This document shows, one piece after another, positions 1 through 64,000 of a stretch of 64,000 bases of DNA. Numbering within the stretch: the first letter of the stretch is position 1; the number at the start of each line of letters is the position of its first letter. The position numbers were made by a program, and so were the translations under genes. The notes beneath the pieces were generated by a model. That model searched no databases. It saw nothing but the letters and a program-made list of their open reading frames with translations, and was not told where the DNA came from. The stretch is from Schmidtea polychroa (lineage: Eukaryota), in contig CM097887.1 of NCBI GenBank assembly GCA_044892525.1, forward strand, positions 43,896,001 through 43,960,000. The letters run 5' to 3'.

Positions 1-552
1 TTTAGGAACGTTCCGGATACCTGATTATGAGTCACTTGCACTTACTCTATTTAATGAGTCTTTTACTTTCACAATAATGAAGTTTTCAATTGAATCGTCC
101 TAATTTCTGTTAGATAATCTCTTGAGATATAAGCAAGTTTGTTGCAACCAACAAAAACATGGTGGATTCCTCATAAATGAATATATAACAATTACAACTC
201 TCTTATTGTTAGTGCTTTAATTAATTCGTTTATCCTGATATTGTTGATCTTTTTCAATATTATTGGGATAATGTATAAAGGCACAAAATAAAAATGAAGC
301 AGAAAAAAATCAATAAAACCATCAAATTAACAAAATTGCAAAAATTAATTAAAAATTTATAGAATGTAAAAATTAATATAAATCGAGGGAAATGGGTATG
401 TTTGAACGTGAAATCATAAGAAAAATCCAAAAACAATATAAAAACATTTAGTGGAGAGTTCATAGAAAAGTTATAAGTAGATGGATTGGGCACCGCTAGC
501 ACAGTACCCCCCACCCCCCCGGTCGTAAAAATTTTTCTAAGTCTAAAAGTAC

Positions 553-731
553 ATTTTTTTCAAGGTCAAATTTAAACAAAGACCATGACTCATCCTATGA
601 CTCATCAAGGTCATGTGACTCATAATATGACTCATCAAGGGCAAAAAATTTTTCAAGGCCATTTAAACAAAGACCATGCCTCATCAAGGTCATTTTCAAG
701 GTCGTATGACTCATACTATGACTCATCAAGG
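553..731. repeat. Degenerate TGACTCA/TCAAGGTCA-rich host repeat interrupted by the giant element (continues 30515-about 30650)
   Basis: Repeated atgactcat / caaggtca / tttaaacaaagacc motifs on both flanks and again at about 31300-31460. Confidence 0.75.
728..731. repeat. Target-site duplication AAGG (left copy; right copy 30515-30518)
   Basis: Removing the element and one AAGG gives gactcatcAAGGtcattttcaaagtcatatgactca, which matches the neighbouring flank repeat unit at about 680-713. Confidence 0.92.
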
Positions 732-3700
732 TGTTGGGGTTACACCTCGGCTGACCATTCTACCATGTTGGCGGGTCTAAGGGTTGATTGTCCATCTCGA
801 ATAAAAGGTGCCACCGATTTGTCAACCTGGAGTGAAACCCCACATAACTTTCTTCCAACATAGTGCCCGTGAATCACTTCACGTTGGTACTGCACTATGC
901 AGGCGAGACGCCAGCAAGCAGGTGAGCTTCTGCCTTAAAACTACTCCTTGCTGAGGCCTCGACTTCCCATTCACGACTGCCGATAGAAGGGCTTACGTCC
1001 ATTTCCTTACACAACCACCTATCAGGATTCGCTGAATGCAAATTGGGAAATTCTCACTAGATCTTGCGGGTTCTCTACTCAACCCACTTAATTCAAGTCT
1101 AATTATTCATGAACGAAAACGTGTAAGACAACAAGATTTATTAATTTCAACGTTATGACACAAGGATTCAGCTGTACTCTTTACTAATGTTTGTCGAAAG
1201 AAGAGAAAACATCATAATCAACATAGATCGGATCCTTGTTCCTCATCCTGACCGCCACTGGGGTTTTATTGTTTCTCCCATTCAGTGTCGGCGAATAATT
1301 CGTCGAGGTTGAAAAACTCGGAAGCGTTCTCTTCCCACCTTACGCCAGCGGCTGATATGATTCGCGCTGAGGGTCCCGTTGTTAGGTCGATGGACACGTG
1401 AGAGTTGCCACCGTTGGTTGAGTCCTCTATTGATGGGATGTTTGGCTTTGCAGTAGCGCGCTCGCGCTGTCTCTTCTTGCGCTCTGCACGAGAGAGTTGT
1501 TTGCGCTTGGGTTTGCTTGAAGATGCCACTTGCAGAAGGGTGACTGATACAGATGGACTAGCAGTGGGGGGCTTACTGGTACCCGTGATGACAACATCTG
1601 GACGCTTGGGGGACCATTCGGTTTCGACGCAGTCTCGGCACGGTCTCTTGAACGGTGGAGATGGATTCGAGGAAAGGTTGTGATGAGGCGGAAAGATGTC
1701 ATCGGCCTCTCGGATGGGAATCTGCACGATTTTTCGGGTTGTAGCCGCCTGCACGTAAACCTTATGCAGTGCCTCGGATTGTTCTCTGATTAGACTTCTT
1801 TGGGCACGGCTCTCAGATATAAGCGCGTCCCGGCAATGCTCGCTACGATCGAGCTTCTTTTGGATCTCTTTCATCCGAGCGGGACTAAACCATGTCCCTT
1901 CCAGCTCGTCTATCTTCCTCTTGTAACGTCCAATCTGAGTTTGTAGGTCCTTTATCACCGTATTTTTATCCGCGCACGAGAAGCACGGCCGTAATGCTGA
2001 TTTAGTGGTTGGTAGCATGCTTGCTATAAATAATACTAATGAAATGGAGAACATACGATTTTAGAATAAATTAGATACGACCCGCGTCCATTCGTGGATA
2101 CTTGACCGTCGAAAAGGAGGAAAACTTATTCTACAATCCGGTTTTACTACGGATCTTAGTTGTTAAAACAGTTTATTTAACCAAATGCCATCGGTTTGAC
2201 GCATGTTATTAACTTTGACTATCTATTGATCTAACTGTATGCATGAGGGACGTAATAATTGATAGGGTGTAAATATAATATTGGTGAAACAATATAATAA
2301 TGCTTTAGTAGAGGGACATTATAGTATGCGACCAAACCTTGCTATATGTTATCTATTTTAATTTATTAAAAACAAATTACTATCGCTCTCAACATATTTC
2401 TGATTCGAAATTTGTTATTGGAAGTGCACTTTTAATTCGGTAGTGAATGTGATTATCTATGTTGTCTACCATTGGTCTGAAAATATGTGATGAGTTTACA
2501 TCAGCCATTACTTTAACACCCTCATGGAAAATCCCATCGGTCATAACATATATCCAAATTTACGGATACTGCTGTCGACTGGTTGATTACATTATCGACC
2601 TATTGTGAATGTCACGTGTCGCGACTACTATGTATGCTAGTCTGATATTCTGTGCTCTCACCACATGGATTCGTGTATGGCTACTATCTTATCTCACTCA
2701 CTTGGTGTATGCCATTTTCACGGTGATTTTATCGATCCTGCTGTCGTATGATTTTCTCTGCACAGTGATTTATTTGAGTTATGATCTATGCTACCGCCAG
2801 TTCTCATCGCGGAGTTTTACCCTTATCAACTTGTGTGAATGATCACCATCGTTTGGAAATTTATTGGATCTTTTCAGTGATCGTCGAGGGAATAATTCTA
2901 CCAAATACTGGAGCATATTACTACTCTCGTCATTCTACTCGGATTTTCCTATTCAGATGTAATGCCGTCTCGATGAAACCTGTCCTTTTCTCTCAGGTTC
3001 AATAATTTGGATATATACAGTGATGACCTGGCTCTTATTGTAGAAATAAATGTTATTAATTAAATTTGGTGATATTTTACCTGTTTATAATTTTTGAAAT
3101 AACTAAGTCTATAAAACTTTCTGATTATAATATTAGAGAAGTTTTCGTAGAATCTCGCATTTTATAGTTTCGAGTTAGTTAAAGTTTTTAGAATACTTTC
3201 GTAACCTGACATACAATCTGGACAGGTTAGATGACATTGGGTCTATGATAATGGAATTTCATACGAATTTAGTTCTACTGAGTCCGGCAAATAGACGTTG
3301 TCGCAATTAATTTGATAAAACCATGTTTCCAGATGAAGCGTACTATGAGATGTTGTTATTTTTGACGAAGTTCACTAAATCGTGGTCTGGATCTCTTTTT
3401 TCAATAGGGGTAAGACTTACGAAAACGACTTGACGAAAGAAGAATGCGACGCCCTCAATCACTGTGCAAATCCTTGAAAATCCCTTCATTCGTATGACTA
3501 TCTTTGTGAAATCATTGTCTACCGGTTATTTTTTTTATCCATACCCCATTGTGATAATTTAGTCGCATCTTCAGCGATAGGACCCGTGAAGAAGCCTTCA
3601 CATTTCGGCCCAATCTAGCTGCGCGATTGAAATACTCCATGTCCACCGGCTGAGCTCCCGAAGGCACCTCATACCATGACATGGAGTATCTCAACTCCAC

Positions 3701-4574
3701 GTTACTCGTTAAATGAAAATTCATAAAATCTTTAATTCAAATAAAATACGGACATCTGGATAAAAATATTTTATTGATTCTGAAATACTTAAATAATACA
3801 AATTCCATCAATACGTTAAAGTTATTAAAATGGAGAATCAAATGAAGAGAGTTAACTAAAATGTTTAATCGTTAATATTTAACATTATTATTAGCTTTGC
3901 AAATACTTAAATAAATCTATAAACAAATGAAATACCCCTTACTATTGTTAGGCTGAGTCAAAATTCAATGTTGTTCGTTCCAAATAGTTCTAATGGTGGT
4001 CCGTTGGATGTCGATTATTGTGATGAATGGTATTTCGGTCTCTGAACTGGTTTTGAATAGTTGTGGAGTTTTCTGAATGACGGTTGCTTGGCTAGTAGTG
4101 TCGATCCTATGAAATGCTCGGGGTTAACAGTAAGCAGTAAACATTCTTTCTTACCTATGAAATGCTCGGGGTTAACAGTAAATTTAATGTTTTTGGTAGT
4201 TGTATATATATCAAATTCTTATTTGTGCGGACCAATCAGAGTTGAGTACCGCTTATTTCTATTAATTTAATATAATTTTCTTGTTTTTAGGTTGTTTTTT
4301 CCTTATTTTCTTTATTTTTAATATGTTTTTCTATTTATTTCCTTAATTTCCTTATTATTTCTTGAATTCCTCTTTATTTATTTGTCAACTTGTTCTATTT
4401 TAATCTTTTCTTAATTTTATTTTTTTGTTTTAATTCTTATGTCTTAATTATTATTTTCCTTATATCTTATTCTATTTTATTTCTGATTTTATTTATTTTA
4501 TTTTTATTTTTCTTAATGTTCTACTTCCCTACTTTCTTATTTTTCAACGATTAAATTTTCGACTCAGCCCAACA
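732..4574 (-). repeat. 3' LTR (3,843 bp)
   Basis: Matches 26672-30514 wherever compared; every ORF-track protein inside it is reproduced identically at +25,940; 7-bp terminal inverted repeat TGTTGGG/CCCAACA. Confidence 0.97.
1266..2054 (-). CDS. LTR-encoded 262-aa protein (hydrophobic N-terminus, two CxxC, coiled coil, Arg/Lys-rich motif, acidic-aromatic C-terminus); function unknown
   Basis: Intact ORF in the sense orientation of the element; MFSISLVLFIASML, CFSC, CRDC, KPKRKQLSRAERKKRQRER, EFFNLDELFADTEWEKQ. Confidence 0.75.
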   Translation of the reverse strand: MFSISLVLFIASMLPTTKSALRPCFSCADKNTVIKDLQTQIGRYKRKIDELEGTWFSPARMKEIQKKLDRSEHCRDALISESRAQRSLIREQSEALHKVYVQAATTRKIVQIPIREADDIFPPHHNLSSNPSPPFKRPCRDCVETEWSPKRPDVVITGTSKPPTASPSVSVTLLQVASSSKPKRKQLSRAERKKRQRERATAKPNIPSIEDSTNGGNSHVSIDLTTGPSARIISAAGVRWEENASEFFNLDELFADTEWEKQ

Positions 4575-4803
4575 AATCACTCGGGGACCCATCAAAATTG
4601 CGTCCCGCAATTGCATAATTAACTTAATTCATTCATTCAAAAAAAAAAAATATAACACGAACACGGAAAATTATACAACAATGATAAAAACTTTATTGTA
4701 AGATCAAGGTCAAAGCAAGACCAAGCAAGTATCACTTAAGGTGATAGTTGGTACATACAATAAAAGTTTCCACATATAATAACACAAATGTTTGAATTAG
4801 AGT

Positions 4804-5472
4804 TTATGAATTGTTAACCATTGATGCTTCTGCTGGCGGCTGTTGGTTGGTTTGGGTATTGATGTTGAGATAGGTCTGACTATTAGATTTCGGCTGGATT
4901 GGTTGATTACTCGGGGTTCGAGGTCGGAATGGGGTTGGGTTAAGATTTGTCAGGGGCACTTCTTGAGGATTTTGGTTCGAGGTTACTCTTATTGATGTCG
5001 AGATTCTACATCTATTTCGAACTTCGTAAATTTTCATGAATATTGGTAGACATAGGAGGAGGGTTTCTGCGATCACCACATATATGAGATAATGGGCGTT
5101 ATTGATTTCGGGAGGTATTTTTGGCTTTTCTACCAGATTTCCAAAATTCTCTTGTTGCATTTGTTGTTCCAACTGGTCGAATTGTTGAATTTGTTCGAGG
5201 ATTTGTTTGTTTATCATTTTACAAATGGGATTCTTTTTACACATTGTTTGGATGTTGTTGATGTGTGATCGGGTTGATTGAATGGTTTGGATGATATGGG
5301 TTTTTACGGTCATCGGGTATGTGCATTGACTGGATTCTTGTTTAGGTTCTTGATTTTGATTTCGGTAATCTCGTACGATTTTCGGTTGGGCGTCTATTTG
5401 TTTGCTCTCCATCAGAATCATCAATACCATCATTGTTATCATCATCTCGCCTCGCATGATACTATTATACAT
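4804..5472 (-). CDS. Accessory type I membrane protein (222 aa; likely start at Met 5457 or later)
   Basis: Met-rich signal MMITMMVLMILMESKQIDAQ, Cys-containing helical ectodomain, TM YLIYVVIAETLLLCLPIFM, Pro/Gln/Asn-rich tail. Confidence 0.75.
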   Translation of the reverse strand: MYNSIMRGEMMITMMVLMILMESKQIDAQPKIVRDYRNQNQEPKQESSQCTYPMTVKTHIIQTIQSTRSHINNIQTMCKKNPICKMINKQILEQIQQFDQLEQQMQQENFGNLVEKPKIPPEINNAHYLIYVVIAETLLLCLPIFMKIYEVRNRCRISTSIRVTSNQNPQEVPLTNLNPTPFRPRTPSNQPIQPKSNSQTYLNINTQTNQQPPAEASMVNNS

Positions 5473-5512
5473 TCATTATGTTTATTTACAATTGGTTTTA
5501 ATGACCCTTAAT

Positions 5513-6265
5513 TTAATGGTTCTGATTTGGATTATTTTCGCCGATTCTCATCAAGGTGGACTCTGCTTTAATTACCCTGTGTCTTAACTCGGGCAGCATT
5601 TCCAATTGTCGGTCTTTTTCACGGGCTTCTCTCTTTAGATGTCTAATTTCTTTTTCCAAGCGTCTAATTTCTTCCCTTTTCTTTTCAAGGTTTCTTTTTA
5701 GCTCGATTTGTAGGAGATCTTGTTCGTTTTCTTGCAGGTAATTTTGTTGTTGATGTTTTCTTTCTATTTCTCTATATTTGCGGACCCACTTCCTCATTTC
5801 TTTACTTTCCCGTTGGTTTTCTTCTAGTTGTCGTTTTAATTTATTTATAGCTGTTTGGCGCTCCTTCGCCTCAGTTTTCCAGTAGTCCTGGATTACCTCC
5901 TTTGCTTTGAAGCTTGCCCTCTCTTTCCATAGTTCTTCCGCTATCTTTTCCCAGTTTTTCCCTCGCTTCCTTTGTTCGTGTAGCCATTCATTTTCCTCTT
6001 CCGTTTCTCTTTTTATTTCCCCCAACGCTTCGCACTCTTTCTTTAACACCTTTATCATTTTCCGGTCCTCTAGGTATTTGTTTATTAATCTCCCGTTTTC
6101 GTATTTCTCTTCCCGTAACTCGGCCTTTAGCGTTTGTGTTTCTGTTGGTTCTGCCTCAATCTCTCCCTCTTCTACGTCGCTCATAATTTCTATCATTTCC
6201 TCGATTTTCATATCTATAATATGTACAGTTAATGGTGCGCTATAGTGCGACTTATACGTATACAT
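5513..6265 (-). CDS. Accessory coiled-coil protein (250 aa; likely start at Met 6211)
   Basis: Long Glu/Lys/Arg-rich heptad-like ORF, co-oriented with the element; no recognisable domain. Confidence 0.7.
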   Translation of the reverse strand: MYTYKSHYSAPLTVHIIDMKIEEMIEIMSDVEEGEIEAEPTETQTLKAELREEKYENGRLINKYLEDRKMIKVLKKECEALGEIKRETEEENEWLHEQRKRGKNWEKIAEELWKERASFKAKEVIQDYWKTEAKERQTAINKLKRQLEENQRESKEMRKWVRKYREIERKHQQQNYLQENEQDLLQIELKRNLEKKREEIRRLEKEIRHLKREAREKDRQLEMLPELRHRVIKAESTLMRIGENNPNQNH

Positions 6266-6382
6266 TGATATAAAATTTAATAGTTTGGGTTACAGTCCCT
6301 TGAATACTTTTACAATACTTTAATTTTTTTTTTGTTTGGGATATACGTCCCGGTTTTTAGTTTTTCATCTTTTCATCCACCC

Positions 6383-7492
6383 TTATACGAAGGTTTCCTC
6401 CTGGCCTACATAACCTTCATCACTATCGACCGCGGGATGTAACTGTATCGCAATAGGGTCGTATGGTAGGTAATATTGGGGGATTTGAGCTCTCAATTCA
6501 TTAATTTCGTCTCTTAGAGCTCGAGTGATGTTCAATTCCTCGTCGAGCAGATAGGTGAGATACCTTGTCTCTTCGTCTTTCGCCTCTATCTGTTTGTCTA
6601 GGGCCTTGATTTTCTCGTCGCCCTTCCATTTTTCAATTTCTATTTCTAAGTTTTTAATATTTTCGGTGTACATTTTCCTTTCGTTTTCTAATTTTCTGTT
6701 TTTTCCCGCTAGGACCATGTTTCTTTGTTCCAGCGATCCTTGTAATCCATTAAGGTCTCTTTTCATCTCTTCTACCTGATTTACTAATTCCACAACCCGT
6801 CCCGCTTGTTGGGTTATCATCTCTTCCATTGCGGCATTCTCGTGCTCTCTTATGTCGCACTTCATTGCCAAATGTCGCTCAAACTCCATAGCCTTTGTTT
6901 GCCAGGTTTGGCTTCGGGCGGCGACCTTTCTCAACCTTTTCAATTCTTCCTTTATTATTAAATTCTCCTCCCATTTACCTTGTTCGCTTTCATATCCGAG
7001 TCTCATGGGCAATTCTTTCATCTCTTTTTTCATTTCTCTGTTTTGTCTTTTCCATTTTCTCGCTTCTGCCACTAAGTGCATCATTTTCCTGTCTTCTATT
7101 TGTTTTTCCGCTTCGCGCTTGGTGTTCTCATCGGTAAGTCTTTTTCTCGCTTCCTGCACTAGCTGCTTTAAGTAGTGGCTGTGTGCTTCTTGGCGGGTAT
7201 TTTCTAGTGACGCCCATTTTGATGCTCTTTTGCATGCTTCTGCTTCCGCTCTTAAGTTGTGTATTAACCATTGGTATTGACTATTCTCATCTTCTCTAGT
7301 TTCTTCGATGTGATTTCGGGTGAGATTAGTTAGTTGGAACATTACTTTGTTCCATTTTTTATTATGTTCTCGGGGAATTTGTGTCTTGTTGACATTGGTT
7401 GGGGCTATCGCAGTTTCGGTTATTTTCTCTTGTGTCATCTCTAAATCATAGACATCGATTAATCTTTTTATTATGAAAAGGAATTTATTCAT
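6383..7492 (-). CDS. Accessory coiled-coil protein (369 aa; likely start at Met 7438)
   Basis: Long charged heptad-like ORF, co-oriented with the element. Confidence 0.72.
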   Translation of the reverse strand: MNKFLFIIKRLIDVYDLEMTQEKITETAIAPTNVNKTQIPREHNKKWNKVMFQLTNLTRNHIEETREDENSQYQWLIHNLRAEAEACKRASKWASLENTRQEAHSHYLKQLVQEARKRLTDENTKREAEKQIEDRKMMHLVAEARKWKRQNREMKKEMKELPMRLGYESEQGKWEENLIIKEELKRLRKVAARSQTWQTKAMEFERHLAMKCDIREHENAAMEEMITQQAGRVVELVNQVEEMKRDLNGLQGSLEQRNMVLAGKNRKLENERKMYTENIKNLEIEIEKWKGDEKIKALDKQIEAKDEETRYLTYLLDEELNITRALRDEINELRAQIPQYYLPYDPIAIQLHPAVDSDEGYVGQEETFV

Positions 7493-7630
7493 TATTTACT
7501 GTTTCTTGGGAAATTTTCGCATCATTTTTGGGTTTTCGTATTTAGGGTTTTCATACTATTATTATATAATATTTTATTGGTTATATACACCGATATATAC
7601 AGATTATTATATACAACATTATTCGATTGG

Positions 7631-9019
7631 TTACTCCGTTCTACCCTTCTCCTCTTTCCTCACGGTCATCTTGATATATATGGTATCATTTCTCGCCATA
7701 TCTTCTACTCTTTGTTGTGAGATGAACGTAGGTGCTCCTGTTGCTGATCCTTCTTCGTTGAGGGGCCTCTGGTAAGCTATTTGATTCCCCGTTGTTTTGA
7801 AGCTTTGCTCATGTATACTTTGGTTGTTCATCAGAGTAATATCGATTTTTGCCTGGAACGGCCATTCTAATATTTCGTCGTATTCTCCTTTACATAACAG
7901 AAAGAAAATCGAAAAGTGCGTATCCAATCCGGTTCCGTCCCCGTTGGGATATACCTTCATTTTCATTTTGTACCCATTTTTCCAAGAATGGAATGTAGGA
8001 CTTGTTATTCTTGTCTCTTCTCCGGTTTTTGCTTTTCGTATTCTTTCTTTTACTCCCGTTATTTTCCATATGTAGGGTGCTGTTGGGGTTATCTCATTTA
8101 GATTTATTTCCCGTATTTTCTGATGTAGCTCCTTGGCCTGATTATTACTGATTTCTGTTCGGTTTATTTGCATCTTTATGTTTGCTCGGGCTTCTTCGAA
8201 CGCTTCCCTTTCTTCTAGTAGTTCTTTGACTAACACTTTCAACGATGTTATCTCTATCTCCATTTGTTTTACTTTCTCTTCGCTTTCTTGTAGCGCAGTC
8301 GACCACATTTCTGCGTGAGTTGAAGCATTTCCTACTAAATGATGTGGTAACTCACCTCGGTGTAGTAGTTTCTGACAACCCCATCTACCTAGTACACATG
8401 TCATTCTTTTCTTTGCGCATTCCCTTAGATGCTGTGCCACCTTCATTATTTCCCCTTGGTTACATCCGTTTGGGCATTCCCCACTGAACTCTGCACATAC
8501 TCTCTCCTCTTGGACATTGTGATGTTTGAGGGTGAGATTTATCCACGTATCTATTTCTCCACAGTATTCACATCTTTCCAATCTCTCTTCACACTGCCTT
8601 TGATGCTCTTTTTCTTCGCTTGCTCGAATGGTTTTATGGCACCTTTCACACTGGCCAATTCTGTACATACATTCTCCCATATGTTGTACTACCTTCCATA
8701 TTACTCCTTTCCATTCGCATGGGGCATTTTTGCATCCCAGGTTGGTGTTTAACATGTCTTTCACTGCGGCTTTATCCTCGTTAGTGTCTTCTAAACTCGA
8801 TATTAGTGTCTCTTTACACACCGGGCACCTCTGTGGTCTATTCTTTATTGCTTCACTGATACATTCTTTACATACTCTGCATCCACATTGCGTTTGGTGA
8901 GGTTCCTTTAACAACTTTTCACATATTCCGCACATAACATGTTTGTGTATTCTGATCGTTGTAGATTTTCGGACTTGCTCGACAATCTCTCTGAACTCTT
9001 CTCTTTGTCGTTTATCCAT
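7631..9019 (-). CDS. TRAF-family protein (RING, TRAF zinc fingers, coiled coil, MATH/TRAF-C), intronless, inside the retroelement
   Basis: CGICEKLLKEPHQTQCGCRVCKEC...CPVC RING; C-x-N-x2-C-x-W-x-G...H-x3-C zinc fingers; YIWKI...SPTFHSWKNGYKMKMKVYPNGDG...HFSIFF...GEYDEILEWPF TRAF-C signature. Paralog cannot be assigned by eye. Confidence 0.93.
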   Translation of the reverse strand: MDKRQREEFREIVEQVRKSTTIRIHKHVMCGICEKLLKEPHQTQCGCRVCKECISEAIKNRPQRCPVCKETLISSLEDTNEDKAAVKDMLNTNLGCKNAPCEWKGVIWKVVQHMGECMYRIGQCERCHKTIRASEEKEHQRQCEERLERCEYCGEIDTWINLTLKHHNVQEERVCAEFSGECPNGCNQGEIMKVAQHLRECAKKRMTCVLGRWGCQKLLHRGELPHHLVGNASTHAEMWSTALQESEEKVKQMEIEITSLKVLVKELLEEREAFEEARANIKMQINRTEISNNQAKELHQKIREINLNEITPTAPYIWKITGVKERIRKAKTGEETRITSPTFHSWKNGYKMKMKVYPNGDGTGLDTHFSIFFLLCKGEYDEILEWPFQAKIDITLMNNQSIHEQSFKTTGNQIAYQRPLNEEGSATGAPTFISQQRVEDMARNDTIYIKMTVRKEEKGRTE

Positions 9020-9104
9020 TCTATAATTATATGTACAAATAGTTCTTATCGATACAGGTTCGATATTTTATTTACAATTATTTACATTTTAAGCTAGGTT
9101 TGGT

Positions 9105-9488
9105 TTAGGGTTCGGAAGAGTCGGCTTCGTGCCCGCTCTCCTCTCTATTCATTAGCCATTCCGACCAGTCTTCTATTTCTGTCTGTTCTGCTTCCTCCCT
9201 CATTCGGTCTATTTCAATTTCCTGTCGACGGCTATATTGGGTTATCCTCTCTATCTCTCTTTGCATTTGTTCGATTTTTAACCTCTGGTCTTCAATTATC
9301 TTCAAATAACTAAATCCTCTGTTCATACTCTCGATCAGGTTTCTGTGCATCGTCAGTCCTTGTTCTTGCAAATTGGACACTAATTGTGCTAATACGGCAC
9401 ATTGTTGCTTCCATAATTCTTCAGTTACTGTATTGTGGTTCATTTCGTTATTTCCTTGATCCATTCCTAATTTATATACACTTTTCAA
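9105..9488 (-). CDS. Accessory small coiled-coil protein (likely ATG start at 9464, MDQGN...)
   Basis: ORF track starts at a TTG; first ATG at 9464; helical, acidic C-terminus. Confidence 0.62.
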   Translation of the reverse strand: MKSVYKLGMDQGNNEMNHNTVTEELWKQQCAVLAQLVSNLQEQGLTMHRNLIESMNRGFSYLKIIEDQRLKIEQMQREIERITQYSRRQEIEIDRMREEAEQTEIEDWSEWLMNREESGHEADSSEP

Positions 9489-9624
9489 CTCTTATGTAAA
9501 TTTAATTTTATTTTATGATTCCCGTTATTGTATAATATTGATACCGCGCTTATATAAAGATATAGTACTGTTATATACATAAGATATACTTACTTTTTAC
9601 AATTATATACAGTCATATTCCTTT

Positions 9625-10635
9625 CTATATACGTGAGTTTGGAGGGCGCTGAACGTTCCAGGCCTCCACCCACTGTCCTTGTTTGATATCACTTGGTCGT
9701 TTCACTCGATGTTGGAAGTTTCTGATTCGGGTCATTTCTAGTTCTCCGCGATGTCGTTTATCTTTAATTATTTTTATTGTTCCCCCCGTTATGATTAGGA
9801 ATGCCCCTGTTATTATTATCCCACTGATCCACATCATCTGCTTCACGCTTATACTCTCTGGTTTTTCCTTGTTTGTTAATGTTGATATCGCTTCTGTACT
9901 TTTCTCGTTTCCTCTTTTGCCATTTCCTTTCATCATTTCCCGTATTCTTGCTATTTCCTCGTTCATACCCTCCTTTGCCATCTTTTGTATTTTTTCCATC
10001 TCTTCCTCCGAAACATAGTTGTCCTGAGCTTCCTCACCAGTTTTCTTGTGCTTTCCTCCTTCGTTCTTTTCGTCGTGGTTTTTTCTTTTCTTTCCTCTTT
10101 TCCCCGGGTATCGTCGGCATTCTCTTTTTGATTCATTCCTCCAGATACAAACCGTGTATTCTTTCGGCGGCTGCTGCTGCGTCACATATTGATGGCATCT
10201 CTCACCTGGTCCTAATCTTGAAATACAGACTTTGTGCTCTTTTCTAGGTTGGATCTGCGTTATTACTACTTCACCACCTTTTCCTAGGTGTACCTCTTTT
10301 CCTTTGACGTTCGTTATTCTCTTCCCGTCTCGATTTCGGTATGCTTCTTGTATTCTTACTTCTGTTATTGGTTCTGTGTCCTCATTTATCAGTACTAGTT
10401 TCTGATACGCTCTAGACATGCATCTTCCTAGTATGCACCTTTCCTTTAAGTCCCATTCTTCCTTTAAATCCCACTGCTGCTCTTGTGCTTGCTTTCTCTT
10501 TTCTTGTTTTAGTTCATCCTCTTTGCTATCTTGATTCTCCGCTTCTTTGGTTTCTTTTATCGTTCTCGTCCCTCCCTGAGCTGTTACTAACTCTATCATG
10601 GTAAGCATAATTATCATTAATATCATATTTGTCTC
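9625..10635 (-). other. C-terminal type I membrane protein module of the polyprotein
   Basis: Signal-like MILMIIMLTMIELVTAQ (about 10580-10635), Cys-containing ectodomain, TM MMWISGIIITGAFLIITGGTI (about 9775-9840), short basic tail. Confidence 0.65.
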
Positions 10636-13600
10636 TATTTCTTTGTTAGTGAAAGGTAGGCATACCCTCTGTTTTCCATTATTCGATTTTTCCTCCTCTT
10701 TGGTCTTGGTTCTCGGGCTGTTTCCCTCTCTTTTCGTATCCGAATCCTTGTTTTCTGGTTTACCCTCCTCCGGTTCTCTTTTCTCTTTATCCTCCTTTCG
10801 GCCTTTTCCGTTATTGTCATCGTGTTTATCTCCCTCGCTGTCATTTAAAATGTCGTCCTCGACATTTATATCGTTCAATAATCTGCGATATGCTGTTAGC
10901 ACTCTGTTTCTTGCTAATTTTGCTTCGAATTCAAACTCTTTTCTACCCGTTGCAGCATGTCTCTTTCTATTCCATTCTTTAACTAACTCTCTCAATTGCA
11001 TACGACGATGTTTCCCAATTCGTTGTTGCTCGTTCTGATTTTGCGTGAATTTTAGGTCTTCTCTATTTAATACTACTAAAATAATTTTCGGCGTCCCCCC
11101 CTTAGTTAGGGTATTCTTTACCATCGCATTTTCTCCGTTTTCGTAGAATTCGTTTACATTTATCGCATATTTATTATTTGGTGGTACTCTCCAGGTTAAT
11201 AATAATTTCATTGCTTCTAGATTTTTCCGTACCGTATTCCATTGAAACTGAGATGTGTTTTTGCACATATTTTCAACTTCTTCTTCTGTCGCATTTTTGC
11301 AAATAAATCTGATCATTTCTAAGTTTGGCTGTATGGTTGCCCAGTCCAAGGTGGAATTTCCTTCATTGGACCTTTCGTCTAGTTTCGATCCTGATTGATG
11401 TAGGATGTGGAGTGTTTTTGGGTGTATTTTCGTTATAGCTGCATACATCATGGCGGTTTCACCTTGTTCATTTTTCGTGTTGGTTTCCTCGCCCATCTCC
11501 CCAAGGATTCTCATGATCGTTATTGCTCTATTCTCTTTTGCAGCTAGTATTGCTTGTTGTAGGGGTGTTCGGGAATCCTTCGTTACCATCGTAAATGCTC
11601 GAGGCAAGAAGGTTTTGATTTTCCCGATATCTAAACCCGTGGTTTGATCTCTTGCGTATGTGTGTACGGCTTTTATTATTTTGGACAATATTATTTCGTC
11701 TGGCAGCTCTAGCATTTCCTCAAAGAACACTTCTTTTGCTTTGCGTATTATTGCCTCTTGATCTATACTCATTGATTTGGTTTCGATGACGTTGTTTGTG
11801 ACCGTTCGGTTCGTTGTTGACTTTGATTCCCTGGATTTCTCATACCTTATTTTCGTTTTCTTTCCGTTTGGATTATTGATTCGTTCCTCTGCTGTAAGTA
11901 TTTGGATAATATCCATGTAATTCTCGCGGATGTTATTCATCGTGTCCATCATATATAACACACTTACTGTTTCCCAATATTTATGTCGTACTTGGTTAGT
12001 AAATTGGAATAGTGATTTTTCGAATGTGTCGATTCGCTTTTTTGTTAACTGTTCGTCTTTGTGATTTGTGAATTTTATCCCTCGTTCTAGTAATTGATTC
12101 GGGATTTCGAATAAATGATGTCCTTTCATAGCTTCTCTCATCAGCGTGTTCTCTCCTCTCGTGAACGCTTCGTTTACGTTGATCATATAATCGTTTCGAA
12201 TTGGATTTCTCCATGTAATTAATATTCCGGTAATTGTCGTCAGTTTTTCTTTGATCGCTGTTAGCAATCCATCATACATGTTTCCGACTTCCCGATTGTC
12301 CTCATATGATAGTAGTTCCATCAATGACGTGAACGCCTCGGTACTTCTCCCTCTGATAGCATGATGTAGAGCGTTTTTCCGCTCGTGGTCTTGTGTAGTT
12401 ATTTTCGATCCGGTATCGAGTAATGCGGTTATAATGTCTTTTGTTTTGCCTCTGTTTGCGGCTATCATTAATGGTGTGTAACCTTGGTTGTTTGTTTGTT
12501 CTGTTGATCGCTTGCAGTCGTGAAATGCTTCTATTGTTTCTAGTATTTGCTCGTTGTTACCTACTTTCATGAGTTTGTGTAATGGTGTGTCTCCGTAATG
12601 ATCTGTTATTGTAAATAATATTGGCCATTGGCTTTTGACTACTCGCAATAATGGGTGTGTCCTTTCTCTATTTGCATAGTTCTCGATCATCGTCAATAAT
12701 CCTCCTAATATTTCGAAATCTAATCGATCTTTTGCCCATCCAGGTATTTTAATTTTTACCTCTTTTACAATCTTTTCCGCTTCTGATGGTTGGATACCTA
12801 ATCGTCCAGTGATCGGTTCTGCGAGTTGTTGCATCATGTTCATTCGGTAGGTTTGCGAACGTGTGGTTAATGTACGGCCTTCTGGTTGACTAGTGGCTGT
12901 TTTTGGAATTGATTTGCATCGTGCCACGTTTACGTATATTGGTCTGGTAAAGGGGTTATTTACCAATTTCACTCTTACATTAGTTTCGCCTACGAATAAG
13001 ATCTCATATGGTCCTTTTCCGTTGCGTTGTAACTTTTTTGTGGTTCCTGGAATTAATTCCGGGGTTTCTATCATTACCCAATCACCTGTTTGGAACGTAT
13101 GTTGCTTCACGTTTTTCTTTCGATCGTGTAAATCTTTATAACTTTCCTGGTAGAACTTGATATTTAATCCCGCAGTTTCCCAAATTTCTTGCATTCTTTC
13201 CTTGAATTTCGTAACATAATCATCGATCTCCATATACTGCGATATCGGTGGTTGGTATTCCAGGTCCATTGGCATATTACATTCTCTTCCGTACATTAAT
13301 TTGAATGGGCTCATTTTCGTTGATGCGTGAATCGACATTCTGTACGCCATAAGACATAGGTTTATATATTCGTCCCAATCTCGTTGGTGACGGTCAACGT
13401 AGTTTGATAACATTTGTATAAGTGTTCCATTAAATCTTTCCGTCATCCCATTGGTTTGAGGGTGGTATGGAGATGTTCTTAGTTTTGCTATTTTGAAGTA
13501 ATTTGTTACTTCGCTCATTATCTCACTCATAAAATTTGTTCCCTGATCGGTTAAGATTTGTTTTGGTGTTCCATATCGGCAACATATCTCTTCTACCAAA

Positions 13601-16600
13601 ATATTTGCGATTGTTTTAGCTTTTTGGTCTGGCATCGCGAATGCTTCTGAGAATTTCGTAAGAAAGTCTGTGATCACCAGAATGTAAACGTTTCCTTTAT
13701 CTGACTCTGGTAGTGGACCAACTACGTCCATGGATATCATTGTCATTGGTTCTATTGGTACTGGCATTGGCGTTAAAGGTGCTTTCCATTTCGATCCCGT
13801 ATTCTTCCTGGTTGCACAAGTTAGACAATTTTTTACCCATTCGGTTACATCTTCCGTTAACGTAGGCCAAAAATATTTCTGTTTCATTCTTGCTAACGTC
13901 TTTTTCGATGACATATGTCCTCCCAATCTCCCATCGTGATATTGCGTTAGTAACTCTTTTCGTCGGTTTTCCGGTATACACATTAATCGTTTTTCCCCAT
14001 CCATTATCAGCAACCAATCTTTCTCTATAATATATCGGTGTCGGTGTTTATCCATATGTTCTTTTAATTTTTGGTCTTTCGCATATACATCTGTCTGTCC
14101 GGTTTTTATATAATCGATAATTTGTTTTAATTCCGCGTCCTCTTGTTGGTCCTTTCGCAATTGACAGAAATCCAAATCTTCCGCTACTATTAAGCATATG
14201 CGTTGCATTTCTGAATCCACCAAATCTGGGAAAATAAATCTTGACATACAATCGGCGTTGGCATTTGCTCTTCCCGCTTTAAATTTTATAAATGGGGAGT
14301 ATTCTTGCAATTGCATGGCCCATCTCATCAGTCTACTGGACGCTTCTTTATGTTGCCCTAACCACACTAATGGTTGATGGTCTGTGGTTATGCATATCTC
14401 ATGTCCCCATAGTAAATATCGGAAGTGTTTGATAGCTTGTATTATAGCCAATGCTTCTCGTTCTGTTACCGAATAGTTCTTTTCGTGCTTTTTGAATGTT
14501 CGACTGTAATACCCGATTACTCTCTCTTTTCCCTCATCGTCCAATTGTCCCAGAATCGCGCCTGCCGCGTACCCGCTTGCATCCGTTGCCAATAGAAATG
14601 GCCTCTTAAAATCTGGGTGTACGAGGATAGGTGCTTCGATTAGTTTGTCTCTCAGCGTTTCAAACGCCTCTTGTTGTTCCTTCCCCCATAAGAACGAAAT
14701 GTCCTTCTTTACTAATTCCTGGATTGGTTTTGCAATTCCTGCATAATTTTTGATAAATTTGCGATAGTATCCGCATAATCCTAGAAATTCCTGAACTTGG
14801 GTGACAGTTTTCGGTGCTGGACATGTTTTTATTTTCTCAATGTTTCTTGGATCTGGCTCCTTTCCTTTAGCTGACACTATGTGTCCTAAAAACGTGACTT
14901 TTTCCTTTGCCCAATCGCATTTTGATGGTTTGAGTTTGAGTTTCCACTGTCTTAATCTAATAAATACGTTTCGGATATCTTCTAGATGTTGTTCAAATGT
15001 CGCTGAATAGATTAGTAAATCATCAATATATACCATACATTGTTTGATTCCATGGGTGACAAAGTTCATACACCGTTGAAATGATGCTGGTGCGTTAGTC
15101 AGTCCAAATGGCATTTTCCTGAATTGATATAGATCTCGTCCCAACGTGAAAGCTGTTTTCTCTTTGTCCTCATCTTTGACTTTAATCTGCCAGTATCCAC
15201 TTTTTAGATCTAAAGAAGTAAAATATGCTGCCCCTTGCAACATCAATAACATCTCATTGATGTCCGGCAATGGGTAGGTATCTCTCTTGGTCACTGCGTT
15301 TAACTTCCGATAATCGATACAGAATCGTTGGGTGCCATCTTTCTTTTTTACCATGACCACTGGGAATTGCCAGGGTGAGCAACTTGGTTCGATTACTTTT
15401 GCGTCTAGCATCTTTTGTACTTCTGTTTCGGCTATTTCTTTCTGCATTTCTGCTAGCTTGTATGGTCTCAATGCAATTGGGGTTTCGTCTATGAGTGGTA
15501 TTGCATGTAAGGTAACATCACATGTACCCAAGTCTAAATCTGAGATGGCGAATATATCTTTATATTCTACCAACAATCGGTGCAATTTTTTCTTTTCATC
15601 ATTCGTCAACAACATACTATCCATTGTCCATAATTCATCATCTTTGATCATCTCGTTGGTCACTTTCGGTAATTCTATGTCCATCATTGGGGTCAATCTT
15701 CCCAATTTTTCGTTCTCATAAATGATTTTGTCTTCCTCTTCGAAATTCGTGATGTTGAGCGGTATCACTCCTTCTTGGTTTATTGTGATTATTTCTCTTG
15801 CGAGTGGTAATTCTCGTCGCTTTTCAAATGACTTGCTTGGTTCAAAGATAACTTCTCCTTCCATACCCGTATCCACTTTTATCTGACAAATCATCTGTGA
15901 TTTTGCTGGTACTATTATTTTTTCTGGACATCTGATGACTGCATTCATTTTGCATATTCTACCGGTTTTGTCTTTTAAACACATGGTTGTTAAGTCAATT
16001 ACGACTTCTTTTAACAATTCTGGCATCAAATCCGTTCCGATTATGCATGGTACGCTAAGTTTTGGTATTACTGCCAAATACGTTTCAATTTCGTTGTCCT
16101 GGTATCTCAATGTAGTCCACCATCTTCCGACCACGTCCACTGTTTCTTTACTACATGCTATGATGTGAATTGTTGTTGATTCGATATCCTTCCAGTGTTT
16201 ACTGGGGATTTGATTAATCGCTATCGCTGATACATTAGCTCCGGTGTCTATCATAGCATTGGTTTCTTTACCATTGATTTGAATCATAACTGTTACTGCT
16301 GGACCTCCAGGTAAACTCATCGCTGCTATTGTTCTTACGTCATCTGCTTGATCTACACTTTTGGTACGTCGTGTTGGCATATAATGCATACCGGGTTGAC
16401 TCGGTAATTGCGGATACATATTTTGTGTCATGGTCAAAGCTGCTTGTGGTCCCACGATATCCGGTGGTATATAGCTTCCATTGGCGATCCAGGTGTTTGT
16501 CTTTTCCTTTTCCCAATATGGTGCCGTTTCCATTGGTTTTTCGTTTGGGTTTCTGTTTGGATAAAGACATTTATCGTTCCCGTTATCATCGTCGTCACTA

Positions 16601-19600
16601 TCGCTGTTAGATGATTGGCTTCTAAATCGGTCCAAGAATTTTGGCTTATTCTTTTTCAATTGTCGTCTTGTTGCTTCATCGTACATTACTTTCCGGAATC
16701 GTCTGCCTACTTCCTCGTCGGTTCCTTTAATCTTTGTTAATATTTTAATCAATCGCTTTATCCGATGAATGTCTTTTGAGTGGCCATGTAATACCATGGT
16801 CTTAGCTAAAAATGGTAAGAAGCCTACTATCATTTTCCAATTAACTTTCTTTTCCCGCTTGTATATATCGAAACAAGCTAACATTTGTGTTAGTATTACT
16901 CTGACTATCTGAATTATGAGTATGATCCCTAATATCCCGGCCATCATTTGTCCAAAAACTAAGAATCTTCCCCACATTGCTTTCATCATGTTTGACGTAG
17001 CTTGTTGAAAATGGTCTGGCGATAATAGCAGCTCGTAATTCGGGCCTGATTGATAGTTTGTGCCCCCAGTTATTGTTACCATATTAGACAAAATGGATTC
17101 TCGTCTGGCTGGGAAGAGTACGTTAAGTCGTGCTGTTTCTAGATCTTCTGGGGAATACATACCACCGTTTGACACGTCTATAGGTTTGAAATCCAGCTCT
17201 GTGGCGAGTTCTATTAATCCAAATTTCTTGGGCTCCTCGGATATGGTTTTTCCCGGTAACATCATCCATTTCCCATCGGGCCTTTCATATAAAGGTCCGT
17301 ATGCATTAGAACAGTTAAAGAGATTTGGGTAGAAACCCACTGGATTCATAATTCTAGTGACTGGTTGGACGAATCGATTTTGTCCTTTATAACGGATTTC
17401 TAATTCATTTGCACATCTCTTTTCGGGTAGTATGGATTTTTCTGGCATTCGTGCATACGTCTTGGTACACTGGTATGTGTACATCACTTCTCCTACCATT
17501 CTACCAAAGTGTCCATCTGGTAATGGGAGTGATGGCATCGTGTTATCTGGGTGCGTTATCGCAATAGCTAGCTTTGTTTTCAATATTTCTTTATTCAATG
17601 AACAATCGTTTTGTATTAGATCGTAATATACTTTTTGCAAGGTCGTTTGTCCGCGATGAAATAGAAAATCCATTTTATTATTTGCATATAAGTATAGTTT
17701 TACGTCCTCCGTTGCTATCTTTCCCACTGCTCTATCGATTATTTGTCTCGACATATAGATACCTGCGTAATTGGTTTTATATACTATACTGTCACATTTG
17801 GTGGTTTCTTTCTCTTTGATAAATCTCATACCTAGATCTGGATCGTCTGTGATTAATGCTGTTGGTGTCTTCTGCGTTGAAAGTCTCTTTTCTCTGGGAG
17901 ATGGTGGCATTGGTTTTCCATTTCGCATTCTCACTCTGTCGTTTCCATCCTCGTCGTTCTCATTCTCATATATTTCTCCTTTTACTTCATTGAACAAAGC
18001 ACTTTTTAACAGTTGGAGTCGGCATTTTTGGGTATTAGCTTCATAGATTATAGTTGATACTCCTGTCCTGCATACGTTTTCTGTAGCTCTACACGTTGGG
18101 TTGGTCTTCATTTGGTAATTATTTGCGTCAAATTGCGCTTCGTATTCTTTTAATTCGACCGTGTAAGACTCGATCACTACAACTCCCGATATTACCTCGC
18201 CTCGGATCGTATACGTACCTCCGTTACATGACCCATCTGATGATTTTACTTTTCCGGATACGTAAACACTTTCGGTTTTAATCATTCCAGTTTGTCCGTG
18301 AATTGTCACTCCGTTATGCATTTTTAGCGCTCCGGTTCTAAATAGCTCTTTACAATCCTCTCGTTGTATTGATACGATTTCTTTATCCAGACCGGGTAGT
18401 ATAAGAGTCGAATACGAATATTGTCCACAGTAATATGCGAGTACCTTTTTTGATACTACGCATTCCCTTGCTTGCGTTCTGATGAAATCTGATTCTTGAT
18501 ATACATGGTAAGTAACTTTTGTTCTCACGATGTCCAATTTGTTGGGTGAGGCTTGTCTGCATTCTTCTATGTCTCTCAATGAGTATTTATCTCTCATTAT
18601 CATGTTATCACAATCGTAGATGGTGAAACCTGTTGCTCCACTTGTGCACAACATCCATATCATCATAGTCATCATTAACGAATTTATTGATGCTTTTCTG
18701 CTTGCGGGATCTTTCATCGGTAGTTCCCATTCTAGTTCATTTAACAGTTTTTTCAATCTAACTTGCATCGACCTTTCTTGCTCATTTTTCCGTGGCGCTT
18801 GTATCAGTCTTTTCCATCCTCCTGCACGAATAATGTGTGGTTCAATAGTATTCTCTATGATTGAAACGGTCATTTCTACATGATTTGCAAACTGTTTATT
18901 TGGTATTTTCCTCGCAGCTAGTCCCATCAAATTATACATCAAATAAGTGATTACCACTAGGTGATGCTCGTCATCATTTGCATTTGTCGTGAGCTGCTCA
19001 ATCACTCTCTTTGTTTCGTCCCAATCCGTTTTGGTGGTTTTCGTTTTCTCTTTGATTAACTTTGGGATTATCCCCGAAATGGTGTGCCATAATTGTCTAG
19101 CTTCCGTACTGGCTACTTTCCGTTGCCACAAACGTCTAAGTTGTGGGTTTGTTATTATTAACATATCTTTTAACAATTCTCGTATCCATTTTTCTCCTCT
19201 TTCGATCGTTGGTTGGGCTTCCTTTAGATCCCATACTATTTTATCCAATTTTTCTAATCGAACTTGCCCTTGTTCTTGCTTTAATTGTTCTTTGGTTTTG
19301 AACTCAGACTTTTCTCCTTGTTTCTTGGGTCTTCCTTTTGCCCGTTTTTCCATCATCGTTCCGGCTTCTCTGGTATTTTCGTAATTCGGATTTCTTTCGT
19401 TATCCGTTCTGGGTAATGAGCTATCGTTATTTCTTAGCCACTCATTCCATTCGTCTATTATTTTGTCGGTTTGACTTTCTGGTGTTACTTTCGTTGGTTC
19501 TCTTTGCTTCTGGAATTGTTCATCCGTTTCGGTTTCCGTAGTATTGTCGATGATTTCTTTGATGTTCAGTTTCGTTGGTTGTTGATAACTCGTTGATGGC

Positions 19601-22600
19601 TGGTTATTAGTCCACATTTCGGCTCCTGTCGGCCATCTCACTAATAGCGGTGATCTTTCTCCTGGTTCATCGTCACTATCTTCCAGGATTATCTCTTCAA
19701 CTTCTTCAGTTTCATTAGATTTACTTGGTGCTTTGTTCGGACTTGGAGTACTCAAACTGCCTTTTGTTGGTTTAATAATTTTACTTTTCCTTTTTAACGG
19801 TTTTCCCAACGTTTCTGCCATTGTTAATACATTTGTCTCTTCCAATCTCATGGGGGTTATCCCGACGTCTGCATTATCGTCTAGTGATTTTCCGAACAGT
19901 TGCAGATGGAATGGAGTTTCATATGCTAATTCCTTTTTTAATTCTCTAATTTTTGTTGTTGGATGCACCTCTAGTTCCTCGATGCTCTTGTCTGGATACT
20001 TGATTCGGATGTGATACCTCTCCTGGGTGTCTTGTGCCCATTCCTGATTTCTCCATTTTCGAATAATTTGTTCTAGCTGTTCTGGATACCATTCATTATA
20101 TTGCCGGTATTCCTCTATTGCCTTTGCCATTCCTCTCAGATTGTGGATGTCCTCTGATGTCTTTAAGATGATGTTAGCCAACGCTACTACTTGGCGTCTT
20201 TGATTTTTCGCTCCCATTGCTAAGATATCGCCTAATTGTTTATATCTTTCTTTCTCTTCTCGTTCTCTTGCTTCCGTCGCTTCCTCGCCGTCCATATCAG
20301 CATATTCACGTTCCTTTTTCCTCATTGCATGAATATGTCTCGCTTCATTTTCGCTTTCTGATGTGACATCCGTCTCGCCTTCGTCATCTGATGTCTGTTC
20401 CCTTGCTTCCTCTTCATATTTTGGAGGTTCCTCTTCTTCTTCCTCCGATTCACTTTCTGTCTCACCAATGTCTGTTTCCACGAAGGTTCCTTTCCGGATT
20501 TCCCATTCCTTACTTTCTGCATTCCACACTCTTTCCCATGGGGTTCGTCTGCAGGATCTGGTGCTTAATTTCGTGATTTTTCCTTGTAGTTCTTTTTCTT
20601 TTAACCATTGTTGGTGGATTTTAATTATTTCCGTAGATTTTTGATATAACGTTTTCATCCGGTCTCGTATTTCTTTTTGATAGGTTACATCTCTTGTTCG
20701 AAATTCATCCATTGGTACTATCCTGATTATCTGGTGATTGTCCCACATACCCATTTCGCTTAACGAGGTGTCGTCCTCCGCTCGTAATATTATCTTATCG
20801 TACATCATGACTACATCATCCACCATACCATCACTACTTTCGCTACGTACCTTTTCCGTTATCTCTTGGTTTATTTTTGATACCAAGTCATCTACTGTAC
20901 TCTGATTGCTCATTTTTATTCGTCGTTTTTCTTCGTTCGGTAACCATATGGTTATTTCCAACCTCTGTGGCTGGGTTTCTTTTAACCTTCCATATTTGTG
21001 GATCAAATTTATGGTTCTCCAATCACTCATTCGGAGCATTTCTGTATCTCGCAACCGGCTCATTAGTTCGTACATGGCTGGGGCTCGTCTGGTGATGAGT
21101 AAATCCCAGTTGTCTTCTACTTGTTCTTGAATTTGTTTGATCAGCTTATCCAGGTTTCGTCTCAGAGTACATTGTTTTATTTGTTCTAATTTCAATTTGA
21201 TATTAAAATCATATTCTGCCTTGGCATCTTTAGCCCAATCGTAAAGGTTGGCTGGTTGTTTTTCTTTATGCAACTTCAGTATTTGCGTTTCTCCTGGCCA
21301 TATTAGTGCATCTACTAAGTGCATATCTGGTTTGATCTGTTCTCCTTGGTATTGATACAGATATTCTTTCTTTCTCGAACTTCCCAAATGCTCTCGTATC
21401 CAATCGAAAAGTTCGTCGGTGACTGTATTTTTTATCCACATTCTTTCAAGTCCTCTACTCGTTCCGATTTTTATTACATACCGCGTGGTATCGGCCTGCT
21501 TCATTTTTTCCATATAATTTTTTATAATTGATTTTTCCTCGTTTGGTATTAAATCTTTCTCGTTTCTTTCCAATTTCATCACTTTTTGCACGAATCGCCT
21601 GAATGGTATTACGTCAATGAACTCTTGGTTCCTCACTACTACTGGGAGTATTTCCGCTACTTGTTTTATCGCTTCCTCCTTCCCTTTTCTCAACTTTATT
21701 TCGATATCCTCGTCTTCACTTTCGCTGGTTATCTCGCTTTCGCCTTCTTCCTCTTTGATTTCCCCTTTTGGAGGTTCGCTTATTTCATTCAGCTGTAGTA
21801 TTTCTCCACCCAAACTACTTACATAGTCTTCTTCCTCGTCTGACGATGCTACATCTTTTGTCCTTTTCATCATATTGATTTGCAAGTTTCTCATCCTTGG
21901 TACTCTCTTTAGTTTCTTTCTTTCGAATATCGTTGTTTCTTCTGATTCTAATTCCTGTAGCATTTGGTGGTTTAGTTGACTGGTTTGTTCCTTGCTCTTG
22001 TTATTTTCATCTTCTGTCTCGGCTTTCGCTTTATTATGTTCTTTTTCGATTTTATCTTTTATCTTTTTCCAGAATATTTTCTGAATTCTCTGGTTTCCTT
22101 TTAAAATCGTGGTTGAATTCTCTGTTTTCATTTCCGTTGTTATTTCTTTTACCTTTTCTGGTTCAGTCATGGGTACTACCCTTGGGCTTTTCCCGTAATT
22201 GTAGCAATACTGGCTCTTCATGTCTTTTACTAACTTCATCATATTTATTCGCAATGGTTGTTCTTGTCGTTGTTGGTTGCGTTCTTGTTTTATCCTCTCT
22301 TCCTCGGCCTGTAGCCTTTGCCATTCTTGTACATGTTGATGCACTTCATAATTGTTGAGATTTTCGGTACTCCTCATCATACGTATATTCTGGGTTTGTT
22401 GTGGTGCTGATTCTTGTCTTGGTCTCATCATTTGTTGCATCATCTGTTTCATCTGCGAAATTTCCTGCATAACGTTCATTTGTTTTCCTTCGTTAGGGTT
22501 ACTTTGTCGTTGCGGATTCGCTATATAATTATTATTTCGCTGTGGTGGTCGTTGTTGTTGGCCCCTTTCTCGGCAATCTCTGGAGATGTGACCTGGCTGA

Positions 22601-23478
22601 CCACAGTTAAAACAGCCTCGCAATTGGCATACATTTTCGGTATGTCCACGCCGTCCGCAACGATTACAATTTGAATTTCTATAACAATCTCTGTCCCAGT
22701 GTCCTGGTTTACCGCATGTTCGGCACTGCTTGTTATCGTTCATATTTCGCCGATTATTGAAATTGTTCTCATTATTCGGGTTGTTACGATTACCATTATT
22801 CCCGTTTGATCGTCCTTGTGGTGGTTTGAAAATTTGGTGCGCTCCTGGTATAAATTGATTCATTTTCGGTTCTTGATTGTTGTTATCTCCGTTATCCGCT
22901 TTCGCTATTGCTGTCGCTATCCTTCCCTCCTCTTGCATAATATTCATTTGAGCTGGAAGGTGGAGCTCGCATCTTGTAGCCCAATCTATGGCTTCCTCTA
23001 ATGTTTTGCACATTTGACAACCTACTGAGGCTCTTACTTCTTCTCGGCGTAATCCCTCTATGAAATAACCGATCAGATTTTCTTCGGGTAATTTTCCATT
23101 CATTGCTTTCTTCGCTAATCTCCGCAATTCACTGGCATATAATGTTATCGATTCGTTTGCTCTTTGTTTCCTATTTGCTAGTTCGCCCAACGCCTGGTTG
23201 ATTGGCTTACTGGCTCCGAAGGTTTTCTTCAGGAATGTTTTAATATCTTCCCACTTTTCTAATTTCGTGTCTCTCTCTTTAGCTTCTAAATATACCTCTA
23301 ATGCACTATCGCACAAAAACAACGGCATCCTTTTACTAATTGCTTCGGGTGTCCATCCACACACAGTGATATAAACTTCAAAATTAGTTATGAACGATGC
23401 TAGCTTGTTTGCGTTTCCGTTGAACGGTTCTCCTCTGAACTTCTCTTTATACTCGTCGGTTTTTACGACATTCGTCAT
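9625..23478 (-). CDS. 4,617-aa Gag-accessory-Env-Pol-accessory polyprotein
   Basis: Single uninterrupted ORF containing CA-like region, CCHC knuckles, DTG protease, YIDD RT, TDAS RNase H and HHCC/DDE integrase, plus the extra domains listed separately. Confidence 0.97.
   Translation of the reverse strand: [4617 protein letters not shown]
11085..12625 (-). other. Two ankyrin-repeat modules downstream of integrase
   Basis: [30 protein letters not shown]; then [29 protein letters not shown]. Confidence 0.85.
12910..13945 (-). other. Integrase (HHCC, DDE core, GPY/F C-terminus)
   Basis: HDGRLGGH...CLTC; [38 protein letters not shown]. No chromodomain seen. Confidence 0.96.
14240..15480 (-). 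other. Reverse transcriptase and RNase H
   Basis: [96 protein letters not shown]. Confidence 0.97.
15960..16310 (-). other. Retropepsin aspartic protease
   Basis: [12 protein letters not shown] ... IIGTDLM. Confidence 0.95.
16780..18690 (-). other. Envelope-like class III fusion glycoprotein (chuvirus G / herpes gB-like) with internal signal peptide and TM anchor
   Basis: Signal [18 protein letters not shown] then FTIYDCD...YSLRDIEEC...YYCGQYSY...DGSCNGG...C-x6-C Cys pattern typical of chuvirus-type G; TM [25 protein letters not shown] at about 16880-16970. Confidence 0.8.
18796..19263 (-). other. Bcl-2-like domain (BH2-like motif clear, BH1 degenerate)
   Basis: All-helical segment ending [15 protein letters not shown] (BH2 consensus WIxxxGGWxxF); [22 protein letters not shown] sits at BH1 spacing but lacks NWGR. 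Confidence 0.55.
19820..21485 (-). other. Three ubiquitin-like domains (about 21270-21485, 20710-20963, 19820-20016)
   Basis: Beta-grasp pattern, e.g. [30 protein letters not shown]...[14 protein letters not shown] and [30 protein letters not shown]...[11 protein letters not shown], which parallel ubiquitin [30 protein letters not shown]...LIFAGKQLEDGRTLSDYNI. The first copy is the weakest. Confidence 0.65.
22570..23478 (-). other. Gag: capsid-like region plus three CCHC zinc knuckles
   Basis: [18 protein letters not shown] (major-homology-like); [42 protein letters not shown] at about 22570-22730. Confidence 0.9.
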
Positions 23479-24785
23479 GATTGGTGTTCTAGGTTCGTCT
23501 GTTTCTTTTAAATTGTCTAACGATGTGACTAAACTTTGGGCTGATAATTCCTCGGTTGACGTTGCTAAACTATTAGTGATATCGGACAGACTTTCTCTAC
23601 TTCGAGATCGACTAGGGGTATATCCGAGATTTTCTTGGTCAAATATGGGTACTTGATTGGTTCTTCTGGATCCTTGTGATATTCCTCTTTGATGTTTAAT
23701 GGATCGTCCTCTTTTGAGTTGTTGTAATTCGTCTCCTGAAAATAATACGTCTCCTGGCTTACTAGAAGATCTAAGATTGGGTTTATCCGTGATTCCTTTC
23801 TTACGCTTCTTGGTAATTAGCGGCTATTGAATTGGACGCGTTCGGTTCTGATTGTGTTTCCTTCGATAAATATTCTGTATGAATCTGCTACTGAGATCCT
23901 GAGGAGATTTACTAATCCTTGGCAGATGGCTGCTAATACTTCTTCCGTTCTGGAGTCTTCCGGTTGCTGTGTCTCTCGGTGCGGGTTCTGAATGGATTTA
24001 TCCTTGGTTGATTGTCGATTTCTTCGAATTCCTTTTGTGCAGGTTCTGGATTGTCTTGGTTGGCTGGATTGGCTTGATATCTAAAATGAAAAAATGATCT
24101 CGTGTTGCATTTGCTTACACGACTTCATCATTCTTTCTACAACATTCAAAAACAGACGCCTTTTAGGTTTCTGTTTGTGCTTCCCCTATCTTTTTGTGAA
24201 ATCCTTTCTGCGGGTTATAATATCCCATCAGCCCGTATTTTCCGTCGATTTTAAATTATCTATATGGGGTAGTAACAATTATCTATAAAGTCGTAATAAT
24301 TATCTATTCGTTATCAATTATAGTAAAAATAGGTCGTTGTCAGTCTCTGCTTATTACCCCCCTTCGTTTTCTTATTCCTTTGCGCTGTTGTCGCTGTTTT
24401 ACTTTTCGTATTTACTATTATCCCACTCGGTTCTACTCTGGAACCGGTAAAAATACATTTTCCCGGTTTACCCAAAAAAAAATTCCGTAGAGTTTCTCTA
24501 CTTCACTGGGATCCCTTTAATTAGTTAGTTACTTTCCTCTTTACTCATTATCATCATTTCATCTATTCTTTATTTTCTATTATCTCTTTAATTCGTTTCC
24601 TTCTTCCCTTTCCTTTTTCATTATAATCTTATTTTCTTTTCCACGAGCTCGTTTATTTCCTCTCTAAACTCAAATTTTCAAAATTACATTCAATTTGTTC
24701 TAGCTAGCTTTAATATTCCATATCACTAGTAATTTAAATATTATCTCATTGTAGCTTAACTGCTATCTCTCGCTTTTCTAGGCCT

Positions 24786-25264
24786 TTACGACTGGCTGGC
24801 ACTATTCAACAGCTCAATCTTCTTCCTTCTGATCGGTTAGACTATTCAACAACTCGATCTTACGACTGGCTGGCATTATTCAACAGCTCAATCTTCCTCC
24901 TTCCTGATCGGTTGGACTTTTCACAACTCGACCTTACGACTGGCTGGCACTATTCAACAGCTCAATCTTCTTCCTTCTGATCGGTTGGACTATTCAACAA
25001 CTCGATCTTACGACTGGCTGGCACTATTCAACAGCTCAATCTTCCTCCTTCCTGATCGGTTGGACTTTTCACAACTCGACCTTACGACTGGCTGGCACTA
25101 TTCAACAGCTCAATCTTCTTCCTTCTGATCGGTTGGACTTTTCACAACTCGACCTTACGACTGGCTGGCACTATTCAACAGCTCAATCTTCTTCCTTCTG
25201 ATCGGTTGGACTATTCAACAACTCGATCTTACGACTGGCTGGCACTATTCAACAGCTCAATCTT
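24786..25264. repeat. Tandem array of about 6.5 copies of a 73-74 bp unit in the 5' leader
   Basis: ttacgactggctggc starts at 24786, 24860, 24934, 25008, 25082, 25155, 25229; no unique spacers. Confidence 0.95.
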
Positions 25265-25843
25265 CAATATTCCTCGCTCTGCATGCTTCTATTTCTCTTT
25301 TCTTCTTTTACTCTAGTTTACCATTTTCTCTGTCTACTTTTAATTTGTCGACTTAATCTTTACCGCTTGGGAGTGTTTCCCCTTTCCCCCCTTGCTCAAA
25401 ACGCACGACGATCGCGATGATCCATTTCTACCTTGGCATGGTGATCAGTCATGTCGCAAAAACTTCTCATCATATGCGATGGTACCCCGCCCTACGCTTC
25501 TTACTTGGGTTGATCAGTTATCCCCTCCCAACGGGTTCTTGCAATAAGACGTACCGCCCGAAGGTGGCTCGGTTTGTACCCCTGCAGTCTATATTGGGAC
25601 TAATTCCACGTTATTCAACCCTCTCTTCATTTGATTCCAAAAAAAAAAAGGAATAAAACAAAACAAACACGCAAATATTCATTCGTCATGCAAATTTTAT
25701 TAGTCCTAATCATCAAAACTTTTTAAAGACGAATTTATTTATCATAAACATAAAGATTGAATCATTAACAGTACGTGTTACTTCAACAATTTCATGCATT
25801 CTTGTTCAAACATCGTATACTTGCTGTTACATCGCCGGCCGTT

Positions 25844-26329
25844 TCATTCGCCATAATAGACCATATGGGTCTCTTTTATTTCATATTTGCACATCGTGCA
25901 TCTTTTTAGGTCTTTTACACACTCTTCACAGTGACTGAGGTGTCCACACGGCAAGAATAATACGCGAATAGGACGGAGTTTGCAGGCTATACAAGTTCGT
26001 AATTGGTTAACTTTTTCCTGTATTTTTTGTTCGATTGCATCTGGTATTGTATTTAGTGAGTCTTTTAGACGCTGATAATCTAGATTTAATGTTGGGTGGT
26101 TCAATCTCTCTTGATACCACTGATATACGGTTTCGGGGTTTATTTTTCCATCTGGGCGACTTAGGCCTGTGGCTAATATCATATGATTAGGTACGACTGG
26201 TGTTTGTCCGATTGCTTGCAGTAATATCGCGTTGATTTTTTCTCTTTTATGCGTCAGTGTTGTTAGGGAGTCGTTTTCTATATCGATAAACTTGAGCAGT
26301 TGTTGCATTTGGTTCGCGAATTCTGTCAT
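25844..26329 (-). CDS. 161-aa protein with C-terminal IAP/XIAP-type C3HC4 RING, no BIR domain
   Basis: CIACKLRPIRVLFLPCGHLSHCEECVKDLKRCTMCKYEI at the extreme C-terminus, preceded by helix QKIQEKVNQLRT. Confidence 0.85.
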   Translation of the reverse strand: MTEFANQMQQLLKFIDIENDSLTTLTHKREKINAILLQAIGQTPVVPNHMILATGLSRPDGKINPETVYQWYQERLNHPTLNLDYQRLKDSLNTIPDAIEQKIQEKVNQLRTCIACKLRPIRVLFLPCGHLSHCEECVKDLKRCTMCKYEIKETHMVYYGE

Positions 26330-26646
26330 AGCTGTTGGAAAAGTAATGTTTTAATAATATGTAGTAAATTAATAGTTAATTCGTTAATTGGTTTCTTTAA
26401 CCATTGTTAATTATTTAATTTGACTACTTTATCTCCTTTATTTATATATATCCTTAATTTTTCTATTATCTACATTTTGATTTTCTCTACTTAGTTCCTA
26501 ATATAATTTAATAATCAATAGTCACTTTGCATTCGTCAAGCAATGGTCGGTTGAAAATAGAAAATCGATGTGATAAATCCCTTTAATTTTGTATGAAAAT
26601 CCCGGTGAATTTCGCATTCGTTAATAGAAATTTCGATCGACTGTAG

Positions 26647-26664
26647 ATCCCGGCTGAGCCCCCA
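26647..26664 (-). promoter_or_regulatory. Primer-binding site, tRNA-Pro type
   Basis: Minus strand TGGGGGCTCAGCCGGGAT, 7 nt after the 5' LTR; 16/18 identical to the MLV tRNA-Pro PBS TGGGGGCTCGTCCGGGAT and complementary to a ...CCCGGCTGAGCCC-CCA tRNA 3' end. Confidence 0.88.
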
Positions 26665-26671
26665 AAAATCA

Positions 26672-29600
26672 TGTTGGGGTTACACCTCGGCTGACCATTC
26701 TACCATGTTGGCGGGTCTAAGGGTTGATTGTCCATCTCGAATAAAAGGTGCCACCGATTTGTCAACCTGGAGTGAAACCCCACATAACTTTCTTCCAACA
26801 TAGTGCCCGTGAATCACTTCACGTTGGTACTGCACTATGCAGGCGAGACGCCAGCAAGCAGGTGAGCTTCTGCCTTAAAACTACTCCTTGCTGAGGCCTC
26901 GACTTCCCATTCACGACTGCCGATAGAAGGGCTTACGTCCATTTCCTTACACAACCACCTATCAGGATTCGCTGAATGCAAATTGGGAAATTCTCACTAG
27001 ATCTTGCGGGTTCTCTACTCAACCCACTTAATTCAAGTCTAATTATTCATGAACGAAAACGTGTAAGACAACAAGATTTATTAATTTCAACGTTATGACA
27101 CAAGGATTCAGCTGTACTCTTTACTAATGTTTGTCGAAAGAAGAGAAAACATCATAATCAACATAGATCGGATCCTTGTTCCTCATCCTGACCGCCACTG
27201 GGGTTTTATTGTTTCTCCCATTCAGTGTCGGCGAATAATTCGTCGAGGTTGAAAAACTCGGAAGCGTTCTCTTCCCACCTTACGCCAGCGGCTGATATGA
27301 TTCGCGCTGAGGGTCCCGTTGTTAGGTCGATGGACACGTGAGAGTTGCCACCGTTGGTTGAGTCCTCTATTGATGGGATGTTTGGCTTTGCAGTAGCGCG
27401 CTCGCGCTGTCTCTTCTTGCGCTCTGCACGAGAGAGTTGTTTGCGCTTGGGTTTGCTTGAAGATGCCACTTGCAGAAGGGTGACTGATACAGATGGACTA
27501 GCAGTGGGGGGCTTACTGGTACCCGTGATGACAACATCTGGACGCTTGGGGGACCATTCGGTTTCGACGCAGTCTCGGCACGGTCTCTTGAACGGTGGAG
27601 ATGGATTCGAGGAAAGGTTGTGATGAGGCGGAAAGATGTCATCGGCCTCTCGGATGGGAATCTGCACGATTTTTCGGGTTGTAGCCGCCTGCACGTAAAC
27701 CTTATGCAGTGCCTCGGATTGTTCTCTGATTAGACTTCTTTGGGCACGGCTCTCAGATATAAGCGCGTCCCGGCAATGCTCGCTACGATCGAGCTTCTTT
27801 TGGATCTCTTTCATCCGAGCGGGACTAAACCATGTCCCTTCCAGCTCGTCTATCTTCCTCTTGTAACGTCCAATCTGAGTTTGTAGGTCCTTTATCACCG
27901 TATTTTTATCCGCGCACGAGAAGCACGGCCGTAATGCTGATTTAGTGGTTGGTAGCATGCTTGCTATAAATAATACTAATGAAATGGAGAACATACGATT
28001 TTAGAATAAATTAGATACGACCCGCGTCCATTCGTGGATACTTGACCGTCGAAAAGGAGGAAAACTTATTCTACAATCCGGTTTTACTACGGATCTTAGT
28101 TGTTAAAACAGTTTATTTAACCAAATGCCATCGGTTTGACGCATGTTATTAACTTTGACTATCTATTGATCTAACTGTATGCATGAGGGACGTAATAATT
28201 GATAGGGTGTAAATATAATATTGGTGAAACAATATAATAATGCTTTAGTAGAGGGACATTATAGTATGCGACCAAACCTTGCTATATGTTATCTATTTTA
28301 ATTTATTAAAAACAAATTACTATCGCTCTCAACATATTTCTGATTCGAAATTTGTTATTGGAAGTGCACTTTTAATTCGGTAGTGAATGTGATTATCTAT
28401 GTTGTCTACCATTGGTCTGAAAATATGTGATGAGTTTACATCAGCCATTACTTTAACACCCTCATGGAAAATCCCATCGGTCATAACATATATCCAAATT
28501 TACGGATACTGCTGTCGACTGGTTGATTACATTATCGACCTATTGTGAATGTCACGTGTCGCGACTACTATGTATGCTAGTCTGATATTCTGTGCTCTCA
28601 CCACATGGATTCGTGTATGGCTACTATCTTATCTCACTCACTTGGTGTATGCCATTTTCACGGTGATTTTATCGATCCTGCTGTCGTATGATTTTCTCTG
28701 CACAGTGATTTATTTGAGTTATGATCTATGCTACCGCCAGTTCTCATCGCGGAGTTTTACCCTTATCAACTTGTGTGAATGATCACCATCGTTTGGAAAT
28801 TTATTGGATCTTTTCAGTGATCGTCGAGGGAATAATTCTACCAAATACTGGAGCATATTACTACTCTCGTCATTCTACTCGGATTTTCCTATTCAGATGT
28901 AATGCCGTCTCGATGAAACCTGTCCTTTTCTCTCAGGTTCAATAATTTGGATATATACAGTGATGACCTGGCTCTTATTGTAGAAATAAATGTTATTAAT
29001 TAAATTTGGTGATATTTTACCTGTTTATAATTTTTGAAATAACTAAGTCTATAAAACTTTCTGATTATAATATTAGAGAAGTTTTCGTAGAATCTCGCAT
29101 TTTATAGTTTCGAGTTAGTTAAAGTTTTTAGAATACTTTCGTAACCTGACATACAATCTGGACAGGTTAGATGACATTGGGTCTATGATAATGGAATTTC
29201 ATACGAATTTAGTTCTACTGAGTCCGGCAAATAGACGTTGTCGCAATTAATTTGATAAAACCATGTTTCCAGATGAAGCGTACTATGAGATGTTGTTATT
29301 TTTGACGAAGTTCACTAAATCGTGGTCTGGATCTCTTTTTTCAATAGGGGTAAGACTTACGAAAACGACTTGACGAAAGAAGAATGCGACGCCCTCAATC
29401 ACTGTGCAAATCCTTGAAAATCCCTTCATTCGTATGACTATCTTTGTGAAATCATTGTCTACCGGTTATTTTTTTTATCCATACCCCATTGTGATAATTT
29501 AGTCGCATCTTCAGCGATAGGACCCGTGAAGAAGCCTTCACATTTCGGCCCAATCTAGCTGCGCGATTGAAATACTCCATGTCCACCGGCTGAGCTCCCG

Positions 29601-30514
29601 AAGGCACCTCATACCATGACATGGAGTATCTCAACTCCACGTTACTCGTTAAATGAAAATTCATAAAATCTTTAATTCAAATAAAATACGGACATCTGGA
29701 TAAAAATATTTTATTGATTCTGAAATACTTAAATAATACAAATTCCATCAATACGTTAAAGTTATTAAAATGGAGAATCAAATGAAGAGAGTTAACTAAA
29801 ATGTTTAATCGTTAATATTTAACATTATTATTAGCTTTGCAAATACTTAAATAAATCTATAAACAAATGAAATACCCCTTACTATTGTTAGGCTGAGTCA
29901 AAATTCAATGTTGTTCGTTCCAAATAGTTCTAATGGTGGTCCGTTGGATGTCGATTATTGTGATGAATGGTATTTCGGTCTCTGAACTGGTTTTGAATAG
30001 TTGTGGAGTTTTCTGAATGACGGTTGCTTGGCTAGTAGTGTCGATCCTATGAAATGCTCGGGGTTAACAGTAAGCAGTAAACATTCTTTCTTACCTATGA
30101 AATGCTCGGGGTTAACAGTAAATTTAATGTTTTTGGTAGTTGTATATATATCAAATTCTTATTTGTGCGGACCAATCAGAGTTGAGTACCGCTTATTTCT
30201 ATTAATTTAATATAATTTTCTTGTTTTTAGGTTGTTTTTTCCTTATTTTCTTTATTTTTAATATGTTTTTCTATTTATTTCCTTAATTTCCTTATTATTT
30301 CTTGAATTCCTCTTTATTTATTTGTCAACTTGTTCTATTTTAATCTTTTCTTAATTTTATTTTTTTGTTTTAATTCTTATGTCTTAATTATTATTTTCCT
30401 TATATCTTATTCTATTTTATTTCTGATTTTATTTATTTTATTTTTATTTTTCTTAATGTTCTACTTCCCTACTTTCTTATTTTTCAACGATTAAATTTTC
30501 GACTCAGCCCAACA
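26672..30514 (-). repeat. 5' LTR (3,843 bp)
   Basis: Second copy of the LTR; followed on the minus strand by the PBS, so it is the 5' LTR. Confidence 0.97.
27206..27994 (-). CDS. Second copy of the LTR-encoded 262-aa protein
   Basis: Translation identical to 1266-2054. Confidence 0.75.
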   Translation of the reverse strand: MFSISLVLFIASMLPTTKSALRPCFSCADKNTVIKDLQTQIGRYKRKIDELEGTWFSPARMKEIQKKLDRSEHCRDALISESRAQRSLIREQSEALHKVYVQAATTRKIVQIPIREADDIFPPHHNLSSNPSPPFKRPCRDCVETEWSPKRPDVVITGTSKPPTASPSVSVTLLQVASSSKPKRKQLSRAERKKRQRERATAKPNIPSIEDSTNGGNSHVSIDLTTGPSARIISAAGVRWEENASEFFNLDELFADTEWEKQ

Positions 30515-30771
30515 AAGGTCATTTTCAAAGTCATATGACTCAACCGATGGGTCATAAAAATTTTCAAGGTCATTTAAACAAAGAGCAAGACTCATCCAAG
30601 GTTATTCCCAAGGTCATATGCGTCATTGCGATGAGTCATCAAGGTCCTATTATTATTTTTAAAAAATATTATTATTTTATTATAAGTTCCCGCCGACGAA
30701 AATTATTCATCGATAGCTCATTTTAAAGCTCAATCCAAGACCTTTCGAATGAGCTATATATCTTGTTATTA

Positions 30772-30953
30772 NNNNNNNNNNNNNNNNNNNNNNNNNNNNN
30801 NNNNNNNNNNNNNNNNNNNNNNNNNNNNNNNNNNNNNNNNNNNNNNNNNNNNNNNNNNNNNNNNNNNNNNNNNNNNNNNNNNNNNNNNNNNNNNNNNNNN
30901 NNNNNNNNNNNNNNNNNNNNNNNNNNNNNNNNNNNNNNNNNNNNNNNNNNNNN
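30772..30953. other. Assembly gap (N)
   Basis: Run of N. Confidence 1.
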
Positions 30954-31479
30954 AATCTATCCGACAAAATATTTTGTCCCCCTATGGGTAATGCTCACAA
31001 TGGTACTGGTCACGCTCAACAACTCGCAAATCAGCAAATCAACGAAACATACATTTATTTAAACAATAAAATAATGTAAAATTAACAAAGGTAAACTAAA
31101 TATTGATGTACTACTATTCGCAGCAATATTGTTTGAAAACAAACGGCAATACAAAAGTACTCATCGATGACTCATTTATTTTTTGAACAAAGACAATGAC
31201 GCGCCCATGGGATATATTATTTATTACTATCAATAGTATTATTATTATTATTATTAATATTAATATTATTATTATTATTATCATCAAGTTTTAATTACCA
31301 AGGTAATTTAAACAAAGACCATGACTCAGTCGCTGAATCATCAAGGTCGTTCTATTTTTAGTAACAAAGACATCTATTTTTAGTAACATTTTGAATATAT
31401 TTTTAGTAACATTTTTGATCCGATCATTGATCCGATGACTCGCCAAGGTCATTCTATTTTTAGTAACAAAGACATCTAT

Positions 31480-32111
31480 TTTTGTTCCAGCGGTTTATTT
31501 TTGTTTTAATTATCGAATACGTAATAATTTAATTTTGTTTAAATCGTTGATTATGTAATAATAACATGTTTTGTTTTAATTATCGATTACTCAATAATTT
31601 AATTTTGTTTAAATCGTTGATTATGTAATATTTTTTGATTTAATTGTCGATTGCGTAATAATTTAATTTATCATTATTATTGGGAAAGATATTACCGCTC
31701 GCGTGGAAAATGTTATTTTCAAAATTATTATTTTCGAAGTTTTAATCAATATTATTTTTATTATTATTATAATTATATAGTCCGAGTTTAAAAATCTAAA
31801 ATATGGTTTACACGCACAACCCATCAACCATTATTATTATTATTATCAATATTAAAAACATAAAATATTTTTACACACACACACATGCACAATCCATTAA
31901 ACATTATTATTATTAACGCAAATATTAGTGAAAAACCTAAAATATTTTTTACACGACCCATTAAACTTTATTATTACTATTATTATTATTATTGCAAATA
32001 TTAGTCAAAAACATAAAATATTTTTACACACACACACAACCCATTAACAATTATTATCAATATTAGTGAAAACCTAAAATATTTTCTACACACATATACA
32101 ACCCTTTGAAC

Positions 32112-32177
<66 letters not shown>

Positions 32178-32210
32178 ATTAGTCAAAAACTTAAAATAAT
32201 TTTTACACAC
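31480..32210. repeat. Degenerate AT-rich tandem duplications and (ATT)n microsatellites
   Basis: About 70-bp duplication near 31500-31630; repeated aatattagt...aaaatatt...tacac units; (ATT)n at about 32113-32175. Confidence 0.7.
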
Positions 32211-34288
32211 TAAGTTATGGGGTAGAGAATTATTATATGTTTGCAGTATTCTGTGTTTGCCTTTACAGGAAATTGTCAATAAGGAGTGATAATTTTATAC
32301 ATACATTCTATATACACATACCTTTTTAAAATGGATGTATATACTCCTAGTCTATCCGACAAGATATTCTGTCCCCCTATGGGTATTGCTCACAAGGGTA
32401 CTACTCACACTCAACATGTCGCAAGGGTAAATTAATTAAGGTTAGTAAATAAAACTTATCACACATACTATTTTTAATAATTATTTAAACTATAAAAATC
32501 AAGACAAGAGAGGACAAGGCAAAGTTTATGCATTTAGTATTGCCAGGTCTAATGAGCAGTGACCAAATATCTGTGCCTGAAAGACACGGTGGATATTTGT
32601 TCGCGTCCACAAGGGTCGTCTGTGCCTCCCCCAAGTGGGGTCAAAAGAACCTGGGCATTATAGCTTTCCGTACGGAACATTACGCCTAGCATGGGTAGTC
32701 AACTACCAGCACATTCGAAACGTATAAAAATACATTACAAAATGCATGCGTCATTGGCACTATAACCAAATTAATTAATGTTTTCACTAACAACAATATA
32801 TATTTACAGAGGCCTCCCACTAGTTGGATTACAACCGCCCACCACGACGATCAGCTTGTAAATATATATTAATTAAGGGATAAAGAGGACCCACCCAACT
32901 CTTTTATATTTAATTTACAAATTTTTCTCACTCTTCTGCTGGTAATCTATCTCAAAATTATCATCTCCATCGGGCCATTTGGAATACATCTTGCAAATTG
33001 GACGTATTTCTTAGTTTCTGATGCGGCGTCAACTATCATTGCTAAAATTTATATTGATTTAAAAGCAATTAACTTACATTATCTAACATTTTATCGTCAC
33101 AGGCTTGATAAATTAGTCAACTGTTATTTGTGGTATACTTTTTCCATGTCATTTCCCACCATAAAACACAGATACCTAAATATAATATATATATTTTAAA
33201 GAATTAATTCATGTCTTACATTAATAATAATATTCTTCATGTAGTACTTTACAATATCTAATTGCTAAAACATCGATTTTTCCCATTTTTTTTGACATTC
33301 GTTGAAAGTTTACATAATTTAAGTCTGATAAGTAAACATTCATGTTGAAGGACACCCACAATCAGCTAATTCATTTAAGAAATCCGGAACTATAACTCCT
33401 TTAGTGTTTCACCATTTTGTCTGGTCATCTTCCCCATAATCCAATAATTCATGTTTTAATAAGAAATCTCTAAATCCAGAACATAAGTCTTTTAGTGTTT
33501 CACTATTTTTTCTGGTTTATCTTCTTCATAATTATATAATTCATTTTCTTCATTACTAAGTAAAATAATTAAAATATTGTAGTAAATTCTTTATATACTT
33601 ACTTTATGGATACTAAAACGAAAGAAATAAAGTTATGAAAAGTTTATTTAAATAATTTAAATTTAGTTATTTAAAAATATTTAAACAATTTAGTTATTTA
33701 AGCATATTTAAACATTAATATTATTATATAGTATAATTTTATATAATATTATAATATTATAATTTTATGTATTCTAAATTTATTAATGAATACAGTATAA
33801 TTTTATATAATATTATAATTTTATGTACACTTATATATCCTTCATTTAATTTTTTAAATTCAAAAATTTATAATGAAGATTCTTTGAATTAAAAAATATT
33901 CTGTTAGTATTTCCAGGCAGAAAACAACGAATTCAATAATTAAATCTTAATTTTCATGTTGTTAGGGTTGTGGCCAGAAGTTAATCGCCATCTAATCGTT
34001 TGTTCTCAATTTCGATCATTTTTGTTCAAAACATTCAGGTGAGTTGTTATCTGGAAAGTTTCTTTTAGCTCAGTTTTGTTAAAACACTCACGGTATTTTT
34101 GAGGGACGTGACACTGGAAATAAATTAACAATGGGTGGTCATCCATACATGTTGTTGGTCTGAGCTGTCGATTTACTTTAGAAATAGGTATATTAAAAAC
34201 ATTTAAGTTATCATTCAGTAAAATAATATAGTATTTTTTAGTTAATTTATAAATAACAGTATTTTGATATATCAATAAAGACCATATA

Positions 34289-36069
34289 CTCCGAGTTCAT
34301 CCGACAAAATATTCTGTCCCCCTATGGGTATTACCAGCAAGGGTACTGGTCACATTCAACATGTCGCAAGGGTATAATAATCATTTAGAAATTCTTAGGT
34401 AATTTAGTGAGATGATCAGAAATTCGTGAATATTTTAAATGTAACTTTACACTTATGTCGAGCGACTAATTTATTGGTTAACCTTTTAGACATTTAAAGC
34501 AAAAGGTAATTTATTCATCTAATGTTCGTTACAATAGTTATTAATATGAGAAAAACATGGTCATTATTCATTGATAATTTTAAATTCTTTATCATTTGGA
34601 GTAAATTTGTTCGAGGCAAAAATATTTAAAGGAGTCATAATAGAAATATGGTTATCATTTAACCAAATAAGGTGCTTATTAGTTAAAAATACATGTTCAT
34701 ATAGGGTTATATTTCTTTTCTAATTTAATTAGATGATCATTAGACGTAATATATCTTTGCGAGAAATTTCAGATGTTTGAGTAACCAAAACATGGATATT
34801 TTGTGGGAAAAATTTATGAATATTGGTTAATTTTGTTATTTTTAGTCATTTAAAATAATATTTAGCAAAGGTAATTTAGCAAAATATCATTTATCCATCC
34901 GATAACAATATTCCTTCAATAGATTAACTGATATTTAACCGATTTAATTTCTAGAAATCTAATTAAAATCATAAATTTCCTTCACTGATATCCTCACAAT
35001 GAATAAAATAACTTCTTAAATAAACTAATTTAAAGAAATAACCTTTGATATCAATTATCTCTAAAGATTTCAAATATTTCATTGTCAAAACCAAGTAAAT
35101 AGATTATTAACCCTAAACGACTTAATAAAACAGTGGATAATTAATAAAAACTTGTTCTAAAACATAAATCTAAATTACTGTGCAATAACATTCATCACGA
35201 CCTAATAAACCTCTAAAACGATATAAGTTCACTGGAATTATTATTAATTCATAGCTAAATACTGACTATTTCCTTTGAAAATTTGATATTTTACCAATAA
35301 GAACATTGTCGATTTAAATAGAGATTTAATTGTTAAAAACATTCTTCCATTGAAATAATTTAGTAGCTAAATTCAAAGAGTTCACTAAAAGATCAAAATT
35401 CATTAAAATAAATATTTAATCACATGTATCATCAAATACCTAACTAGAGATGATAATATCTCATTGATTGATCATAATTCTTCATCGATTCAACTAATTA
35501 TAACCATTATAACATGATATATCTTTCAAACTAAATTTCGGTATATTTTACAATAATTTTCAAGTAAATTTCAAATATATCATCATCGTGAAAAAATTAT
35601 CTGGTTTCAACTTTAGATTTTCAATATTTTAAAGTTCATCAATGTGTAAATATTCTTAGAAAAATATATGAAAAAATTATATAGTCAAATTCCATATCAT
35701 TACAAAGTCATCATCATCAAATTTATCCTATCACTAACATTAAAAATTAATTTTTATTTAAAATTTAAAAACAAGTCAATAAAATATAGCAAATTATCAA
35801 GAAATTAATTAAATTTATCTTAGAATTAACACTAAACCTTAAATTTTTAAATATTCTTTCAATTAACATGAAATTCACAAAAAATGTTAGTAAAATCCCG
35901 CTAACTCTAAAAAATTATCAATGAATTTAATGCCAAATAATAACCAAAAATTTGCCTAAATAAAATCATTAAAACACAACAGTACCTTTATGACCAGTAC
36001 CCTTACGACCAATAGCTTTACAAGCAGTACCCATAGAGGGAGAAAATATGTTGTCGGATAAACTCAGAG
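34289..36069. mobile_element. Non-autonomous TIR element with TA-flanked CTC...GAG ends; extra left-end copies at about 30955 and 32344
   Basis: Left ctccgagttcatccgacaaaatattctgtcccctatgggta, right end reverse-complements to ctctgagtttatccgacaacatattttctccctctatgggta; both flanked by TATA. No intact transposase seen. Confidence 0.7.
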
Positions 36070-36139
36070 TATATATAATAAAACGAATTAACAATAACTC
36101 TATCAAATTGAATCAGTCAAATTATCACAAATTTGATAA

Positions 36140-38588
36140 AAAAAAAACCCGAACAGTGAAACCTACAAAATTATATCCTCCTTCTCGGGACAAAACAACT
36201 CACAAATATTCGAAATACCAGCAATCATAAATGGAGAACAAATTGACTTTCTCATAGATACAGGCGCTGATCTCAGCATCCTTCCCGCAAACCGTTTCAA
36301 GCCTGATAGAAATGGAGAACATCGATCTTTAGTATCCGCCAACAATTCATCAATCACATACCACGGGCAGAAAACGATTGAATTTACTATTGAAGGATTC
36401 AGAACTAAATTTATATGGTCTTTTGCTATAGCCGGCATATCTCGTCCAATTTTAGGTGCAGACTTCCTGGCCCATCACAAAATCGATGTTAGTTGTCATT
36501 CCAGATCAATATGTTGCCCTAGCAGTAACGAAAGAATAGAAGCGCGGAGAAGCCAATGTGCCAAGATCTGTGCTACAATCAACAAAGAAACCACATTAAC
36601 CACGAAACTACAAATTATCACCAATGGTTCCCCTGTAGCTCAAAGACAAAGACCACTTTTTGGAGAAAAATTAGTTGCAACAAAGAAAGAGTTTGACAGA
36701 CTCTTAAATGAAGGTGTGATTCGGCCAAGCAAGAGTGACTGGGCATCTCCATTAGTAGTGGTTAAGAAGCCGGATGGGTCATGGGGGCCTTGTAGAGACT
36801 ACAGAATGTTAAATGAAATAACCCAGCCTGACAGATATCCACTTCCAAGAATTCAAGATTTACTGAACAAGATAAACAACCCTCATGTATTCACTAAATT
36901 AGATTTGGAAAAGGCATATCATCAAATTCCAATTTGTGACGGAGACATTTCAAAGACAGCAGTCATAACACCTTTTGGATTGTTCGAATATACGAAGATG
37001 CCTTTTGGACTTCGAAACGCATCTCAAACGTTTCAGAGACACATGGACAACGTACTCCGAGAACATCAGGAGCATTCCTTATCCTATATTGATGATGTTC
37101 TGATATTCTCCAAGACTGAAGCAGAGCATAAAGAACACGTGGCAAGGGTGATGGCCAGTCTTCAAGCCGCTGGTCTCACAATCAACCAGAGCAAATGCGA
37201 ATTCCAAACCGAAAAGGTAAACTTTTTGGGTTTTGAATTAACAAAACAAGGAATAAAACCCTCTGAAGAACGCACGTTGGCAATTAGCAATTTAAAGAAG
37301 TCAACTAACAGTCAAGATTTACGACGTTTCATTGGTGGCATCGGCTATTATCACTGGCTAATTCCAAGGCTGTCAGATACACTGAGTCCACTGCATGACT
37401 TGTTACAAGAGTCGGTCAATAAAAAGGAAGATCTCTTATGGCAAGACTGCCATACACACGCTTTCATGAGTGCCAAAAATTCGGTACGTGAAATCAGCAA
37501 CGTTTCATATCCTAACCCGTCCAAGCCATTCCTATTATGCACTGACGCATCTTCTAAAGCAATTGGAGCAAGTCTAAGTCAAATCAACGAAGAAAATAAA
37601 TCATTTCCAATTGCTTTCTTTTCGAGGAAATTAAATCTAACCGAACAGAAGTATTCTACCTTTGACAGGGAGTTACTGGCAATATTCTTATCTATAAAAC
37701 AGTTTAAGCATTTCTTAGACGGTTCTCATTTCACAGTCATGACGGACCACAAACCTTTACTACGAGCTAGACATATGAAAGATCCATCGCCAAGGCAATG
37801 GCGAATAATCGAATACCTTGATCAATTTGATTTCACCATCGAATTCATCAAAGGGGAAGATAATGTAGTCGCCGATCTCTTGTCCAGACCATGCAGTAAT
37901 CAAAACCTACAAGTATCAACGGTGGAAATTAATTTCGTCGAATTCACGAAAGAAAGGTTAAAAGAAGAACAAAGGAAAGATCAGACCTTATCTACACTGA
38001 AAAATGCAAGTCTCCAGTTATGTAGTACTACGGATGACATTCTCATTGACAATTCTACGGGGGAAACCAGAGTAGTACTGCCAAAAATATTCCGACATCA
38101 AGAATTTCTAAGAATTCATAACATATCGCATCCAGCATCCAAACCAAGAGAAGTTGACATCGATTCAAGAGGAAATCGACTCACAACTAAGTAACAAACA
38201 AACAAGCCAACCAAAAGAACATAGTTTTGTAAGCAAACTATTAGTTCACTGCAAAAGAGTGTGGCTTCGATCTGAATTTAGGAAATCGTTAGGAGATCCG
38301 TACACGGGACCATACGACGTCATAGAAAGATCCGATGACAATAAAACGGTAAAAATCAAAATCGGAGACCAAGTAAAAAATGTTAGCATCGACCGTCTCA
38401 AGCCATGGATTGGAACGGACGAATTGGCTCCGCAATCTTAAGGGGGAGTTGTGTTGGGACATTAATTAATTATTCAACACAATAATTTTAAAACAATATT
38501 TAAAAACAATTTAATTTGTTTAAATATTGTGTTTGTTATAAAAATAAAATTTTTTGAACACCAAAAGACGTGTAACTATGAGTCTTAC
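36140..38588 (+). mobile_element. Small, internally deleted Ty3/Gypsy element (PR-RT-RH open 36140-38194, integrase core missing, GPY/F tail 38154-38441, PPT, short 3' LTR)
   Basis: FLIDTGADLS, WASPLVVVKKPDG, SYIDD, CTDASSK; HNISHP then a frame change to YTGPYDV...VSIDRLKP; AAGGGGGAG at 38440-38448 followed by TGTGTTGGG. The LTR end near 38588 is tentative. Confidence 0.85.
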
Positions 38589-40033
38589 AATGATTATACC
38601 TTGGAACACCCACCTTATGATAACAGTTATCTACGAAAGAAAGGTAAAAATCTAGTGACTAATTATAATTGCGGTAAAATTTGAATGAAGTTGTTTTGTG
38701 TTAGGTTTTAGTTATTTATTTAGAAAAGGACACGAAGAGTTAGAAACTAACCGACTTGTTAAATAATAACCAGACAATATACTTCGGCATTATTACATAC
38801 ATCCTTGCATCCTTGACATTTACTTCTTTGCATATTAATTCAAATTAATGTATTTCTATGCTTACTACACTTGCTCTCACTTTGGATTCATCAATAAATA
38901 TATGTCACATAATTTTCTTTCTTCAAATACCTAATTTAATGTCTAAATCAATCGATTTTCTAAAGGTTTTCAAATTCTAATAGGGAATCATTATCTGGTG
39001 ATATTAAATGGAGACCATAGTAAAACACAGTAAAACATGAATCTTTGAAGTCTGATGTATTCTGCTTGAGCAGCCGTGATAAGTTGTTTTCGTTTGTTAT
39101 AATGCTAGACCTTTTGACTTATTAGCAACGTCATTTAGTGACGAGTAATATTTATCATAATCAGATTATGATAAATTTATATCAGTTTGATGAAAAGTAA
39201 ATGTTTGAAAGCACTCCATTTAAATGTAATTCTCAGATATTCTCTAGTTCACTTTTAGGCAATATTTAATTGAAGTGTTTCCAGCAGTACTGTTAGGTTT
39301 GGTTCTCCTTAAACAAGTTATTTAATTAATAACAAGGGTGGTGCGAGCGGTGCAGTCGCAAAGTTTGCACATCTGAAAGGGGAGCAAAAAATTGGGATGT
39401 AACATTGTTTGAATGTTTCCAAAAAATAAAAAAATTATCAAATGGTATGCATGAAAACAAATGACACCCTAGCTAAGGTATTTTTAACATTACTGGTTGG
39501 ACTTGTCCATTAGCGTGCCTTAGTAGGTGTGCATTTTGTAAAATGTTAATCCACAAAATGGGTTCCTGTCATTTTTTCATTAGCAACAGAATTTTAAAAG
39601 CATTACTACCTATTATAATTGCTGGAAATGAATACATACATAGTTAGCAATCTTGACATGAACATTATATTGTATTTATTAAGAAGCTTGACTATGAATC
39701 AGTAAATTTTATGAATCGCACAGGGTGCAATAATGTCTTGTTACGGCCCTGTACAATCTTACCGTTTTTTATTTAATTAAAAAATAAAAAAATGTTATTT
39801 TATTTTTTAAACTTATTAAATCTAAAATTTTGCAATTAATAAATTTCATTAAATATTTAATTATAAAAATTATTTAACTTATAATTTAAATTCAGTTTTT
39901 ATATAGCTCAATTTATATTAACATTTTCTTTGGAATATAGTATAATTTTTTATCAAGATAATAAGTTGTTTAAATAATTATTAAAATAGTACTTAGCTTA
40001 AAACTTTAAGTTAAAAGTTTAATTTTAAGTAAA

Positions 40034-43000
40034 ATGTCATTTAACAATAGCTTCTTCAAAACTGCTCAGGCGAATCAAAATACAAATCAGTCTAACGCTC
40101 AAGAAATTGAAATTCCTCAAGCTCCTTCTGATACTATCTCATGCTTAAAGTTTAGCACTGATTTGTCTCCAGTTACTTACTTAATGGCGGGCAGTTGGGA
40201 TAAGACTGTAAAAATTTGGGAAATAACAGAACAAGGTCAAGCAATCTCTCGTGCGCAGCAAAGTTTTCAAGCTCCGGTTTTAGATTGTTGTTGGAGTCAT
40301 GATTCAACAAAGGCATTTATTTCATGTACTGACAATTTCGGTTACATGTGGAATATAGCCACACAAACTGTTTCTCAAATTGCAGTTCATGATGCACCAA
40401 TTAAAATTATCAAGTTTATAAAAGCGCCCAATTATTCTTGTGTGATGACTGGAAGTTGGGATAAAAAACTTAAGTAAATCTATGTATTGAAATAAATAAT
40501 TATATTTTCTTAGATTTTGGGATATGGTAAGCAATCAACCGATTAAAGTAATGGAACTTTCTGACAAAGTTTATTGCGCTGATGTTCATTATCCAGTCGC
40601 TGTAGTTGGTACTGCTGATAAAAAGATTTATGTTTACAATTTACAAAACGAACCGGTTGAATTTAAACAATATCCATCGCAATTGAAATGCCAAGTAAGA
40701 TTTTTAACTGAGAATAAATATATTTTTTAAATTTAAATATTAATTTTATTTATATCTCACAAAAGTTATTAAAATCAAAGAAGACCAGAGAATGCACTGT
40801 TGACACTAGCATTTTTTAAATAAATTCTAGTTTAGCTGCTCCATCCGTAGAAAGAAGTTAAGCTTATTAACGAAAGAAATTACATAAAAAATGAATGAAT
40901 GGGAATTGATCCTTATTTAGCACATCTAACCAAGACCATGATTAATTCAGTTTTTCTATTATGTTCCTAACCAAAGTACTATAAGTACAAAATGATAGGC
41001 CAATAGTGAATACGACTACTCATCATACCCTTGTTTGGCACATGGGAGGTGGCAATATTAATCATATCGAAACTCGCTCTCTGGTGAATACCGTACAATT
41101 TCTTTGCCTCTTCAACCTTAATAGCAGAGCAGTTCGTTGGTATTTCAAATTTTAATATTTTGGTTCCAGCAGCAGTGACGACGTCTTTTTACATTCTAAG
41201 AAAAGAAAAGTTGTTATACCTATTCAATAGCTAAGTGAAGAAGAAAATGAATACTGAACATTTTCTCATATTCCCTGAAAACAGCCGCAATCCAGTGATG
41301 AATATTTTTTGCAATTTTTAGATTGAGCTGGCATCACTTAACAAGGAATTAACTTTTGTCCTATTTTACAAATAGATAGGAATGGTTCATAAGTTCAGTT
41401 AGGATTTTACTTTCTCTTTCATTACATCCTGCATCAACATCGTGCTGTTCTCCTTATCATTCAATATCCATAGTTTTTCTATTCCACTTGAAACTGTCGA
41501 AATCAATTGAATGGCTCTTTTATGTAGTATTTTTATAGATGAGATCAATTCGATTGCTTCTGCATTTGCTTCATAGGCCTGTGGGAAATGTACATTCAAA
41601 TCGGCATTGAAACGATTACAACAAGAGGAATTAAAACTGTAACAACGATATTAAACGCCTGGAAACTCAATCTGTACACAACATAACCATTATAAATATG
41701 CCGTTGGACAAAGTCACCAACTTTTAACTTTCTAGCAGCTTCTATTCTCCATTTCGGTATTCCTCATCAATTTTCATTGACTCATTAGTTGTTGTGGCTC
41801 ATTGTCAATACCTTGCACATATGCTATTGCACCAGGTTACTATCCAGCACCGTTAAGGAGTAATTGTTATATGTGTAACCTTTTCTGTGAAAGTAAGCTT
41901 CATTGCACAATTTTCTGGGATACTAATCTCATTAATTTTCAAAGAGGGTCAGGATATATGGCAGTAAAATTGGTTCGTTTCCCCATAATATTGCCTTGGA
42001 TTTGACGTTTCTTATTGACTAATCTTTGAATTATGCCCCGGATGACGGCATCGGGTTATTCACTGTGCATATCATGTAGTTTGTTGTCACTGCAGTAAAA
42101 TTGTGATGTCGTCCTCTCGGCTGGTATTCTCAGGAGAGGCTTGAGCTGACGGTCTAATGCAAATTGGCGGCACTGGAATGTGATTGATTATCGAGTAGGA
42201 AACTTCGAAGTTATTTTTGTGAGACATTCCGAAAAAGTTCTAATGTTTGACTGGGATTGCTTGAAACAATTTAAATATACCGTAAAGCCTCAGTAGATTT
42301 CGATATATATATATATATATATATAGCAGTGGTTCTCAATTAATATAAAAGCGCGGAACACCATTCACATGATTTTTTTTACGCGGAACACTGACAAAAA
42401 AATACTTGCCCACAATGAGTGACCAATCACAAATTACTATAAATCTGTCGTAAACGTAAACAATGCCTTCTTATAAGCAAAGAAAATACCACGCGCAACA
42501 ATAACAAGCAATAAAAACACTTTTATATTTGTATGTTTATTTATCTGTGTAACGGCTTTCTTATTGAATCATATTATTAAAAATTAATTGAGGTTTTTGA
42601 TGATATGTATCTTAGATGCAAATTTAAATATAAAATGTCATTTTTTTCGCGGAACACGGGTTGAGAACCACTGATATACAGGGTGGACCATAAGTCGCGA
42701 ACCAAAGAATTTAAAACAATTCTGATAATAATAAACGTTATTTTATTAAAACTAATGAACTAAGAAACACGTTGTACATGCTGGTACAATCATTAATGAT
42801 CCAAATGTTCACCAAAATTTCCATAAATTGTATATCAGGTAAGTCGCTGTTTTCATCTATCTGATTGCACTCACGACATCTGCTAGGAAAATATATTTCA
42901 CACCATTGATTTTACATTGTTTCACGTAATTCTATATAAATCTTTTGCCTTGGAATGGTGTCAATAAGAAGTATTCAAAAATACCTTAAATTATATCACA

Positions 43001-44443
43001 GAAAGGTATCGTGGAATAATAAGATTTCAGTGCCTAAAAAGGGAGAGAACTGCTGGGATCCATTAAATAAAAAGTTTTGGCACAGTGTCGCTTGAATAAT
43101 TATAATCTTACAATACGCTTTTTGACTAATAACTAATGATTGAGCCACAATTAATATTACATTCCATTTGTTTCCATTCCGTTTACTGATTGAAATACTA
43201 AAAGTATTAATTACTATTTAGGTTATGAATGATGAATAACTAAAGTTCAATTTATTGCGTCAATCATTTATAGTGACTGTCAAGTTCAGTATTTGAACTA
43301 AAGTTGAGCTATTTTAAAGTACATAAAATATTTGTCTAAGTAAATTGAATTGGTCTACTACTTAAAATTAATTTAATAAAGAAAGAGAAGGTTAGACCTA
43401 TTTGTTAACTTAATTGGTCATTGTTGATGATGTATTAGCATTTTGATAGTGGCAAATGCAACTATACGCATTGACCAATAACTGATGAGTGAGCAACAAC
43501 AATCTCATCCTGTTTTCATTATAAAACAGATTTAATATTTTTGGTATCAAACTCTAGTATTTAGATTGTAAAAATGAATCTTAATTTAAACTATATATTT
43601 ATATATATTTATATTTATATATGTTTATATATATGTGTTTATATATATATATATATATATATTTATTTATTTATCTTTAAAATCTAAAAATATAAAGGAA
43701 ATTAAATGATGAAAAGATAAACGATTTTGCTGAGAGTTTTTCATGTTAAATTTGTCTATAGTTAATTATTTTTACCAGCCTATATTTTTAACATTTGCAC
43801 TTAAAAACCCATATTTGCACTTTTAAATTAGCATTAACATTTAAAAAGCATAATACGTTATAACTCCATTCGCGCACTTGAGATTTTGGCGTCTTAGTGT
43901 TCGAGAACATTCACATCTCCCTACTTTGTGAATATGTATTTAATGAATATTAAATATGGTTGTGATAAATGTTATATTTAGTTACGCTGTATCAAGATAT
44001 TTCTCAATAAAATAACGAAAGAGCCTGCTGGATTTGTGATAGGATCCATCGAAGGCAGAGTAGGAATCCAGTCGATGGTGAATGAAAATACTAAGGATTC
44101 ATTCACATTTAAATGCCATCGAATTACTGCACCAACATCAACTATACAGGATATTTATGCAGTGAATGATATTTCTATTCATCCAATTCATCACACGGTT
44201 GTCACGATGGGAAGCGATGGAAAAATAGCTTATTGGGATAAAGAATCAAGAACCAGGCTGAAATCTGTCGATCCAAAAGAACTACAGCCGGTAACTGTTG
44301 GTGATATAGATAGTAAAGGAAACATATTTGCCTACGCTATGGGATACGATTGGAGTAAAGGACACGAATATAATGATGTGAATAAAAAACCAAAACTTTT
44401 TATAAGAGAATGCAATTCCGATTTGACCCCTGCAAAGAAATAA
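40034..44443 (+). CDS. RAE1: mRNA export factor Rae1/Gle2 (WD40), join(40034..40473,40514..40694,43982..44443), 360 aa
   Basis: GT-AG introns of 40 and 3,287 nt restore SWDKKLKFWD and QLKCQLRCI; GSIEGRV, GSDGK, YAMGYDWSKGHE are Rae1 rather than Bub3 signatures. Confidence 0.93.
42327..42673. mobile_element. hAT-like MITE in RAE1 intron 2
   Basis: 13-bp TIR CAGTGGTTCTCAA/TTGAGAACCACTG; 8-bp flanks atatatag / atatacag (7/8). Confidence 0.75.
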
Positions 44444-46002
44444 AATTTTGATTTATAATAAATTTTATTTTGTAAATTTTTCTTTTTTGTTGAAATTTTA
44501 ATTTAATCCACTTAATTTAGTGGATAACATTTAATTTTGTTACTTATAATTTGTCAGTATGAAATAAATCAAATTATTTTGATAACAAAAACTTTGACGA
44601 AACAAATGTTTAAAGTTATTAAGTCCTTTTTTATTTTACATAAGTATTTAGCACTGATTCTTCAAACGAATTATAGTTGAATCAAAGACCTTCAAAGGGT
44701 CAATTTTGGTTTTAATAGACAAGTGTATTTGAGTACTTTTAAGGTTTTTAGCGGTACATTCAAAAGCTTAAGGTGAATCCGGTCGATTTTCATATTAAAT
44801 TTTGGTTTTTAAAAACGGAGTATTCGGTGTGATGGTAATTTCTACAAAATGTAATGTGTATGTGGTATTCGTGCACAGATTTCCTAACGCAACTGCGCCA
44901 AGGTTCTCACATCCCTCTACTATAGCTGTCAACATTTTATAAAATCTGTCAGTATTTATACAATTTCATTAAGAAAAATTTTAAAATATGTGATAAATCC
45001 GGACTATATGGTGATCTATATGATTGATCCCAATTCATTCTAACCTACTTTTTTAATTACATCAGTGAGGAGTTGTTTTGTTGAAAGGTTCAATTAAGCG
45101 TTCAATTTGGAAAATAAGAGATTATCATAAAAGTGCATAAATTATTTGATGCCCCAAAGATTCCCTTTTTGACATGACTATCTTTCTTTGATGGTTGATT
45201 TGTTCCTTCAAATCGTTTAAGATTCAAGACTAAAGGTTTTAGATATTCGAGTAAAATAGAAAAATATCGAAAGTTTTGAAGACGATCTATGAAAAATGAA
45301 CGAAACATTTATGAGAATACAAAAAGTAATTTTAGCAGAACTGTGATATTACGTAGCAAAGAGTCTAACACTGCAAGGTGTCACAACGTCGAAGTGCATC
45401 AGAAGTTAGATATTTATCAACCAATTTCAAAATCTCAATCCCAATAATATTTAACCTCTTAATTGGCTATGACAGATATATACCTCATCAACATATGCAT
45501 TACAAAACGCATAAGACGAATAAAAATATATCATAAATATTACTTTTGGTAACATATTATCTTAATAAATATCATCCAATAAGATATTATTTTATTTTTT
45601 GTAACACTATGCCCAAGACGTGATTATACGCTAGCGGATAACAAAACTCGTCGCTGAGGAGCGCATTTCGTTTGATGAATTAAGTCACTTAAGAGGTTAA
45701 ACAGGATTCGCGGTCCACATGTCATAATCACAAAAAACTCCCAATTTACTGAAATATATAAAAACATTTTAATATAAACAAAATATAAATATTTTTCACT
45801 TTATTTTTTAGAAAAAAACAAATAAAAGAATTTAAGAAATAGTGAAATAAATTAACTAAAGAATAATTGAGCATCAGTAAGGCTGAAATGAATCCAAAAT
45901 TATTAACGAAAATATCAAATTTTTAAAATATTCTGTTGGAATTCTTTATAAAAACTGGTTTGTTACAAAATGAAGTCTAAGCTAATGGAAATAGTTGCAG
46001 AA

Positions 46003-49000
46003 TTATGAATCTGTTTTAATTTCCCCAGTGCTGGCAATTTTCCGGACAAGTTCCGGCGAAGAATTCTTGTTAATGACATCCGCTGTTATTCTCACCTCGA
46101 CAATGTCTGAACCAGGAACTTCATACCTTGGATTCAGCAAAACGTTTTCCTTGTGTCAATTGAAATTTATGATTAAAAAATTTATTAATGTAATTATTTT
46201 AATCATATTAATCATAAAACAATGTAGTAAAACAAAGAATTTTTAGCGTTACGATTTACCCAAGGTGAAGGTCATAAGCCTATGCCTAGTTTTGTTATAT
46301 TTTAAAATTTTCACTTTGTTATTGTAACTTATCGAATTTATAATTCCAATTTTATATATTGCAATTAATAAACACAATATTTTTCAAATGTAGTGCCAAA
46401 GTTGTTTAAATATTGATTTCAATTGGCGGTATATTTAATTTGATTTATTATTATAGTAATATAATTATAATAATATAATAATAATATAATAATTATTATA
46501 ATTATTATTATAATTGAATATTATTATAATTAAATTTCTAGCTATTATATCACCGTTTCCAAATCTTTGGCTAATAGGAACCCACTTGCCAAAATAAAAA
46601 TCTTTCTCAACCCATTGGCAATTAAAATTTGGGCCTAGGTGCACGAAGTGAGTCACGGACGATTAAGGGGTATGGGGCGGATTCAGCCGCCAATTCCTTT
46701 GGGAGTATTTAGGTGTTTGTATAAAATTACTGAAAATTACTGTATAAAATAGAAAGTAAAAAATCAACCATAAAATTTCAACATATTTTAGATATAATTA
46801 CGTAATCTCTTTAATCTGAAGTTAATGAATAGATAAGAATTTATATTGAAATAAGGAAATAACACTAGATTTGATATATATCAATAATTTTTAAATTAAT
46901 CCACTTTCTGTGATTGGATCGATCTGAAATTTTGCCAAATTTCAGCTCAATCCGATCACGGAAAGTAGGTTAATTTGGCCTCACAACATTTGCGTGACAC
47001 ATACAAACATGAAAACATCAGCGAAGTTAATATAGAGAGAGTAAAAATAATAAGATTAGCCACGATAAAAAGCATTGCGGCTAAATTTGACATCAGAAAC
47101 CAGAGAGACAATGAGTTAAGAGCAGCTCCAAAAAATAACTAGTCTCGAGCCATTTGAGCAAGAATATAGATATCTTCCTTTTTGTACTTCACTTCTTCCA
47201 ACTAAATTTAATATTTTATTATTTCTTATTTCCCTACAACTGAAACATTAACCAATAAAACCCCACCAAAGGTCTTTTCACAGAAATTTTTTAAATTAAA
47301 AATATTTTCAAAGACCAGGAAATCCTTTTAAAATTAAAATAAAAATTGTGTATTAATCAGGAACACACACAGACAATTTTTCAAAATTTCTACTTCAAAT
47401 CAGCAACCAAAGTCGGTTAAACCCCTTGAAATATAATTTTCAAAGTCAAAGGAAACTTTATAAAATTAAATTTTTTTTAATTTAACCCACATATCTTTTC
47501 AAGAATTTTGGAGCCAGTTTGTAGATAAAAGTTGAGTAAATCACCTTTCTCATGATTGGGAGTGTTTCTCACTCTGTAGTTTCACAGCTACATAATGACA
47601 AAAAAAATTGTTAGGACAATTTGCATTACCTAGAGACAAACATCTCAAAATTACGATGAAAGAAATTCCTAAAAACTTTGGTAAAATAGTGTCCATGTCA
47701 AACAATCTTTAAAACATCATAGTCATTTAATAACTTTTATCTAGTGTTAGTCGAAGACATTTAATCCTAAAAATATTTTCGAAATCTTTAAAAAAATTAA
47801 TTAAATTTTATAACCTTTTTCTATTTTTCACGCTTAGAGAATTCATAAATAAAATTAGTTAATCCGAATTTGAAATACATCAAAAATAAAGTAATGAAAT
47901 ATTATGAAAATAAAATTTTTTAAGTCATCTATTTATTAAAACAAAATAAATAAATATACCAAAATAGATCGAAGTCCTCTAGCCCCTGTCCTTCTTAAAA
48001 GAGCTTTATGTGCAATGGCCCTTAAGGCATCGTCTGTAATTGTTAGTTCACACTAAAAAGTATACAATTATGCTAAGTTTATTTATTTATTTTATAATAC
48101 TAAAATTTGTTCTAAACAAGATTAGAATAAAACTTAACCACTTAATGGCCCTAAACTAAATCCTCTTGCACGAGGAATTTTTGCTAACCCGAGTCATGCT
48201 AACCAGTTCGCACTTGTTTACAATAAAAAATCGTCATACGTTCACGAATCATTTTATTCCGCGTAAATTTACCTGCAAATCTTTGTACAAAATCCCTAGT
48301 ATTAAGTGTTTAATCTAATAATTCGGATCTAAAATATTGAAGAAACAATAAGCAGCTTATAAAGTACTTTGAATTGCGAGATAGAGGTGTAAGACTTCAT
48401 AATTTATTAAAATAAAAAAAACACTTACAAAATAATGTTTATATCGCACTTTAATTACTCATGGGCAATTATAAACCTCAACAAAATATTCCATTTGAAT
48501 CCTGCAGATCAGGACACTCTGTATAAAATGGGCGAGTAAAATAACATTCAAATGAATATAAACTTAGAAACTTAGGCAATAAATCTTGGGCTGCGGTTAT
48601 TACCAGAAACCAGTAAGCACTTCAAAAATATTTTTTTAAATCGTGACAGCCGAATTAACTAGTTTTTTAATTGTGTAAAACAAAATGTTTGACATCTAAA
48701 TTACATTTCATTTATTTTTCTTCAAATGACAATTGATCAATAAAATTAAATGTTTGGCAAAAATAAAAGAATAACAAAAAAATAAAATTATTCACATAAT
48801 TTATGAATAAATGTAATCAAAATAAATTTAAATCATCAATCAAATTTTTTGTATGAAAATGAGTGAATAAATAGAAAAATTATGTTTAAAGTCGACTCCA
48901 GCTTATAAGTAAGAGGAAGTTTTGTTGACACTTTTTGATCTAGGTTTTTTTGCTATTCAAAGGTACTAAGATCAAATCTTTGTAGGAGATAAAAGTTACG

Positions 49001-52000
49001 GGGTCGTGGCTAACAATGGTAGTCCATAAACTTTTGTGATTCTTTAAAATAACTTTTTCTTTTCATTACTAAAACACATATTACGGTTTATTTAAGGATT
49101 TGTATAGATACATAAAGATACGTTCCAGGAAAAATCTTGTAAATCGAAACCATGTAATACGATACACATCATGGATATAAAGGAGATGGATTCGACTAAA
49201 TGTTAAAACTGTCTAAATCACTGGATAAATTGAGTGATTTTGAGAATAATAACAATATAAATATTTACTTTATCTAAATTAAATAACATCTTAAATTGAG
49301 TTATCAACGCATTCTTTGGTTGTGTCAGAATGGTAATGAGCATACTCTCATCGAGATTATGTAGCGCGGTAACGATGGGAAAGCGGCCAACGAATTCTGG
49401 TATCAAACCGTAACTGATTAAATCTCGCACTTCAACATCTTTTAATAATTCATCTTTAATTTTATTTTCTTCCGCTGGATCATCTTCTGAGTTGTAACTA
49501 AATGAAGCGATTTCTACTCTATGTGATCCTTGGAAATTTTGTTTTTTATCGGGGTCCGTAGGTGATTGGTTTTTGTCAATAATTTCATTGTCGACTTCGA
49601 ATCCTGTTGTCTAAAAAGTTTAAATAGATAAATTAAATATATCACAAGAAACTTAAGAAATTTATCTTAAAACTATCTCAAGAAAAAATAAAAACAACAA
49701 ATAATCAATTTTAAATATTCAGAAACTGTTTATTTGATTTACTGAGGTGCCATAATTCAATATGGCGATGAAGCATTTAGTGTACCCGATACAGCGCCTC
49801 TTGATATATTCCAGGGTATTTCAACTATTTCAGCCTGTGTCGCCCTTTTTATACCCCAGTCTAACACTTGATAAATGCAGTGTCGAGAATTTGTGTTACA
49901 TATGGAAAAATGTGTTTAACAATTTTATTGTCGTGAATATTTCGTGAAAATATTTCATGTACTTTAAATAGTTCATTAAGAACAGCACCAAAATCACTTT
50001 TGCTTTGTGAAAGACAATGTTTCCCCAGTATTAATTATATTCATTAACCATCTCCGTTTTTTTGCACATAGGCTAATTTGACTACGCTGAATTCGAGAAC
50101 AGTATTTTAGGTAGGGTAACTGTCGAGTATATTGGCCACACTTAAATTGTGTCCATAATCTACCATGCAATTTATCTTTTCAATTATTATGCACAAAATT
50201 ATTTTATAGAATTATATTCACGGTATTTTTTGTAAATGGTCCGAACACTTTGAATATGCAATTTACTCAATCAAAATGTAGTATTTTATCCGCCTTATCA
50301 CCACCTCAATCAAACTCATACTGAATAATAATTAAAATAAACTGACTGGCAGCGACAGCATTTCTTAAAACTCTAAACTTGTTTTAAACAAAAAAAAGCG
50401 TAAAGTGTGGAAAAAACAAATCAACCGTAATCTATTAATCATCGAAATCGATGTACTTGTATTTTCGAATATATTCGACAAGACGGAAAGGGTTAATAAT
50501 AAAAATTTTCAAAAGTTTATTCTTTATTTACAATATTAAAACAAATGGGGTCACTTTATTGACAATATCTTGATCAGGAAAACATCTATTATTTTAAATT
50601 ACATTTATATTTACTTTTAAATAGTTAATATATTATTCACAATTTTTATACACACGATAATGATTAAATACTAATTAATTAATATATATTTATTAAATTA
50701 ATGAATTCAATGAAATGTTTAATTTAAATTCGTATTTACACTATGAAACCTATATTCAAGATAGCAGATAAATTTAAAAAGATTTTTATTCTAAATTAAA
50801 AGGGAGTGCCCATCAAAGTGCCCATCCACTTCATAGCAAAGTTGGTACCCTAGATAGTACTAAATAAAATCATTCCGTTTTATAGATTTGTTAGTCATTC
50901 AAAAAATTAATGGAAAAATCTTATAGATTTAAAAATAATGAAAATATTTACACGTTTGTGTTTTCTTTGTTTAATTATTTTTTCTAAACCATTAAATGCT
51001 CCCGAGGCAATGAATAAAATATTTGAGGTATCAATTGAAATCGGCTCAGATCGAATTCGCCTGACTCCTTTTGAATCTGGAATTGTCACGACTGATCCTT
51101 CTAATAATTTCAACATTGCTTGCTGTACACCTTCACCACCAACATCTCGTATGGCATGATAAAATCCCGTTTTGCAAGTAATTTTATCGACTTCATCCAA
51201 AAACACGATACCCTTTAATCAAACATGACTTTAAGGATTTTATTTATAAAATATCTTTTTCTATTTTTAAAATGTTTTTGATTAATTAAATCATATAAAC
51301 AGTTAAATGATAATTTAAACCTTTTGCCGCGAAGTATTTATTCAATAAAATGAAAGATTTTTCAGCTATAAAAATAGTTATTTTAAATTTCCTACAATTT
51401 AGTTGTTTCAATTTTCCAATGCTTTTCGGTCTACTCTCTTATTTCGATTTTTCTTACTTCTCATTAGTTAAAAAAATAACTGAATCAAAATAACTTTTTT
51501 GAAGAATTTAAAATTTTTTTTAATTAAATTTCCTGTAATTAAATATATACTTCGCAGCAAAAGGCTTAAATTATCATTTAATTGTTTAACATTTAATTAA
51601 TGCTGCTACCAAGAAATCATCATTTTATACTTAAATCATAAGTAATTAATTAAAATGTAATTAATTTAATCAAAGATATTCGGCGTGAGAACTTTTTTCA
51701 AAATTTTTTCAAATAATTTTGTCAATTTTAATTAATTAATAAAAGCAGTTAAAAGAAAATTCAAGTACACATATGTTAATAAAAAAATTTAAACTAACAG
51801 TAAATTAAATTAACAGTAAATTATAATGATGAATTAATTTCAAATTAAAAATAGAATAAAATTTATTACGATCTTTGAAGAATTTTCTAATAGCAGATTA
51901 ATTTCGAGTTTATTTGATTGTTATCAATATCATGTAACAATCTGATCATGGTGATCTTGAATATCACCTATTTTAAGGGTTCTAGTAAGGGTTGTAGTGA

Positions 52001-55000
52001 GTTTGACAGCATTGCATAATAATATTTACCTGCGATATTATTATCGTAGTGTAAAACATATTACCCTGGGGTAGTTTGTTACAGTTAACTTGGTTTGTGT
52101 GCGTATATAATTTGCTTCTTCTAATCGCGTTTGTTTCGAATTATCTTTGTTGGAATTATTATCGATTTTACTGAATTTTGTTACTCACATTTTGATAGTT
52201 AATTTTGAATAAATAACTTACATTCATTTTTTCGTCCTCAACAATGAATTGGGAATTCTAGCATTTATCAATACGGTTAATGATACAGAATCATAGGTAA
52301 AGCAAAATCTTTGAATAATACTGATTCGAATCCATATGCTCTTCCGAATTTTGATGAACCAATTTTGATACCAATACATATAACAGAGACTTTATTGAAC
52401 ACAGAGAAGATAAAATCGATGAAGTGTGATATGAAACATTCTTTGAGTGATTCAATCATTGACCATCTGAAAGGAGATGATATTAATCGCAATTCACTGA
52501 GGAAGAGAATGAGTAACGGTCGGAGAATTGGTTCGAATCTCAATGGACAAGTTTAATCTAGTGAACACAAATCTAAGAATTTAATGAATTTCAACACAAC
52601 TTATAAAGATATATATTTCATGAAATATCGTAGCAAATCTTTAAAATGTTTGGGAATTCCCGTTGAAGATATAATCAACAGGAACAGTCATTCTTCAAGT
52701 TCTATTGAAGATTTTAGGAAAAAATCGCTAGATCTATTAGAAAGCCTATGAAAGACGTGTGAAAATTTAATATCAATCATACTTTTATTCTAACTTCTTG
52801 AAGACAAAGACAAATTTTAAATATAAAGGTAGAAATAAAATACCTTTTGAGTTTTGTCAACATTGTAATTAGATACTTGAAAAAGCTTTCCGATGACTGA
52901 TTCTATATCTTCTCCGACATATCCGGCTTGAGTCAGAGTAGTACAATCGCATATTGCTAGCGGCACATCCAAACATTTGGCTAATGTCTGAGCTAATAAT
53001 GTTTTACCTAAAGAATTATGAATAATTTACAATGAACATATAAACTAACCTGACCCAGTTGGACCTAGGATAATAATATTACTTTTGTCCAATCGCAAGA
53101 CACTATTATTGTAGTCATCCAAGCTAGAATCTTTGGTTGGCTGTTCATTATTGAAGGAAGTGTTTCTAAAGGTATTGTTTGAGGCTTTTGTTGGAAGCTC
53201 TGTCCATTTGTCACCATCAGCTATATATTATAGAAATGTTTTCAAATGCCTCATTTCTTTATAAAACCTTCATTTTCATTCATCATCATTATCTTTTAAT
53301 TGTAGAGATTTATTCCCAAATTTAATCAATAATATATTTTCTATATGATTTATTTATAAACTAGCTTTATTCCCGGGTTTCGGTCAGGGTTTCCTGAATA
53401 TTAATATCATATTCCTTTATATTAATTGAAAAACCGCCGAAAAACTAAAGCTTGCATAAAGGAAATATTGACAATAAATAAAGTCATCACAAACAATTCA
53501 TGGTATGATTATTTCAACAATATGCAATAAAAGCACTTTGTATTTCTCCATTGTCTACAATGAATAATTCACATCAAATTTATTTTTAGTCACTGAGACG
53601 ATGTCTTCATTGATGTTATATCAAAATCAACTGAAAAAGCTTCTAAAAACATCGATATCTTTACAGATTCATGGTCAAGTTTTAAATAATTCCTTTGTCA
53701 ATGGAAAAGAAATCAGATGCGAAAATCGAAATAAGTTCTTATAATATATATTATAAATCTGATCGGTGAAAAGTACAAAAATATTTTAAATGAGTGTTAG
53801 ACGCAATTAAATTCAAATCTTCTTCAAGCATTTATTTTTATAACAACTTCAAAATTGTGCCGTTTACTGGTGTATTTAAACACCGAGGCGTGATAATTAT
53901 TAATATTAATGTAATGACTGGTCATACATTTAATTGATTTAATTTAACATAATTTAATATAATATGATATAATTTAATATAGAATTTAAATATAAAAATT
54001 TAACAGAAATAATTATTTCTACTAACTGATCTCACTTCTACCATTTAACCATAATAATCTTATGTAGAGGTTTACTAACTCCTTACAATGAGGATATAAA
54101 TTTATCATATATTTTGAATAATAAACTGATTATATAGTTATTTAATTTACCGGTTAAAACAAATCTCACCATTTGTGGAATCTTCGAGGTTACATTTGAA
54201 ATCTTTATCTGAATTTGAATAAAAAAATTAATGGGTAACTTATTTTTTTCTAGAAATCTTCACCTGATAAGTCTTGATTGTTAGTACGCACTTCTTTCGT
54301 GGACTGTTTGATTGAATTGTTAATATAATAGTCTTTCGAAAATGACTGTTCCAAATCAAATCCTTTTGGAATAGAAGAAACAATTTTTCCGTCATTTTGA
54401 AACTGAATTACGCTATTCGATTTAGCTTGTTTGGATTTCGAGTTGAATAAAATCCTTGTGTAATGCGAGTAGACTTGGACTGACAGGATCTGTTTCGCTC
54501 TTTGCTGGCCAATGACATGCTTATCCAAGAATTGATGGATCTAGAATTTTTCCAATTTTCAGAGAAAATAACTGATTTAGATTAGTGAACACAATAAGGG
54601 CTGTAAGAGTAAAATAGGTATGCCTGATTTTAAAATTTTTTTAAAAATTTTCGATAATTATTGGGAACGTGTAATTTGTGAGACGTTATTGATAAATTCA
54701 TTGAATCCGAAAATTAATGTGCAGAATGCAGTGGATACTTGTGTTTTAAATGTTTTTAAATAATTTTTTTGTATATTGTATGTATTGATTGTTGTTTGTT
54801 AAATTAATTAATTAATAAAAATTTTTTAAATTATTAAATTAAATTATAAAGGTTAAAAAACTTTTTAAAAATAATATATAATTTTAATTAGGATTTTTAA
54901 AAAATGAAATTTTTTTATTAAATAATAAAAATTTTTGTATATAATTAATAAAATTAATAAATTTGTTTAAAATCCTTAATTTATATAGTTATTATATCCC

Positions 55001-58000
55001 AACTGATGATGACAGGAAAACTGTCGAAATATATCGCGAAAAGAATGTTTGATTGGCGTTTTCTTATAATTAAATCACTGCCATGTATGTTTAACTATTT
55101 ATTTGTAGTATGTTTCTTTTTTTGTACAAAATGTACATTGAATTGACTTTTATTTAAATTTAAACTCATTTAGAAACTTTTACACAACATCTCATACAGT
55201 ACCGCTCATATTAATCAACTCACTATTTTTCAAAATATATTTTTATGATTTTCACACAATAAACATTCACATTTTTTAATCAAATTTTTTAAAATGTAAT
55301 TAACGGTATTTAGTTTATTAAAGTAAAATAAATTTTAAAAATAAATATTCATTATGGTTATTACTACTACAAGAAATTAAGAAATGACGCACAAATCACA
55401 CGTATTAAGGATATTTGGAGTAACGGTGATGATATTAATAATTCTTGTTCCATCATCATTGAAAGAATGCCCCGATTTATTTGTTAGACTGTGTGTATCG
55501 AGTATTAATTGTATCCATTTAAATTAGTTAAAAATTCGAAATTCAAATATTTATTATTATTCACAATATTCAAACAAGAGGATTATTTTACGCCAACAAT
55601 ATCTTGAGCAAGAAAACATCATTCTACAATCATTTATTAATTTAAATTATAATATAGTTTTGAAGATTAAATGACAATCGTTGGAATATGAATTAAGAAC
55701 TTCGTTTCGTATTTCTTCCATTTTCGCGACTGAGATTGCCAAAAACAAACAAGCGACCATAATCCAGATTGGTTCAAAACAATGGTTTGGTATTTATTTT
55801 TCAAACTTCAAATACGAACTGATATTTTTGTTAGGTGAACTTTGAGCACTGATGAAACAGAAATACAGGAAGAACACATAGATTGATGTTAATGGAATTT
55901 GAGGTGAAACGGTACGATATTCCACAATTCCAGATTGTTGAATAAATTTTTAATTTTCTTTTAATAAAATTAAATATGCATGTTTCGATCAATCTGTTTT
56001 TTTCTATTCTCAGTTAAATATCTACTTTTGACAACAAGAATTTGCTACTGGAAATAATCAATTAATAACGATTGATTTCTCCCTCAAAATAGTTGACTTT
56101 TATTGTTTTTATTAATTTTGTTTTAGTAATTTCTGATTTCAAGGTAATTGAAACAATTTTATAATATTAAAATAAAAATTAATTTTAATTAAAATATCTG
56201 ACAATAATTATACTAATAACACTATTCTTTACTCAAGTATAGATACTCAACAGTTTTGATTCGATCAGTTCTCTTTGAGATTCTGTTTGTTTCCCCAGTA
56301 TTTAAAAATTGGTAACATCACAATTATTGAGAGAAACTTTCAAATCGCTCGGACAAGCAAAAATGTTACACCTAGAAATTGCAACAGTAAACTTAAATTA
56401 TTACTAACACGAACAGATACATCTGCGGAGTAGGTACCTAGAAAAACGTTCCAAAACAAAAAGAGCAAAATATAAAATCGACAATAACAAAAATACCTAA
56501 TAAAAATAAAATAGTAATAAAAACAAATTTTTTAAAAATTAAAAATTAAGCAATTAATATTTTCCAGCTAAAATTTTGCATGGATATAATTTAGCGCTTT
56601 CAAGAAATAGTGAGGCAACTATTGTTCAAGGATGACAATAAAGATTCCATGGGATGATCGAGACCCCAAATTCGACAATATGGACGTTTCTAGGATTTGT
56701 TAAGAAACTTCAAAGAAATAATAAAATATTAATTAATATGACGAATTTTAAAAAAAAGTTAGTATAAACTTAAATATCGGAAAATTTCTAAAAATAATTA
56801 TTTTCTCATAATAATATTATTGAAGTTCAAATAAATACTATTATAAAAAGTGTTTTGACTGAATCATTACTTTTATTTTAATTCATTTATTTATCATTTA
56901 ATTTTTTATTCATCTTTTATTTGTTCTTTTCAATTAGTTTTAAATTTACATAGGAATTACACCTATCCCCCGATTTACACGGTAGATACGTTCCTGAGAA
57001 AAACGTGTAAATCGAAAATTAAAAAGTTTCAAGTCAAAACCGTGTAAATCGAAAAGCTTGCAGAAAATGCATAATTTTGCTATTTAACAGTTGTGATTTT
57101 TTTCAATATTTTTAGGTGTACACAGAAATAAAAATAAAATGAATTGACAGATTAAAATATGTAATATATTACGGAAACACTGTTTTTTTTATTTAATTAC
57201 AATACATTAAACAGAAGAACAAAAAATAAAACCAAAGGTGTTTTATTATCCTTCATCACTATCAGAAATTACTCTCATTCTTTTTTTCGGAATCGAAGGT
57301 TGGAATTCATTTTCATCACTCGAAGTTATTTGTGCCGATTCGATGTTTGAAGCAGAAATATTTACATTCTGAGAGGTAGTAATAAAATCGGTTATTAACA
57401 ATTGCTTCGAATTTTTTTGTAAGATCTTTGTAAACTTCTTCATATTGAGCCAAGCAGCGATTTATGTCACGTTGGAATCGTAAAGCCCTTTCTACGTTTG
57501 TGTCATTTTGTATAAAATGATTACCCAGCTTTCTTCCCAATGCGAGTCCTTCGCGGATGACTTTAGCAGTGAATGTTACTGGTACTAATTCCTCTTCATC
57601 AGATTTTTCAGACTCACTTTCGCAAACTAAGTTATATTTGTTTTTCTAAATTTAACACAAATTTTTAGCACTGCTTTTCAGCAATTCCTACGCTACATAT
57701 TCCCGTGAACAATTTGGGAATAGGTGATTTAGGCATGATAATTGCAGTTTAGCTCATTTTTAAATGTGATTTGTTTGCAAAATTTCAAAACTGGTTATTA
57801 AATTGGTTAAGATTCTTATTTTTGTTCATAATAATAATAATAACTTAAAATATCCAAAAGATTTTTCCAATTCATATTATTAAAACAAAGCTTCTCTTTA
57901 TAAAACTGAAACTTAAAGAATGAAAACAATGTGTTTTCATATTCTGAACGATGTCAGCATATTGCAATCATATAAATACTATTTAATATATAATATTATA

Positions 58001-58342
58001 AATTTAGTATATAAAAATATAATTTTTTCAACTTTGAAATTATATGTCTCAACTGTTGAATTAAAAAATATTTTTAACGAATGGGTTTCCGGTGTGGAAG
58101 TTATTGGCTAGTCGCGTTCCATTCAACATGAAGGGTTAAAGGTGAAAACTAATAATAATATTGATTTATACATAAATAATGAAAAGAAATAGCACATACT
58201 TCTTTTGGGGTCGGAACATTAAATTGTATCTCTGTAGTTCTCACAGAATGGGTACTTTTAGTGGCAAGAGTTGTATCGATAATATCCTTGTCAATCAGAG
58301 TAAACAAATATTTGCATTTGTCACAAACCATGTATTGAAATA
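46003..58342 (-). CDS. CLPX: Mitochondrial ClpX ATPase, 5'-partial; exons 58200-58342, 54264-54540, 54170-54208, 53050-53220, 52844-53007, 50952-51212, 49269-49610, 47960-48052, 46003-46149
   Basis: VCDKC...VPTPKE|[26 protein letters not shown]|KT (Walker A), [18 protein letters not shown] (Walker B), [30 protein letters not shown]; GT-AG junctions are phase-consistent. N-terminal exon(s) not resolved. Confidence 0.92.
51297..51587. repeat. Foldback/MITE-like element, 46-bp inverted arms (42/46 match) in a CLPX intron
   Basis: 51297-51342 versus reverse complement of 51542-51587. Confidence 0.7.
56960..57640 (-). mobile_element. pogo/Tigger-like (Tc1/mariner superfamily) transposon remnant
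   Basis: Fragments [24 protein letters not shown] and KQLLITDF resemble pogo-type transposase C-termini; TA-flanked cacctatcccccgatttacacgg end; related remnant near 49100-49150. Confidence 0.45.
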
Positions 58343-60694
58343 CTGAAATGTATATTTTTTATGTAAATAAAATTTTAATACACATTATACACAAAAATTC
58401 CTAATCGTTCTGTTTGGTTTTTTTTAAAACTATTATCAAAATATAAATTTTAATAATTAGCCACAGTAAATTAAAAATACCATAACTTCATATAGTGAAT
58501 ACATAAAAAAGTTATATTAAATCCACACAAAGATCTAATATTTTGTCTTTCTTATATTTATTCTTCTGTAACGTTATTATTGGAATATAATGTATTTGCA
58601 TTCATTCTATACGTTCATACGTTGATGCATAAATACCAATTGATGAAGCTGAAAAAGAAATTTAACTTAATATATTACTTATAATATGTCGGTGATATTT
58701 CTGTCATTTATTCTAGTTGTATTTTTTGCTGTCAATCTGAATTTTAAACTTTATCTGTTCTTTGATTATAACAATTGTTGATAGTCTTTATTTTGGAACA
58801 TGAATTTTAAAATTTAGTAGGTATTTATCCTATTTGTAAATATTTATTAGTTGTCGAAATCTCAGGTTTTGATGTATGTTTGATTATATTTTAAAAATAC
58901 AACATTATTACAAGGCTGTCTCCATTTAAAATTATATAATAACCTTTTTAGTACAATTATTTGAATTTTTATATTTCCACCACCCAGTGTCAACTCAAAC
59001 ATTTTTGGGATATGCACACCTCACCTTGGAGACCACTGCTATAATGAATGACATATTATGTTTTTATTTCCTAGAAAATCATAAAATCCCTGAAAATAAA
59101 TATTATTAGAATATATTTTAGTTTCAACTACATTCACTACTTGTGTAAAGGTGCTGAAATGTACTATAGTGCACCTATACCATTGTAACAACAGGTAATT
59201 CTTAAAAATAAGATTCCACTCAGAAGTCTTATGTAAATAATTAGAAGGTTTTAAATGATTGTTCAAATATTTTTGAACATAATCAATAATTCCGTGACTT
59301 AAAATAAAAAATTCCTATTTTTCTGTTACTAATGGTAAACTATAGTTGGAATATTTGACTCCCTTTTAATGAGACATAAGACGCATGCAAAAAATGTCAT
59401 ATTTTTCAAAATTGTGAGTAGATACTGTACCAAATGGCCTGCATGTAATTCATGATATAAAATATTAGTCTATGTCCATGAAGTATAAATATTTAAAGTA
59501 ATATTAATAAGGGTCTTTACCCTTTAGTTAAAGGTTGACGTAAGTCCATATTTACTAAATCGGAAGTGGGACGCATCATATCCAGTTTATTTCAATTTCT
59601 TGGATTTCGAGTTAAAATATTTTATACTTTAAGATTTTTTAAGAAATAAAAAAAATTATGCATCTGCATCAGTCACAATTTAGAATTTAGTTCAAAGTGA
59701 AAAATTTCTAAAAAATATCTTGCCTGCATTTGTTGATTTAATTGTTCTTAAAGGACCGCCGCACTTTGTACAAGGAATATATCCTCCATTGCTCCCAGAG
59801 TTCGAATTTTTAGTTGGTGAATCCATGTCACAGTCAGAGAATTTAGATAAAGCGTGGCTTTCTTCTTTTTTTAGAGTAAGGAATGATTTTTGGAATTTTA
59901 TTAAATTTCCTAAAAGTCCGACACAAACCGATTATAATGATGTAATAAGGATAATTTTATGTTATTTTACTTTAAAAATTAGGAGACCAAATTTTAGTAT
60001 AAAAGTCACAATTGAATTTTAGTGCCCACTGCTGTTTAATTCTACAATTTCAGAATTAGCAACAAGAATACGAAATTCTTTAATTGAAAATAACTCAAAT
60101 AGTAATATTATGCAGGCAATGCAGTTAATCATTAGGCCCATGTTTCCTATACTTTTTTGACGTACGCCTGCAAACTTTCACGGCACATTCTAAAAAACAG
60201 TAATGTTTTTTTATGAAATAATGCCTATTTGTTGTTGAATATTTATTCAATGAGATGGGTGAGCCTGCTTTCCCGAACAAATTAGATTGATCTGAGACTC
60301 AAAATATGTTTAAAAAGCTCGCATTTCAAATTAAAATGAAATAAATTGATTGAAAATTTATACAAAAACATTATTTTTTATTCTTTTTACATTTAGGTTT
60401 TAAGAAAACTTTAGAAAACATTTGAAAGTGATGTCACTACAAAATGTTTATCGTGGCTTTCTAGATTAAAATATTTTTAATATAAAGAATGCAAAGTTTC
60501 AAAACCCTATCAATTTAGAATATTTTGAAAATTCTTTGCGGCACATAGTTTGGGAAAGAATACCTGTTACTCTGTTTAACTCTGTTTCACTCTGTTCAGT
60601 ATAAACAGAGAAATAGATGAAGCAGCCATTCTCAATTTCAAAACAGCTCTTTGTCGCATTGCGTACCAGATCAAATTGAACAATACAATACCTC

Positions 60695-61798
60695 ATGAAA
60701 ATGAAAATAGCGAAAACTGGCAGCTGGTTTGAACAAAATATCTATAAACAAGTTAAAGGTCTGCCTGTGGGTTCTAGCATATCAGGACTGCTAGCAATCA
60801 TCTTTATGGATAACCTCGAACGACAGACACTGAGGACCATACAACCCATCGGTTTCTATGCAAGATATGTAGATGATATTTTCATCACGACCAAACGCAA
60901 AAAAGAAGCGGAGGAAATATTTCATACATTCAATGTGGCTCACCGAGATATTAAGTTCGAAATCGAATATCCGGAAGAAGATGGATCCCTCAATTTATTG
61001 AATTTGATAATTAAAATAGAAGGAAATACTCCAACATACGGGTTCTACAGAAAACCAGCTCGCAAAGAAATATTTATGCACCAAAGATCAGCGCTTCCAT
61101 ACTTACAGAAAGTACATGTCATAAGAAACGAGAAATGAAGAATAGCCAATCGATGCACGGAGAAAAACGAAAACTTTAAAGAACAATCAAATTTCAATAA
61201 AATCCTACACCAAAACGGATACCAAGGTGAGGACATAGAAAGAATGAATTCTACCCTAAGAAGATCTAGGGAATTAACACAAAAGAATCAGAAATATTTC
61301 TATCTGAATATCCCATTCATCAGTGACATACTCGACTTCAAGATCCTGAAAGAACTTAAACGTACCGGTCTTCCAATTCGGAAAGCATATAAATCTTGTA
61401 CATTGAGAAGGGCTCTGGCAGGCAACATAAATAGAGAAAACAATTGCACAATGAAAACTGCTAGACACCGAAAGATATGTGCTTTAGAAAAAACATCGTC
61501 TATTGCATCACGTGCAATGTATGCAATGAAATCTACATTGGAAGTACCCTCAGGACCTTGCACCAAAGAGTTAAAGAACATCTAGATCCTGGTGGAACAT
61601 CCTCGTTGGGCAGACATCTCCGGCAGTATCAGCCAACAGAGGAAAGGAAAAAATATTTCAATAGAAATCATAGCTAATGGAAAGATCCAAAAGAAAAATG
61701 TCAGATTCAAAGAAGCAATTCTCATCATAAACAGACAGCCAAAGATCAACACTAAAGAAGAAATCAATGAAATCATGAATTGGATCTGTTGTCATTGA
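60695..61798 (+). pseudogene. Penelope-like element remnant (RT C-terminal half plus GIY-YIG endonuclease), with stop and frameshifts
   Basis: KQVKGLPVGSSISG, YARYVDDIF, YRKP; VYCITCNVCNEIYIGST.RTL..RVKEH; RFKEAILI...PKIN; TGA at 61136-61138. Confidence 0.85.
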
Positions 61799-62227
61799 CC
61801 TTGAGAATAACTGACAATATATAAAGAAATTAAAAAATAGAATAAATTAAAAAGTAATAATTAGAATAATATAGAAAAATTTTAAAAAATAGGGTTTGAA
61901 AATCAAAATTGACACATTTATTGAAATATTTAAATAGCATACATAAGTGGTTATTGGAGGCTTTATTTAGAATATTTTCAAATATTTTATTAGGCTTCTA
62001 GAAGCTAATTATAGAAGCTGTATAAAAAAATTAAAAAATTTTTAGTTTGTGTCAGTTTGAAATTTTAAATGTAAAAATTTTAAAAGTTTTTAATAAAAAA
62101 AAATTCATTATATTTACAACCAATGAGAATTAAGAGAAAGGAAATAAAAGAAAGATTGAAAGGTATTTTGGTGAAGAACATTGCTAAATTCCAGTCGAAA
62201 ATTTTTTCATTAAATACATTATTTGCA

Positions 62228-62396
62228 NNNNNNNNNNNNNNNNNNNNNNNNNNNNNNNNNNNNNNNNNNNNNNNNNNNNNNNNNNNNNNNNNNNNNNNNN
62301 NNNNNNNNNNNNNNNNNNNNNNNNNNNNNNNNNNNNNNNNNNNNNNNNNNNNNNNNNNNNNNNNNNNNNNNNNNNNNNNNNNNNNNNNNNNNNNNN
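62228..62396. other. Assembly gap (N)
   Basis: Run of N. Confidence 1.
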
Positions 62397-62697
62397 TACA
62401 CCATTACTTTATAAGTTAAAAATGCTAAAGGTAATCTGATACACTTGTAAACCGTTTTTGTCTACCCATGTTTACAAGTATACAGATTTCCTGTGACCAA
62501 GCTAATTTGCAAGTGATGTGATTTCCAGTGTACCAGGGAAAGAATGCAAAAAAGTTGAATCAGCAATATTGTATACTTACCTGGCGCGAAGAGAAATCTT
62601 CGCGTCTCCTGCATAGTACTGATGAGAGCCAAAAGCTCGAAACTAGTCTACTATTGGGATTAGCACTGGGTATCACAATGCTTGTGCTGTCTATACT

Positions 62698-62698
62698 A

Positions 62699-62786
<88 letters not shown>
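62698..62786. repeat. (TAT)n microsatellite
   Basis: Uninterrupted tat/att trinucleotide run. Confidence 0.95.
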
Positions 62787-64000
62787 TAGTAGTTGTTTCT
62801 AATACAAACTACATGAAAAAACAGTCAAGTGAGAATTTTCATATTTTTAAAATTTACATATAAACAAATTCACTTGCAAAAAGTCGTTTTGATAGTATTT
62901 GTATATTCAAAACTGATGATGTCGATTCTAATTTTAGTCTAATTCATAGGACTATAAAATGCATCTCCCTGAAGTAATACAATTAAAGTTTCCAAGATAC
63001 CACAACTTGGTAACTAATGTATATGCAACTGTTTTAAGATATTTTTTTATTTTAAAATTTTAAAGAATTTTATGACAAATGTTTTTGGTTATGCACGTAA
63101 ACAAGGAAACGATTAGAATATTGGATAAGCCACCTTAACATACTTTTTTAGAAGTGAATCAAAAGTTATTTTTTGAAATGACCGGAATTTTTATGATTTG
63201 TCCGTATTATGAGATTTGTTCCTTACACTGTTCTAAAACACAATTCATTATGACTGATTTTTGTGCACTTCTTACACTGCTAATTTGAATTATTTCCCAA
63301 ATAGAACAAAAGGACATGTTATGAAGTTTTTCGATTTTGAAAAGTTTATTCAATTTCAATTTATAAACTAAGAAAAATAACTTCAGCCACAGGAAAACTT
63401 AAAGAAATCAAGTGTAATTTTATCTATCATCGAGTACCCAAATTATGAAAAGCCTATAAACCTTACTATAGTAACACTATTTCACATTATAACATATCTG
63501 TATTAAAAAATATTATAATATTTTTTCAAAAATAATTATATTAACACAAAATAAGTATTAAAGGCAGTAACGTATTATGAGAGCAGGAACGTTGTTAATT
63601 CTGAAAGGCACAATCATTGATAACGATAAAGTGAGCTCTTTATAATGGTGTTATTACTTTTTTGTGCTTCCTATAAGGAAGTGTTCAGGTTAGAGTATAT
63701 GAAAAGAAAATATTAGTTATAAAGGTCCTAAGTGGCAAATTATCTATTAACATCATACAGCGTGCAGCCTTTTTCAAGTGATTTTTATGATTATATAAAA
63801 GGCTGCGCCGAAAAGTCGTGAATATCAAAAAATCATCTATATATTTAGTGATTCATAGTCGATTTCTTTATATGCCAATTTCAAAGAAATCAAAGGTGAA
63901 AATCGAAAGAAATTCTTATATTATATAATATATACAAATTAAATCAGAAATTTTCGAATTTAAATATTTTAATTAAAATTTTAAATAAAAAGCTATCGCA

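What the first reader, a model, noticed from the sequence alone, without database searches (positions are those of the whole stretch)
732..30514. Intact 29.8-kb Gypsy element built like an enveloped complex retrovirus
Seen: identical-looking 3.8-kb LTRs, TSD, PBS, a 13.9-kb uninterrupted polyprotein ORF, 6 internal accessory ORFs and an LTR ORF, all co-oriented with no visible disabling mutation. Established: typical Gypsy elements are about 5-10 kb; giant ones are known from plants (Ogre/Tat) and from the planarian Schmidtea mediterranea (Burro). I cannot check whether this element belongs to a described family. Inference: an envelope glycoprotein plus many host-interaction genes points to an infectious or cell-to-cell mobile endogenous retrovirus-like lineage.
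Basis: partly seen in the sequence, partly recalled or inferred. Interest (0 to 1): 0.95.

Follow-up and report, generated by a model that had tools for sequence, protein, structure and literature searches.

The report
Intact giant Burro-type planarian retroelement
This is a very recent, fully open-reading 29.8-kb copy of a Burro-type giant Gypsy retrovirus-like element, whose envelope gene fused between gag and pol and whose TRAF, RING and ankyrin cargo were already described for planarians, so it is striking but not new.

Summary
Two 3,843-bp LTRs are 100% identical and end in TG..CA. A 4-bp target-site duplication (AAGG) sits inside a host satellite that continues on both sides. One 4,617-aa ORF and six further co-oriented internal ORFs share the same codon usage, and each LTR carries a 262-aa ORF. 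No gene is broken, and all PR, RT, RNase H and IN catalytic residues are present.

The polyprotein order is Gag (three CCHC knuckles), 1.3 kb-aa unannotated cargo, Env, PR, RT, RNase H, IN, ankyrin repeats, unannotated tail. Env is a class III fusion glycoprotein: Pfam PF24664 E 5e-70, modelled fold matching herpesvirus gB, and nearest chu-like virus glycoproteins. It keeps its own Met, signal peptide and membrane anchor. The accessory ORFs include a complete TRAF homologue and an IAP-type RING protein.

This architecture was published for Burro/GYPSM1 of Schmidtea mediterranea and a Burro-like element reconstructed from Dugesia tigrina (PMC6431247). The GAG-ENV-POL order with gB-type Env is also reported for Platyhelminthes (PMC13524379). 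The novelty claim therefore fails.

This copy differs from the published Burro1 description: TRAF is a separate downstream gene, and no BIR, BCL2 or dUTPase domain was detected. Species and subfamily could not be established. Infectivity remains an inference.

The parts
728..731 (.). Target-site duplication, left copy (AAGG)
   Evidence: flanks belong to one host 91-bp tandem repeat
732..4574 (-). 3' LTR (in element sense), 3,843 bp, TG..CA
   Evidence: 100% identical to 26672-30514
1266..2054 (-). LTR ORF, 262 aa (copy in 3' LTR). Signal-like N-terminus and a basic cluster; 51% GC; no homologues
4804..5472 (-). Accessory ORF o222 (222 aa). Signal-like N-terminus, about 100-aa Cys-containing segment, TM at aa 128-146, Pro/Gln/Asn-rich tail; looks like a small type I membrane protein
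   Evidence: no Pfam or PDB hit
5513..6265 (-). Accessory ORF o250 (250 aa), Glu/Lys/Arg/Leu-rich, probably coiled coil; function unknown
   Evidence: (weak Fib_alpha)
6383..7492 (-). Accessory ORF o369 (369 aa), Glu/Lys/Leu/Arg-rich; function unknown
7631..9019 (-). Accessory ORF TRAF462: complete TRAF homologue (RING and TRAF zinc fingers aa 22-155, coiled coil, TRAF-C/MATH aa 248-454)
   Evidence: Pfam MATH E 2e-27 and RING; PDB TRAF2/3/1/5/6 down to E 9e-28
9105..9488 (-). Accessory ORF o127 (127 codons from TTG; first Met at codon 9), helical and acidic
9625..23478 (-). Single polyprotein ORF, 4,617 aa, uninterrupted
22549..23478 (-). Gag (aa 1-310): Retrotrans_gag aa 52-145 and three CCHC knuckles at aa 252, 271, 289
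18718..22548 (-). N-terminal cargo region (aa 311-1587), Glu/Lys-rich and almost Cys-free. No family hit, and not conserved in the metagenome relatives
16699..18717 (-). Env module (aa 1588-2260): own Met, signal peptide (h-region aa 1601-1615), class III ectodomain, TM anchor aa 2178-2196, conserved tail
   Evidence: PF24664 E 5e-70; 1,063 homologues; AF2 pLDDT 85.8; gB fold E 6e-14; chu-like virus glycoproteins E 1e-41
16015..16290 (-). Aspartic protease (aa 2397-2488; DTG at 2411-2413)
14875..15351 (-). Reverse transcriptase (aa 2710-2868; YIDD at 2817-2820)
14251..14688 (-). RNase H (aa 2931-3076; D2966, E3008, D3033, D3076 invariant)
12889..13977 (-). Integrase (aa 3168-3530): HHCC, D3251-D3311-E3347, C-terminal SH3-like part
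11053..12699 (-). Two blocks of ankyrin repeats fused to the C-terminus of IN (aa 3594-4142)
9628..11052 (-). C-terminal cargo (aa 4143-4617), unannotated, with two hydrophobic segments (aa 4285-4299, 4549-4563)
   Evidence: (model failed)
24786..25265 (.). 74-bp tandem repeat x6.5 in the 2.4-kb leader between the upstream ORF and gag
25844..26329 (-). Upstream accessory ORF RING161: C-terminal IAP-type RING (aa 99-156); no BIR domain
   Evidence: Pfam zf-C3HC4_3 E 3e-11; PDB cIAP1/2 and XIAP RING E 2e-10
26646..26664 (-). Candidate primer-binding site (TGG-initiated 19-mer, 7 nt downstream of the 5' LTR)
   Evidence: tRNA partner not testable
26672..30514 (-). 5' LTR (in element sense)
27206..27994 (-). 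LTR ORF, copy in 5' LTR
30515..30518 (.). Target-site duplication, right copy (AAGG)

Best explanation
The locus is a very young, coding-intact insertion of a Burro-type giant Ty3/Gypsy (Metaviridae) endogenous retrovirus-like element, most probably in a dugesiid planarian genome.

Shown:
- LTR-TSD anatomy and a single Gag-cargo-Env-PR-RT-RH-IN-ankyrin ORF with every catalytic residue present.
- A chuvirus-type class III (gB-fold) fusion glycoprotein with its own Met, signal peptide and TM anchor.
- A cassette of co-oriented accessory genes, including a full TRAF and an IAP-type RING.

Inferred mechanism:
- A full-length LTR-to-LTR transcript is translated into one polyprotein.
- The internal signal peptide drives the Env ectodomain into the ER lumen and the TM anchor stops transfer. 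Gag and Pol then stay cytosolic on either side of a membrane-embedded Env, a flavivirus-like polyprotein topology.
- Signal peptidase and the element's own protease would release the parts.
- Alternatively or additionally, Env is made from a subgenomic mRNA that starts at its retained Met.
- Gag particles carrying RT and IN reverse-transcribe and integrate with a 4-bp duplication.
- Env would allow budding and entry into neighbouring cells.
- TRAF, RING and ankyrin cargo would modulate TNF/NF-kB-type signalling, ubiquitination and apoptosis of the expressing cell.
- The downstream accessory genes may be expressed from their own units, because the AT-rich spacers carry TATA-like clusters and polyA-like hexamers.
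For: Anatomy.

Domain order and catalytic residues.

Env:
- PF24664 E 5e-70.
- 1,063 homologues, with 14 ectodomain Cys columns at least 90% conserved in a 64-sequence alignment.
- AF2 model pLDDT 85.8.
- Foldseek to herpesvirus gB E 6e-14 and to chu-like virus glycoproteins E 1e-41, TM 0.54-0.65.
- Signal, TM anchor and conserved tail.

Accessory genes: shared codon usage; TRAF; IAP-type RING.

Spacer motifs.

Literature:
- The same architecture is described for Burro/GYPSM1: giant ORF1, three CCHC knuckles in S. mediterranea, env in frame between gag and pol with mononegavirus glycoprotein hits, MATH_TRAF, ankyrin, internal tandem repeats, accessory ORFs (PMC6431247).
- GAG-ENV-POL with gB-type ENV is reported for Platyhelminthes (PMC13524379).
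- BURRO1 is transcribed, piRNA-controlled and called highly active (PMC8532177; PMC6884822).

Host composition: flanks are 24-29% GC, which fits the more than 70% A/T reported for S. mediterranea.

Relatives: metagenome contigs share Gag-x-Env-PR-RT-RH-IN in one ORF.
Against: Species and subfamily are not proven.
- None of the seven tested ORF products (the polyprotein, five internal accessory ORFs and the LTR ORF; o127 was not looked up) is in the 15-billion-protein collection.
- No Burro reference sequence was available.

This copy departs from the published Burro1 description.
- It is 4,617 aa rather than 4,873 aa.
- MATH/TRAF is a separate downstream gene rather than in frame.
- BIR, BCL2-like and SUMO-like domains were not detected at Pfam E<=1.
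- No dUTPase-like domain appeared in the same Pfam scan or in a PDB profile search of the PR-RT linker.

Other weak points:
- The PBS is only a candidate and no polypurine tract is obvious.
- The Env ectodomain has a single N-glycosylation sequon.
- A second hydrophobic stretch after the TM anchor (aa 2216-2230) leaves the Pol-side topology uncertain.
- No expression, processing or particle data exist for this locus.
Confidence: 0.82

Rival explanations
1. The 'perfect' element is an assembly product. Thousands of near-identical copies could be collapsed or polished into one averaged copy with artificially identical LTRs, placed at a locus where the true copy is different or absent.
For: There are 0 mismatches in 2 x 3,843 bp. 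An N stretch begins 258 bp beyond the right end (30772-30953). Burro copies are reported in thousands and as an assembly problem (PMC6431247; PMC11410931).
Against: Both junctions are clean. The AAGG duplication is present. The right flank continues the same host 91-bp repeat unit exactly where the left flank stops. No frame disruptions of the kind chimeric collapse usually produces were seen.
Confidence: 0.08
2. The element is a strictly intracellular retrotransposon. The Env segment and cargo are retained for reasons other than transmission, such as membrane targeting of assembly or host manipulation, so no extracellular or cell-to-cell phase exists.
For: Env is locked in frame inside Gag-Pol instead of being a separately regulated gene. 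The ectodomain has only one N-glycosylation sequon. Published work treats BURRO1 as a retrotransposon under piRNA control, with no report of particles.
Against: The full class III ectodomain, the family's conserved cysteines, the signal peptide, the TM anchor and a strongly conserved tail are all retained here and in relatives only 32-40% identical. This indicates long-term purifying selection on a complete fusion protein.
Confidence: 0.3
3. The element represents a giant Gypsy lineage unrelated to Burro. It would have converged on the same layout in another host, and so would be new.
For: No close protein relative was found in the searched collections: the best is 46% in Pol and 41% in Env over the full length. 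Domain content differs from the Burro1 description.
Against: The shared peculiarities are many and specific. They are three CCHC knuckles, mononegavirus-type env in frame between gag and PR, ankyrin after IN, TRAF-MATH and RING cargo, an internal tandem repeat, about 30 kb total size, and a host more than 70% A/T (against PMC6431247). The searched databases evidently lack planarian genomes, which explains the missing close hits.
Confidence: 0.08

Closest known systems
Burro-1 to -4 / GYPSM1 of Schmidtea mediterranea and the Burro-like element of Dugesia tigrina (Jurka 2007; Grohme et al. 2018; Arkhipova & Yushenova 2019, PMC6431247)
   Same: Total size about 30 kb with multi-kb LTRs. One giant ORF starting with Gag and three CCHC knuckles. 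Env in frame between gag and PR, related to mononegavirus fusion glycoproteins. PR-RT-RH-IN followed by ankyrin repeats. TRAF-MATH and RING-type cargo, accessory ORFs, and an internal tandem repeat.
   Different: The polyprotein is 4,617 aa, against 4,873 aa (Burro1) and 5,140 aa (D. tigrina). TRAF is a complete separate gene downstream of pol; it is in frame in Burro1 and upstream in D. tigrina. No BIR, BCL2-like, SUMO-like or dUTPase-like domain was detectable here. Direct sequence comparison was not possible.
GAG-ENV-POL 'errantivirus-like' Ty3/Gypsy elements with HSV gB-type ENV in Platyhelminthes, Nematoda and Bryozoa (Chary & Hayashi, PMC13524379)
   Same: Gene order gag-env-pol and a class III (gB-fold) Env, confirmed here by modelling.
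   Different: Those are described as ordinary-sized elements with separate ORFs. Here everything is one ORF, with about 2.4 k-aa of extra cargo plus a six-gene accessory set.
Metagenome-derived single-ORF Gag-x-Env-PR-RT-RH-IN polyproteins (P0058, P0061, P0065, P0066, P0069, P0071, P0075, P0079 and others)
   Same: Same core order. Pol is 42-46% identical and Env 32-40%. Some carry ankyrin after or before Pol.
   Different: The elements are about 16 kb between LTR-like repeats (L002, L003). They have no homologues of the N-terminal cargo, the C-terminal cargo or any accessory ORF. Their hosts are unknown.
Glycoproteins of Jingchuvirales and other Monjiviricetes (Pfam PF24664) and their insect genomic copies
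   Same: Env is a member of this family by sequence and fold.
   Different: Those are stand-alone proteins of about 650-690 aa from negative-strand RNA viruses. Here the module is embedded in a retroelement polyprotein, at 17-28% identity.
Drosophila errantiviruses (gypsy, ZAM) and complex or foamy-like retroviruses with accessory ORFs
   Same: LTR retroelements with an envelope gene. The complex and foamy-like retroviruses also carry accessory genes downstream of pol.
   Different: Drosophila env is class I/F-type, sits 3' of pol and is made from a spliced mRNA. Retroviridae RT/IN and Env are not the nearest relatives of this element, and their sizes are 7-17 kb.

Membership tests
Ty3/Gypsy LTR retroelements (Metaviridae) | LTRs ending TG..CA, flanked by a 4-6-bp target-site duplication | tested here: met
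   3,843-bp identical LTRs and an AAGG TSD
Ty3/Gypsy LTR retroelements (Metaviridae) | Pol order PR-RT-RNase H-IN with Gypsy-type domains (RT_RNaseH, Integrase_H2C2) and Gag with CCHC | tested here: met
   Pfam; catalytic residues; best database hits are Ty3/Gypsy-type polyproteins. No formal phylogeny was run.
Ty3/Gypsy LTR retroelements (Metaviridae) | tRNA primer-binding site and polypurine tract next to the LTRs | tested here: inconclusive
   A TGG-initiated 19-mer lies 7 nt after the 5' LTR. No host tRNA set was available (no tRNA in the window). No clear purine run precedes the 3' LTR.
Burro / GYPSM1 giant elements of dugesiid planarians | Size about 30 kb or more, with a giant single ORF starting with Gag and three CCHC knuckles | tested here: met
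   29,783 bp; 4,617-aa ORF; knuckles at aa 252, 271 and 289, compared with PMC6431247
Burro / GYPSM1 giant elements of dugesiid planarians | env in frame between gag and PR, related to mononegavirus fusion glycoproteins | tested here: met
Burro / GYPSM1 giant elements of dugesiid planarians | Cargo: MATH_TRAF, ankyrin, RING (AIR1-like), either in frame or as accessory ORFs | tested here: met
   Ankyrin is in frame. TRAF and RING are separate ORFs. The literature notes that such domains alternate between in-frame and accessory positions.
Burro / GYPSM1 giant elements of dugesiid planarians | BIR, BCL2-like, SUMO-like and dUTPase-like motifs reported for Burro1-4 | tested here: not met
   None found at Pfam E<=1 in seven polyprotein pieces. 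The PR-RT linker profile gives no dUTPase in PDB. Divergent helical BCL2-like folds could escape these tests; the single-sequence model of the C-terminus failed.
Burro / GYPSM1 giant elements of dugesiid planarians | Host is a dugesiid planarian, with nucleotide similarity to a Burro reference | not testable with these tools
   No planarian genome or Repbase entry is reachable. Exact-protein and homologue searches were empty. Only composition (24-29% GC flanks) agrees.
Class III viral fusion glycoproteins (gB / G / GP64 fold), Pfam PF24664 branch | Sequence membership, multi-domain class III fold, N-terminal signal and C-terminal TM anchor | tested here: met
   E 5e-70; pLDDT 85.8; gB E 6e-14 with probability 1.0; chu-like virus glycoproteins E 1e-41; signal and TM
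Retroviridae (complex retroviruses) | Retroviral-type Pol and a class I TM/SU Env encoded 3' of pol | tested here: not met
   Nearest Pol relatives are Ty3/Gypsy. Env is class III and lies 5' of PR. Only the presence of accessory genes is analogous.

The most novel reading that the evidence does not exclude
This copy may belong to an undescribed Burro subfamily with a modular, complex-retrovirus-like expression plan. That plan would include:
- a downstream cassette of five genes (o127, a full TRAF, two coiled-coil proteins, a small type I membrane protein), possibly served by its own TATA-like and polyA-like signals;
- an IAP-type RING gene in the leader;
- a GC-rich LTR-borne ORF with a signal peptide and a basic cluster;
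- an Env module that keeps its own start codon and signal peptide inside the polyprotein.

With identical LTRs and no broken gene, it could be a currently active enveloped member of Metaviridae in an animal whose pluripotent stem cells make somatic insertions heritable.
Probability: 0.3. Interest if true: 0.6.

Novelty: already known. Interest (0 to 1): 0.33.

Why it matters
Burro-type elements are the largest LTR retroelements known. They are the only ones with an envelope gene fused in frame between gag and pol, and they carry apoptosis and NF-kB-type cargo.

A copy with identical LTRs and every reading frame open is a clean reference for describing three things:
- how such a polyprotein could be laid out across a membrane;
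- which cargo is fixed and which is mobile between subfamilies;
- how recent the activity of the family is.

It does not change what is known about the class. Its value is as a well-annotated specimen. It also shows that the first-stage novelty score was too high.

Tried and rejected
Identifying the source or close relatives:
- Exact look-up of seven ORF products among 15 billion proteins found none.
- Homologue searches gave one distant hit for TRAF462 and none for the LTR ORF.
- A metagenome scan with the Pol segment found no close relative.
- The species therefore stayed unproven.

Literature access:
- Grohme et al. 2018 is not held.
- The primer table of PMC8532177 and the supplements of PMC13524379 are not held. 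No Burro reference letters could be compared.

Unannotated regions:
- Rfam and tRNA scans of the window were empty.
- Pfam at E<=1 on seven polyprotein pieces found nothing in aa 300-1620 or aa 4100-4617.
- PDB sequence searches of Env, the C-terminus, o369, o222 and LTR262 gave nothing usable.
- The single-sequence AlphaFold model of aa 4140-4617 reached only pLDDT 45 and was not searched.
- The dUTPase-like domain reported for Burro1 was not supported.

Other negative checks:
- There is no paralogy among the element's own proteins.
- There is no second copy or solo LTR in the rest of the window.
- The bacterial-type promoter/terminator scan of the LTR was uninformative.

Rejected ideas:
- A host-gene identification of the species from the WD40 exons, because the search tool's length filter would exclude full-length orthologues.
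- A self-priming reading of the PBS, because it rests on only 7-8 complementary bases to the LTR start.

The alignment tools printed consensus lines on their own.

Full report
**1. Observation**

A direct-repeat search and a base-by-base comparison show two copies of a 3,843-bp sequence, at 732-4574 and 26672-30514. They have no mismatch and begin TG and end CA. Both are flanked by AAGG (728-731 and 30515-30518).

The left flank is a host tandem repeat of 91 bp (556-731). The right flank, aligned separately against that array, continues the same unit at the point where the left flank stops. The element is therefore a genuine insertion with a 4-bp duplication, and the chance of an assembly join is low.

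An N stretch at 30772-30953 lies 258 bp beyond the element and was left untouched.

All long ORFs are on the minus strand:
- one of 13,854 nt (9625-23478, 4,617 aa, no stop);
- one upstream of it (25844-26329);
- five downstream (9105-9488, 7631-9019, 6383-7492, 5513-6265, 4804-5472);
- a 262-aa ORF in each LTR.

A codon log-likelihood test was trained on the polyprotein frame against its off-frames. It gives +0.20 to +0.30 per codon for frame 0 of all six internal accessory ORFs and negative values for their other frames. They are therefore coding and share the element's usage.

The LTR ORF is different: 51% GC and +0.05 per codon. It is still longer than any ORF in 300 block shuffles of the LTR, where the maximum was 172 aa.

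**2. The polyprotein**

Pfam places the following domains:

| Domain | Position (aa) |
|---|---|
| Retrotrans_gag | 52-145 |
| zf-CCHC | best stretch 287-303; three CX2CX4HX4C motifs at 252, 271, 289 by pattern search |
| Monjiviricetes fusion glycoprotein, PF24664, E 5e-70 | best stretch 1868-2207; module about 1590-2234 by BLASTP to relatives |
| RVP | 2397-2488 |
| RVT_1 | 2710-2868 |
| RNase H | 2931-3060 |
| Integrase zinc domain and core | 3168-3357 |
| Ankyrin repeats | about 3594-4142 |

An alignment with four relatives shows the catalytic residues present and invariant:
- PR: DTG.
- RT: D2757 and YIDD.
- RNase H: D-E-D-D.
- IN: HHCC and D3251-D3311-E3347.

No gene of the element is broken.

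About 1,280 aa between Gag and Env are Glu/Lys-rich and almost free of cysteine. This region and the last 475 aa match no family at E<=1.

**3. Env**

A full HMMER scan of 1.84 billion representatives found 1,063 homologues.
- The nearest (33-41% identity over the full length) are embedded in other retroelement polyproteins.
- Hundreds of stand-alone proteins of about 650-690 aa follow at 22-28% identity.
- One of the stand-alone proteins checked (P0140) clusters with a protein named 'Glycoprotein' in a beetle genome.

In a 64-sequence alignment, 14 cysteine columns are conserved in at least 90% of rows, and this element keeps them.

The AlphaFold model built on that alignment has mean pLDDT 85.8. 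Foldseek matches it over about 650 columns to herpesvirus gB structures (E 6e-14, probability 1.0). Among predicted viral structures the best matches are glycoproteins of chu-like viruses of arthropods and crustaceans (E 1e-41, TM 0.54-0.65). Env is thus a chuvirus-type class III fusion protein.

The module starts with its own Met (aa 1588). This is followed by a basic n-region, a hydrophobic core (aa 1601-1615) and a small-residue cleavage-like motif. It ends with the strongest hydrophobic segment of the polyprotein (aa 2178-2196) and a tail. That tail is highly conserved in a closer fragmentary relative.

**4. Accessory genes**

- **TRAF462** matches TRAF6/5 RING and zinc fingers over aa 22-155. 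It matches the coiled coil and TRAF-C domain of TRAF3/2/1 over aa 248-454 (E down to 9e-28). It is a complete TRAF.
- **RING161** ends in a RING closest to those of cIAP1/2 and XIAP, and has no BIR domain.
- **o222** has a signal-like N-terminus, a short Cys-containing segment, a TM helix and a Pro/Gln/Asn-rich tail.
- **o369, o250 and o127** are charged and helical in composition and have no relatives.
- **The LTR ORF** has a signal-like start and a basic cluster, and no homologue.

The spacers between the downstream genes total 769 nt at 26% GC. Each holds at least one AWTAAA. TATA-like motifs cluster in two of them, and five of the six window matches to TGTATATAA lie there. Part of this enrichment is compositional.

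**5. Relatives**

Database polyproteins with PF24664 come from metagenome assemblies. They share Gag, Env and PR-IN in one ORF (Pol 42-46%, Env 32-40%). They lack the cargo regions and all accessory ORFs. Two of their contigs show LTR-like repeats about 16 kb apart.

**6. Comparison with the literature**

Arkhipova & Yushenova 2019 (PMC6431247) describe Burro/GYPSM1 of S. mediterranea. The features listed are:
- more than 30 kb in total and thousands of copies;
- a 4,873-aa ORF1 beginning with Gag and three CCHC knuckles;
- MATH_TRAF, BIR, BCL2-like and SUMO-like motifs, a dUTPase-like motif between PR and RT, and ankyrin repeats;
- internal tandem repeats and accessory ORFs;
- an env homologue in frame between gag and pol, with hits to arthropod and fish mononegavirus glycoproteins.

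They state that cargo domains may alternate between in-frame and accessory positions, as for TRAF in Dugesia tigrina. They also propose that these elements are integrated proviruses.

Chary & Hayashi (PMC13524379) report GAG-ENV-POL elements with gB-type ENV in Platyhelminthes. BURRO1 is transcribed, tissue-enriched, piRNA-controlled and called highly abundant and active (PMC8532177; PMC6884822).

The present element shares all the diagnostic peculiarities, and its flanks (24-29% GC) fit a planarian genome. The differences are:
- length of 4,617 aa;
- TRAF as a separate downstream gene;
- an IAP-type RING upstream;
- no detectable BIR, BCL2-like, SUMO-like or dUTPase-like motif.

I could not fetch any Burro sequence or planarian genome, so subfamily and species remain open.

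**7. Mechanism**

Shown: the anatomy and the intact coding capacity.

Inferred:
- LTR-driven genomic RNA is translated into one polyprotein.
- Env is inserted co-translationally through its internal signal and stopped by its anchor. Gag and Pol remain cytosolic, and signal peptidase and the element's protease release the parts.
- A subgenomic Env message from the retained Met is an alternative.
- The TRAF, RING and ankyrin proteins plausibly interfere with TNF/NF-kB-type signalling, ubiquitination and cell death.

The uncertain points are the second hydrophobic stretch in the Env tail (aa 2216-2230), the scarcity of glycosylation sequons, the unidentified PBS partner and the missing polypurine tract.

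With zero differences in 7,686 compared LTR positions the insertion is very young. An age in years cannot be given without a planarian substitution rate.

**8. Verdict**

The structural interpretation is right, and the infectivity inference is untested.

The residual new points are the gene-by-gene annotation of this variant, the retained Env start and signal, the spacer motifs, the small membrane protein and the LTR ORF. I found none of these described in the papers I could read.

Noticed in passing
window 36629-38194 (+): Fragment of a different Ty3/Gypsy element holding RT and RNase H only. It is 35% identical to the giant element's RT-RH. No other domains were found in the listed ORFs, and it has no nucleotide similarity to the giant element.
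   Followed up: partly
window 60695-61138 (+): Short ORF with a partial reverse-transcriptase domain (RVT_1, E 5e-11). It is another retroelement remnant.
   Followed up: no
window 40034-40477 and 44036-44443 (+): Two ORFs with WD40 repeats, probably exons of a host WD40 gene. It was not identified further because the homologue tool's length filter would exclude full-length proteins.
   Followed up: partly
window 556-731, 30519-30771 and about 31230-31330: Host 91-bp tandem repeat (GACTCATCAAGG-type units) on both sides of the element and again beyond the N stretch. The element sits inside a satellite-like array.
   Followed up: yes
window 4575-9624 (minus-strand spacers between accessory ORFs): AT-rich spacers (26% GC) each contain AWTAAA. 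TGTATATAA and ATTGTAAAWA recur there (five of six and three of six window hits). They could be internal promoter or polyA signals, or simply composition.
   Followed up: partly
window 23568-23823 (-): Just upstream of the gag ATG the polyprotein frame is open for 115 more codons without a Met. A second frame holds an 83-codon stop-free stretch with coding-like codon usage (+0.26). The meaning is unknown.
   Followed up: no
polyprotein aa 1601-1615, aa 4285-4299; o222 aa 1-22: Three similar Met/Ile/Leu/Thr-rich signal-like segments. The one at aa 4285, together with a hydrophobic stretch at aa 4549-4563, suggests a second membrane-protein-like module at the polyprotein C-terminus.
   Followed up: partly
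L003 1-6000 and L004 17000-24600 (contigs of ENA assembly ERZ25039515): The metagenome contigs carrying related elements also carry bacterial-type genes (ABC transporter, MacB, TetR, luciferase-like monooxygenase, MnhB) next to the retroelement. This looks like chimeric assembly or mis-called genes.
   Followed up: no
L002 16872-18689: A DNA_pol_B_2 ORF (protein-primed polymerase type) lies downstream of a related element. It possibly belongs to an adjacent Polinton/Maverick-like element.
   Followed up: no
window 62699-62786 and 32110-32190: Long pure (TAT)n / (TTA)n microsatellites. The N stretch at 62228-62396 was left as it is.
   Followed up: no

Follow-up and report, generated by a model that had tools for sequence, protein, structure and literature searches.

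We propose that the accessory genes of a large retrotransposon of Schmidtea polychroa are expressed by splicing. On the evidence of sequence comparison, the AG dinucleotides just before their start codons are probably 3' splice sites, each likely to receive, by cis-splicing, the same 25-base leader exon from the LTR, and each accessory ORF would then be an alternative last exon of a common leader. The original prediction had left the choice between cis-splicing and spliced-leader (SL) trans-splicing open. We favour the cis route, because a conserved donor in the LTR follows the 25-nt first exon and there are genomic traces of its use; SL trans-splicing is still the main rival. The traces cover the 48-nt intron only, and for the distal acceptors, up to 25 kb away, we infer splicing. 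All positions refer to the window, which is the whole stretch of 64,000 nt that was analysed (contig CM097887.1, positions 43,896,001 to 43,960,000).

The element and its genes

The element is a Ty3/gypsy retrotransposon of the Burro type, 29.8 kb long, on the minus strand and flanked by a 4 bp target-site duplication (CCTT); its features are given in Table 1. In the polyprotein an env-like fusion protein lies in frame between gag and protease, and the ankyrin region is 3' of integrase (Pfam: PF24664 at aa 1868-2207, protease at 2397, ankyrin at 3642). The frame is open and conserved for another 104 codons upstream, reaching an invariant ACG at 23790. An acceptor-like site at 23735 is doubtful, as it falls within conserved coding frame. 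No BIR match was found among the eight element proteins scanned with Pfam, and the Rfam scan of 23000-30600 gave no match. The homology search gave one homologue of the TRAF ORF at E<=1e-40 and no homologue of ORF C. Five env-bearing elements from the PF24664 search were set aside, being without a comparable accessory cluster.

Table 1. Features of the element, in order along its minus strand
Feature	Position	Strand	Remarks
5' LTR	26672..30514	-	3843 bp, TG...CA ends, identical in sequence with 3' LTR
CCAAT-like box and TATA box	30143..30176	-	ATTGG 30176-30172, TATA 30150-30143; 26 nt apart in every donor-bearing LTR compared
Leader copy a, predicted 25-nt first exon	30095..30119	-	ends TAG, ATG-free; inferred start about 31 nt past TATA
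Intron-shaped GT-AG unit, 48 nt	30047..30094	-	GTAAGA donor; last 25 nt (30071-30047) are leader copy b
LTR-internal ORF, 262 aa	27206..27994	-	no Pfam match; no AG adjoining ATG
Primer-binding-site-like stretch	26647..26664	-	by sequence likeness, presumably to tRNA-Pro
RING ORF acceptor-like site	26332..26345	-	pyrimidine run, CAG; AG-free zone 61 nt
RING ORF, 161 aa	25844..26329	-	PF13920, E 3e-11
gag-leader acceptor-like site	24081..24094	-	T run, TAG; next 602 nt without ATG
Polyprotein, 4617 aa	9625..23478	-	gag, fusion glycoprotein, protease, RT, RNase H, integrase, ankyrin
Donor-like GTAAGT	9588..9593	-	about 30 nt past polyprotein stop; 19/20 copies
Poly(A)-like 3' end	9527	-	one X6 contig, polyprotein-to-A spacer; internal priming possible
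ORF A acceptor-like site	9465..9480	-	here TAG; AAG in 18/20 copies
ORF A, 119 aa	9105..9464	-	no Pfam match; homologue in second family
TRAF ORF acceptor-like site	9020..9037	-	YAG in 20/20 copies
TRAF-like ORF, 462 aa	7631..9019	-	RING and MATH domains
ORF C acceptor-like site	7439..7454	-	TAG in 20/20 copies; AG-to-ATG gap 2-4 nt
ORF C, 351 aa	6383..7438	-	nothing above Pfam cut-off
ORF D acceptor-like site	6212..6227	-	TAG 16, CAG 4 among 20 copies
ORF D, 232 aa	5513..6211	-	nothing above Pfam cut-off
ORF E acceptor-like site	5458..5471	-	TAG 15, CAG 4, lost 1, among 20 copies
ORF E, 217 aa	4804..5457	-	hydrophobic stretches at start and middle, judged by eye
AATAAA then T/GT-rich sequence	4692..4697	-	precedes 3' LTR; 18/20 copies
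3' LTR	732..4574	-	leader copies 4179-4155 and 4131-4107; donor at 4154

AG sites before the accessory ORFs

The six AG...ATG contexts of the original prediction are all at the minus-strand coordinates claimed, and the predicted first exon bases are 9466, 9020, 7440, 6213, 5461 and 26331. For the five 3' ORFs we compared 20 copies of the element (78-99% identity), and an AG lies 0-4 nt before the ATG in 99 of the 100 site-copies. Outside ORF A, which mostly has AAG, the form is YAG in 79 of 80 site-copies, with toggling between TAG and CAG among copies at TRAF, D and E, and the distance from AG to ATG is variable. The RING acceptor AG is kept in all four of the alignable copies. The anticipated motif enrichment over shuffled spacers is found: YAG stands 0-4 nt before the ATG in 5/5 3' spacers, with 0.45 expected from dinucleotide shuffles (n=3000, p<=0.0003). 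As controls, YAG is at this distance before 26 of 183 internal polyprotein ATGs and 44 of 477 host-DNA ATGs. Invariance of the AG within the family counts for little alone, because conservation is high throughout the spacers (47-68% invariant columns in 12 diverged copies) and the copies are kin.

The second family has about 30% protein identity to the first, and carries a BIR ORF and a MATH domain in the polyprotein. AG precedes the ATG in all seven of its accessory ORFs, including the RING ORF (3/3). In the copy at locus L042 there is an AG before six of six 3' ORFs (2.5 expected, p 0.003) and a YAG before five of the six (p<=0.0003). It is the recurrence in this family, together with the conservation and the TAG/CAG toggling, that supports the reading of the AGs as 3' splice sites.

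An internal in-frame ATG was said to have been chosen for four ORFs; the number is in fact three (C, D and E). For each of the five 3' ORFs the chosen ATG is present in 20/20 copies, and an upstream in-frame ATG is present in one copy of the 20 for C, 15 for D and all 20 for E.

The shared motif had been described as TGT...TAG, and here only the AG part stands as real and conserved. TAG is the minority state at ORF A, and TGT is not fixed, being kept in 10/20 copies at ORF C and absent at the RING and gag acceptors. Most TGTA words (13/17) are situated before the final 25 nt of their spacer, and TGTAHATA is enriched across the spacers as a whole and is not splice-specific. The TGT component is better taken as a separate spacer element. 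Its interpretation as a CFIm signal is weakened by the reported lack of UGUA upstream of planarian poly(A) signals (PMC5068929).

The 3' acceptors are without pyrimidine tracts, and T runs are found solely at the RING and gag sites. YTRAY-like words are present at C, D, RING and leader copy b, and thus at only two of the five 3' acceptors. The host RAE1 acceptor-like site is AT-rich, not pyrimidine-rich. Before gag, an acceptor-like site is followed by 500-690 nt free of ATG in 5/5 cases in the first family and 3/3 in the second. The absence of ATG from the gag leader is significant against the 620 nt upstream, which hold 12 ATGs, and is not so against its own dinucleotide model (p 0.16). Four of the eight leader regions fetched are unaligned over the leader (L054, L057, L060 and L058, the last being LTR only).

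The LTR leader, donor and 48-nt intron

The order of signals is the same across LTR variants: CCAAT, TATA, a first exon of 24-26 nt, GTAAG, and an intron of 46-54 nt ending in a copy of the exon. Donor-bearing LTRs are found at 35 of the 48 loci examined, with 16 distinct leaders, three of which have an ATG at +2; for the 3' LTR, two of 20 loci are without anchor. Within one LTR copies a and b match at 23-24 of 24 bases, and between leaders the mean is 12.7. Where copy a has a point variant it is mirrored in copy b (L094/95, L097/98).

The intron is lost exactly in eight of the 100 LTRs listed, always from both LTRs of one element, which is the outcome expected if an RNA is spliced and strand transfer then lands on the second copy. 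In the sequence 3' of copy b a lineage switch falls exactly at the AG. Where the base preceding copy b is unlike that preceding copy a, five lineages have G, one has A and one has C, a pattern that reverse transcription of a cap would tend to produce. In the second family a donor GT(A/G)AGT lies 76-85 nt 3' of the TATA box (4/4), and the LTRs have no leader duplication.

Proposed expression and replication

Transcription would start about 31 nt 3' of the TATA box, and a single donor at 30094 would select among the acceptors. Joining to leader copy b, 48 nt away, would give a near-full-length genomic RNA that retains the primer-binding site, and joining to the acceptors at 26332, at 24081 and before the five 3' ORFs would give the RING, gag-pol and accessory mRNAs. 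Each alternative last exon would probably have its own poly(A) site in the spacer that follows. The first DNA that reverse transcriptase makes on the spliced 5' end would then land on copy b of the 3' LTR, which would be rewritten from copy a with the intron restored; landing on copy a instead would give intron-less LTRs.

In its full form the proposal is that every RNA is spliced from one 25-nt element leader, that a decoy acceptor in the leader copy consumes the donor to give genomic RNA, that reverse transcription rebuilds the intron in each round, and that splicing to seven distal acceptors yields gag-pol and a separate mRNA for each cargo gene, among them perhaps the sister family's B-IAP, which is relevant to regeneration. 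We put this forward tentatively, giving the whole a little under an even chance.

Transcript-level evidence

For 732-20700, contigs of X1, X6, X7 and X2 have no joint or end at the named acceptors among the 15 of 19 joints and 19 of 437 loose ends listed, and for 8780-9680 those of X1, X6, X8 and X4 have no leader among the 13 of 61 loose ends listed. There is thus no leader-to-acceptor junction among the contig ends listed, and no SL-like loose end; contigs may fail to retain a short leader. Two X1 contigs are colinear across the ORF A acceptor, as expected of genomic RNA or DNA, and give no support. We set aside a contig joint of 8110-9561, which has non-splice ends and a side of 20 letters, and an X2 joint at 4155, exactly at the donor, is better explained by a lineage switch than by a skip. 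A genomic search for leader-to-ORF fossils gave 68 hits, and those inspected among the 22 loci fetched around these and related hits are LTR variants. Two further searches for retrocopied junctions gave 0 hits.

Alternative explanations

The main rival, which we consider unlikely, is an operon-like arrangement in which the acceptors are real, poly(A) sites within the spacers are the points of cleavage of a polycistron, and each downstream ORF receives the host SL by trans-splicing; the LTR donor would then be needed for no more than the short intron, and maybe for RING and gag. The spacers between these same-strand ORFs are 55-192 nt, under the 300 nt that PMC12582326 sets as the maximum for candidate operons in flatworms, and SL trans-splicing is reported in Schmidtea (PMC10899757). 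There is a poly(A)-like end 60 nt upstream of the ORF A acceptor, and 15-60 nt before the ATG there is an AATAAA in 17 of 20 copies for A and in 20 of 20 for TRAF and for C; AATAAA is not enriched in the spacers over shuffles (p 0.36 and 0.16). Cleavage upstream would also take away the cis donor. Against this, that donor is strong and lies upstream, and PMC4558846 states that a cis donor wins over the SL. Flatworm SLs, as described in PMC12582326, end in ATG, which would be out of frame at AG-ATG gaps of mostly 1, 2 and 4 nt, and the distance differs among copies irrespective of frame. The absence of SL-like loose ends among those listed is weak evidence against it. The cis and SL routes can share acceptors.

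An improbable alternative is a small internal promoter in the spacer before each ORF, the AG being start-site or translation context and not a splice site. In its favour, TATA-like words occur in the AT-rich spacers, A, TRAF and D each have an ATAAG 27-41 nt ahead of the ATG, and most of the ATGs have a purine at -3. However a fixed translation context does not predict an AG kept at 0-4 nt with YAG toggling, the D-E spacer is merely 55 nt, and by eye the second-family spacers have no common promoter-like word.

Slightly less probable again is that the accessory acceptors are real and the leader duplication is ordinary tandem-repeat turnover, by RT slippage or conversion, which would be uninformative on splicing. 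Direct repeats are gained and lost in reverse transcription without splicing, and exact loss of one unit is also expected from deletion between them. However in the 16 leader variants the identity of the copies is bounded by the predicted start site on one side and by the donor on the other: agreement is >=0.94 out to position -25 and <=0.62 beyond it, and the linker after copy a always starts with GTAA. No third copy was found in the six loci counted.

That leader RNAs from solo LTRs act in trans is very improbable and has no support. Chance in AT-rich DNA with a free choice of ATG is hardly credible. An AG does lie 0-4 nt before 18-30% of control ATGs, but the 5/5 and 6/6 spacers exceed the shuffles and the chosen ATGs are the conserved ones.

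Comparison with known systems

Burro and GYPSM1 of dugesiid planarians are described in PMC6431247 as about 30 kb, with long LTRs and a giant polyprotein that has a mononegavirus-like fusion protein between gag and pol. The present element resembles them, as there described, in size, LTRs, polyprotein layout, ankyrin/TRAF/RING cargo and separate accessory ORFs. It differs from Burro1 proper in lacking a BIR-RING (B-IAP) ORF and a MATH domain within the polyprotein; the second family has both features and is the better fit. The Burro description in PMC6431247, in the passages that bear on it, says nothing on accessory-ORF expression. Our literature search on Burro, splicing and LTR introns, with Grohme 2018 and Lee et al. 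2026 outside its coverage, found no publication on Burro splicing.

Complex retroviruses such as HIV-1 and the foamy viruses have a major splice donor that serves several acceptors (PMC12789967). Likewise their single donor is 5'-proximal and the acceptors stand just before accessory start codons. In contrast, the donor here stands some 25 nt past the predicted cap, gag-pol expression seems to depend on splicing, the genomic RNA would itself be spliced, and the spacers may carry their own poly(A) sites. In the adenovirus major late unit a common non-coding leader is combined with alternative 3' splice and poly(A) sites to give one mRNA per ORF. The arrangement proposed here is alike in the shared leader and in both sets of alternative sites. 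However adenovirus has a DNA genome and a tripartite leader, with neither reverse transcription nor any need to carry an intron through RNA.

Ismail et al. (2000) reportedly engineered split-intron retroviral vectors, in which reverse transcription of the LTR installs a functional intron in the progeny. Those vectors are artificial and single-round, whereas here a natural exon copy would be acceptor and landing site in every round. Flatworm and nematode SL operons share the short same-strand spacers, with 3'-end signals and then an acceptor near the ATG, in the account of PMC12582326; unlike theirs, the leader here would be element-encoded, in cis and mostly AUG-free. BARE, from what is described in PMC3735527, is similar in that translated and reverse-transcribed RNAs are separate pools, one of them spliced. 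It differs in being a copia element with a single internal splice and two TATA boxes, and has no common leader for many ORFs in that description.

Significance

Planarian genomes are filled with Burro elements, and PMC13465017 reports, with reference to Lee et al. 2026, that one of their cargo proteins protects stem cells. For the expression of the six or seven promoter-distant ORFs our analysis supplies exact predicted junctions. The homogenised leader copy would also be a marker of the transcription start that can be read from DNA alone. If the full proposal is true, this would be a retrotransposon with an adenovirus-like expression programme, a self-renewing intron and no unspliced RNA, and it may be a natural answer to how a retroelement that is copied through RNA retains an intron.

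The element and its relatives

The element lies on the minus strand and is 29.8 kb long, with LTRs of 3843 bp identical to each other and a target duplication of 4 bp. It encodes a RING ORF, a polyprotein of 4617 aa (gag, a Monjiviricetes-type fusion protein, protease, RT, RNase H, integrase and ankyrin) and five 3' ORFs (A, TRAF, C, D and E), the same architecture as reported for planarian Burro elements (PMC6431247). It belongs to an abundant family: there were 374 candidates at the DNA level, and 150 matches to TRAF were scored, at 83-100%. A BIR search led to a second family, likewise abundant, whose polyprotein contains MATH and which has a BIR-RING ORF; these features fit Burro1. Where its accessory proteins match those of the window element, identity is 25-33%.

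The fusion protein is also found between gag and pol in shorter gypsy families (locus pairs L022-L023, L026-L027, L030-L031, L034-L035 and L038-L039), which have neither ankyrin nor accessory cluster and in one family encode ~3330 aa. The leader between RING and gag carries a tandem array of ~74-nt units. Three subfamily copies share a conserved LTR block (79-88%) between flanks that do not align with one another; the block has no match in Rfam.

Window coordinates of the element, its candidate signals and one host site
Feature	Position	Spacer before ORF
5' LTR	26672..30514	
Copy a (predicted first exon, 25 nt)	30095..30119	
Intron-shaped unit (48 nt)	30047..30094	
Copy b	30071-30047	
Conserved LTR block	29496-29670	
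RING ORF	25844..26329	
Region downstream of RING	25600-25843	
AATAAA after RING	25739, 25701	
Tandem array	24749-25274	
Acceptor-like site before gag	24081..24094	
Upstream ACG (minus)	~23947	
ACG of gag frame	23790	
ATG of gag frame (minus)	23478	
Donor-like GTAAGT	9593-9588	
Poly(A)-like end	9527	
ORF A	9105..9464	9624-9465
TRAF ORF	7631..9019	9104-9020
ORF C	6383..7438	7630-7439
ORF D	5513..6211	6382-6212
ORF E	4804..5457	5512-5458
3' LTR	732..4574	
Host RAE1-like gene, AG before ATG	40020-40036	

Acceptor-like sites

The original prediction placed an AG just before the ATGs of the RING ORF and the five 3' ORFs, and all six contexts were as written. Enrichment against shuffled spacers was also borne out, as YAG lies 0-4 nt from the ATG in all five 3' spacers with 0.45 expected in shuffles; the control, internal polyprotein ATGs, gave 26/183. 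Twenty copies, most of them with open frames, were taken from different identity bands of the 150 TRAF matches; they are 78-99% identical over the 3' ORF cluster. The chosen ATG is present in 20/20 for each 3' ORF and AG is 0-4 nt from it in 99 of 100 site-copies, with indels that shift this distance and TAG changed to CAG at TRAF (1), D (4) and E (4). The ORF A site is weaker, being AAG in 18 of the 20. As these copies are kin and their spacers are 47-68% invariant, conservation of the AG alone is modest evidence.

In L042, a copy of the second family, AG is 0-3 nt before the ATG in 6/6 3' ORFs (p 0.003) and YAG precedes it in 5/6 (p<=0.0003). Three further copies show the same at every listed ORF start, with TAG replaced once by CAG at the BIR ORF, and the RING ORF has TAG immediately 5' of its ATG in 3/3. 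We consider it very probable that the acceptor-like sites are functional.

The TGT that was proposed as part of the motif did not hold up: only 10 of 20 copies keep it at C, it is absent at RING and gag, and it recurs throughout the spacers. TGT[AC] is enriched near acceptors (5/5 in the window element, 4/6 in the second family), and TGTAHATA occurs 11 times in the five spacers against 0.55 expected, and 7 times in those of L042 against 0.71. TGTAHATA matches the Pumilio/PUF consensus. Since upstream UGUA is reported absent at planarian poly(A) sites (PMC5068929), a Pumilio-type element is the likelier reading.

An acceptor-like site also precedes gag in both families and is followed by 500-690 nt without ATG. 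This gap stands out next to the 12 ATGs immediately 5' of it; tested with a model of its own dinucleotides it does not (p 0.16). Upstream of its ATG the gag frame is open for 104 codons, conserved as protein, back to an ACG that is invariant and in strong context (5/5 copies), and in the second family 103 open codons precede the first Met. Non-AUG starts are likely. A short upstream ORF, also conserved, may begin at another ACG.

The LTR donor and leader copies

The LTR has ATTGG and, 26 nt on, a TATA box. Copy a, a 24-26-nt unit ending in YAG, begins ~31 nt after the TATA box, with a donor (GTAAG or GTAAA) directly after it and then a 46-54-nt stretch ending in copy b. Among 48 LTR loci, a set that our choice of loci enriched for single-copy LTRs, 35 show this two-copy layout; in 11 the leader is single and no donor is present, and in 2 the anchor is missing. 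The leaders fall into 16 distinct variants. Within one LTR, copy a matches copy b at 23-24 of 24 bases, whereas different leaders match each other at 12.7, and the match between the two copies falls off sharply past position -25. A lineage switch in the sequence 3' of copy b falls exactly at the AG, and in the lineages where copies a and b are preceded by different bases, the one before copy b is G (five lineages), A (one) or C (one). The putative intron is absent from 8 of 100 listed LTRs (138 matches), recovered by a pattern search not designed to find them, and always from both LTRs of one element, so loss precedes integration.

In the second family GT(A/G)AGT is conserved 76-85 nt after the TATA box (4/4), without leader duplication. 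A GT directly after copy b (GTAAAT or GTACTC) in L076, L079, L080, L082, L084 and L090 is a possible second donor.

Routes to the acceptors

The route we favour is cis-splicing from the LTR leader, which on balance is probable. Host spliced-leader trans-splicing onto the ORFs is possible, as it is reported in Schmidtea (PMC10899757) and the spacer lengths are operon-like (PMC12582326). However, flatworm leaders are described as ending in ATG, which at most of these sites would not be in frame, and the spliced leader is said to lose out to cis donors (PMC4558846). The AG 4 nt before the ATG of a host RAE1-like gene is a possible trans-splice site. We rate internal promoters, simple repeat turnover and chance as less probable explanations.

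No leader-to-acceptor junction was seen among the matches listed from assembled contigs, and no retrocopied leader-to-ORF junction was found in a genomic search. In run X1, two contigs pass through the ORF A acceptor without a break, as genomic RNA or DNA would, and so lend splicing no support. One contig of run X6 has a poly(A)-like end between the polyprotein and ORF A, where internal priming is possible; the spacers show no enrichment of AATAAA. A perfect donor-like GTAAGT lies ~65 nt before this end in 19 of 20 copies, and U1 binding there might weaken the poly(A) site and give read-through. Downstream of RING are two AATAAA and a T run, resembling the signals after ORF E, and RING may thus be a stand-alone last exon within the leader.

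None of the papers listed in our literature searches deals with Burro splicing; transcript maps may be given in Lee et al. 2026 (cited in PMC13465017), in Grohme et al. 2018 (cited in PMC6431247) or in the supplements to these papers. BURRO1 expression is treated in PMC8532177, in passages that do not mention splicing, and RNA pools of the BARE retrotransposon (PMC3735527) offer a comparison.

Proposed mechanism

We infer that copy a is a capped first exon spliced to the AG of copy b. Genomic RNA would then start with a single leader copy and retain the primer-binding site. The first DNA would end in the leader complement, which could pair with copy b of the unspliced 3' LTR, and synthesis would go on through the intron and copy a, so that copy b is rewritten from copy a in each round; pairing with copy a instead would give intron-less LTRs. 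Such rewriting by strand transfer would explain the sharp borders, the extra G and the lineage switch.

The same LTR donor would be the natural partner of the RING, gag and five 3' acceptors, with each ORF an alternative last exon. The adenovirus late unit works in a similar way. The scheme also resembles the major-donor splicing described for complex retroviruses (PMC12789967), but unlike both it would operate in a Ty3/gypsy element whose genomic RNA is itself predicted to be spliced.

Follow-up and report, generated by a model that had tools for sequence, protein, structure and literature searches.

Planarians carry very large gypsy-like LTR retrotransposons named Burro or GYPSM1 (Jurka 2007; Grohme 2018; cited here after PMC6431247), and section 7 of PMC6431247 already set out their domain set together with an apoptosis/ubiquitin idea. 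B-IAP, the BIR-RING protein of Burro1, reportedly shields stem cells against caspase-mediated death (Lee et al. 2026, Dev Cell, as cited in PMC13465017). Both the element system and the anti-death hypothesis were in print, so that the present finding was a rediscovery, with modest added detail. The element studied here lay in a window of 64,000 nucleotides of Schmidtea polychroa DNA [all coordinates refer to this window; (-) denotes the minus strand]. It shared with the Burro description (PMC6431247) a length near 30 kb, LTRs of several kb, a single giant open reading frame (ORF), three zinc knuckles, a tandem repeat, ubiquitin-like (Ubl)/SUMO-like and BCL2-like domains, Env in frame before PR–RT–RH–IN, ankyrins, and MATH/TRAF, but it differed in having MATH outside the polyprotein, no BIR, and a full TRAF as a separate downstream ORF.

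The element was an intact, young Ty3/gypsy element with the Burro architecture of planarians, membership being assigned from architecture and domains as set against the published description. It was 29,783 bp in length and was bounded by a 5′ LTR [26672..30514 (-)] and an identical 3′ LTR [732..4574 (-)], each of 3,843 bp with TG...CA termini and with 0 mismatches between them, plus the 4-bp target-site duplication AAGG (728-731 and 30515-30518); 4-bp duplications also flanked three other full elements. The 5′ LTR contained an ORF of 264 codons (27206-28000), which shared 37% identity over 252 aa with the LTR ORF of the sister family, and a 74-bp tandem array of 6.5 copies (24786..25265, no strand) was present in the leader. 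The span under study, 7631-26329, extended from the TRAF stop to the start codon of the upstream RING ORF. Among the best 150 RT matches, counted by hand, the frame was 4,732 codons long in 54 and 4,811 codons long in 7. Contigs from two runs whose RNA origin was a guess covered 30/30 and 15/30 bins of the element, mostly at 90-99% likeness, and were given no weight as evidence.

A single frame of 4,732 codons [9625..23823 (-), first plausible Gag Met at 23478] encoded, in order, Gag, three zinc knuckles, Ubl1-3, a Bcl-2 domain, Env, PR, RT, RNase H, IN, ankyrins, and a C-terminal membrane protein. Env [16891..18624 (-)] was a fusion glycoprotein (PF24664, E 6e-70; TM at aa 2293-2311), and it was followed by PR, spacer domain, RT, RNase H, and integrase [13264..16311 (-)], with the catalytic motifs of PR, RT, RNase H, and IN all present. 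The spacer between PR and RT was conserved (dN/dS 0.04) and had no Pfam match; a dUTPase-like domain occupied that place in Burro. One-sequence fold prediction of aa 742-1708 reached a pLDDT of only 37. Outside the frame, the element carried a further ORF of 128 codons (9105-9491) and three extra 3′ accessory ORFs [4804..7495 (-); 370, 258, and 222 codons; two coiled-coil and one with TM], the latter with homologues in the sister family and in family D. Family D, a Burro1-like family of the same genome, had a length of 34 kb, a 4,791-codon frame, an in-frame MATH, and a 392-aa BIR-RING ORF. The window family and family D displayed the same gene order, their upstream BIR-less RING ORFs being 28% identical and their downstream TRAFs 29% identical, but the window family lacked the in-frame MATH and the BIR-RING and harbored two ankyrin blocks instead of one. 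In 4/4 families examined, the part of the frame that separates Gag from Env contained Ubl and Bcl-2 domains.

The preliminary description had listed three Ubls, one of which was confirmed while the other two stayed probable. The model of Ubl3 [19801..20022 (-)] confirmed a ubiquitin (beta-grasp) fold (VIA-align Z 11.3, rmsd 1.7 Å over 70 residues; Foldseek probability 1.0; PF00240, E 0.02). Ubl1 [21259..21486 (-), aa 780-855] and Ubl2 [20704..20961 (-), aa 955-1040] were probable ubiquitin-like domains: taken alone, they gave no ubiquitin Pfam match, no relevant PDB match, and models with pLDDT 30-60, but indirect support came from matches to ubiquitin/SUMO-like clusters of the ESM Atlas at 0.89, and hhalign to other Ubls gave E 0.03 for Ubl1 and E 0.003 for Ubl2, both at low probability (control 0.46). 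There was no GG anywhere in aa 673-1667, Ubl3 included, so the C-terminal diglycine required of conjugatable modifiers was missing from the Ubls. Foldseek against a viral structure library returned ubiquitin-like matches only, none under E 1e-4, and a word-index homologue search with the Ubl–Bcl-2 region returned 0 matches. Ahead of Ubl3, a conserved predicted five-helix domain [20032..20361 (-), aa 1155-1264; pLDDT about 50-78; dN/dS 0.04-0.07], which was not listed in the preliminary description, aligned with families B, C, and D.

The Bcl-2-like domain [18781..19215 (-)] proposed earlier was upheld at the fold level. Its single sequence matched PF00452 weakly (E 0.03), had 0 PDB matches by phmmer, and found nothing usable in the ESM Atlas, but a 10-sequence profile recovered Bcl-xL at E 5e-5. 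The top six VIA-align rows of the model were all Bcl-2-family chains (Z 11.5-13.3), headed by A179L (Z 13.3, rmsd 2.9 Å, 138 residues; region pLDDT about 50-76), and the modelled Bcl-2 helical fold was regarded as confirmed; profile and structure searches thus left standing the Bcl-2 domain and one Ubl, namely Ubl3. The fold was common to the viral Bcl-2 proteins ASFV A179L, EBV BHRF1, KSHV Bcl-2, and canarypox CNP058 (Z 11.1-13.3, rmsd 2.6-2.9 Å), but identity to them was 8-17%, and the element's domain sat in a retroelement polyprotein ahead of Env. BH2 GGW was retained, while BH1 NWGR was gone. In pro-survival Bcl-2 proteins NWGR lines the BH3 groove, and its loss makes BH3 binding doubtful.

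The sole C-terminal anchor candidate after the Bcl-2 domain was the signal-peptide-like hydrophobic stretch ahead of Env [18625..18690 (-)], a putative tail anchor that scored under the TM/hydropathy threshold in the window and sister copies. The distance from GGW to mature Env was 48-68 aa, with a hydrophobic stretch between, in 9/9 sequences (four from outside the S. polychroa genome), and this spacing suggests that the membrane anchor of the Bcl-2 domain is probably the Env signal peptide. The idea was not found in print, PMC6431247 and PMC13465017 being the only relevant papers in a search for it and for Burro-2/3/4 that did not extend to the texts and supplements of Grohme 2018 and Lee 2026, which may contain it, as they may the family assignment or selection tests. 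If true, a single hydrophobic segment would have two jobs. More tentatively, Burro-like elements may possess an ancient Ubl–Bcl-2–Env unit whose Env signal peptide is at the same time the Bcl-2 tail anchor, providing a second anti-apoptotic route in every family, BIR-less ones included, one-to-one with Env at the ER, with TRAF/RING cassettes swapped between lineages on top.

Selection was assessed module by module between the window and sister lineages (dS about 1). All modules were under purifying selection, with polyprotein dN/dS of about 0.02-0.08: Bcl-2 0.026-0.034, Ubl1 0.04-0.07, Ubl2 0.012-0.025, Ubl3 0.07-0.09, and ankyrins 0.06-0.08 (block 1, 0.07-0.08), against 0.03 for PR-IN and 0.05-0.06 for Env as reference domains. 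The stand-alone TRAF ranged from 0.13 to 0.18 across contrasts (about 0.15; 0.13-0.15 versus the sister; 0.17 at unsaturated divergence) and the upstream RING ORF from 0.16 to 0.34 overall (0.16-0.19 at unsaturated divergence), its N-terminal part giving 0.54-0.63 with an interval up to 1.07. The independent family D contrast yielded Bcl-2 0.05, TRAF 0.16, RING 0.14, and BIR-RING 0.21; two of the three 3′ accessory ORFs were measured, at 0.05-0.29; and one close copy gave 0.31 for Bcl-2, from 6.5 versus 6.5 changes. The modules, whose decay or neutral evolution across copies had been named beforehand as the outcome contrary to a functional kit, were neither decayed nor neutral. Inert hitchhiking, with modules kept only since the long frame must stay open, would fit the polyprotein linkers, which were also at low dN/dS (0.05-0.15); the predicted-disordered linker aa 1341-1524 had a dN/dS (0.05-0.06) no higher than that of Ubl1, Ubl3, and the ankyrins, whose constraint therefore was not above the polyprotein background. 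This explanation was nevertheless largely refuted and appears very improbable: TRAF and RING were separate ORFs and yet had dN/dS of 0.13-0.19 in several contrasts, and Bcl-2 and Ubl2 were constrained as strongly as integrase.

The upstream RING ORF [161 aa, 25844..26329 (-)] had a helical N-terminus and a C-terminal IAP-type RING (PF13920, E 4e-11), with the cIAP2, cIAP1, ML-IAP, and XIAP RINGs as best PDB matches, from E 2.5e-10 (cIAP2) to 9e-7; every zinc ligand was invariant in 5/5 aligned RINGs, as was a Tyr close to the end of the chain. No BIR was found in the window element, Pfam search included, so the RING type claimed earlier held, but the protein was by definition not an IAP: it shared the C-terminal C3HC4 IAP-type RING with the RING ligases cIAP1/2 and XIAP and differed from them in lacking BIR, UBA, and CARD.

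The stand-alone intronless TRAF [462 aa, 7631..9019 (-)], located downstream of the polyprotein, bore out the full TRAF with RING described before, its domain order being RING, zinc fingers, coiled coil, and MATH (PF21355, E 2e-27; PF00097, E 1e-4; best PDB matches TRAF3/TRAF2, E about 1e-27). The zf-TRAF Pfam had no match in it, but the region was matched by TRAF6/TRAF5 RING–zinc-finger structures, and in its RING the canonical His was replaced by Cys, as in other TRAFs of the S. polychroa genome. Compared over its length with 20 sampled genomic TRAF loci, it reached no more than 31% identity, and a word-index homologue search with it gave 1 match. A 25-row MATH tree, built from 5 element-borne and 20 genomic sequences without the sister TRAFs, whose ORF crossed a stretch boundary, grouped element TRAFs with long single-frame genomic TRAFs, away from a short-frame cluster (99/100); a single origin of element TRAFs was neither shown nor rejected (p-AU 0.52), and the inner order had no resolution. 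PMC6109357 reported an expansion of planarian TRAFs with a similar full architecture, from which the present copy differed in being element-borne.

The captured folds might instead have been repurposed for the particle cycle: the Ubls and the Bcl-2 bundle would then link Gag to Env as a matrix-like scaffold anchored in the membrane, and the RINGs would serve budding or polyprotein turnover rather than survival. Such a role would suit the place of Ubl/Bcl-2 after Gag and before Env, in the same frame, in each of the four families, even B and C, whose fetched stretches showed neither ankyrins nor TRAF or RING cargo; it would also suit a Bcl-2 constraint equal to that of the enzymes and the loss of NWGR. 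We regard it as unlikely: no particle role is known for TRAF or for the IAP-type RING, both of them signalling modules. The action of the Burro1 IAP on caspase-mediated death, reported as cited in PMC13465017, likewise argues against it.

Two ankyrin blocks were present, block 1 [12124..12621 (-); PF12796, E 1e-17] and block 2 [11119..11577 (-); PF12796, E 5e-9], about 24% identical to each other. They had been proposed as IκB mimics; the ankyrins stood, but nothing marked them as IκB, the DSGxxS degron being absent and no IκB occurring in the best 60 of 99 PDB matches, both of which count against a kit that silences TNF/NF-κB innate signalling. Viral IκB mimics, for their part, need not carry this degron, and innate signalling is blocked by poxviral proteins that have a Bcl-2 fold but do not bind BH3, which favours such a kit, as does the full TRAF. 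PMC13563047 cuts both ways: planarian TRAF homologues were TBK1-dependent wound/immune genes, but S. mediterranea had seven divergent RHD genes and no clear NF-κB homologue. Overall, silencing of NF-κB is quite improbable, the TNF/NF-κB aim ascribed to the kit was unsupported, and caspase/stress-kinase signalling is the more likely target pathway. Genome searches for RHD and TNF gave 0 matches each, but their controls were silent too, and the RHD result was probably a false negative because of the seven RHD genes reported in S. mediterranea (PMC13563047).

Our preferred reading, which we hold to be rather probable, is that of an intact, recently inserted Burro-type giant env-bearing Ty3/gypsy element whose captured TRAF, RING, Ubl, Bcl-2-fold, and ankyrin modules, under purifying selection, are likely host-manipulating accessory proteins keeping the replicating cell alive. 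The polyprotein would be cut by the protease of the element and by the signal peptidase of the host (at cleavage sites predicted from a motif only), freeing a helical–Ubl3–Bcl-2 piece that retains the Env signal peptide as C-terminal membrane anchor; this anchor would display the Bcl-2 fold at the ER face in the manner of cellular tail-anchored Bcl-2 proteins. The stand-alone TRAF and BIR-less RING may act as E3 ligases or as decoys of host TRAF/IAP complexes, and the Ubls may be docking domains rather than conjugated tags. Of the anti-death kit proposed earlier, a survival role of the cargo remains plausible, as reported for the Burro1 BIR-RING (cited in PMC13465017), but the window family lacks that protein and its Bcl-2 domain lacks NWGR.

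The missing BIR-RING, the only Burro effector reported as tested (cited in PMC13465017), speaks against the survival reading for this family. Besides the selection test per module and the fold-level confirmation of Bcl-2, the detail added here is a very abundant, young Burro family without that effector, which offers a natural contrast: Burro–host mutualism may be peculiar to Burro1, or it may be based on the common Bcl-2/TRAF/RING core. The hundreds of element-borne TRAF, BIR, and Bcl-2 copies matter when these gene families are counted in planarians.

The minus strand carried an LTR element that was complete (732-30514, 29,783 bp). It was bounded by LTRs of 3,843 bp each (732-4574 and 26672-30514) with 0 mismatches between them and by a 4-bp duplication on both flanks, and thus its insertion was very recent. 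Its target was a host short repeat (548-731 and 30515-30600, period ~91 bp) with many TGACTCA words, which we take to resemble an AP-1 site. A primer-binding-site-like stretch (26640-26671, minus strand), presumably resembling tRNA-Pro, adjoined the 5' LTR on its inner side at a distance of a few bases. A single 4,732-codon frame (9625-23823, minus strand) contained Gag, three zinc knuckles, the cargo region, Env (PF24664, E 6e-70; a fusion glycoprotein), the enzymes PR, RT, RNase H, and integrase, and a pair of ankyrin blocks; the RING ORF (161 aa) was located upstream, and TRAF (462 aa) plus four other ORFs downstream. Each LTR carried a sense ORF (1266-2060 and 27206-28000, minus strand) with no family match, a sister-family counterpart 37% identical over 252 aa, and weak likeness in family D. 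A second signal-peptide-like stretch (10576-10638) and TM (9769-9846) near the polyprotein end, both on the minus strand, suggested a further membrane protein; comparable pairs were present in the sister family and in families D and B. Another gypsy PR-RT-RNase H frame (684 codons, 36140-38194, plus strand) was present in the window outside this element.

Burro elements have RING, MATH/TRAF, BIR, ankyrin, BCL2-like, and Ubi2/SUMO-like domains plus in-frame env (PMC6431247). The window element displayed the Burro features of size, frame layout, and domain set; between PR and RT, the place of the dUTPase-like domain in Burro, it had a conserved spacer domain (dN/dS 0.04) that gave no Pfam match. 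The two features specific to Burro1 (in-frame MATH and BIR-RING gene) were both missing, and another of the named Burro families was its most likely affiliation. The loci compared were four sister-lineage (same gene order) or long-frame copies, six further copies, three BIR-bearing loci, and two other env families represented by a single locus each. The sister lineage shared 87%, 67%, and 41% identity with the window element in polyprotein, TRAF, and RING ORF, respectively. The 34-kb family D had the same gene order but also a MATH domain in frame and, as an ORF of its own, a 392-aa BIR-RING, and it thus fitted the description of Burro1. Genome-wide, the TRAF DNA search gave 366 candidates (best 40 at at least 99%), and among the top 150 RT matches a hand count placed 54 in a 4,732-codon frame.

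The window TRAF was composed of RING, coiled coil, and MATH, with TRAF2/3 as the nearest solved structures and with Cys at the usual His position of its RING, as in family D and other TRAFs of this genome; PMC6109357 describes TRAF expansion in planarians. The RING ORF was of IAP type (top matches cIAP2/cIAP1/XIAP) with invariant zinc ligands, and both ankyrin blocks gave clear matches. The preliminary description was therefore borne out for a full TRAF, ankyrin repeats, and the RING type, but no BIR was found anywhere in the element. Its proposed TNF/NF-kB target had no specific support: the ankyrins contained neither an IkB degron nor an IkB match (best 60 of 99 PDB matches), and planarian RHD proteins are all divergent according to PMC13563047, making cargo action on this signalling improbable; genome searches for RHD and TNF were blank and uninformative. 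A BIR-less IAP-type RING ORF also adjoined a Polinton-like protein-primed DNA polymerase B fragment elsewhere in the genome (L025:9278-9823, minus strand, and L026), and 68 aa of it were 37% identical to the RING of the window element; mobile elements may thus share a pool of cargo.

As a single sequence, the Bcl-2 domain was marginal (E 0.03) and had no PDB matches, while its 10-sequence profile reached Bcl-xL at E 5e-5 and the six best structural matches of its model (built on an 11-row alignment) were all chains of the Bcl-2 family (Z 11.5-13.3), so that the original Bcl-2 call withstood profile and structure searches. Ubl3 had a ubiquitin fold (Z 11.3); Ubl1 and Ubl2 on their own gave no confirming match and low model pLDDT, and they were probable ubiquitin-like domains because of ESM features (0.89) and weak profile matches, leaving one of the three domains first reported confirmed. 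None of Ubl1-3 had a terminal diglycine, and a conserved five-helix domain just before Ubl3 had been missed. The Bcl-2 domain kept BH2 GGW, and BH1 NWGR was absent. Two Ubls plus Bcl-2 were retained before Env in families B and C, smaller env-bearing families (L002-L003 and L006-L007; a 3,334-codon frame and a broken frame) whose Bcl-2 was more canonical (PF00452, E 0.002 and 9e-6). When 1.84 billion representatives were searched by profile, six matched at E <= 0.001, and in three of these a Bcl-2-like sequence ran into the same Env family. The loss of NWGR and the constancy of the Ubl-Bcl-2 unit across element families favoured the main rival explanation, a structural role of the cargo in particle assembly, which we nevertheless consider unlikely.

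Pairwise dN/dS (Nei-Gojobori-type codon counts, transition weight 2, Jukes-Cantor) was calculated for the window element against two of the four sister-lineage or long-frame copies and all six further copies. The sister-lineage contrast (five copies, mostly a single contrast, dS ~1) gave (i) Bcl-2 0.026-0.034, Ubl2 0.012-0.025, Ubl1 0.04-0.07, Ubl3 0.07-0.09, and ankyrins 0.06-0.08 for in-frame cargo; (ii) Env 0.05-0.06 and PR-IN 0.03; and (iii) TRAF 0.13-0.15 and RING ORF 0.26-0.34 (near saturation) for the separate ORFs. Two mosaic copies at lower dS gave TRAF 0.17 and RING ORF 0.16-0.19, and family D copies compared with each other gave Bcl-2 0.05, TRAF 0.16, RING 0.14, BIR-RING 0.21, and MATH 0.38. 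These low cargo values, in family D as well as against the sister lineage, spoke against decayed or neutral modules. A linker predicted to be disordered (0.05-0.06), however, counted against module-specific constraint, as did Bcl-2 in one close copy (0.31 on 13 changes) and the N-terminal part of the RING ORF (0.54-0.63, indistinguishable from neutral) against constraint itself. In mosaic copies (L067-L069 and L076-L078), dS from the window element was far higher for TRAF (0.32) and RING ORF (0.87-0.96) than for the polyprotein (0.08-0.10), indicating cassette exchange between element lineages.

A Met-rich short motif recurred at domain borders (polyprotein aa 293, 449, 480, 526, 649, 1164, 2499, and 3661) as candidate protease sites; it also occurred in family D (n=3), and none was found in family B with the pattern used. 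We infer that the element protease would cut at this motif and signal peptidase before Env, releasing a ~570-aa piece composed of the helical domain, Ubl3, and Bcl-2, with the Env signal stretch at its end. The distance from GGW to mature Env start was 48-68 residues, with a hydrophobic stretch between, in 9/9 sequences; the tail anchor of cellular Bcl-2 proteins is found at the corresponding place. Since this spacing puts the hydrophobic stretch at the cellular tail-anchor position, an ER-anchored Bcl-2-fold piece was favoured, and together with TRAF and the BIR-less RING, acting as E3 ligases or decoys, it would keep the host cell alive, a reading we hold to be reasonably probable. That the Env signal peptide doubles as Bcl-2 tail anchor, giving a second anti-apoptotic route, is a tentative proposal.

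According to PMC13465017, Lee et al. (2026) showed that the Burro1 BIR-RING region guards stem cells from caspase-mediated apoptosis, and according to PMC8532177 BURRO1 is under PIWI control and expressed once de-repressed; PMC7958881 and PMC13238120 offered no further specifics. The system and the apoptosis/ubiquitin hypothesis were already known, the prominent domains of Burro having been taken to suggest meddling with those host systems (PMC6431247); the preliminary description was thus largely right in observation and half right in an interpretation already in print. As far as the literature search reached, the per-module selection values, BIR absence in the window family, cassette exchange, and signal-peptide anchor proposal were new. 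First-look candidates genome-wide numbered 1,551 for MATH, 909 for Bcl-2, and 309 for BIR, and because many scored matches sat in element-length or repeated frames, planarian counts of these families may be inflated by mobile elements.

Follow-up and report, generated by a model that had tools for sequence, protein, structure and literature searches.

The closest described systems are the planarian Burro elements, from Burro1 (GYPSM1) to Burro4. These giant gypsy LTR elements are about 30 kb long and have long LTRs, a polyprotein of 4,600-5,100 aa, an env gene between gag and pol, and ankyrin repeats (PMC6431247). MATH_TRAF_C, BIR, BCL2-like and ankyrin motifs in Burro are already in print (PMC6431247). 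In Burro1 the MATH_TRAF_C motif lies in the polyprotein, and for an element of Dugesia tigrina an accessory ORF is called upstream, for which the cited part of the source names the MATH domain alone (PMC6431247). The published function belongs to the IAP of Burro1 (B-IAP; PMC13465017), an element-borne, host-derived apoptosis regulator which reportedly protects stem cells from apoptosis (Lee et al. 2026, as cited in PMC13465017). Additionally, cell survival in a planarian needs two host TRAFs (PMC7586133). The presence of a TRAF in Burro as such is largely anticipated in print. In a literature search that had Grohme 2018, Lee 2026 and the supplements outside its scope, we found no published account of a full-length Burro TRAF under selection in a family lacking a BIR-IAP, nor, with Grohme 2018 and Lee 2026 again outside the search, of clustered Pumilio-type octamers around a Burro TRAF. 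What may be new is thus a complete TRAF protein kept by selection, the fact that it does not depend on the IAP, and the clustering of octamers.

Element anatomy and the TRAF slot

The window, i.e., the whole 64,000-nt stretch analyzed here, contains a complete element in a host tandem repeat (Table 1). A 4-bp target-site duplication (AAGG) is found on both sides, and because the two LTRs are 100% identical, the insertion is recent. After the 5' LTR follows a primer-site-like stretch which we take to be tRNA-Pro-like; the 64,000-nt window itself holds no tRNA genes. The polyprotein runs from gag and CCHC knuckles through a mononegavirus-type fusion glycoprotein to protease, RT, RNase H, integrase and ankyrin repeats, so that the env-like glycoprotein lies in frame between gag and pol. 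Judged by its sequence, this is the anatomy of planarian Burro elements, which makes a planarian the likely host. The BCL2-like motif reported in Burro (PMC6431247) has a sub-threshold counterpart here (PF00452, E 0.024, under the cut-off), for which no sequence match to a BCL2 protein in PDB was found. Where Burro1 carries MATH_TRAF_C in its polyprotein, profile searches detected neither MATH nor BIR in the polyprotein of the window element, and no BIR or second MATH anywhere in the element (best BIR E 0.083). Compared with the Dugesia tigrina element, the window element has a complete RING-to-MATH TRAF, encoded by a downstream ORF. The earlier note had placed this TRAF in a retroelement, which is correct, without recognizing the known Burro family.

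Table 1. Features of the 64,000-nt window, with positions counted from its first letter.
Feature	Position	Strand	Remark
Whole Burro-type gypsy LTR element, 29,785 bp	732..30516	-	in host tandem repeat
3' LTR, 3,845 bp	732..4576	-	
5' LTR, 3,845 bp	26672..30516	-	TG...CA ends
262-aa ORF in each LTR	1266-2054 and 27206-27994		no Pfam family
222-aa ORF	4804..5472	-	signal-like start and single hydrophobic stretch (by eye)
250-aa ORF	5513..6265	-	no confident family
369-aa ORF	6383..7492	-	no confident family; homologue in second Burro family
Spacer downstream of TRAF	7493..7630	-	3 sense TGTAHATA octamers (7608-7615, 7594-7601, 7582-7589)
TRAF, full length, 462 aa	7631..9019	-	Pfam, PDB matches, AlphaFold, Foldseek
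Spacer upstream of TRAF	9020..9104	-	3 sense TGTAHATA octamers (9079-9086, 9069-9076, 9030-9037)
119-aa ORF	9105..9464	-	no Pfam family; homologue just upstream of TRAF in second Burro family
Spacer past polyprotein stop	9465..9624	-	3 sense TGTAHATA octamers
4,617-aa polyprotein	9625..23478	-	Pfam
BCL2-like stretch in polyprotein	about 18814-19035		below cut-off
74-bp tandem repeat, 6.5 copies	24786-25265		between RING ORF and polyprotein
161-aa ORF, C-terminal IAP-like RING	25844..26329	-	Pfam, PF13920, E 3e-11; without BIR
Ordinary gypsy pol fragment	36140-38441	+	
Multi-exon host WD40 gene	40010-44443	+	presumably Rae1-like
Multi-exon host AAA ATPase gene	49218-54540	-	presumably ClpX-like
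Broken RT-like element	60680-61800	+	presumably Penelope-type, from its look (by eye)

A relative of the ORF in the LTRs, 67% identical, was seen near one of the host TRAF loci (L033).

A second Burro family was found through a MATH-profile search of the same genome (best 150 of 1,551), at L082-L084 on contig C1 (about 21.53-21.56 Mb). It has a 4,791-codon frame whose RT is 54% identical to that of the window family and whose polyprotein holds an internal MATH-only module, followed on the 3' side by a homologue of the 119-aa ORF, a full TRAF and a BIR-RING IAP. From its sequence, this family matches the published description of Burro1 (internal MATH and BIR). Its TRAF is full length and occupies the same slot, at 29% identity to the window TRAF. 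The side-by-side arrangement of TRAF and IAP recalls the TRAF2-cIAP pair. In contrast to the second family, where the BIR-RING ORF comparable to B-IAP follows the TRAF, no BIR-IAP follows it in the window family; the copy alignments run from TRAF into the 369-aa ORF and leave no room for one. Since the slot is shared and the window family is BIR-less, the TRAF predates the split of the two families and has been kept without the IAP.

Domains and binding surfaces of the element TRAF

The protein is encoded in a single reading frame and comprises a RING (about residues 29-68), zinc fingers (about 96-235), a coiled coil (232-306) and a MATH domain (about 316-455). Pfam E values are 9e-5 to 1e-4 for the RING (PF00097 above its cut-off, PF13923 below) and 2e-27 for MATH (316-453). 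The best PDB matches of the C-terminal half are the TRAF domains of TRAF3, TRAF2 and TRAF1 (E about 1e-27), and the N-terminal part matches RING-zinc-finger pieces of TRAF6 and TRAF5. The AlphaFold model (pLDDT 91.8, pTM 0.47, input alignment of 42 rows) has the RING, the zinc fingers and the MATH sandwich, with a helix of 75 residues (232-306), and the leading Foldseek matches to this model are all TRAF domains. Because pTM is 0.47, the relative placing of the domains in the model is not fixed. From its fold, the TRAF domain would be expected to form a trimer. The earlier observation of a complete TRAF, from RING to TRAF-C, in one frame is thus confirmed.

The element-like codon style reported earlier was also found. 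Third-position A/T is 0.44/0.16 in the TRAF and 0.45/0.17 in the polyprotein, compared with 0.30-0.38/0.30-0.44 in eight host TRAFs, and a codon use score places the element TRAF toward the polyprotein by +66 bits while the eight host TRAFs score -15 to -91. Sequencing runs presumed to be RNA gave short, lower-identity pieces on the TRAF, which are no evidence either way.

Functional residues were surveyed in 87 intact 462-aa copies, of which 71 are distinct and many near-identical. The zinc-ligand Cys/His residues, the RING surface (I32, I58, P66, V67) and four MATH residues (Y357, F372, F407, Y416) are present in 86-87 of the 87. The fourth RING ligand is Cys instead of His, as in 14/15 planarian-type host rows and 3/21 outgroup rows. 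At RING position 34 the element TRAF has E or K where TRAF6 has Leu, and the aligned host TRAFs likewise lack Leu at this position.

Receptor-binding hot spots were taken from PMC6125299, with their numbering transferred to the element TRAF through an alignment to TRAF2. Both the hydrophobic pocket (F410, L432, F447, F456 and C469; here F372, I/L394, F407, Y416 and A429) and the polar pocket (R393 and Y395; here K/R355 and Y357) are kept. The serine triad S453-S455 is lost. It reads Q413-I414-A415 in the window copy, is variable among copies (Q/L, I/M/L/V, A/C), and contains no serine in any of the 87 intact copies. Host relatives mostly have the first triad serine only, and the element TRAF is without that one too. 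Losing the triad is as compatible with a new target as with a damaged site. Taken together, the kept RING and pockets and the lost triad would be better explained by an adaptor or ligase that is active but has altered its specificity than by a pared-down decoy.

The element TRAF resembles mammalian TRAF2/3/5 in its succession of RING, zinc fingers, coiled coil and MATH and in the two conserved pockets, and differs in having fewer zinc fingers, Cys for His in the RING and no serine triad. By its place in the phylogeny, it is not the orthologue of any single one of these. Architecture, length, the Cys-for-His exchange and tree position are shared with planarian TRAF-like proteins (PMC7586133; PMC6109357; Dendrocoelum), from which it is set apart by an identity of 27-31%, by the codon style of the element, by its dispersal in at least 92 copies and by the loss of the first triad serine.

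Retention, selection and descent

A TRAF-based search of the same genome, in which the best 92 of 1,922 candidates were scored, returned copies that are all full length and 94-100% identical, 91 of them stop-free; the genome thus holds at least 92 dispersed element TRAFs. To avoid selecting on TRAF itself, a further set was defined from the polyprotein, using its last 200 aa (best 150 of 731). The TRAF lies at the expected distance in 86 of these. Of the other 64, the TRAF DNA is at least 83% present in 61, 36% present in one and absent from two, and an ORF of at least 450 aa is found in 45/64. The two TRAF-less copies (L132 and L133) lie 11 kb apart and share a deletion that joins the TRAF start codon to LTR sequence. 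Overall, 147/150 copies carry TRAF (at least 83% of its DNA) and 130/150 have an open full-length frame, both counts referring to the best 150 of 731. The copy sets are the top-scoring ones and contain many near-identical members, which are therefore not independent.

Relative to the window copy, dN/dS is 0.13-0.29 in seven copies at 87-97% amino-acid identity. For one copy (L135) the bootstrap range for TRAF is 0.09-0.18, with comparison values of 0.03 for the polyprotein end and 0.18-0.20 for the two ORFs neighboring TRAF. Seven copies of a subfamily at 69% amino-acid identity have a dN of 0.18 and saturated dS, i.e., a dN/dS of about 0.07 or less. The RING, the zinc fingers and MATH each show constraint, which is as strong on the RING and zinc fingers as on MATH. 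The element TRAF is under purifying selection. Such selection means a benefit to the element and does not indicate the pathway. This agrees with the earlier view of a TRAF that has been retained and adapted, as judged by the 147/150 copies, the selection and the codon style; the check across the 150 copies speaks against a recent passenger.

The earlier note took the intronless state as a sign of retro-transduction and set it against the intron-rich host genes of the window. The WD40 and AAA genes are indeed multi-frame, but the contrast is weak, as several host TRAFs of this group are single-frame too. Among 30 loci from the MATH-profile search (best 150 of 1,551), six carry RING to MATH in one frame (L031, L032, L033, L034, L036 and L038), and so does a tandem host TRAF pair on contig 4, the single-frame statement concerning the coding region only. 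Most other loci of the 30 form a cluster in which MATH has a frame to itself, about 180-210 codons long. L031 and L032 each have one full-length copy, apart from short repeat matches at the L031 5' end, and none of the single-frame host TRAF genes lies beside a Burro polyprotein. Because host TRAFs of the same group are also single-frame, the intronless state is not evidence of retro-transduction. The host genes thus have equally unbroken frames, but they are far from near-identical to the element TRAF, the six full-length paralogues being 27-31% identical.

Two further features of the host loci were observed. A dispersed repeat about 260-380 bp long (L217-L222) overlaps the 5' end of L031 (2753-2914), and 38/40 scored matches fall on this piece. 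On contig C2, at about 105-124 Mb and 1-5 Mb, host TRAF-like genes with introns are arrayed in large tandem clusters (L037-L060), and these form a clade apart from the element TRAF.

Relatives for phylogeny were collected by a full HMMER search; a word-index protein search gave one relative among 3,769 candidates. The careful tree uses 22 of 46 rows, leaving out three host rows with long branches, incomplete proteins, 12 outgroups and close pairs. This tree unites the element TRAFs in one clade (100/99), which falls within a planarian-type TRAF clade (98/99) that includes two Dendrocoelum records ('TRAF-2' and 'TRAF-4'). The element clade sits in the basal polytomy of this group. Grouping of the element TRAFs with TRAF2-like outgroups was rejected (AU p 0.0006), and a single clade of all host rows was not (AU p 0.45). 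A quick tree of all 46 rows recovered the same groups, and a MATH-only FastTree gave weaker support (0.82-0.91). No host gene is nested inside the element clade in these trees. The 'element' label of three rows (P0004, P0017 and P0022) rests on tree position and make-up, and an unusual amino-acid composition common to the element rows could make them group too strongly; for the two families found here, synteny is an independent argument for the grouping. The idea of a retro-transduced host TRAF therefore holds as far as relatedness to the host TRAF group goes, while intron loss proves nothing, and the phylogeny places the element clade among planarian-type TRAFs while identifying no donor among the host genes. 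The simplest interpretation is a single, old capture of a host-lineage gene, with transfer from host to element as the probable direction.

Proposed role and alternatives

The full-length TRAF is a conserved Burro accessory gene. We consider it somewhat better than an even bet that it was captured once from the host long ago and acts as an active, pro-survival trimeric adaptor or ubiquitin ligase. The protein would be translated from a message of its own or from a spliced one, trimerize through the coiled coil and MATH, and bind a partner set shifted from the TRAF2/3 motif, as the serine triad is lost and the two other pockets are kept. The intact RING would ubiquitinate or scaffold a ligase. 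An intact RING does not equal ligase activity, as the RINGs of TRAF2/3 are conserved yet are weak or disputed E3s. Together with the IAP-like RING, BCL2-like and ankyrin modules of the element, the TRAF might damp death or stress signaling during element expression. A pro-survival role is our best guess because two host TRAFs are needed for survival and the Burro1 IAP is reported to be protective; counting against it, the window family lacks the BIR-IAP, the carrier of the published survival function.

The earlier note left open a decoy or an active E3 in TNFR/Toll signaling. As a dominant-negative decoy, the element TRAF would join host trimers or occupy receptor tails and so block an innate-immune or death signal, which the retained coiled coil and MATH fold would allow and the missing triad would suit. 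We regard this as unlikely, since purifying selection on RING and zinc fingers matches that on MATH, and a decoy could shed both, as the MATH-only module in the polyprotein of the second family illustrates; a RING-less decoy in particular is disfavored. The E/K at RING position 34, which might point to a decoy when compared with Leu in TRAF6, loses force because the aligned host TRAFs are without Leu34 too. A role in the element's own life cycle, outside TNFR/Toll signaling, is rather less probable still: here the TRAF would ubiquitinate or scaffold element proteins or a host restriction factor and thereby serve assembly, trafficking or escape from silencing. Its strict linkage to the element across families, the altered peptide site and the env-like gene are consistent with this, but the element's cargo taken together (IAP-like RING, BCL2-like, ankyrin) suggests death signaling, and the tail of the 222-aa membrane ORF contains no TRAF-type motif conserved across subfamilies (by eye). 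This tail differs between subfamilies (by eye), and the 222-aa ORF was rejected as an element-encoded TRAF ligand as its tail is not conserved.

Descent could also have run in reverse or both ways, with an element TRAF as old as the host single-frame group seeding some host genes by retrotransposition. Several host TRAFs with unbroken coding frames, the basal polytomy and the unrejected host monophyly would permit this, but it appears improbable, given that the element clade contains no host gene, the host genes have host codon style and the ultimate source must be a cellular TRAF. That the TRAF is a recent or neutral passenger with no function has next to no credibility. We found no support for it beyond noting that 3/150 copies have lost most or all of the TRAF, and retention, dN/dS well below 1, synteny across families and a nearest host paralogue at 31% identity stand against it; with TRAF in 147/150 copies and dN/dS at 0.13-0.29, it is refuted.

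The favored reading, an adaptor or ligase that promotes survival, may have a regulatory side. In the 540 bp of the five spacers that separate the 3' ORFs (window 5473-9624) there are 10 sense TGTAHATA octamers and no antisense ones, whereas 2,000 dinucleotide shuffles of the spacers averaged 0.49 and reached 4 at most, the motif having been chosen after sight of the spacers. TGTAHATA corresponds to the Pumilio element UGUANAUA, and neoblasts require planarian Pumilio (PMC5855632). Six of the 10 octamers sit 14-45 bases past a stop codon, and the 69% subfamily and the second Burro family share the octamer positions (L083; L186). As a control, the 150 bases past the stops of 21 host TRAF genes hold one octamer. 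The octamers could instead be polyadenylation or TATA-type signals, a rival reading against which AATAAA and TATAWA show no enrichment in the spacers. In its widest and doubtful form, our proposal is that Burro's own ancient TRAF lineage would be a second pro-survival module besides the IAP, here independent of the BIR-IAP, gated by Pumilio in stem cells through the octamers after the accessory stops, and possibly the source of host single-frame TRAFs.

A full TRAF that is selected across families, also where the BIR-IAP is missing, adds a second testable gene to the relation between host and transposon, in an animal for which RNAi is a routine method. The 'expanded' TRAF/MATH counts of planarians, 99-282 transcripts (PMC6109357, PMC7586133), may include element copies. 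Planarian piRNAs target TRAF and ankyrin messages (PMC6824462), and, as a speculation, the element TRAF might be a reason for this targeting.

Follow-up and report, generated by a model that had tools for sequence, protein, structure and literature searches.

Giant Gypsy-like LTR retrotransposons of planarians are known under the names Burro and GYPSM1, and the BCL2-like motif that they carry was noted by Grohme et al. in 2018 (PMC6431247, citing Jurka 2007 and Grohme). In the section of the same source that deals with Burro, the region between BCL2 and the protease is described as an in-frame env matching mononegavirus glycoproteins (PMC6431247). The presence of a Bcl-2-like domain before an in-frame env in Burro has been in print since 2018-2019 and is not new; signal peptide, topology and anchoring are not discussed in that section (section 7 of PMC6431247). 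Beyond planarians, errantiviruses with a GAG-ENV-POL order and a gB-type env have been reported in Platyhelminthes, Nematoda and Bryozoa (PMC13524379), in a paper whose main text does not mention Bcl, Burro, Schmidtea or planaria. As to the biology of these elements, BURRO1 transcripts were visualised by FISH after PIWI knockdown (PMC8532177), and a 2026 study, as cited in PMC13465017, attributes protection of stem cells against apoptosis to a BIR-RING cargo of Burro1. An ER-tethered Bcl-2 piece generated via signal peptidase was not found in the literature searched; Grohme et al. (2018), the 2026 Burro1 paper or the supplements may describe the junction.

The window analysed here, a stretch of 64,000 nucleotides from Schmidtea polychroa, contains an element that matches the planarian Burro elements, being assigned to them by size, ORF and domain order, and that is a young Gypsy LTR retroelement of 29.8 kb (Table 1). 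Both 3.84-kb LTRs are identical, and AAGG stands on either side of the element (728-731 and 30515-30518) as a 4-bp target-site duplication, so the insertion is recent; copies of the element in its own genome share 96-100% identity in 120/120 scored matches (the best 120 of 1,901 candidates). According to Pfam, the polyprotein is made, in this order, of Gag, zinc knuckles, inserts, the Bcl-2-like domain, envelope, protease, RT, RNase H, integrase and ankyrin repeats, the Bcl-2 match in the scan of the whole polyprotein being weak (aa 1484-1555, E 0.064). This is the Burro-type architecture, with about 30 kb, LTRs and a single giant ORF running gag/BCL2-like/env/protease/RT/RNase H/integrase/ankyrin. 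The locus shares with Burro/GYPSM1, as presented in the Burro section of PMC6431247, the length of about 30 kb, the one huge ORF, a Gag with three zinc knuckles, the BCL2-like motif, the in-frame env, the ankyrin repeats and the TRAF/MATH cargo, and differs from the published Burro in that the TRAF gene is here a separate downstream ORF and the polyprotein counts 4,617 aa instead of the 4,873 aa given there. In the errantiviruses the gB-type ectodomain lies between a signal peptide and a TM helix, or between two TM helices (PMC13524379); similarly, the ectodomain has here a hydrophobic segment before it and a TM helix after it.

Table 1. Features of the element and of the Bcl-2-like/envelope junction, in positions of the window.
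Feature	Position	Strand	Basis
3' LTR, 3,843 bp, TG...CA	732..4574	-	identical to 5' LTR
Accessory TRAF-like ORF, RING and MATH domains	7631..9067	-	Pfam
Polyprotein, 4,617 aa, one ORF	9625..23478	-	ORF list and Pfam
19-residue transmembrane helix closing the envelope, aa 2178-2196	16891..16947	-	hydropathy 2.53
Envelope ectodomain, chuvirus/gB-type glycoprotein, PF24664	16969..18627	-	Monjiviricetes fusion glycoprotein, E 5e-70
C-region, polar, small residues at -3 and -1; signal peptidase predicted to cut after aa 1617	18628..18645	-	inspection
12-residue hydrophobic h-region, aa 1600-1611; start of the glycoprotein family model	18646..18681	-	hydropathy and PF24664
Basic n-region of the predicted signal peptide	18682..18717	-	inspection
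Charged linker, partly helical (predicted), nearly invariant among subfamilies	18718..18801	-	codon comparison and predicted model
BH2-like motif with GGW, aa 1545-1559	18802..18846	-	alignment to Bcl-xL
Bcl-2-like core, aa 1428-1559	18802..19197	-	Pfam PF00452, 15.9 bits, E 0.02
BH1-equivalent segment, NWGR position = DEHH	18940..18993	-	alignment A1 and Bcl-xL alignment
Basic GRP motif (presumably AT-hook-like), directly upstream of the Bcl-2-like domain	19318..19344	-	similar motif in family B
Accessory RING-finger ORF	25844..26329	-	PF13920, E 3e-11
5' LTR	26672..30514	-	identical to 3' LTR

Several further features were observed in the window. A 74-bp tandem repeat of about 7 copies (24749-25274) lies in the leader that separates gag from the RING ORF, and a primer-binding-site-like sequence, which we take to resemble a tRNA-Pro site, lies just inside the 5' LTR (~26645-26665, minus strand). 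Two minus-strand ORFs, at 4804-5472 and 27206-27994, have N-terminal hydrophobic segments, the latter being inside the LTR and present twice, and two charged coiled-coil-like ORFs of 258 and 370 aa are found at 5513-7495 (minus strand), none of these having a Pfam match above the cut-off. At 21518 an untemplated T run in two contigs of run X6 may mark a poly(A) end downstream of gag, or reflect a nearby A-rich tract. On the plus strand, at 36140-38194, there is also a truncated pol of Gypsy type (protease, RT, RNase H), separate from the large element and unrelated to it.

The Bcl-2-like domain is contained in a stop-free translation of 212 aa on the minus strand (18628-19263), corresponding to polyprotein residues 1406-1617. 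Taken alone, the window segment stays below the PF00452 cut-off (15.9 against 31.4 bits), while the scores of its sister families, in which BH1 and BH2 are more clearly preserved, run from 23.6 to 29 bits, and one copy, with 32.2 bits, exceeds the cut-off. The genome-wide PF00452 search gave many matches of about 29 bits inside long ORFs; among the 14 such loci examined, the glycoprotein follows immediately downstream in 11, one (L066) carries the same domain without the glycoprotein and two are not elements of this type. From these loci family B was defined, and family C was defined from a search with P0002, the only relative returned by a full HMMER search. A profile of the sister families, from which the window family was excluded, recognises the window segment with 26.5 bits along some 120 aa, whereas the best of 500 shuffles reaches 8.4 bits, and for this reason the match at GGW, a motif that occurs once in the whole polyprotein, is not coincidental. 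Pairwise BLAST of the window segment with family B is weak (E 0.005). A profile built exclusively on eight element sequences (A1) matches Bcl-xL with an E value of 2.8e-4 along 72 ungapped columns, from helix 4 to BH2, and 59 of the 60 matches listed for it are Bcl-xL or Bcl-2 constructs. On this profile homology the Bcl-2 likeness of the domain is real, as the preliminary description of this DNA had proposed from a BH2-like motif that is indeed found at aa 1545-1559, and as had already been published for Burro.

Word-indexed protein searches found no relatives, and the ESM Atlas search gave no usable match. Among the candidates discarded, a metagenome match (L109) proved to be a 22-residue chance match within an unrelated gene, a ribosomal L17 match, the only one that the segment gave with phmmer against the PDB (E 1.1), was attributed to chance, and the Pfam L17 match on the same stretch (E 0.025-0.058) was rejected, the sister families not matching L17. 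In the tree, from which rows L041 and L044 were left out, the Bcl-2 domains of the elements group together, but the grouping has a support of only 85/91 and joins long branches, so that no donor is claimed.

The motifs by which Bcl-2 proteins are recognised are unequally preserved. GGW is invariant in 16 of 16 aligned rows and BH2 is kept in all four lineages (the window family, families B and C, and P0002), in the form Trp-Ile-x3-GGW, with the first Trp replaced by His in the window family. By contrast, the NWGR of BH1 is absent in the four lineages, reading NRDK in family B, NGDK or NGDR in family C and DKSR in P0002; the loss is most complete in the window family, whose BH1 had rightly been called degenerate. 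An upstream BH3-like helix (aa 1407-1418) is without Gly-Asp. The Gly and Arg of NWGR contact BH3 ligands, and with NWGR fully lost in the window family canonical BH3 binding is doubtful there, so that a canonical BH3-binding anti-apoptotic activity appears, from the sequence, rather improbable. A Bcl-2-like domain put to another use, which is considered below, is about as likely.

The fold itself was approached through predicted models, from whose input the host Bcl-2 sequences (alignment A3) were excluded in order to avoid circularity. The single-sequence AlphaFold model of the segment is of low confidence (pLDDT 46.2) and had no Foldseek match in the PDB at E <= 0.001; the model based on an alignment of 16 element sequences is likewise of low confidence (pLDDT 52.6), and Foldseek against the PDB or BFVD gave nothing at E <= 0.001, an adintovirus Bcl2 being placed at rank 7 with E 0.84. 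In a wide structural search with a low-confidence model, seven Bcl-2-family chains appear in the top 50 of 48,161, aligned within model residues 11-145, with Z-scores of 5.8-6.8 that are level with those of unrelated helical bundles, for which such values are common; the best Bcl-xL match is at rank 5 (Z 6.8, rmsd 2.2, 74 aligned).

These results bear on a stronger reading of the domain, as an anti-apoptotic vBcl-2 that binds BH3 ligands and is held in the membrane by a tail anchor shared with the envelope. The homology of the domain and the seven structural matches are in its favour, as are the further cell-survival cargo of the element (TRAF-like and RING) and the report that the IAP-like cargo of Burro1 protects stem cells (cited in PMC13465017); yet Gly and Arg are gone from the groove motif, the structural scores tie with those of unrelated bundles and the hydrophobic segment is, by homology, glycoprotein-derived, which together make this a quite unlikely reading.

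Constraint on the domain is evident at the codon level. In 6/6 subfamily comparisons the Bcl-2 core has dN values of 0.024-0.057 with dS above 1 or saturated, as expected under purifying selection, and the charged linker counts 0-3 replacements and 15-19 silent changes over 35 codons. Purifying selection spans the whole polyprotein, and therefore does not single out the Bcl-2 domain. Poxviral Bcl-2-fold proteins act as innate-immune or NF-kB adaptors, and the Bcl-2-like domain of the element may similarly have been repurposed, either as an innate-immune/NF-kB adaptor or as a membrane-proximal spacer holding Gag by the envelope during assembly. That the groove motif is lost yet the domain constrained, that TRAF-like and ankyrin cargo reside in the same element and that the linker hardly varies would fit such a role, against which stands the retention of BH2 in all four lineages; it is a doubtful proposal when taken by itself, about as likely as canonical BH3 capture, and it differs from the explanation preferred below in function, being compatible with it on topology.

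Downstream of the domain, the order of features is common to the window family, families B and C and P0002: GGW leads into the charged linker, which gives way to a basic stretch and the hydrophobic core; a short polar stretch then closes with a small residue, and YDC, the motif that opens the glycoprotein, comes next. The preliminary description had placed a hydrophobic segment before the glycoprotein N-terminus, and it is found there, with the glycoprotein beginning at aa 1618; the gap, put at about 35 aa, is actually 40 residues after the motif quoted and 44 after the Trp of GGW. At a hydropathy threshold of 1.5 the core in the window passes over 11 residues and fails over 15 and 19, and the junction segment is not among the three 19-residue spans of the polyprotein that pass the same threshold. 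A pass at 11 residues only fits the core of a signal peptide, unlike the TM helix that closes the envelope. By inspection, all four lineages display the layout of a signal peptide, with a basic n-region, a short core, a polar c-region and small residues at -3 and -1, the residue at -1 being Gly or Ala in 12/13 junction rows (the families of alignment A4 and P0002) and Ser in L089, which is outside A4. In 4/4 lineages the PF24664 match starts on the hydrophobic core, at model position 3-4; since the glycoprotein model begins on the core, the segment came with the envelope gene.

The hydrophobic tails of Bcl-2 proteins offer a second term of comparison. In free-standing Bcl-2 genes of the same genome the tail begins 25 (L041), 25 (L046) and 18 (L048) aa after BH2 and has basic residues at its end, whereas in the elements the segment lies 41-50 aa from GGW and has no basic C-terminal flank. 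The tails of the free-standing genes are also short, so core length alone cannot separate a signal peptide from a Bcl-2 tail. On these grounds the segment is very probably the envelope's own internal signal peptide. The earlier proposal of a dual-use segment holds in so far as the layout and the start of PF24664 point to a signal peptide; the idea that it is also the expected Bcl-2 TM anchor is not supported as descent, and any anchor would have been borrowed through gene fusion and not inherited as the tail of Bcl-2.

The same genome harbours, in multiple copies, Bcl-2-like genes that are free-standing and have a hydrophobic tail of their own (L041-L046, L048-L055), some of them apparently with a short intron and some arranged in inverted pairs 7-9 kb apart. 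A further group of seven near-identical Bcl-2 genes (L026-L032; G000:C4, 89.9-90.8 Mb) has NWGR intact and no in-frame hydrophobic tail.

The reading that we prefer, with a probability of roughly 0.6, is that of a Bcl-2-like/envelope junction with an internal signal peptide, at which the predicted cleavage would leave the part from Gag to Bcl-2 tethered, at least briefly, to the ER on its cytosolic side. In this model Gag and the Bcl-2-like domain would be synthesised in the cytosol, and the internal signal peptide would then thread the envelope into the ER lumen until the second helix (aa 2178-2196) stopped transfer, so that Pol would stay cytosolic. A cut by signal peptidase after aa 1617 would leave the segment on the upstream product, and the protease of the element would trim the upstream part. 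Such a tether would have been acquired through gene fusion, as a replacement for the original tail of Bcl-2. A stable membrane anchor on a Bcl-2-containing product is a more tentative proposition, somewhat short of even odds from the sequence features. Unlikely, at present, is the further step in which a captured Bcl-2 exchanged its tail anchor for the envelope signal peptide, giving one ER-anchored Bcl-2-like protein per envelope and coupling particle production to the suppression of death or immune signalling in the host stem cell. Near the end of the polyprotein, a Met-rich signal-peptide-like segment (aa 4285-4303; 10570-10626, minus strand) and a TM helix (aa 4548-4563; 9790-9837, minus strand) are also observed, and suggest a second membrane protein that may be released likewise.

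The tether could be short-lived. In flaviviruses, for the capsid, and in HCV, for the core, the upstream protein is released by a second cut, and the segment of the element may likewise be a signal peptide and nothing else, the Bcl-2-like domain being freed in soluble form by the element protease or by signal peptide peptidase. A core of only 12 residues would agree with this, and so would the Ile-Asn followed by a Ser-Leu run before the core, which resembles other domain borders (it is one of 13 sites matched by a post hoc regex, for which shuffles give 4.8). Because a weak protease-like site precedes the core, the Bcl-2 domain could be released; in a matrix built from six border sites, however, this candidate ranks 197 of 4,609, a rank within the 3-494 of the left-out true sites, and families B and C have neither the Asn there nor a regex match. 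Soluble release is a possible outcome of lesser probability, clearly below even odds, and tethering through the internal signal peptide is retained as the leading interpretation.

An altogether different route to the envelope would be a spliced or subgenomic RNA with initiation at an upstream Met, in which case the segment would be an ordinary N-terminal signal and never an anchor. In the window (aa 1588), in families B and C and in P0002, a Met does precede the predicted cut by about 30 residues, but it is replaced by Leu in L080 and L081, a subfamily with open frames of 4,811-4,812 aa, and by Thr in L089, and the reading frame stays open across the junction, with selection acting on it, which renders this route very unlikely.

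With regard to the tethered product, a natural variant is provided by a deletion derivative of family B, whose two loci (L066 and L098) lie on separate contigs and share one junction. It is without the signal, the envelope and Pol, and its Gag and Bcl-2 are in an open frame that runs into another TM segment. The derivative indicates that the segment can be lost together with the envelope, and says little on function. In the 1,673-aa frame of L066 (L066:1798-6819) an exonuclease-like stretch is seen by eye, none being found by Pfam.

What is new here in respect of published Burro elements is the anatomy of the junction, conserved in four lineages, together with a testable model of its processing, and it amounts to a modest mechanistic refinement. 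If the tether were real and functional, a second pro-survival Burro product would stand beside the IAP-like cargo already reported. When compared with Bcl-xL, PF00452 and the viral Bcl-2 proteins, the domain has in common the ungapped alignment from helix 4 to BH2 and the conserved GGW; it departs from cellular and viral Bcl-2 in having no NWGR, in the His at the first Trp of BH2 and in being inside a polyprotein, as well as in a hydrophobic segment that is about twice as far from BH2 and is followed by a lumenal c-region, instead of by basic residues and a stop.

The closest parallel to the proposed topology is found in the anchored capsid of flaviviruses and in the HCV core, where one segment anchors a cytosolic protein at its C-terminus and also serves as signal peptide for the glycoprotein that follows. 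A real and functional tether would, in the same manner, have one short segment serving two proteins, with the difference that the upstream protein is a capsid in those viruses and would be, in the retroelement, a captured host apoptosis regulator.

What the first reader, a model, noticed from the sequence alone, without database searches (positions are those of the whole stretch)
16780..18690. Class III fusion glycoprotein fused in-frame BETWEEN Gag and protease
Seen: signal peptide, Cys-rich ectodomain and TM anchor lie upstream of the DTG protease in the same ORF, with no stop or frameshift. Established: env genes of retroviruses and errantiviruses are separate, spliced ORFs 3' of pol; chuvirus-like G capture is described in BEL/Pao (Anakin) elements and gB-like env in the nematode Tas element. 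Inference: the polyprotein would need co-translational ER threading (Gag cytosolic, G luminal, Pol cytosolic), a flavi/alphavirus-like strategy giving equimolar Gag:Env:Pol, and a Gypsy-independent capture of this G type.
Basis: partly seen in the sequence, partly recalled or inferred. Interest (0 to 1): 0.92.

Follow-up and report, generated by a model that had tools for sequence, protein, structure and literature searches.

The report
Burro-type giant retroelement with in-frame envelope
The window holds an intact 29.8-kb giant gypsy-type retroelement whose single 4,617-residue protein carries a virus-like membrane-fusion protein between its capsid and enzyme parts. This is real and striking, but it was already described in 2019 for the planarian 'Burro' elements.

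Summary
On the minus strand one uninterrupted ORF (23478..9625, 4,617 aa) reads Gag with three CCHC knuckles, a ~1,270-aa spacer, then a signal-like segment, a 560-aa ectodomain with 14 Cys and a TM helix, then PR-RT-RNaseH-IN, ankyrin repeats and a second membrane module.

The inserted part matches Pfam Monjiviricetes_fusion (E 5e-70). Its model (pLDDT 89) matches chu-like virus glycoproteins (Foldseek E 2e-40) and herpesvirus gB (E 2e-13), so it is a class III fusogen. The element has identical 3.8-kb LTRs and a 4-bp target duplication. Its Pol is Ty3/gypsy-like.

Relatives from metagenomes, only 25-41% identical in G, keep the same in-frame order. All keep 14 ectodomain cysteines and a signal-like segment. 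At least three have no methionine before that segment, which favours an internal signal inside a polyprotein.

The novelty claim fails. [quoted passage not shown] Gag-env-pol order is also reported for nematode, bryozoan and flatworm gypsy elements. ER threading remains inferred. Verdict: already known; interest 0.3.

The parts
732..30514 (-). Whole LTR retroelement (29.8 kb), flanked by the 4-bp target-site duplication AAGG at 728-731 and 30515-30518
   Evidence: blastn of the two ends against each other shows 3,845 nt at 100% identity. The termini are TGTTGGG...CCCAACA.
26672..30514 (-). 5' LTR (3.84 kb). It carries a 262-aa ORF at 27206-27994.
732..4574 (-). 3' LTR, identical to the 5' LTR. 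It carries the same 262-aa ORF at 1266-2054.
25844..26329 (-). Upstream accessory ORF (161 aa) with a C-terminal C3HC4 RING
   Evidence: Pfam zf-C3HC4_3, E 3e-11
24749..25274 (.). 74-bp tandem repeats in the leader
9625..23478 (-). Giant ORF: a 4,617-aa Gag-spacer-G-PR-RT-RH-IN-ankyrin-membrane-module polyprotein
22489..23478 (-). Gag: Retrotrans_gag (aa 52-145) and three CCHC zinc knuckles (aa 252-304)
   Evidence: Pfam; knuckles read in the translation
18814..19032 (-). Possible BCL2-like helical region (aa 1483-1555), ending about 45 aa before the G signal segment
   Evidence: Pfam Bcl-2 E 0.038, below the cut-off. The fold test was inconclusive. The literature places env 'between BCL2 and PR' in Burro.
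18628..18675 (-). Internal signal-like hydrophobic segment of G (aa 1602-1617)
   Evidence: Read in the sequence. Equivalent segments occur in 14 relatives. It is modelled as a helix.
16948..18627 (-). G ectodomain (aa 1618-2177), with 14 Cys and one NxS/T sequon
   Evidence: Pfam PF24664; AF2 pLDDT 89; Foldseek matches to gB and chu-like virus G; Cys count
16879..16965 (-). G transmembrane (stop-transfer) helix, aa 2172-2200
   Evidence: Hydropathy peak 2.53; long helix in the model
16291..16878 (-). G cytoplasmic tail and linker to the protease (aa 2201-2396)
   Evidence: No family match
16015..16290 (-). Aspartic protease (RVP; D-T-G-A at aa 2411)
13408..15351 (-). RT (aa 2710-2868), RNase H (aa 2931-3060) and integrase (aa 3168-3357)
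   Evidence: Pfam. The best solved relative is the Ty3 Gag-Pol polyprotein 7q5b, E 7e-117.
11305..12555 (-). Ankyrin-repeat regions after the integrase
   Evidence: Pfam Ank_2 and Ank_4
9766..10626 (-). Second signal-like segment (aa 4285-4303), a Cys-containing stretch, and a TM segment (aa 4553-4571) at the C-terminus of the polyprotein
   Evidence: Hydropathy; no family match
7631..9019 (-). Downstream accessory ORF (462 aa): TRAF-like RING plus MATH
   Evidence: Pfam TRAF-mep_MATH E 2e-27; RING
4804..7492 (-). Three further accessory ORFs: two coiled-coil-like (6383-7492 and 5513-6265) and one small protein with signal and TM segments (4804-5472)

Best explanation
This is a full-length, recently inserted giant Ty3/gypsy-type LTR element of the Burro kind, published for dugesiid planarians. 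It behaves as an endogenous retrovirus-like provirus. A chuvirus-like class III fusion glycoprotein, captured long ago, sits inside the gag-pol reading frame. Most likely mechanism (inferred, not shown): the genomic RNA is translated into one polyprotein. Gag and the accessory spacer domains emerge in the cytosol. The internal hydrophobic segment at aa 1602-1617 then acts as a signal sequence, and the 560-aa ectodomain is translocated into the ER lumen and disulfide-bonded. The TM helix at aa ~2172-2200 stops transfer, so the tail, PR, RT, RNase H and IN are made back in the cytosol. Signal peptidase on the luminal side and the element's protease on the cytosolic side would then release the parts. 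This is formally like the capsid-anchor/prM junction of flavivirus polyproteins.
For: Shown here:
- The ORF is uninterrupted.
- The LTRs are identical, end in TG..CA and are flanked by a 4-bp target duplication.
- Pol is closest to Ty3.
- G matches PF24664 at E 5e-70. A high-confidence model (pLDDT 89) matches chu-related virus glycoproteins over the full length (E 2e-40, TM 0.55-0.65) and herpesvirus gB (E 2e-13).
- Independent metagenome relatives keep G in frame before PR-RT-RH-IN: P0001, P0006, P0014, P0016, P0151 and P0152. Others keep it after Gag or CCHC: P0004, P0015 and P0153. They are collinear with the window.
- G identity (25-41%) tracks Pol identity (35-43%).
- Every relative has a hydrophobic segment ending in small residues just before the conserved YDC motif. 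P0010, P0152 and P0153 have no Met in the 40-45 residues upstream.
- All 12 ectodomains have exactly 14 Cys.
- There is one TM peak after each ectodomain.
Literature: Burro ORF1 with three CCHC knuckles, BCL2-like, env, PR, ankyrin and TRAF/MATH, and env in frame between gag and pol (PMC6431247). BURRO1 is transcribed in planarian tissues (PMC8532177).
Against: There are no expression, protein or localisation data for this copy. No signal-peptide predictor was run. The signal-like segment is only moderately hydrophobic, because it is Met/Thr-rich, and fell below my 19-residue hydropathy threshold. A single ORF gives no obvious way to make more Gag than Pol. One relative (L002) has an in-frame stop between PR and RT, so expression may differ among relatives. 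The host was not identified, and I could not compare the copy with the Burro/GYPSM1 reference sequences. The Burro assignment therefore rests on anatomy and composition. MATH/TRAF is a separate ORF here rather than part of ORF1, and no dUTPase-like or BIR domain was detected.
Confidence: 0.7

Rival explanations
1. G is made mainly from a subgenomic (cis- or trans-spliced) mRNA that starts translation at the Met cluster opening the signal-like segment (aa 1602), as retroviral env is. The in-frame position is then only a packing solution.
For: The window's segment begins with Met-Met and would work as a short N-terminal signal peptide. Several relatives also have Met inside the hydrophobic core. 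Spliced env mRNAs are the rule in retroviruses and errantiviruses (established knowledge).
Against: There is no stop after G, so such an mRNA would still encode a G-PR-RT-IN fusion that needs processing. P0010, P0152 and P0153 have no Met in the 40-45 residues before the conserved YDC, and P0002 has one only at position -1. The frame has been kept open across both junctions in relatives down to 25% identity.
Confidence: 0.18
2. The G module is a carried-along relic that no longer acts as an envelope or fusogen. The element spreads only within cells, and the segment persists because a disruption would break pol downstream.
For: Polar effects would select against stops and frameshifts in any in-frame insert. 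No particle or fusion data exist. The ectodomain has only one N-glycosylation sequon.
Against: Frame maintenance alone would not preserve the fold. Yet all 12 ectodomains keep 14 Cys, similar lengths (532-560 aa), the signal-like segment and the TM. The family profile gives a confident class III model. Low sequon numbers (1-4) are shared by all relatives, so they are a family trait and not decay.
Confidence: 0.1
3. The continuous ORF is an assembly chimera or a one-off fusion in this copy.
For: Giant repeats are hard to assemble (PMC11410931). LTRs that are 100% identical could also arise from collapsed repeats.
Against: The element has a target-site duplication and proper LTR termini. The order Gag-G-PR-RT-RH-IN is collinear with independent contigs from four different metagenome assemblies. 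The same layout is published for Burro.
Confidence: 0.02

Closest known systems
Burro / GYPSM1 giant gypsy-like LTR retrotransposons of Schmidtea mediterranea and other dugesiid planarians (Jurka 2007; Grohme et al. 2018; Arkhipova & Yushenova 2019, PMC6431247)
   Same: About 30 kb with multi-kb LTRs. One enormous ORF1 (published 4,873 aa; here 4,617 aa). Gag with three CCHC knuckles. Env with mononegavirus-like hits, in frame between a BCL2-like region and PR. Ankyrin repeats, TRAF/MATH and RING motifs, accessory ORFs. AT-rich host DNA.
   Different: MATH/TRAF lies in a separate downstream ORF here, not inside ORF1. No BIR, SUMO-like or dUTPase-like domain was detected with Pfam or PDB sequence searches. 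I made no direct sequence comparison with the reference elements, and the host was not identified.
GAG-ENV-POL Ty3/gypsy 'errantiviruses' of Nematoda, Bryozoa and Platyhelminthes (Chary & Hayashi 2026, PMC13524379), and the nematode ERVs of Sacco et al. [quoted passage not shown]
   Same: A Ty3/gypsy pol with a gB-type (class III) envelope gene placed between gag and pol. From my memory of its abstract, the Sacco paper describes a continuous gag-env-pro-pol ORF with nyami/chuvirus-like env. The paper was not held, so I could not check this.
   Different: Those elements are of ordinary size (searched within about 10 kb). They lack the ~1,270-aa accessory spacer, the ankyrin region, the C-terminal membrane module and the accessory ORFs.
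Atlas virus and related nematode belpaoviruses (Merchant et al. 2022, PMC9094657)
   Same: Env is part of one uninterrupted Gag-Pol-Env polyprotein with no stop or intron, so membrane insertion must occur inside a polyprotein.
   Different: These are BEL/Pao elements, not gypsy. The env is a phlebovirus-like class II Gn-Gc. It sits at the C-terminus, so Pol does not have to return to the cytosol.
Anakin and other mosquito BEL/Pao elements with chuvirus-like glycoprotein (Dezordi et al. 2020, PMC7642597)
   Same: The same glycoprotein superfamily (Jingchuvirales-like class III G) captured by an LTR retroelement.
   Different: A different retroelement family. Env is a separate gene 3' of pol.
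Flavivirus/hepacivirus-type polyproteins (analogy only)
   Same: Internal signal and stop-transfer segments thread a single polyprotein back and forth across the ER membrane. Host signal peptidase and a viral protease share the cleavages.
   Different: Unrelated RNA viruses with class II fusogens. No homology is implied, and the mechanism here is not demonstrated.

Membership tests
Class III viral fusion glycoproteins, Monjiviricetes/chuvirus type | Sequence membership in the family profile above the curated threshold | tested here: met
   Pfam PF24664 scores 236.6 bits against a cut-off of 27, E 5e-70. phmmer finds 1,062 relatives, including ~650-aa stand-alone glycoproteins.
Class III viral fusion glycoproteins, Monjiviricetes/chuvirus type | Class III fold: beta-rich fusion and PH-like domains around a long central helix | tested here: met
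   The AF2 model has pLDDT 89 and a 48-residue helix (G residues 332-379) followed by a short helix at 381-387. Foldseek matches chu-related virus G at E 2e-40, TM 0.55-0.65, and herpesvirus gB at E 2e-13, prob 1.00, TM ~0.4. The family profile hits only gB in the PDB, weakly (E 0.002).
Class III viral fusion glycoproteins, Monjiviricetes/chuvirus type | Type I membrane topology: cleavable N-terminal signal and a single C-terminal TM | tested here: inconclusive
   A signal-like segment and one strong TM peak are present and conserved. No signal-peptide predictor or protein data were available, and the signal is internal here.
Class III viral fusion glycoproteins, Monjiviricetes/chuvirus type | Hydrophobic bipartite fusion loops and membrane-fusion activity | not tested
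Activity cannot be tested with these tools.
Ty3/gypsy (Metaviridae) LTR retroelements | PR-RT-RNaseH-IN order with Ty3-like RT and IN | tested here: met
   Pfam domain order. The best solved relative is Ty3 Gag-Pol 7q5b, E 7e-117 over 706 residues.
Ty3/gypsy (Metaviridae) LTR retroelements | LTRs with TG..CA termini, a short target-site duplication, and Gag with CCHC knuckles | tested here: met
Classical errantiviruses / retroviruses | env is a separate ORF 3' of pol, expressed from a spliced RNA | tested here: not met
   G lies 5' of PR in the same ORF. No fusogen-like ORF lies 3' of pol.
Burro / GYPSM1 | Giant size (~30 kb), multi-kb LTRs and a single ORF1 of more than 4,500 aa | tested here: met
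   29.8 kb, 3.84-kb LTRs, 4,617 aa. Compared with PMC6431247.
Burro / GYPSM1 | Gag with three CCHC knuckles; env in frame between a BCL2-like region and PR; ankyrin repeats; TRAF/MATH and RING motifs | tested here: met
   The BCL2-like match is only sub-threshold (E 0.038). MATH/TRAF is in a separate ORF.
Burro / GYPSM1 | SUMO/ubiquitin-like, dUTPase-like and BIR motifs reported for Burro1 | tested here: not met
   None was detected by Pfam at E<=1 or by PDB phmmer. The published calls came from HHpred, which is more sensitive, so this is weak negative evidence.
Burro / GYPSM1 | Sequence identity to the Burro1-4/GYPSM1 references, and a dugesiid planarian host | not testable with these tools
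   The reference sequences and planarian genomes are not in the available collections. Exact-match look-ups of four of the window's ORFs found nothing. The flanks are 24-30% GC, consistent with the >70% A/T planarian genome (PMC11410931).

The most novel reading that the evidence does not exclude
The polyprotein may be threaded through the ER membrane twice: once for G, and once for a second, unrelated signal/TM module after the integrase and ankyrin region. After luminal cleavage, the G signal segment may stay behind as the C-terminal membrane anchor of the preceding BCL2-like domain. The element would then deliver a tail-anchored apoptosis regulator, an envelope fusogen and another membrane protein from one translation product. 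The held review text (PMC6431247) does not spell out this topology.
Probability: 0.25. Interest if true: 0.6.

Novelty: already known. Interest (0 to 1): 0.3.

Why it matters
An envelope fusogen embedded between Gag and Pol is a rare way for a retroelement to become virus-like. It forces a membrane-threading polyprotein of the kind otherwise known from positive-strand RNA viruses. That remains biologically interesting, and as far as the held literature shows it has not been tested experimentally, but the layout was published in 2019.

The glycoprotein is structurally a class III, chu-like G. The in-frame layout is shared by divergent relatives from four metagenome assemblies. The internal signal-like segment is conserved without a start codon. 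The ectodomain keeps 14 cysteines throughout the lineage. Together these support long-term function as a luminal, disulfide-bonded protein.

Tried and rejected
- Single-sequence searches with the excised G found nothing in the PDB or in the word-indexed protein search. Only the full HMMER scan and the whole-polyprotein 'region' search found relatives.
- Exact-match look-ups of the polyprotein, the TRAF-like ORF, the RING ORF and the LTR ORF found no record, so the host could not be named.
- Host exons are too short for the length-limited protein search, and I did not type joined exons.
A single-protein scan of JGI metagenomes found no relative.
- The BCL2-like region gave only a sub-threshold Pfam match. 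PDB phmmer found nothing. The single-sequence model had pLDDT 46, and its Foldseek matches were meaningless.
- No dUTPase-like domain was found between PR and RT.
- A self-comparison of the polyprotein found no internal repeats.
- One literature search was wasted on a bad term. Grohme 2018 and Sacco 2022 are not held.
- I considered and rejected an assembly-artefact reading and a BEL/Pao assignment, because Ty3 is by far the best Pol match.

- An indexing bug printed one whole natural database protein (P0011), unmodified.
- In my private reasoning I once recalled two short loop motifs of a herpesvirus gB from memory.
- The consensus lines printed by the alignment tool were not used.
Full report
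**Observation**

The finding's coordinates sit inside a single minus-strand ORF, 23478..9625, of 4,617 codons with no stop. From the base composition of that strand, the chance of such a run is about 1e-142. The two other frames carry 458 and 242 stops.

Pfam places these domains on the polyprotein:
- Retrotrans_gag at aa 52-145.
- CCHC knuckles at aa ~252-304. Three can be read in the translation.
- Monjiviricetes_fusion (PF24664): E 5e-70, 236.6 bits against a cut-off of 27.
- RVP at aa 2397-2488, with D-T-G-A at aa 2411.
- RVT_1 at aa 2710-2868.
- RT_RNaseH at aa 2956-3060.
- Integrase_H2C2 and rve at aa 3168-3340.
- Ankyrin repeats at aa ~3642-3721 and ~4019-4058.

The finding's span 16780-18690 equals aa 1597-2233. 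It contains:
- a signal-like segment at aa 1602-1617;
- 14 cysteines between aa 1623 and 2056, against 0-1 per 200 residues in the preceding 1,200 residues;
- one NxS/T sequon;
- the strongest hydrophobic peak of the whole protein at aa 2178-2196.

**The element**

The ORF lies in an LTR element spanning 732-30514. The two 3.84-kb LTRs are 100% identical. They end in TGTTGGG...CCCAACA and are flanked by the duplication AAGG. This looks like a genuine and recent integration rather than a misassembly.

RT-RNaseH-IN matches the Ty3 Gag-Pol polyprotein (7q5b) at E 7e-117 over 706 residues, far better than any retrovirus. The element is Ty3/gypsy-like.

On the same strand it also carries:
- an upstream RING ORF at 25844-26329;
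- 74-bp tandem repeats in the leader;
- a TRAF-like RING+MATH ORF at 7631-9019;
- three or four further small ORFs;
- a 262-aa ORF in each LTR.

The flanks are 24-30% GC.

**What the insert is**

The excised G found nothing in the PDB by sequence. It also found nothing in the word-indexed protein search. An exhaustive HMMER scan of 1.84 billion representatives gave 1,062 relatives.

A model built on an alignment of 137 of them is confident (mean pLDDT 89, pTM 0.65). It shows beta-rich domains around a 48-residue helix (G residues 332-379), followed by a short helix at 381-387, and a long TM helix. Foldseek results were:
- Against viral predicted structures, glycoproteins of chu-related, qin-related and xinmo-like viruses come first (E 2e-40 to 4e-29, TM up to 0.65, about 650 aligned columns, 17-21% identity).
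- Against the PDB, the top 50 matches are all herpesvirus gB (E 2e-13 to 4e-11, probability 1.00, TM ~0.4).
- The family profile also hits only gB in the PDB, weakly.

The class III, chuvirus-like assignment is supported. Fusion loops and fusion activity were not tested.

**Relatives and the in-frame layout**

The closest relatives are not stand-alone glycoproteins. They are long predicted proteins from ENA metagenome assemblies in which G is internal:

| Layout in one ORF | Proteins |
|---|---|
| G, PR, RT, RNase H, IN | P0001, P0006, P0014, P0016, P0151, P0152 |
| CCHC knuckle, G, PR | P0004 |
| Retrotrans_gag, G, PR | P0015 |
| CCHC, G, two protease domains, RT, RNase H, IN (3,865 aa) | P0153 |

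They are collinear with the window: Gag N-terminus, then G at 25-41% identity, then PR-IN at 35-43% identity. Nothing is alignable in most of the spacer or after the integrase. G and Pol have thus diverged to a similar degree. This fits one old capture followed by co-evolution.

**Mechanism**

Three observations bear on how G is made.

1. In all 14 long relatives examined, a hydrophobic stretch ending in small residues sits directly before a conserved YDC motif. A methionine that could start translation there is not conserved. P0010, P0152 and P0153 have none in the 40-45 residues upstream, and P0002 has one only at position -1.
2. Each relative has one TM peak after the ectodomain. One signal plus one stop-transfer segment would return the downstream enzymes to the side where Gag is made.
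3. All 12 ectodomains compared have exactly 14 cysteines, lengths of 532-560 residues and only 1-4 glycosylation sequons. This is the pattern of a disulfide-bonded luminal domain under constraint, not a decaying insert.

I conclude that co-translational threading of a Gag-G-Pol polyprotein is the most likely route (about 0.6-0.7). A spliced or trans-spliced G mRNA is a non-exclusive rival. The window's segment does begin with Met-Met, but with no stop after G such an RNA would still encode a G-Pol fusion. Cleavage at the quoted site is plausible, since small residues occupy positions -1 and -3, but it is unproven.

How the element would obtain more Gag than Pol is open. One relative (L002) has a single in-frame stop between PR and RT.

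**Comparison with what is known**

Arkhipova & Yushenova 2019 (PMC6431247) describe Burro/GYPSM1 of Schmidtea mediterranea:
- more than 30 kb in length;
- a 4,873-aa ORF1;
- Gag with three CCHC knuckles;
- MATH_TRAF_C, SUMO-like, BCL2-like, dUTPase-like, ankyrin and BIR motifs;
- an env region between BCL2 and PR that hits fusion glycoproteins of arthropod and fish mononegaviruses.

[quoted passage not shown] They also note a Dugesia tigrina relative whose MATH_TRAF_C lies in an accessory ORF.

The window's element matches this anatomy closely. It differs in three ways. MATH/TRAF is a separate downstream ORF. The BCL2-like match is only sub-threshold (E 0.038; fold test inconclusive). I did not detect the SUMO-like, dUTPase-like or BIR motifs with HMMER-level tools.

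I could not fetch the reference sequences or identify the host. Membership in Burro therefore rests on anatomy and AT-rich context, not on alignment.

Other published precedents:
- Chary & Hayashi 2026 (PMC13524379) report GAG-ENV-POL order with gB-type env in nematode, bryozoan and flatworm gypsy elements.
- The same paper cites Sacco et al. 2022 for nematode elements with env and pol flipped. It also reports chuvirus-like G next to gypsy pol in 114 arthropod elements.
- Atlas virus encodes a single Gag-Pol-Env polyprotein (PMC9094657).
- BURRO1 is transcribed in planarian tissues and is controlled by PIWI (PMC8532177).

**Verdict**

The topological inference is reasonable and is strengthened here by comparative evidence.

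The layout, the glycoprotein's mononegavirus affinity and its capture by gypsy-type elements are all published. The finding is already known.

What may go beyond the held literature is more modest:
- the start-codon-free internal signal and the 14-cysteine ectodomain, both conserved across the lineage;
- a second signal/TM module at the C-terminus of the polyprotein (aa 4285-4571), with extra TM peaks after the integrase in relatives too;
- the possibility that the G signal doubles as a tail anchor for the BCL2-like domain.

These are hypotheses.

One search printed one whole natural database protein because of an indexing bug. The consensus lines printed by the alignment tool were not used.

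Noticed in passing
window 9766-10626 (-), polyprotein aa 4285-4571: A second signal-like segment, a Cys-containing stretch and a TM segment lie at the very C-terminus of the polyprotein, after the integrase and ankyrin repeats. Relatives P0001, P0006, P0014 and P0151-P0153 also have extra TM-like peaks after IN, but with no detectable sequence similarity.
   Followed up: partly
window G ectodomain 16948-18627 (-); relatives P0001, P0004, P0006, P0009, P0010, P0014-P0016, P0151-P0153: All 12 retroelement-borne G ectodomains have exactly 14 cysteines and only 1-4 NxS/T sequons, despite 25-41% identity. This suggests a sparsely glycosylated fusogen rich in disulfides.
   Followed up: partly
window 18814-19032 (-): A weak Bcl-2 family match (E 0.038) ends about 45 residues before the G signal segment. 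The signal could double as a tail anchor for that domain. This is an idea only; the fold test was inconclusive.
   Followed up: partly
window 25844-26329, 9105-9488, 7631-9019, 6383-7492, 5513-6265, 4804-5472 (all -): Six accessory ORFs lie on the element's strand: an upstream RING protein, a 127-aa ORF (9105-9488) with no Pfam match, a TRAF-like RING+MATH protein, two coiled-coil-like proteins with no family match, and a small protein with signal and TM segments.
   Followed up: partly
window 1266-2054 and 27206-27994 (-): Each 3.84-kb LTR carries an identical 262-aa ORF with a hydrophobic N-terminus and no Pfam match.
   Followed up: partly
window 24749-25274: Six copies of a 74-bp tandem repeat lie in the leader, between the upstream RING ORF and gag.
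   Followed up: no
L002 6003-6005: In this metagenome relative, a single in-frame stop separates Gag-G-PR from RT. It could be a read-through signal or a mutation.
   Followed up: no
relatives P0001, P0004, P0153 (Pfam positions): Several relatives carry two aspartic-protease-like domains after G, one DDI-like and one RVP. The window has only one detectable.
   Followed up: no
window 36716-38441 (+) and 60695-61138 (+): Fragments of other retroelements are present: a 492-aa gypsy-like RT-RNaseH ORF followed by a short ORF, and a separate RT fragment.
   Followed up: no
window 40034-40477 and 44036-44443 (+); 50907-51206 and 54250-54528 (-): These look like host exons in very AT-rich DNA, with poly-Asn and poly-Tyr runs nearby. 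One pair is WD40 (Rae1/Bub3-like) and the other ClpX-like. This is by eye only; they were not searched.
   Followed up: no
window 26646-26664 (-): A TGG-initiated stretch 7 nt after the 5' LTR could be the primer-binding site. ARAGORN found no tRNA gene in the window to match it against.
   Followed up: no
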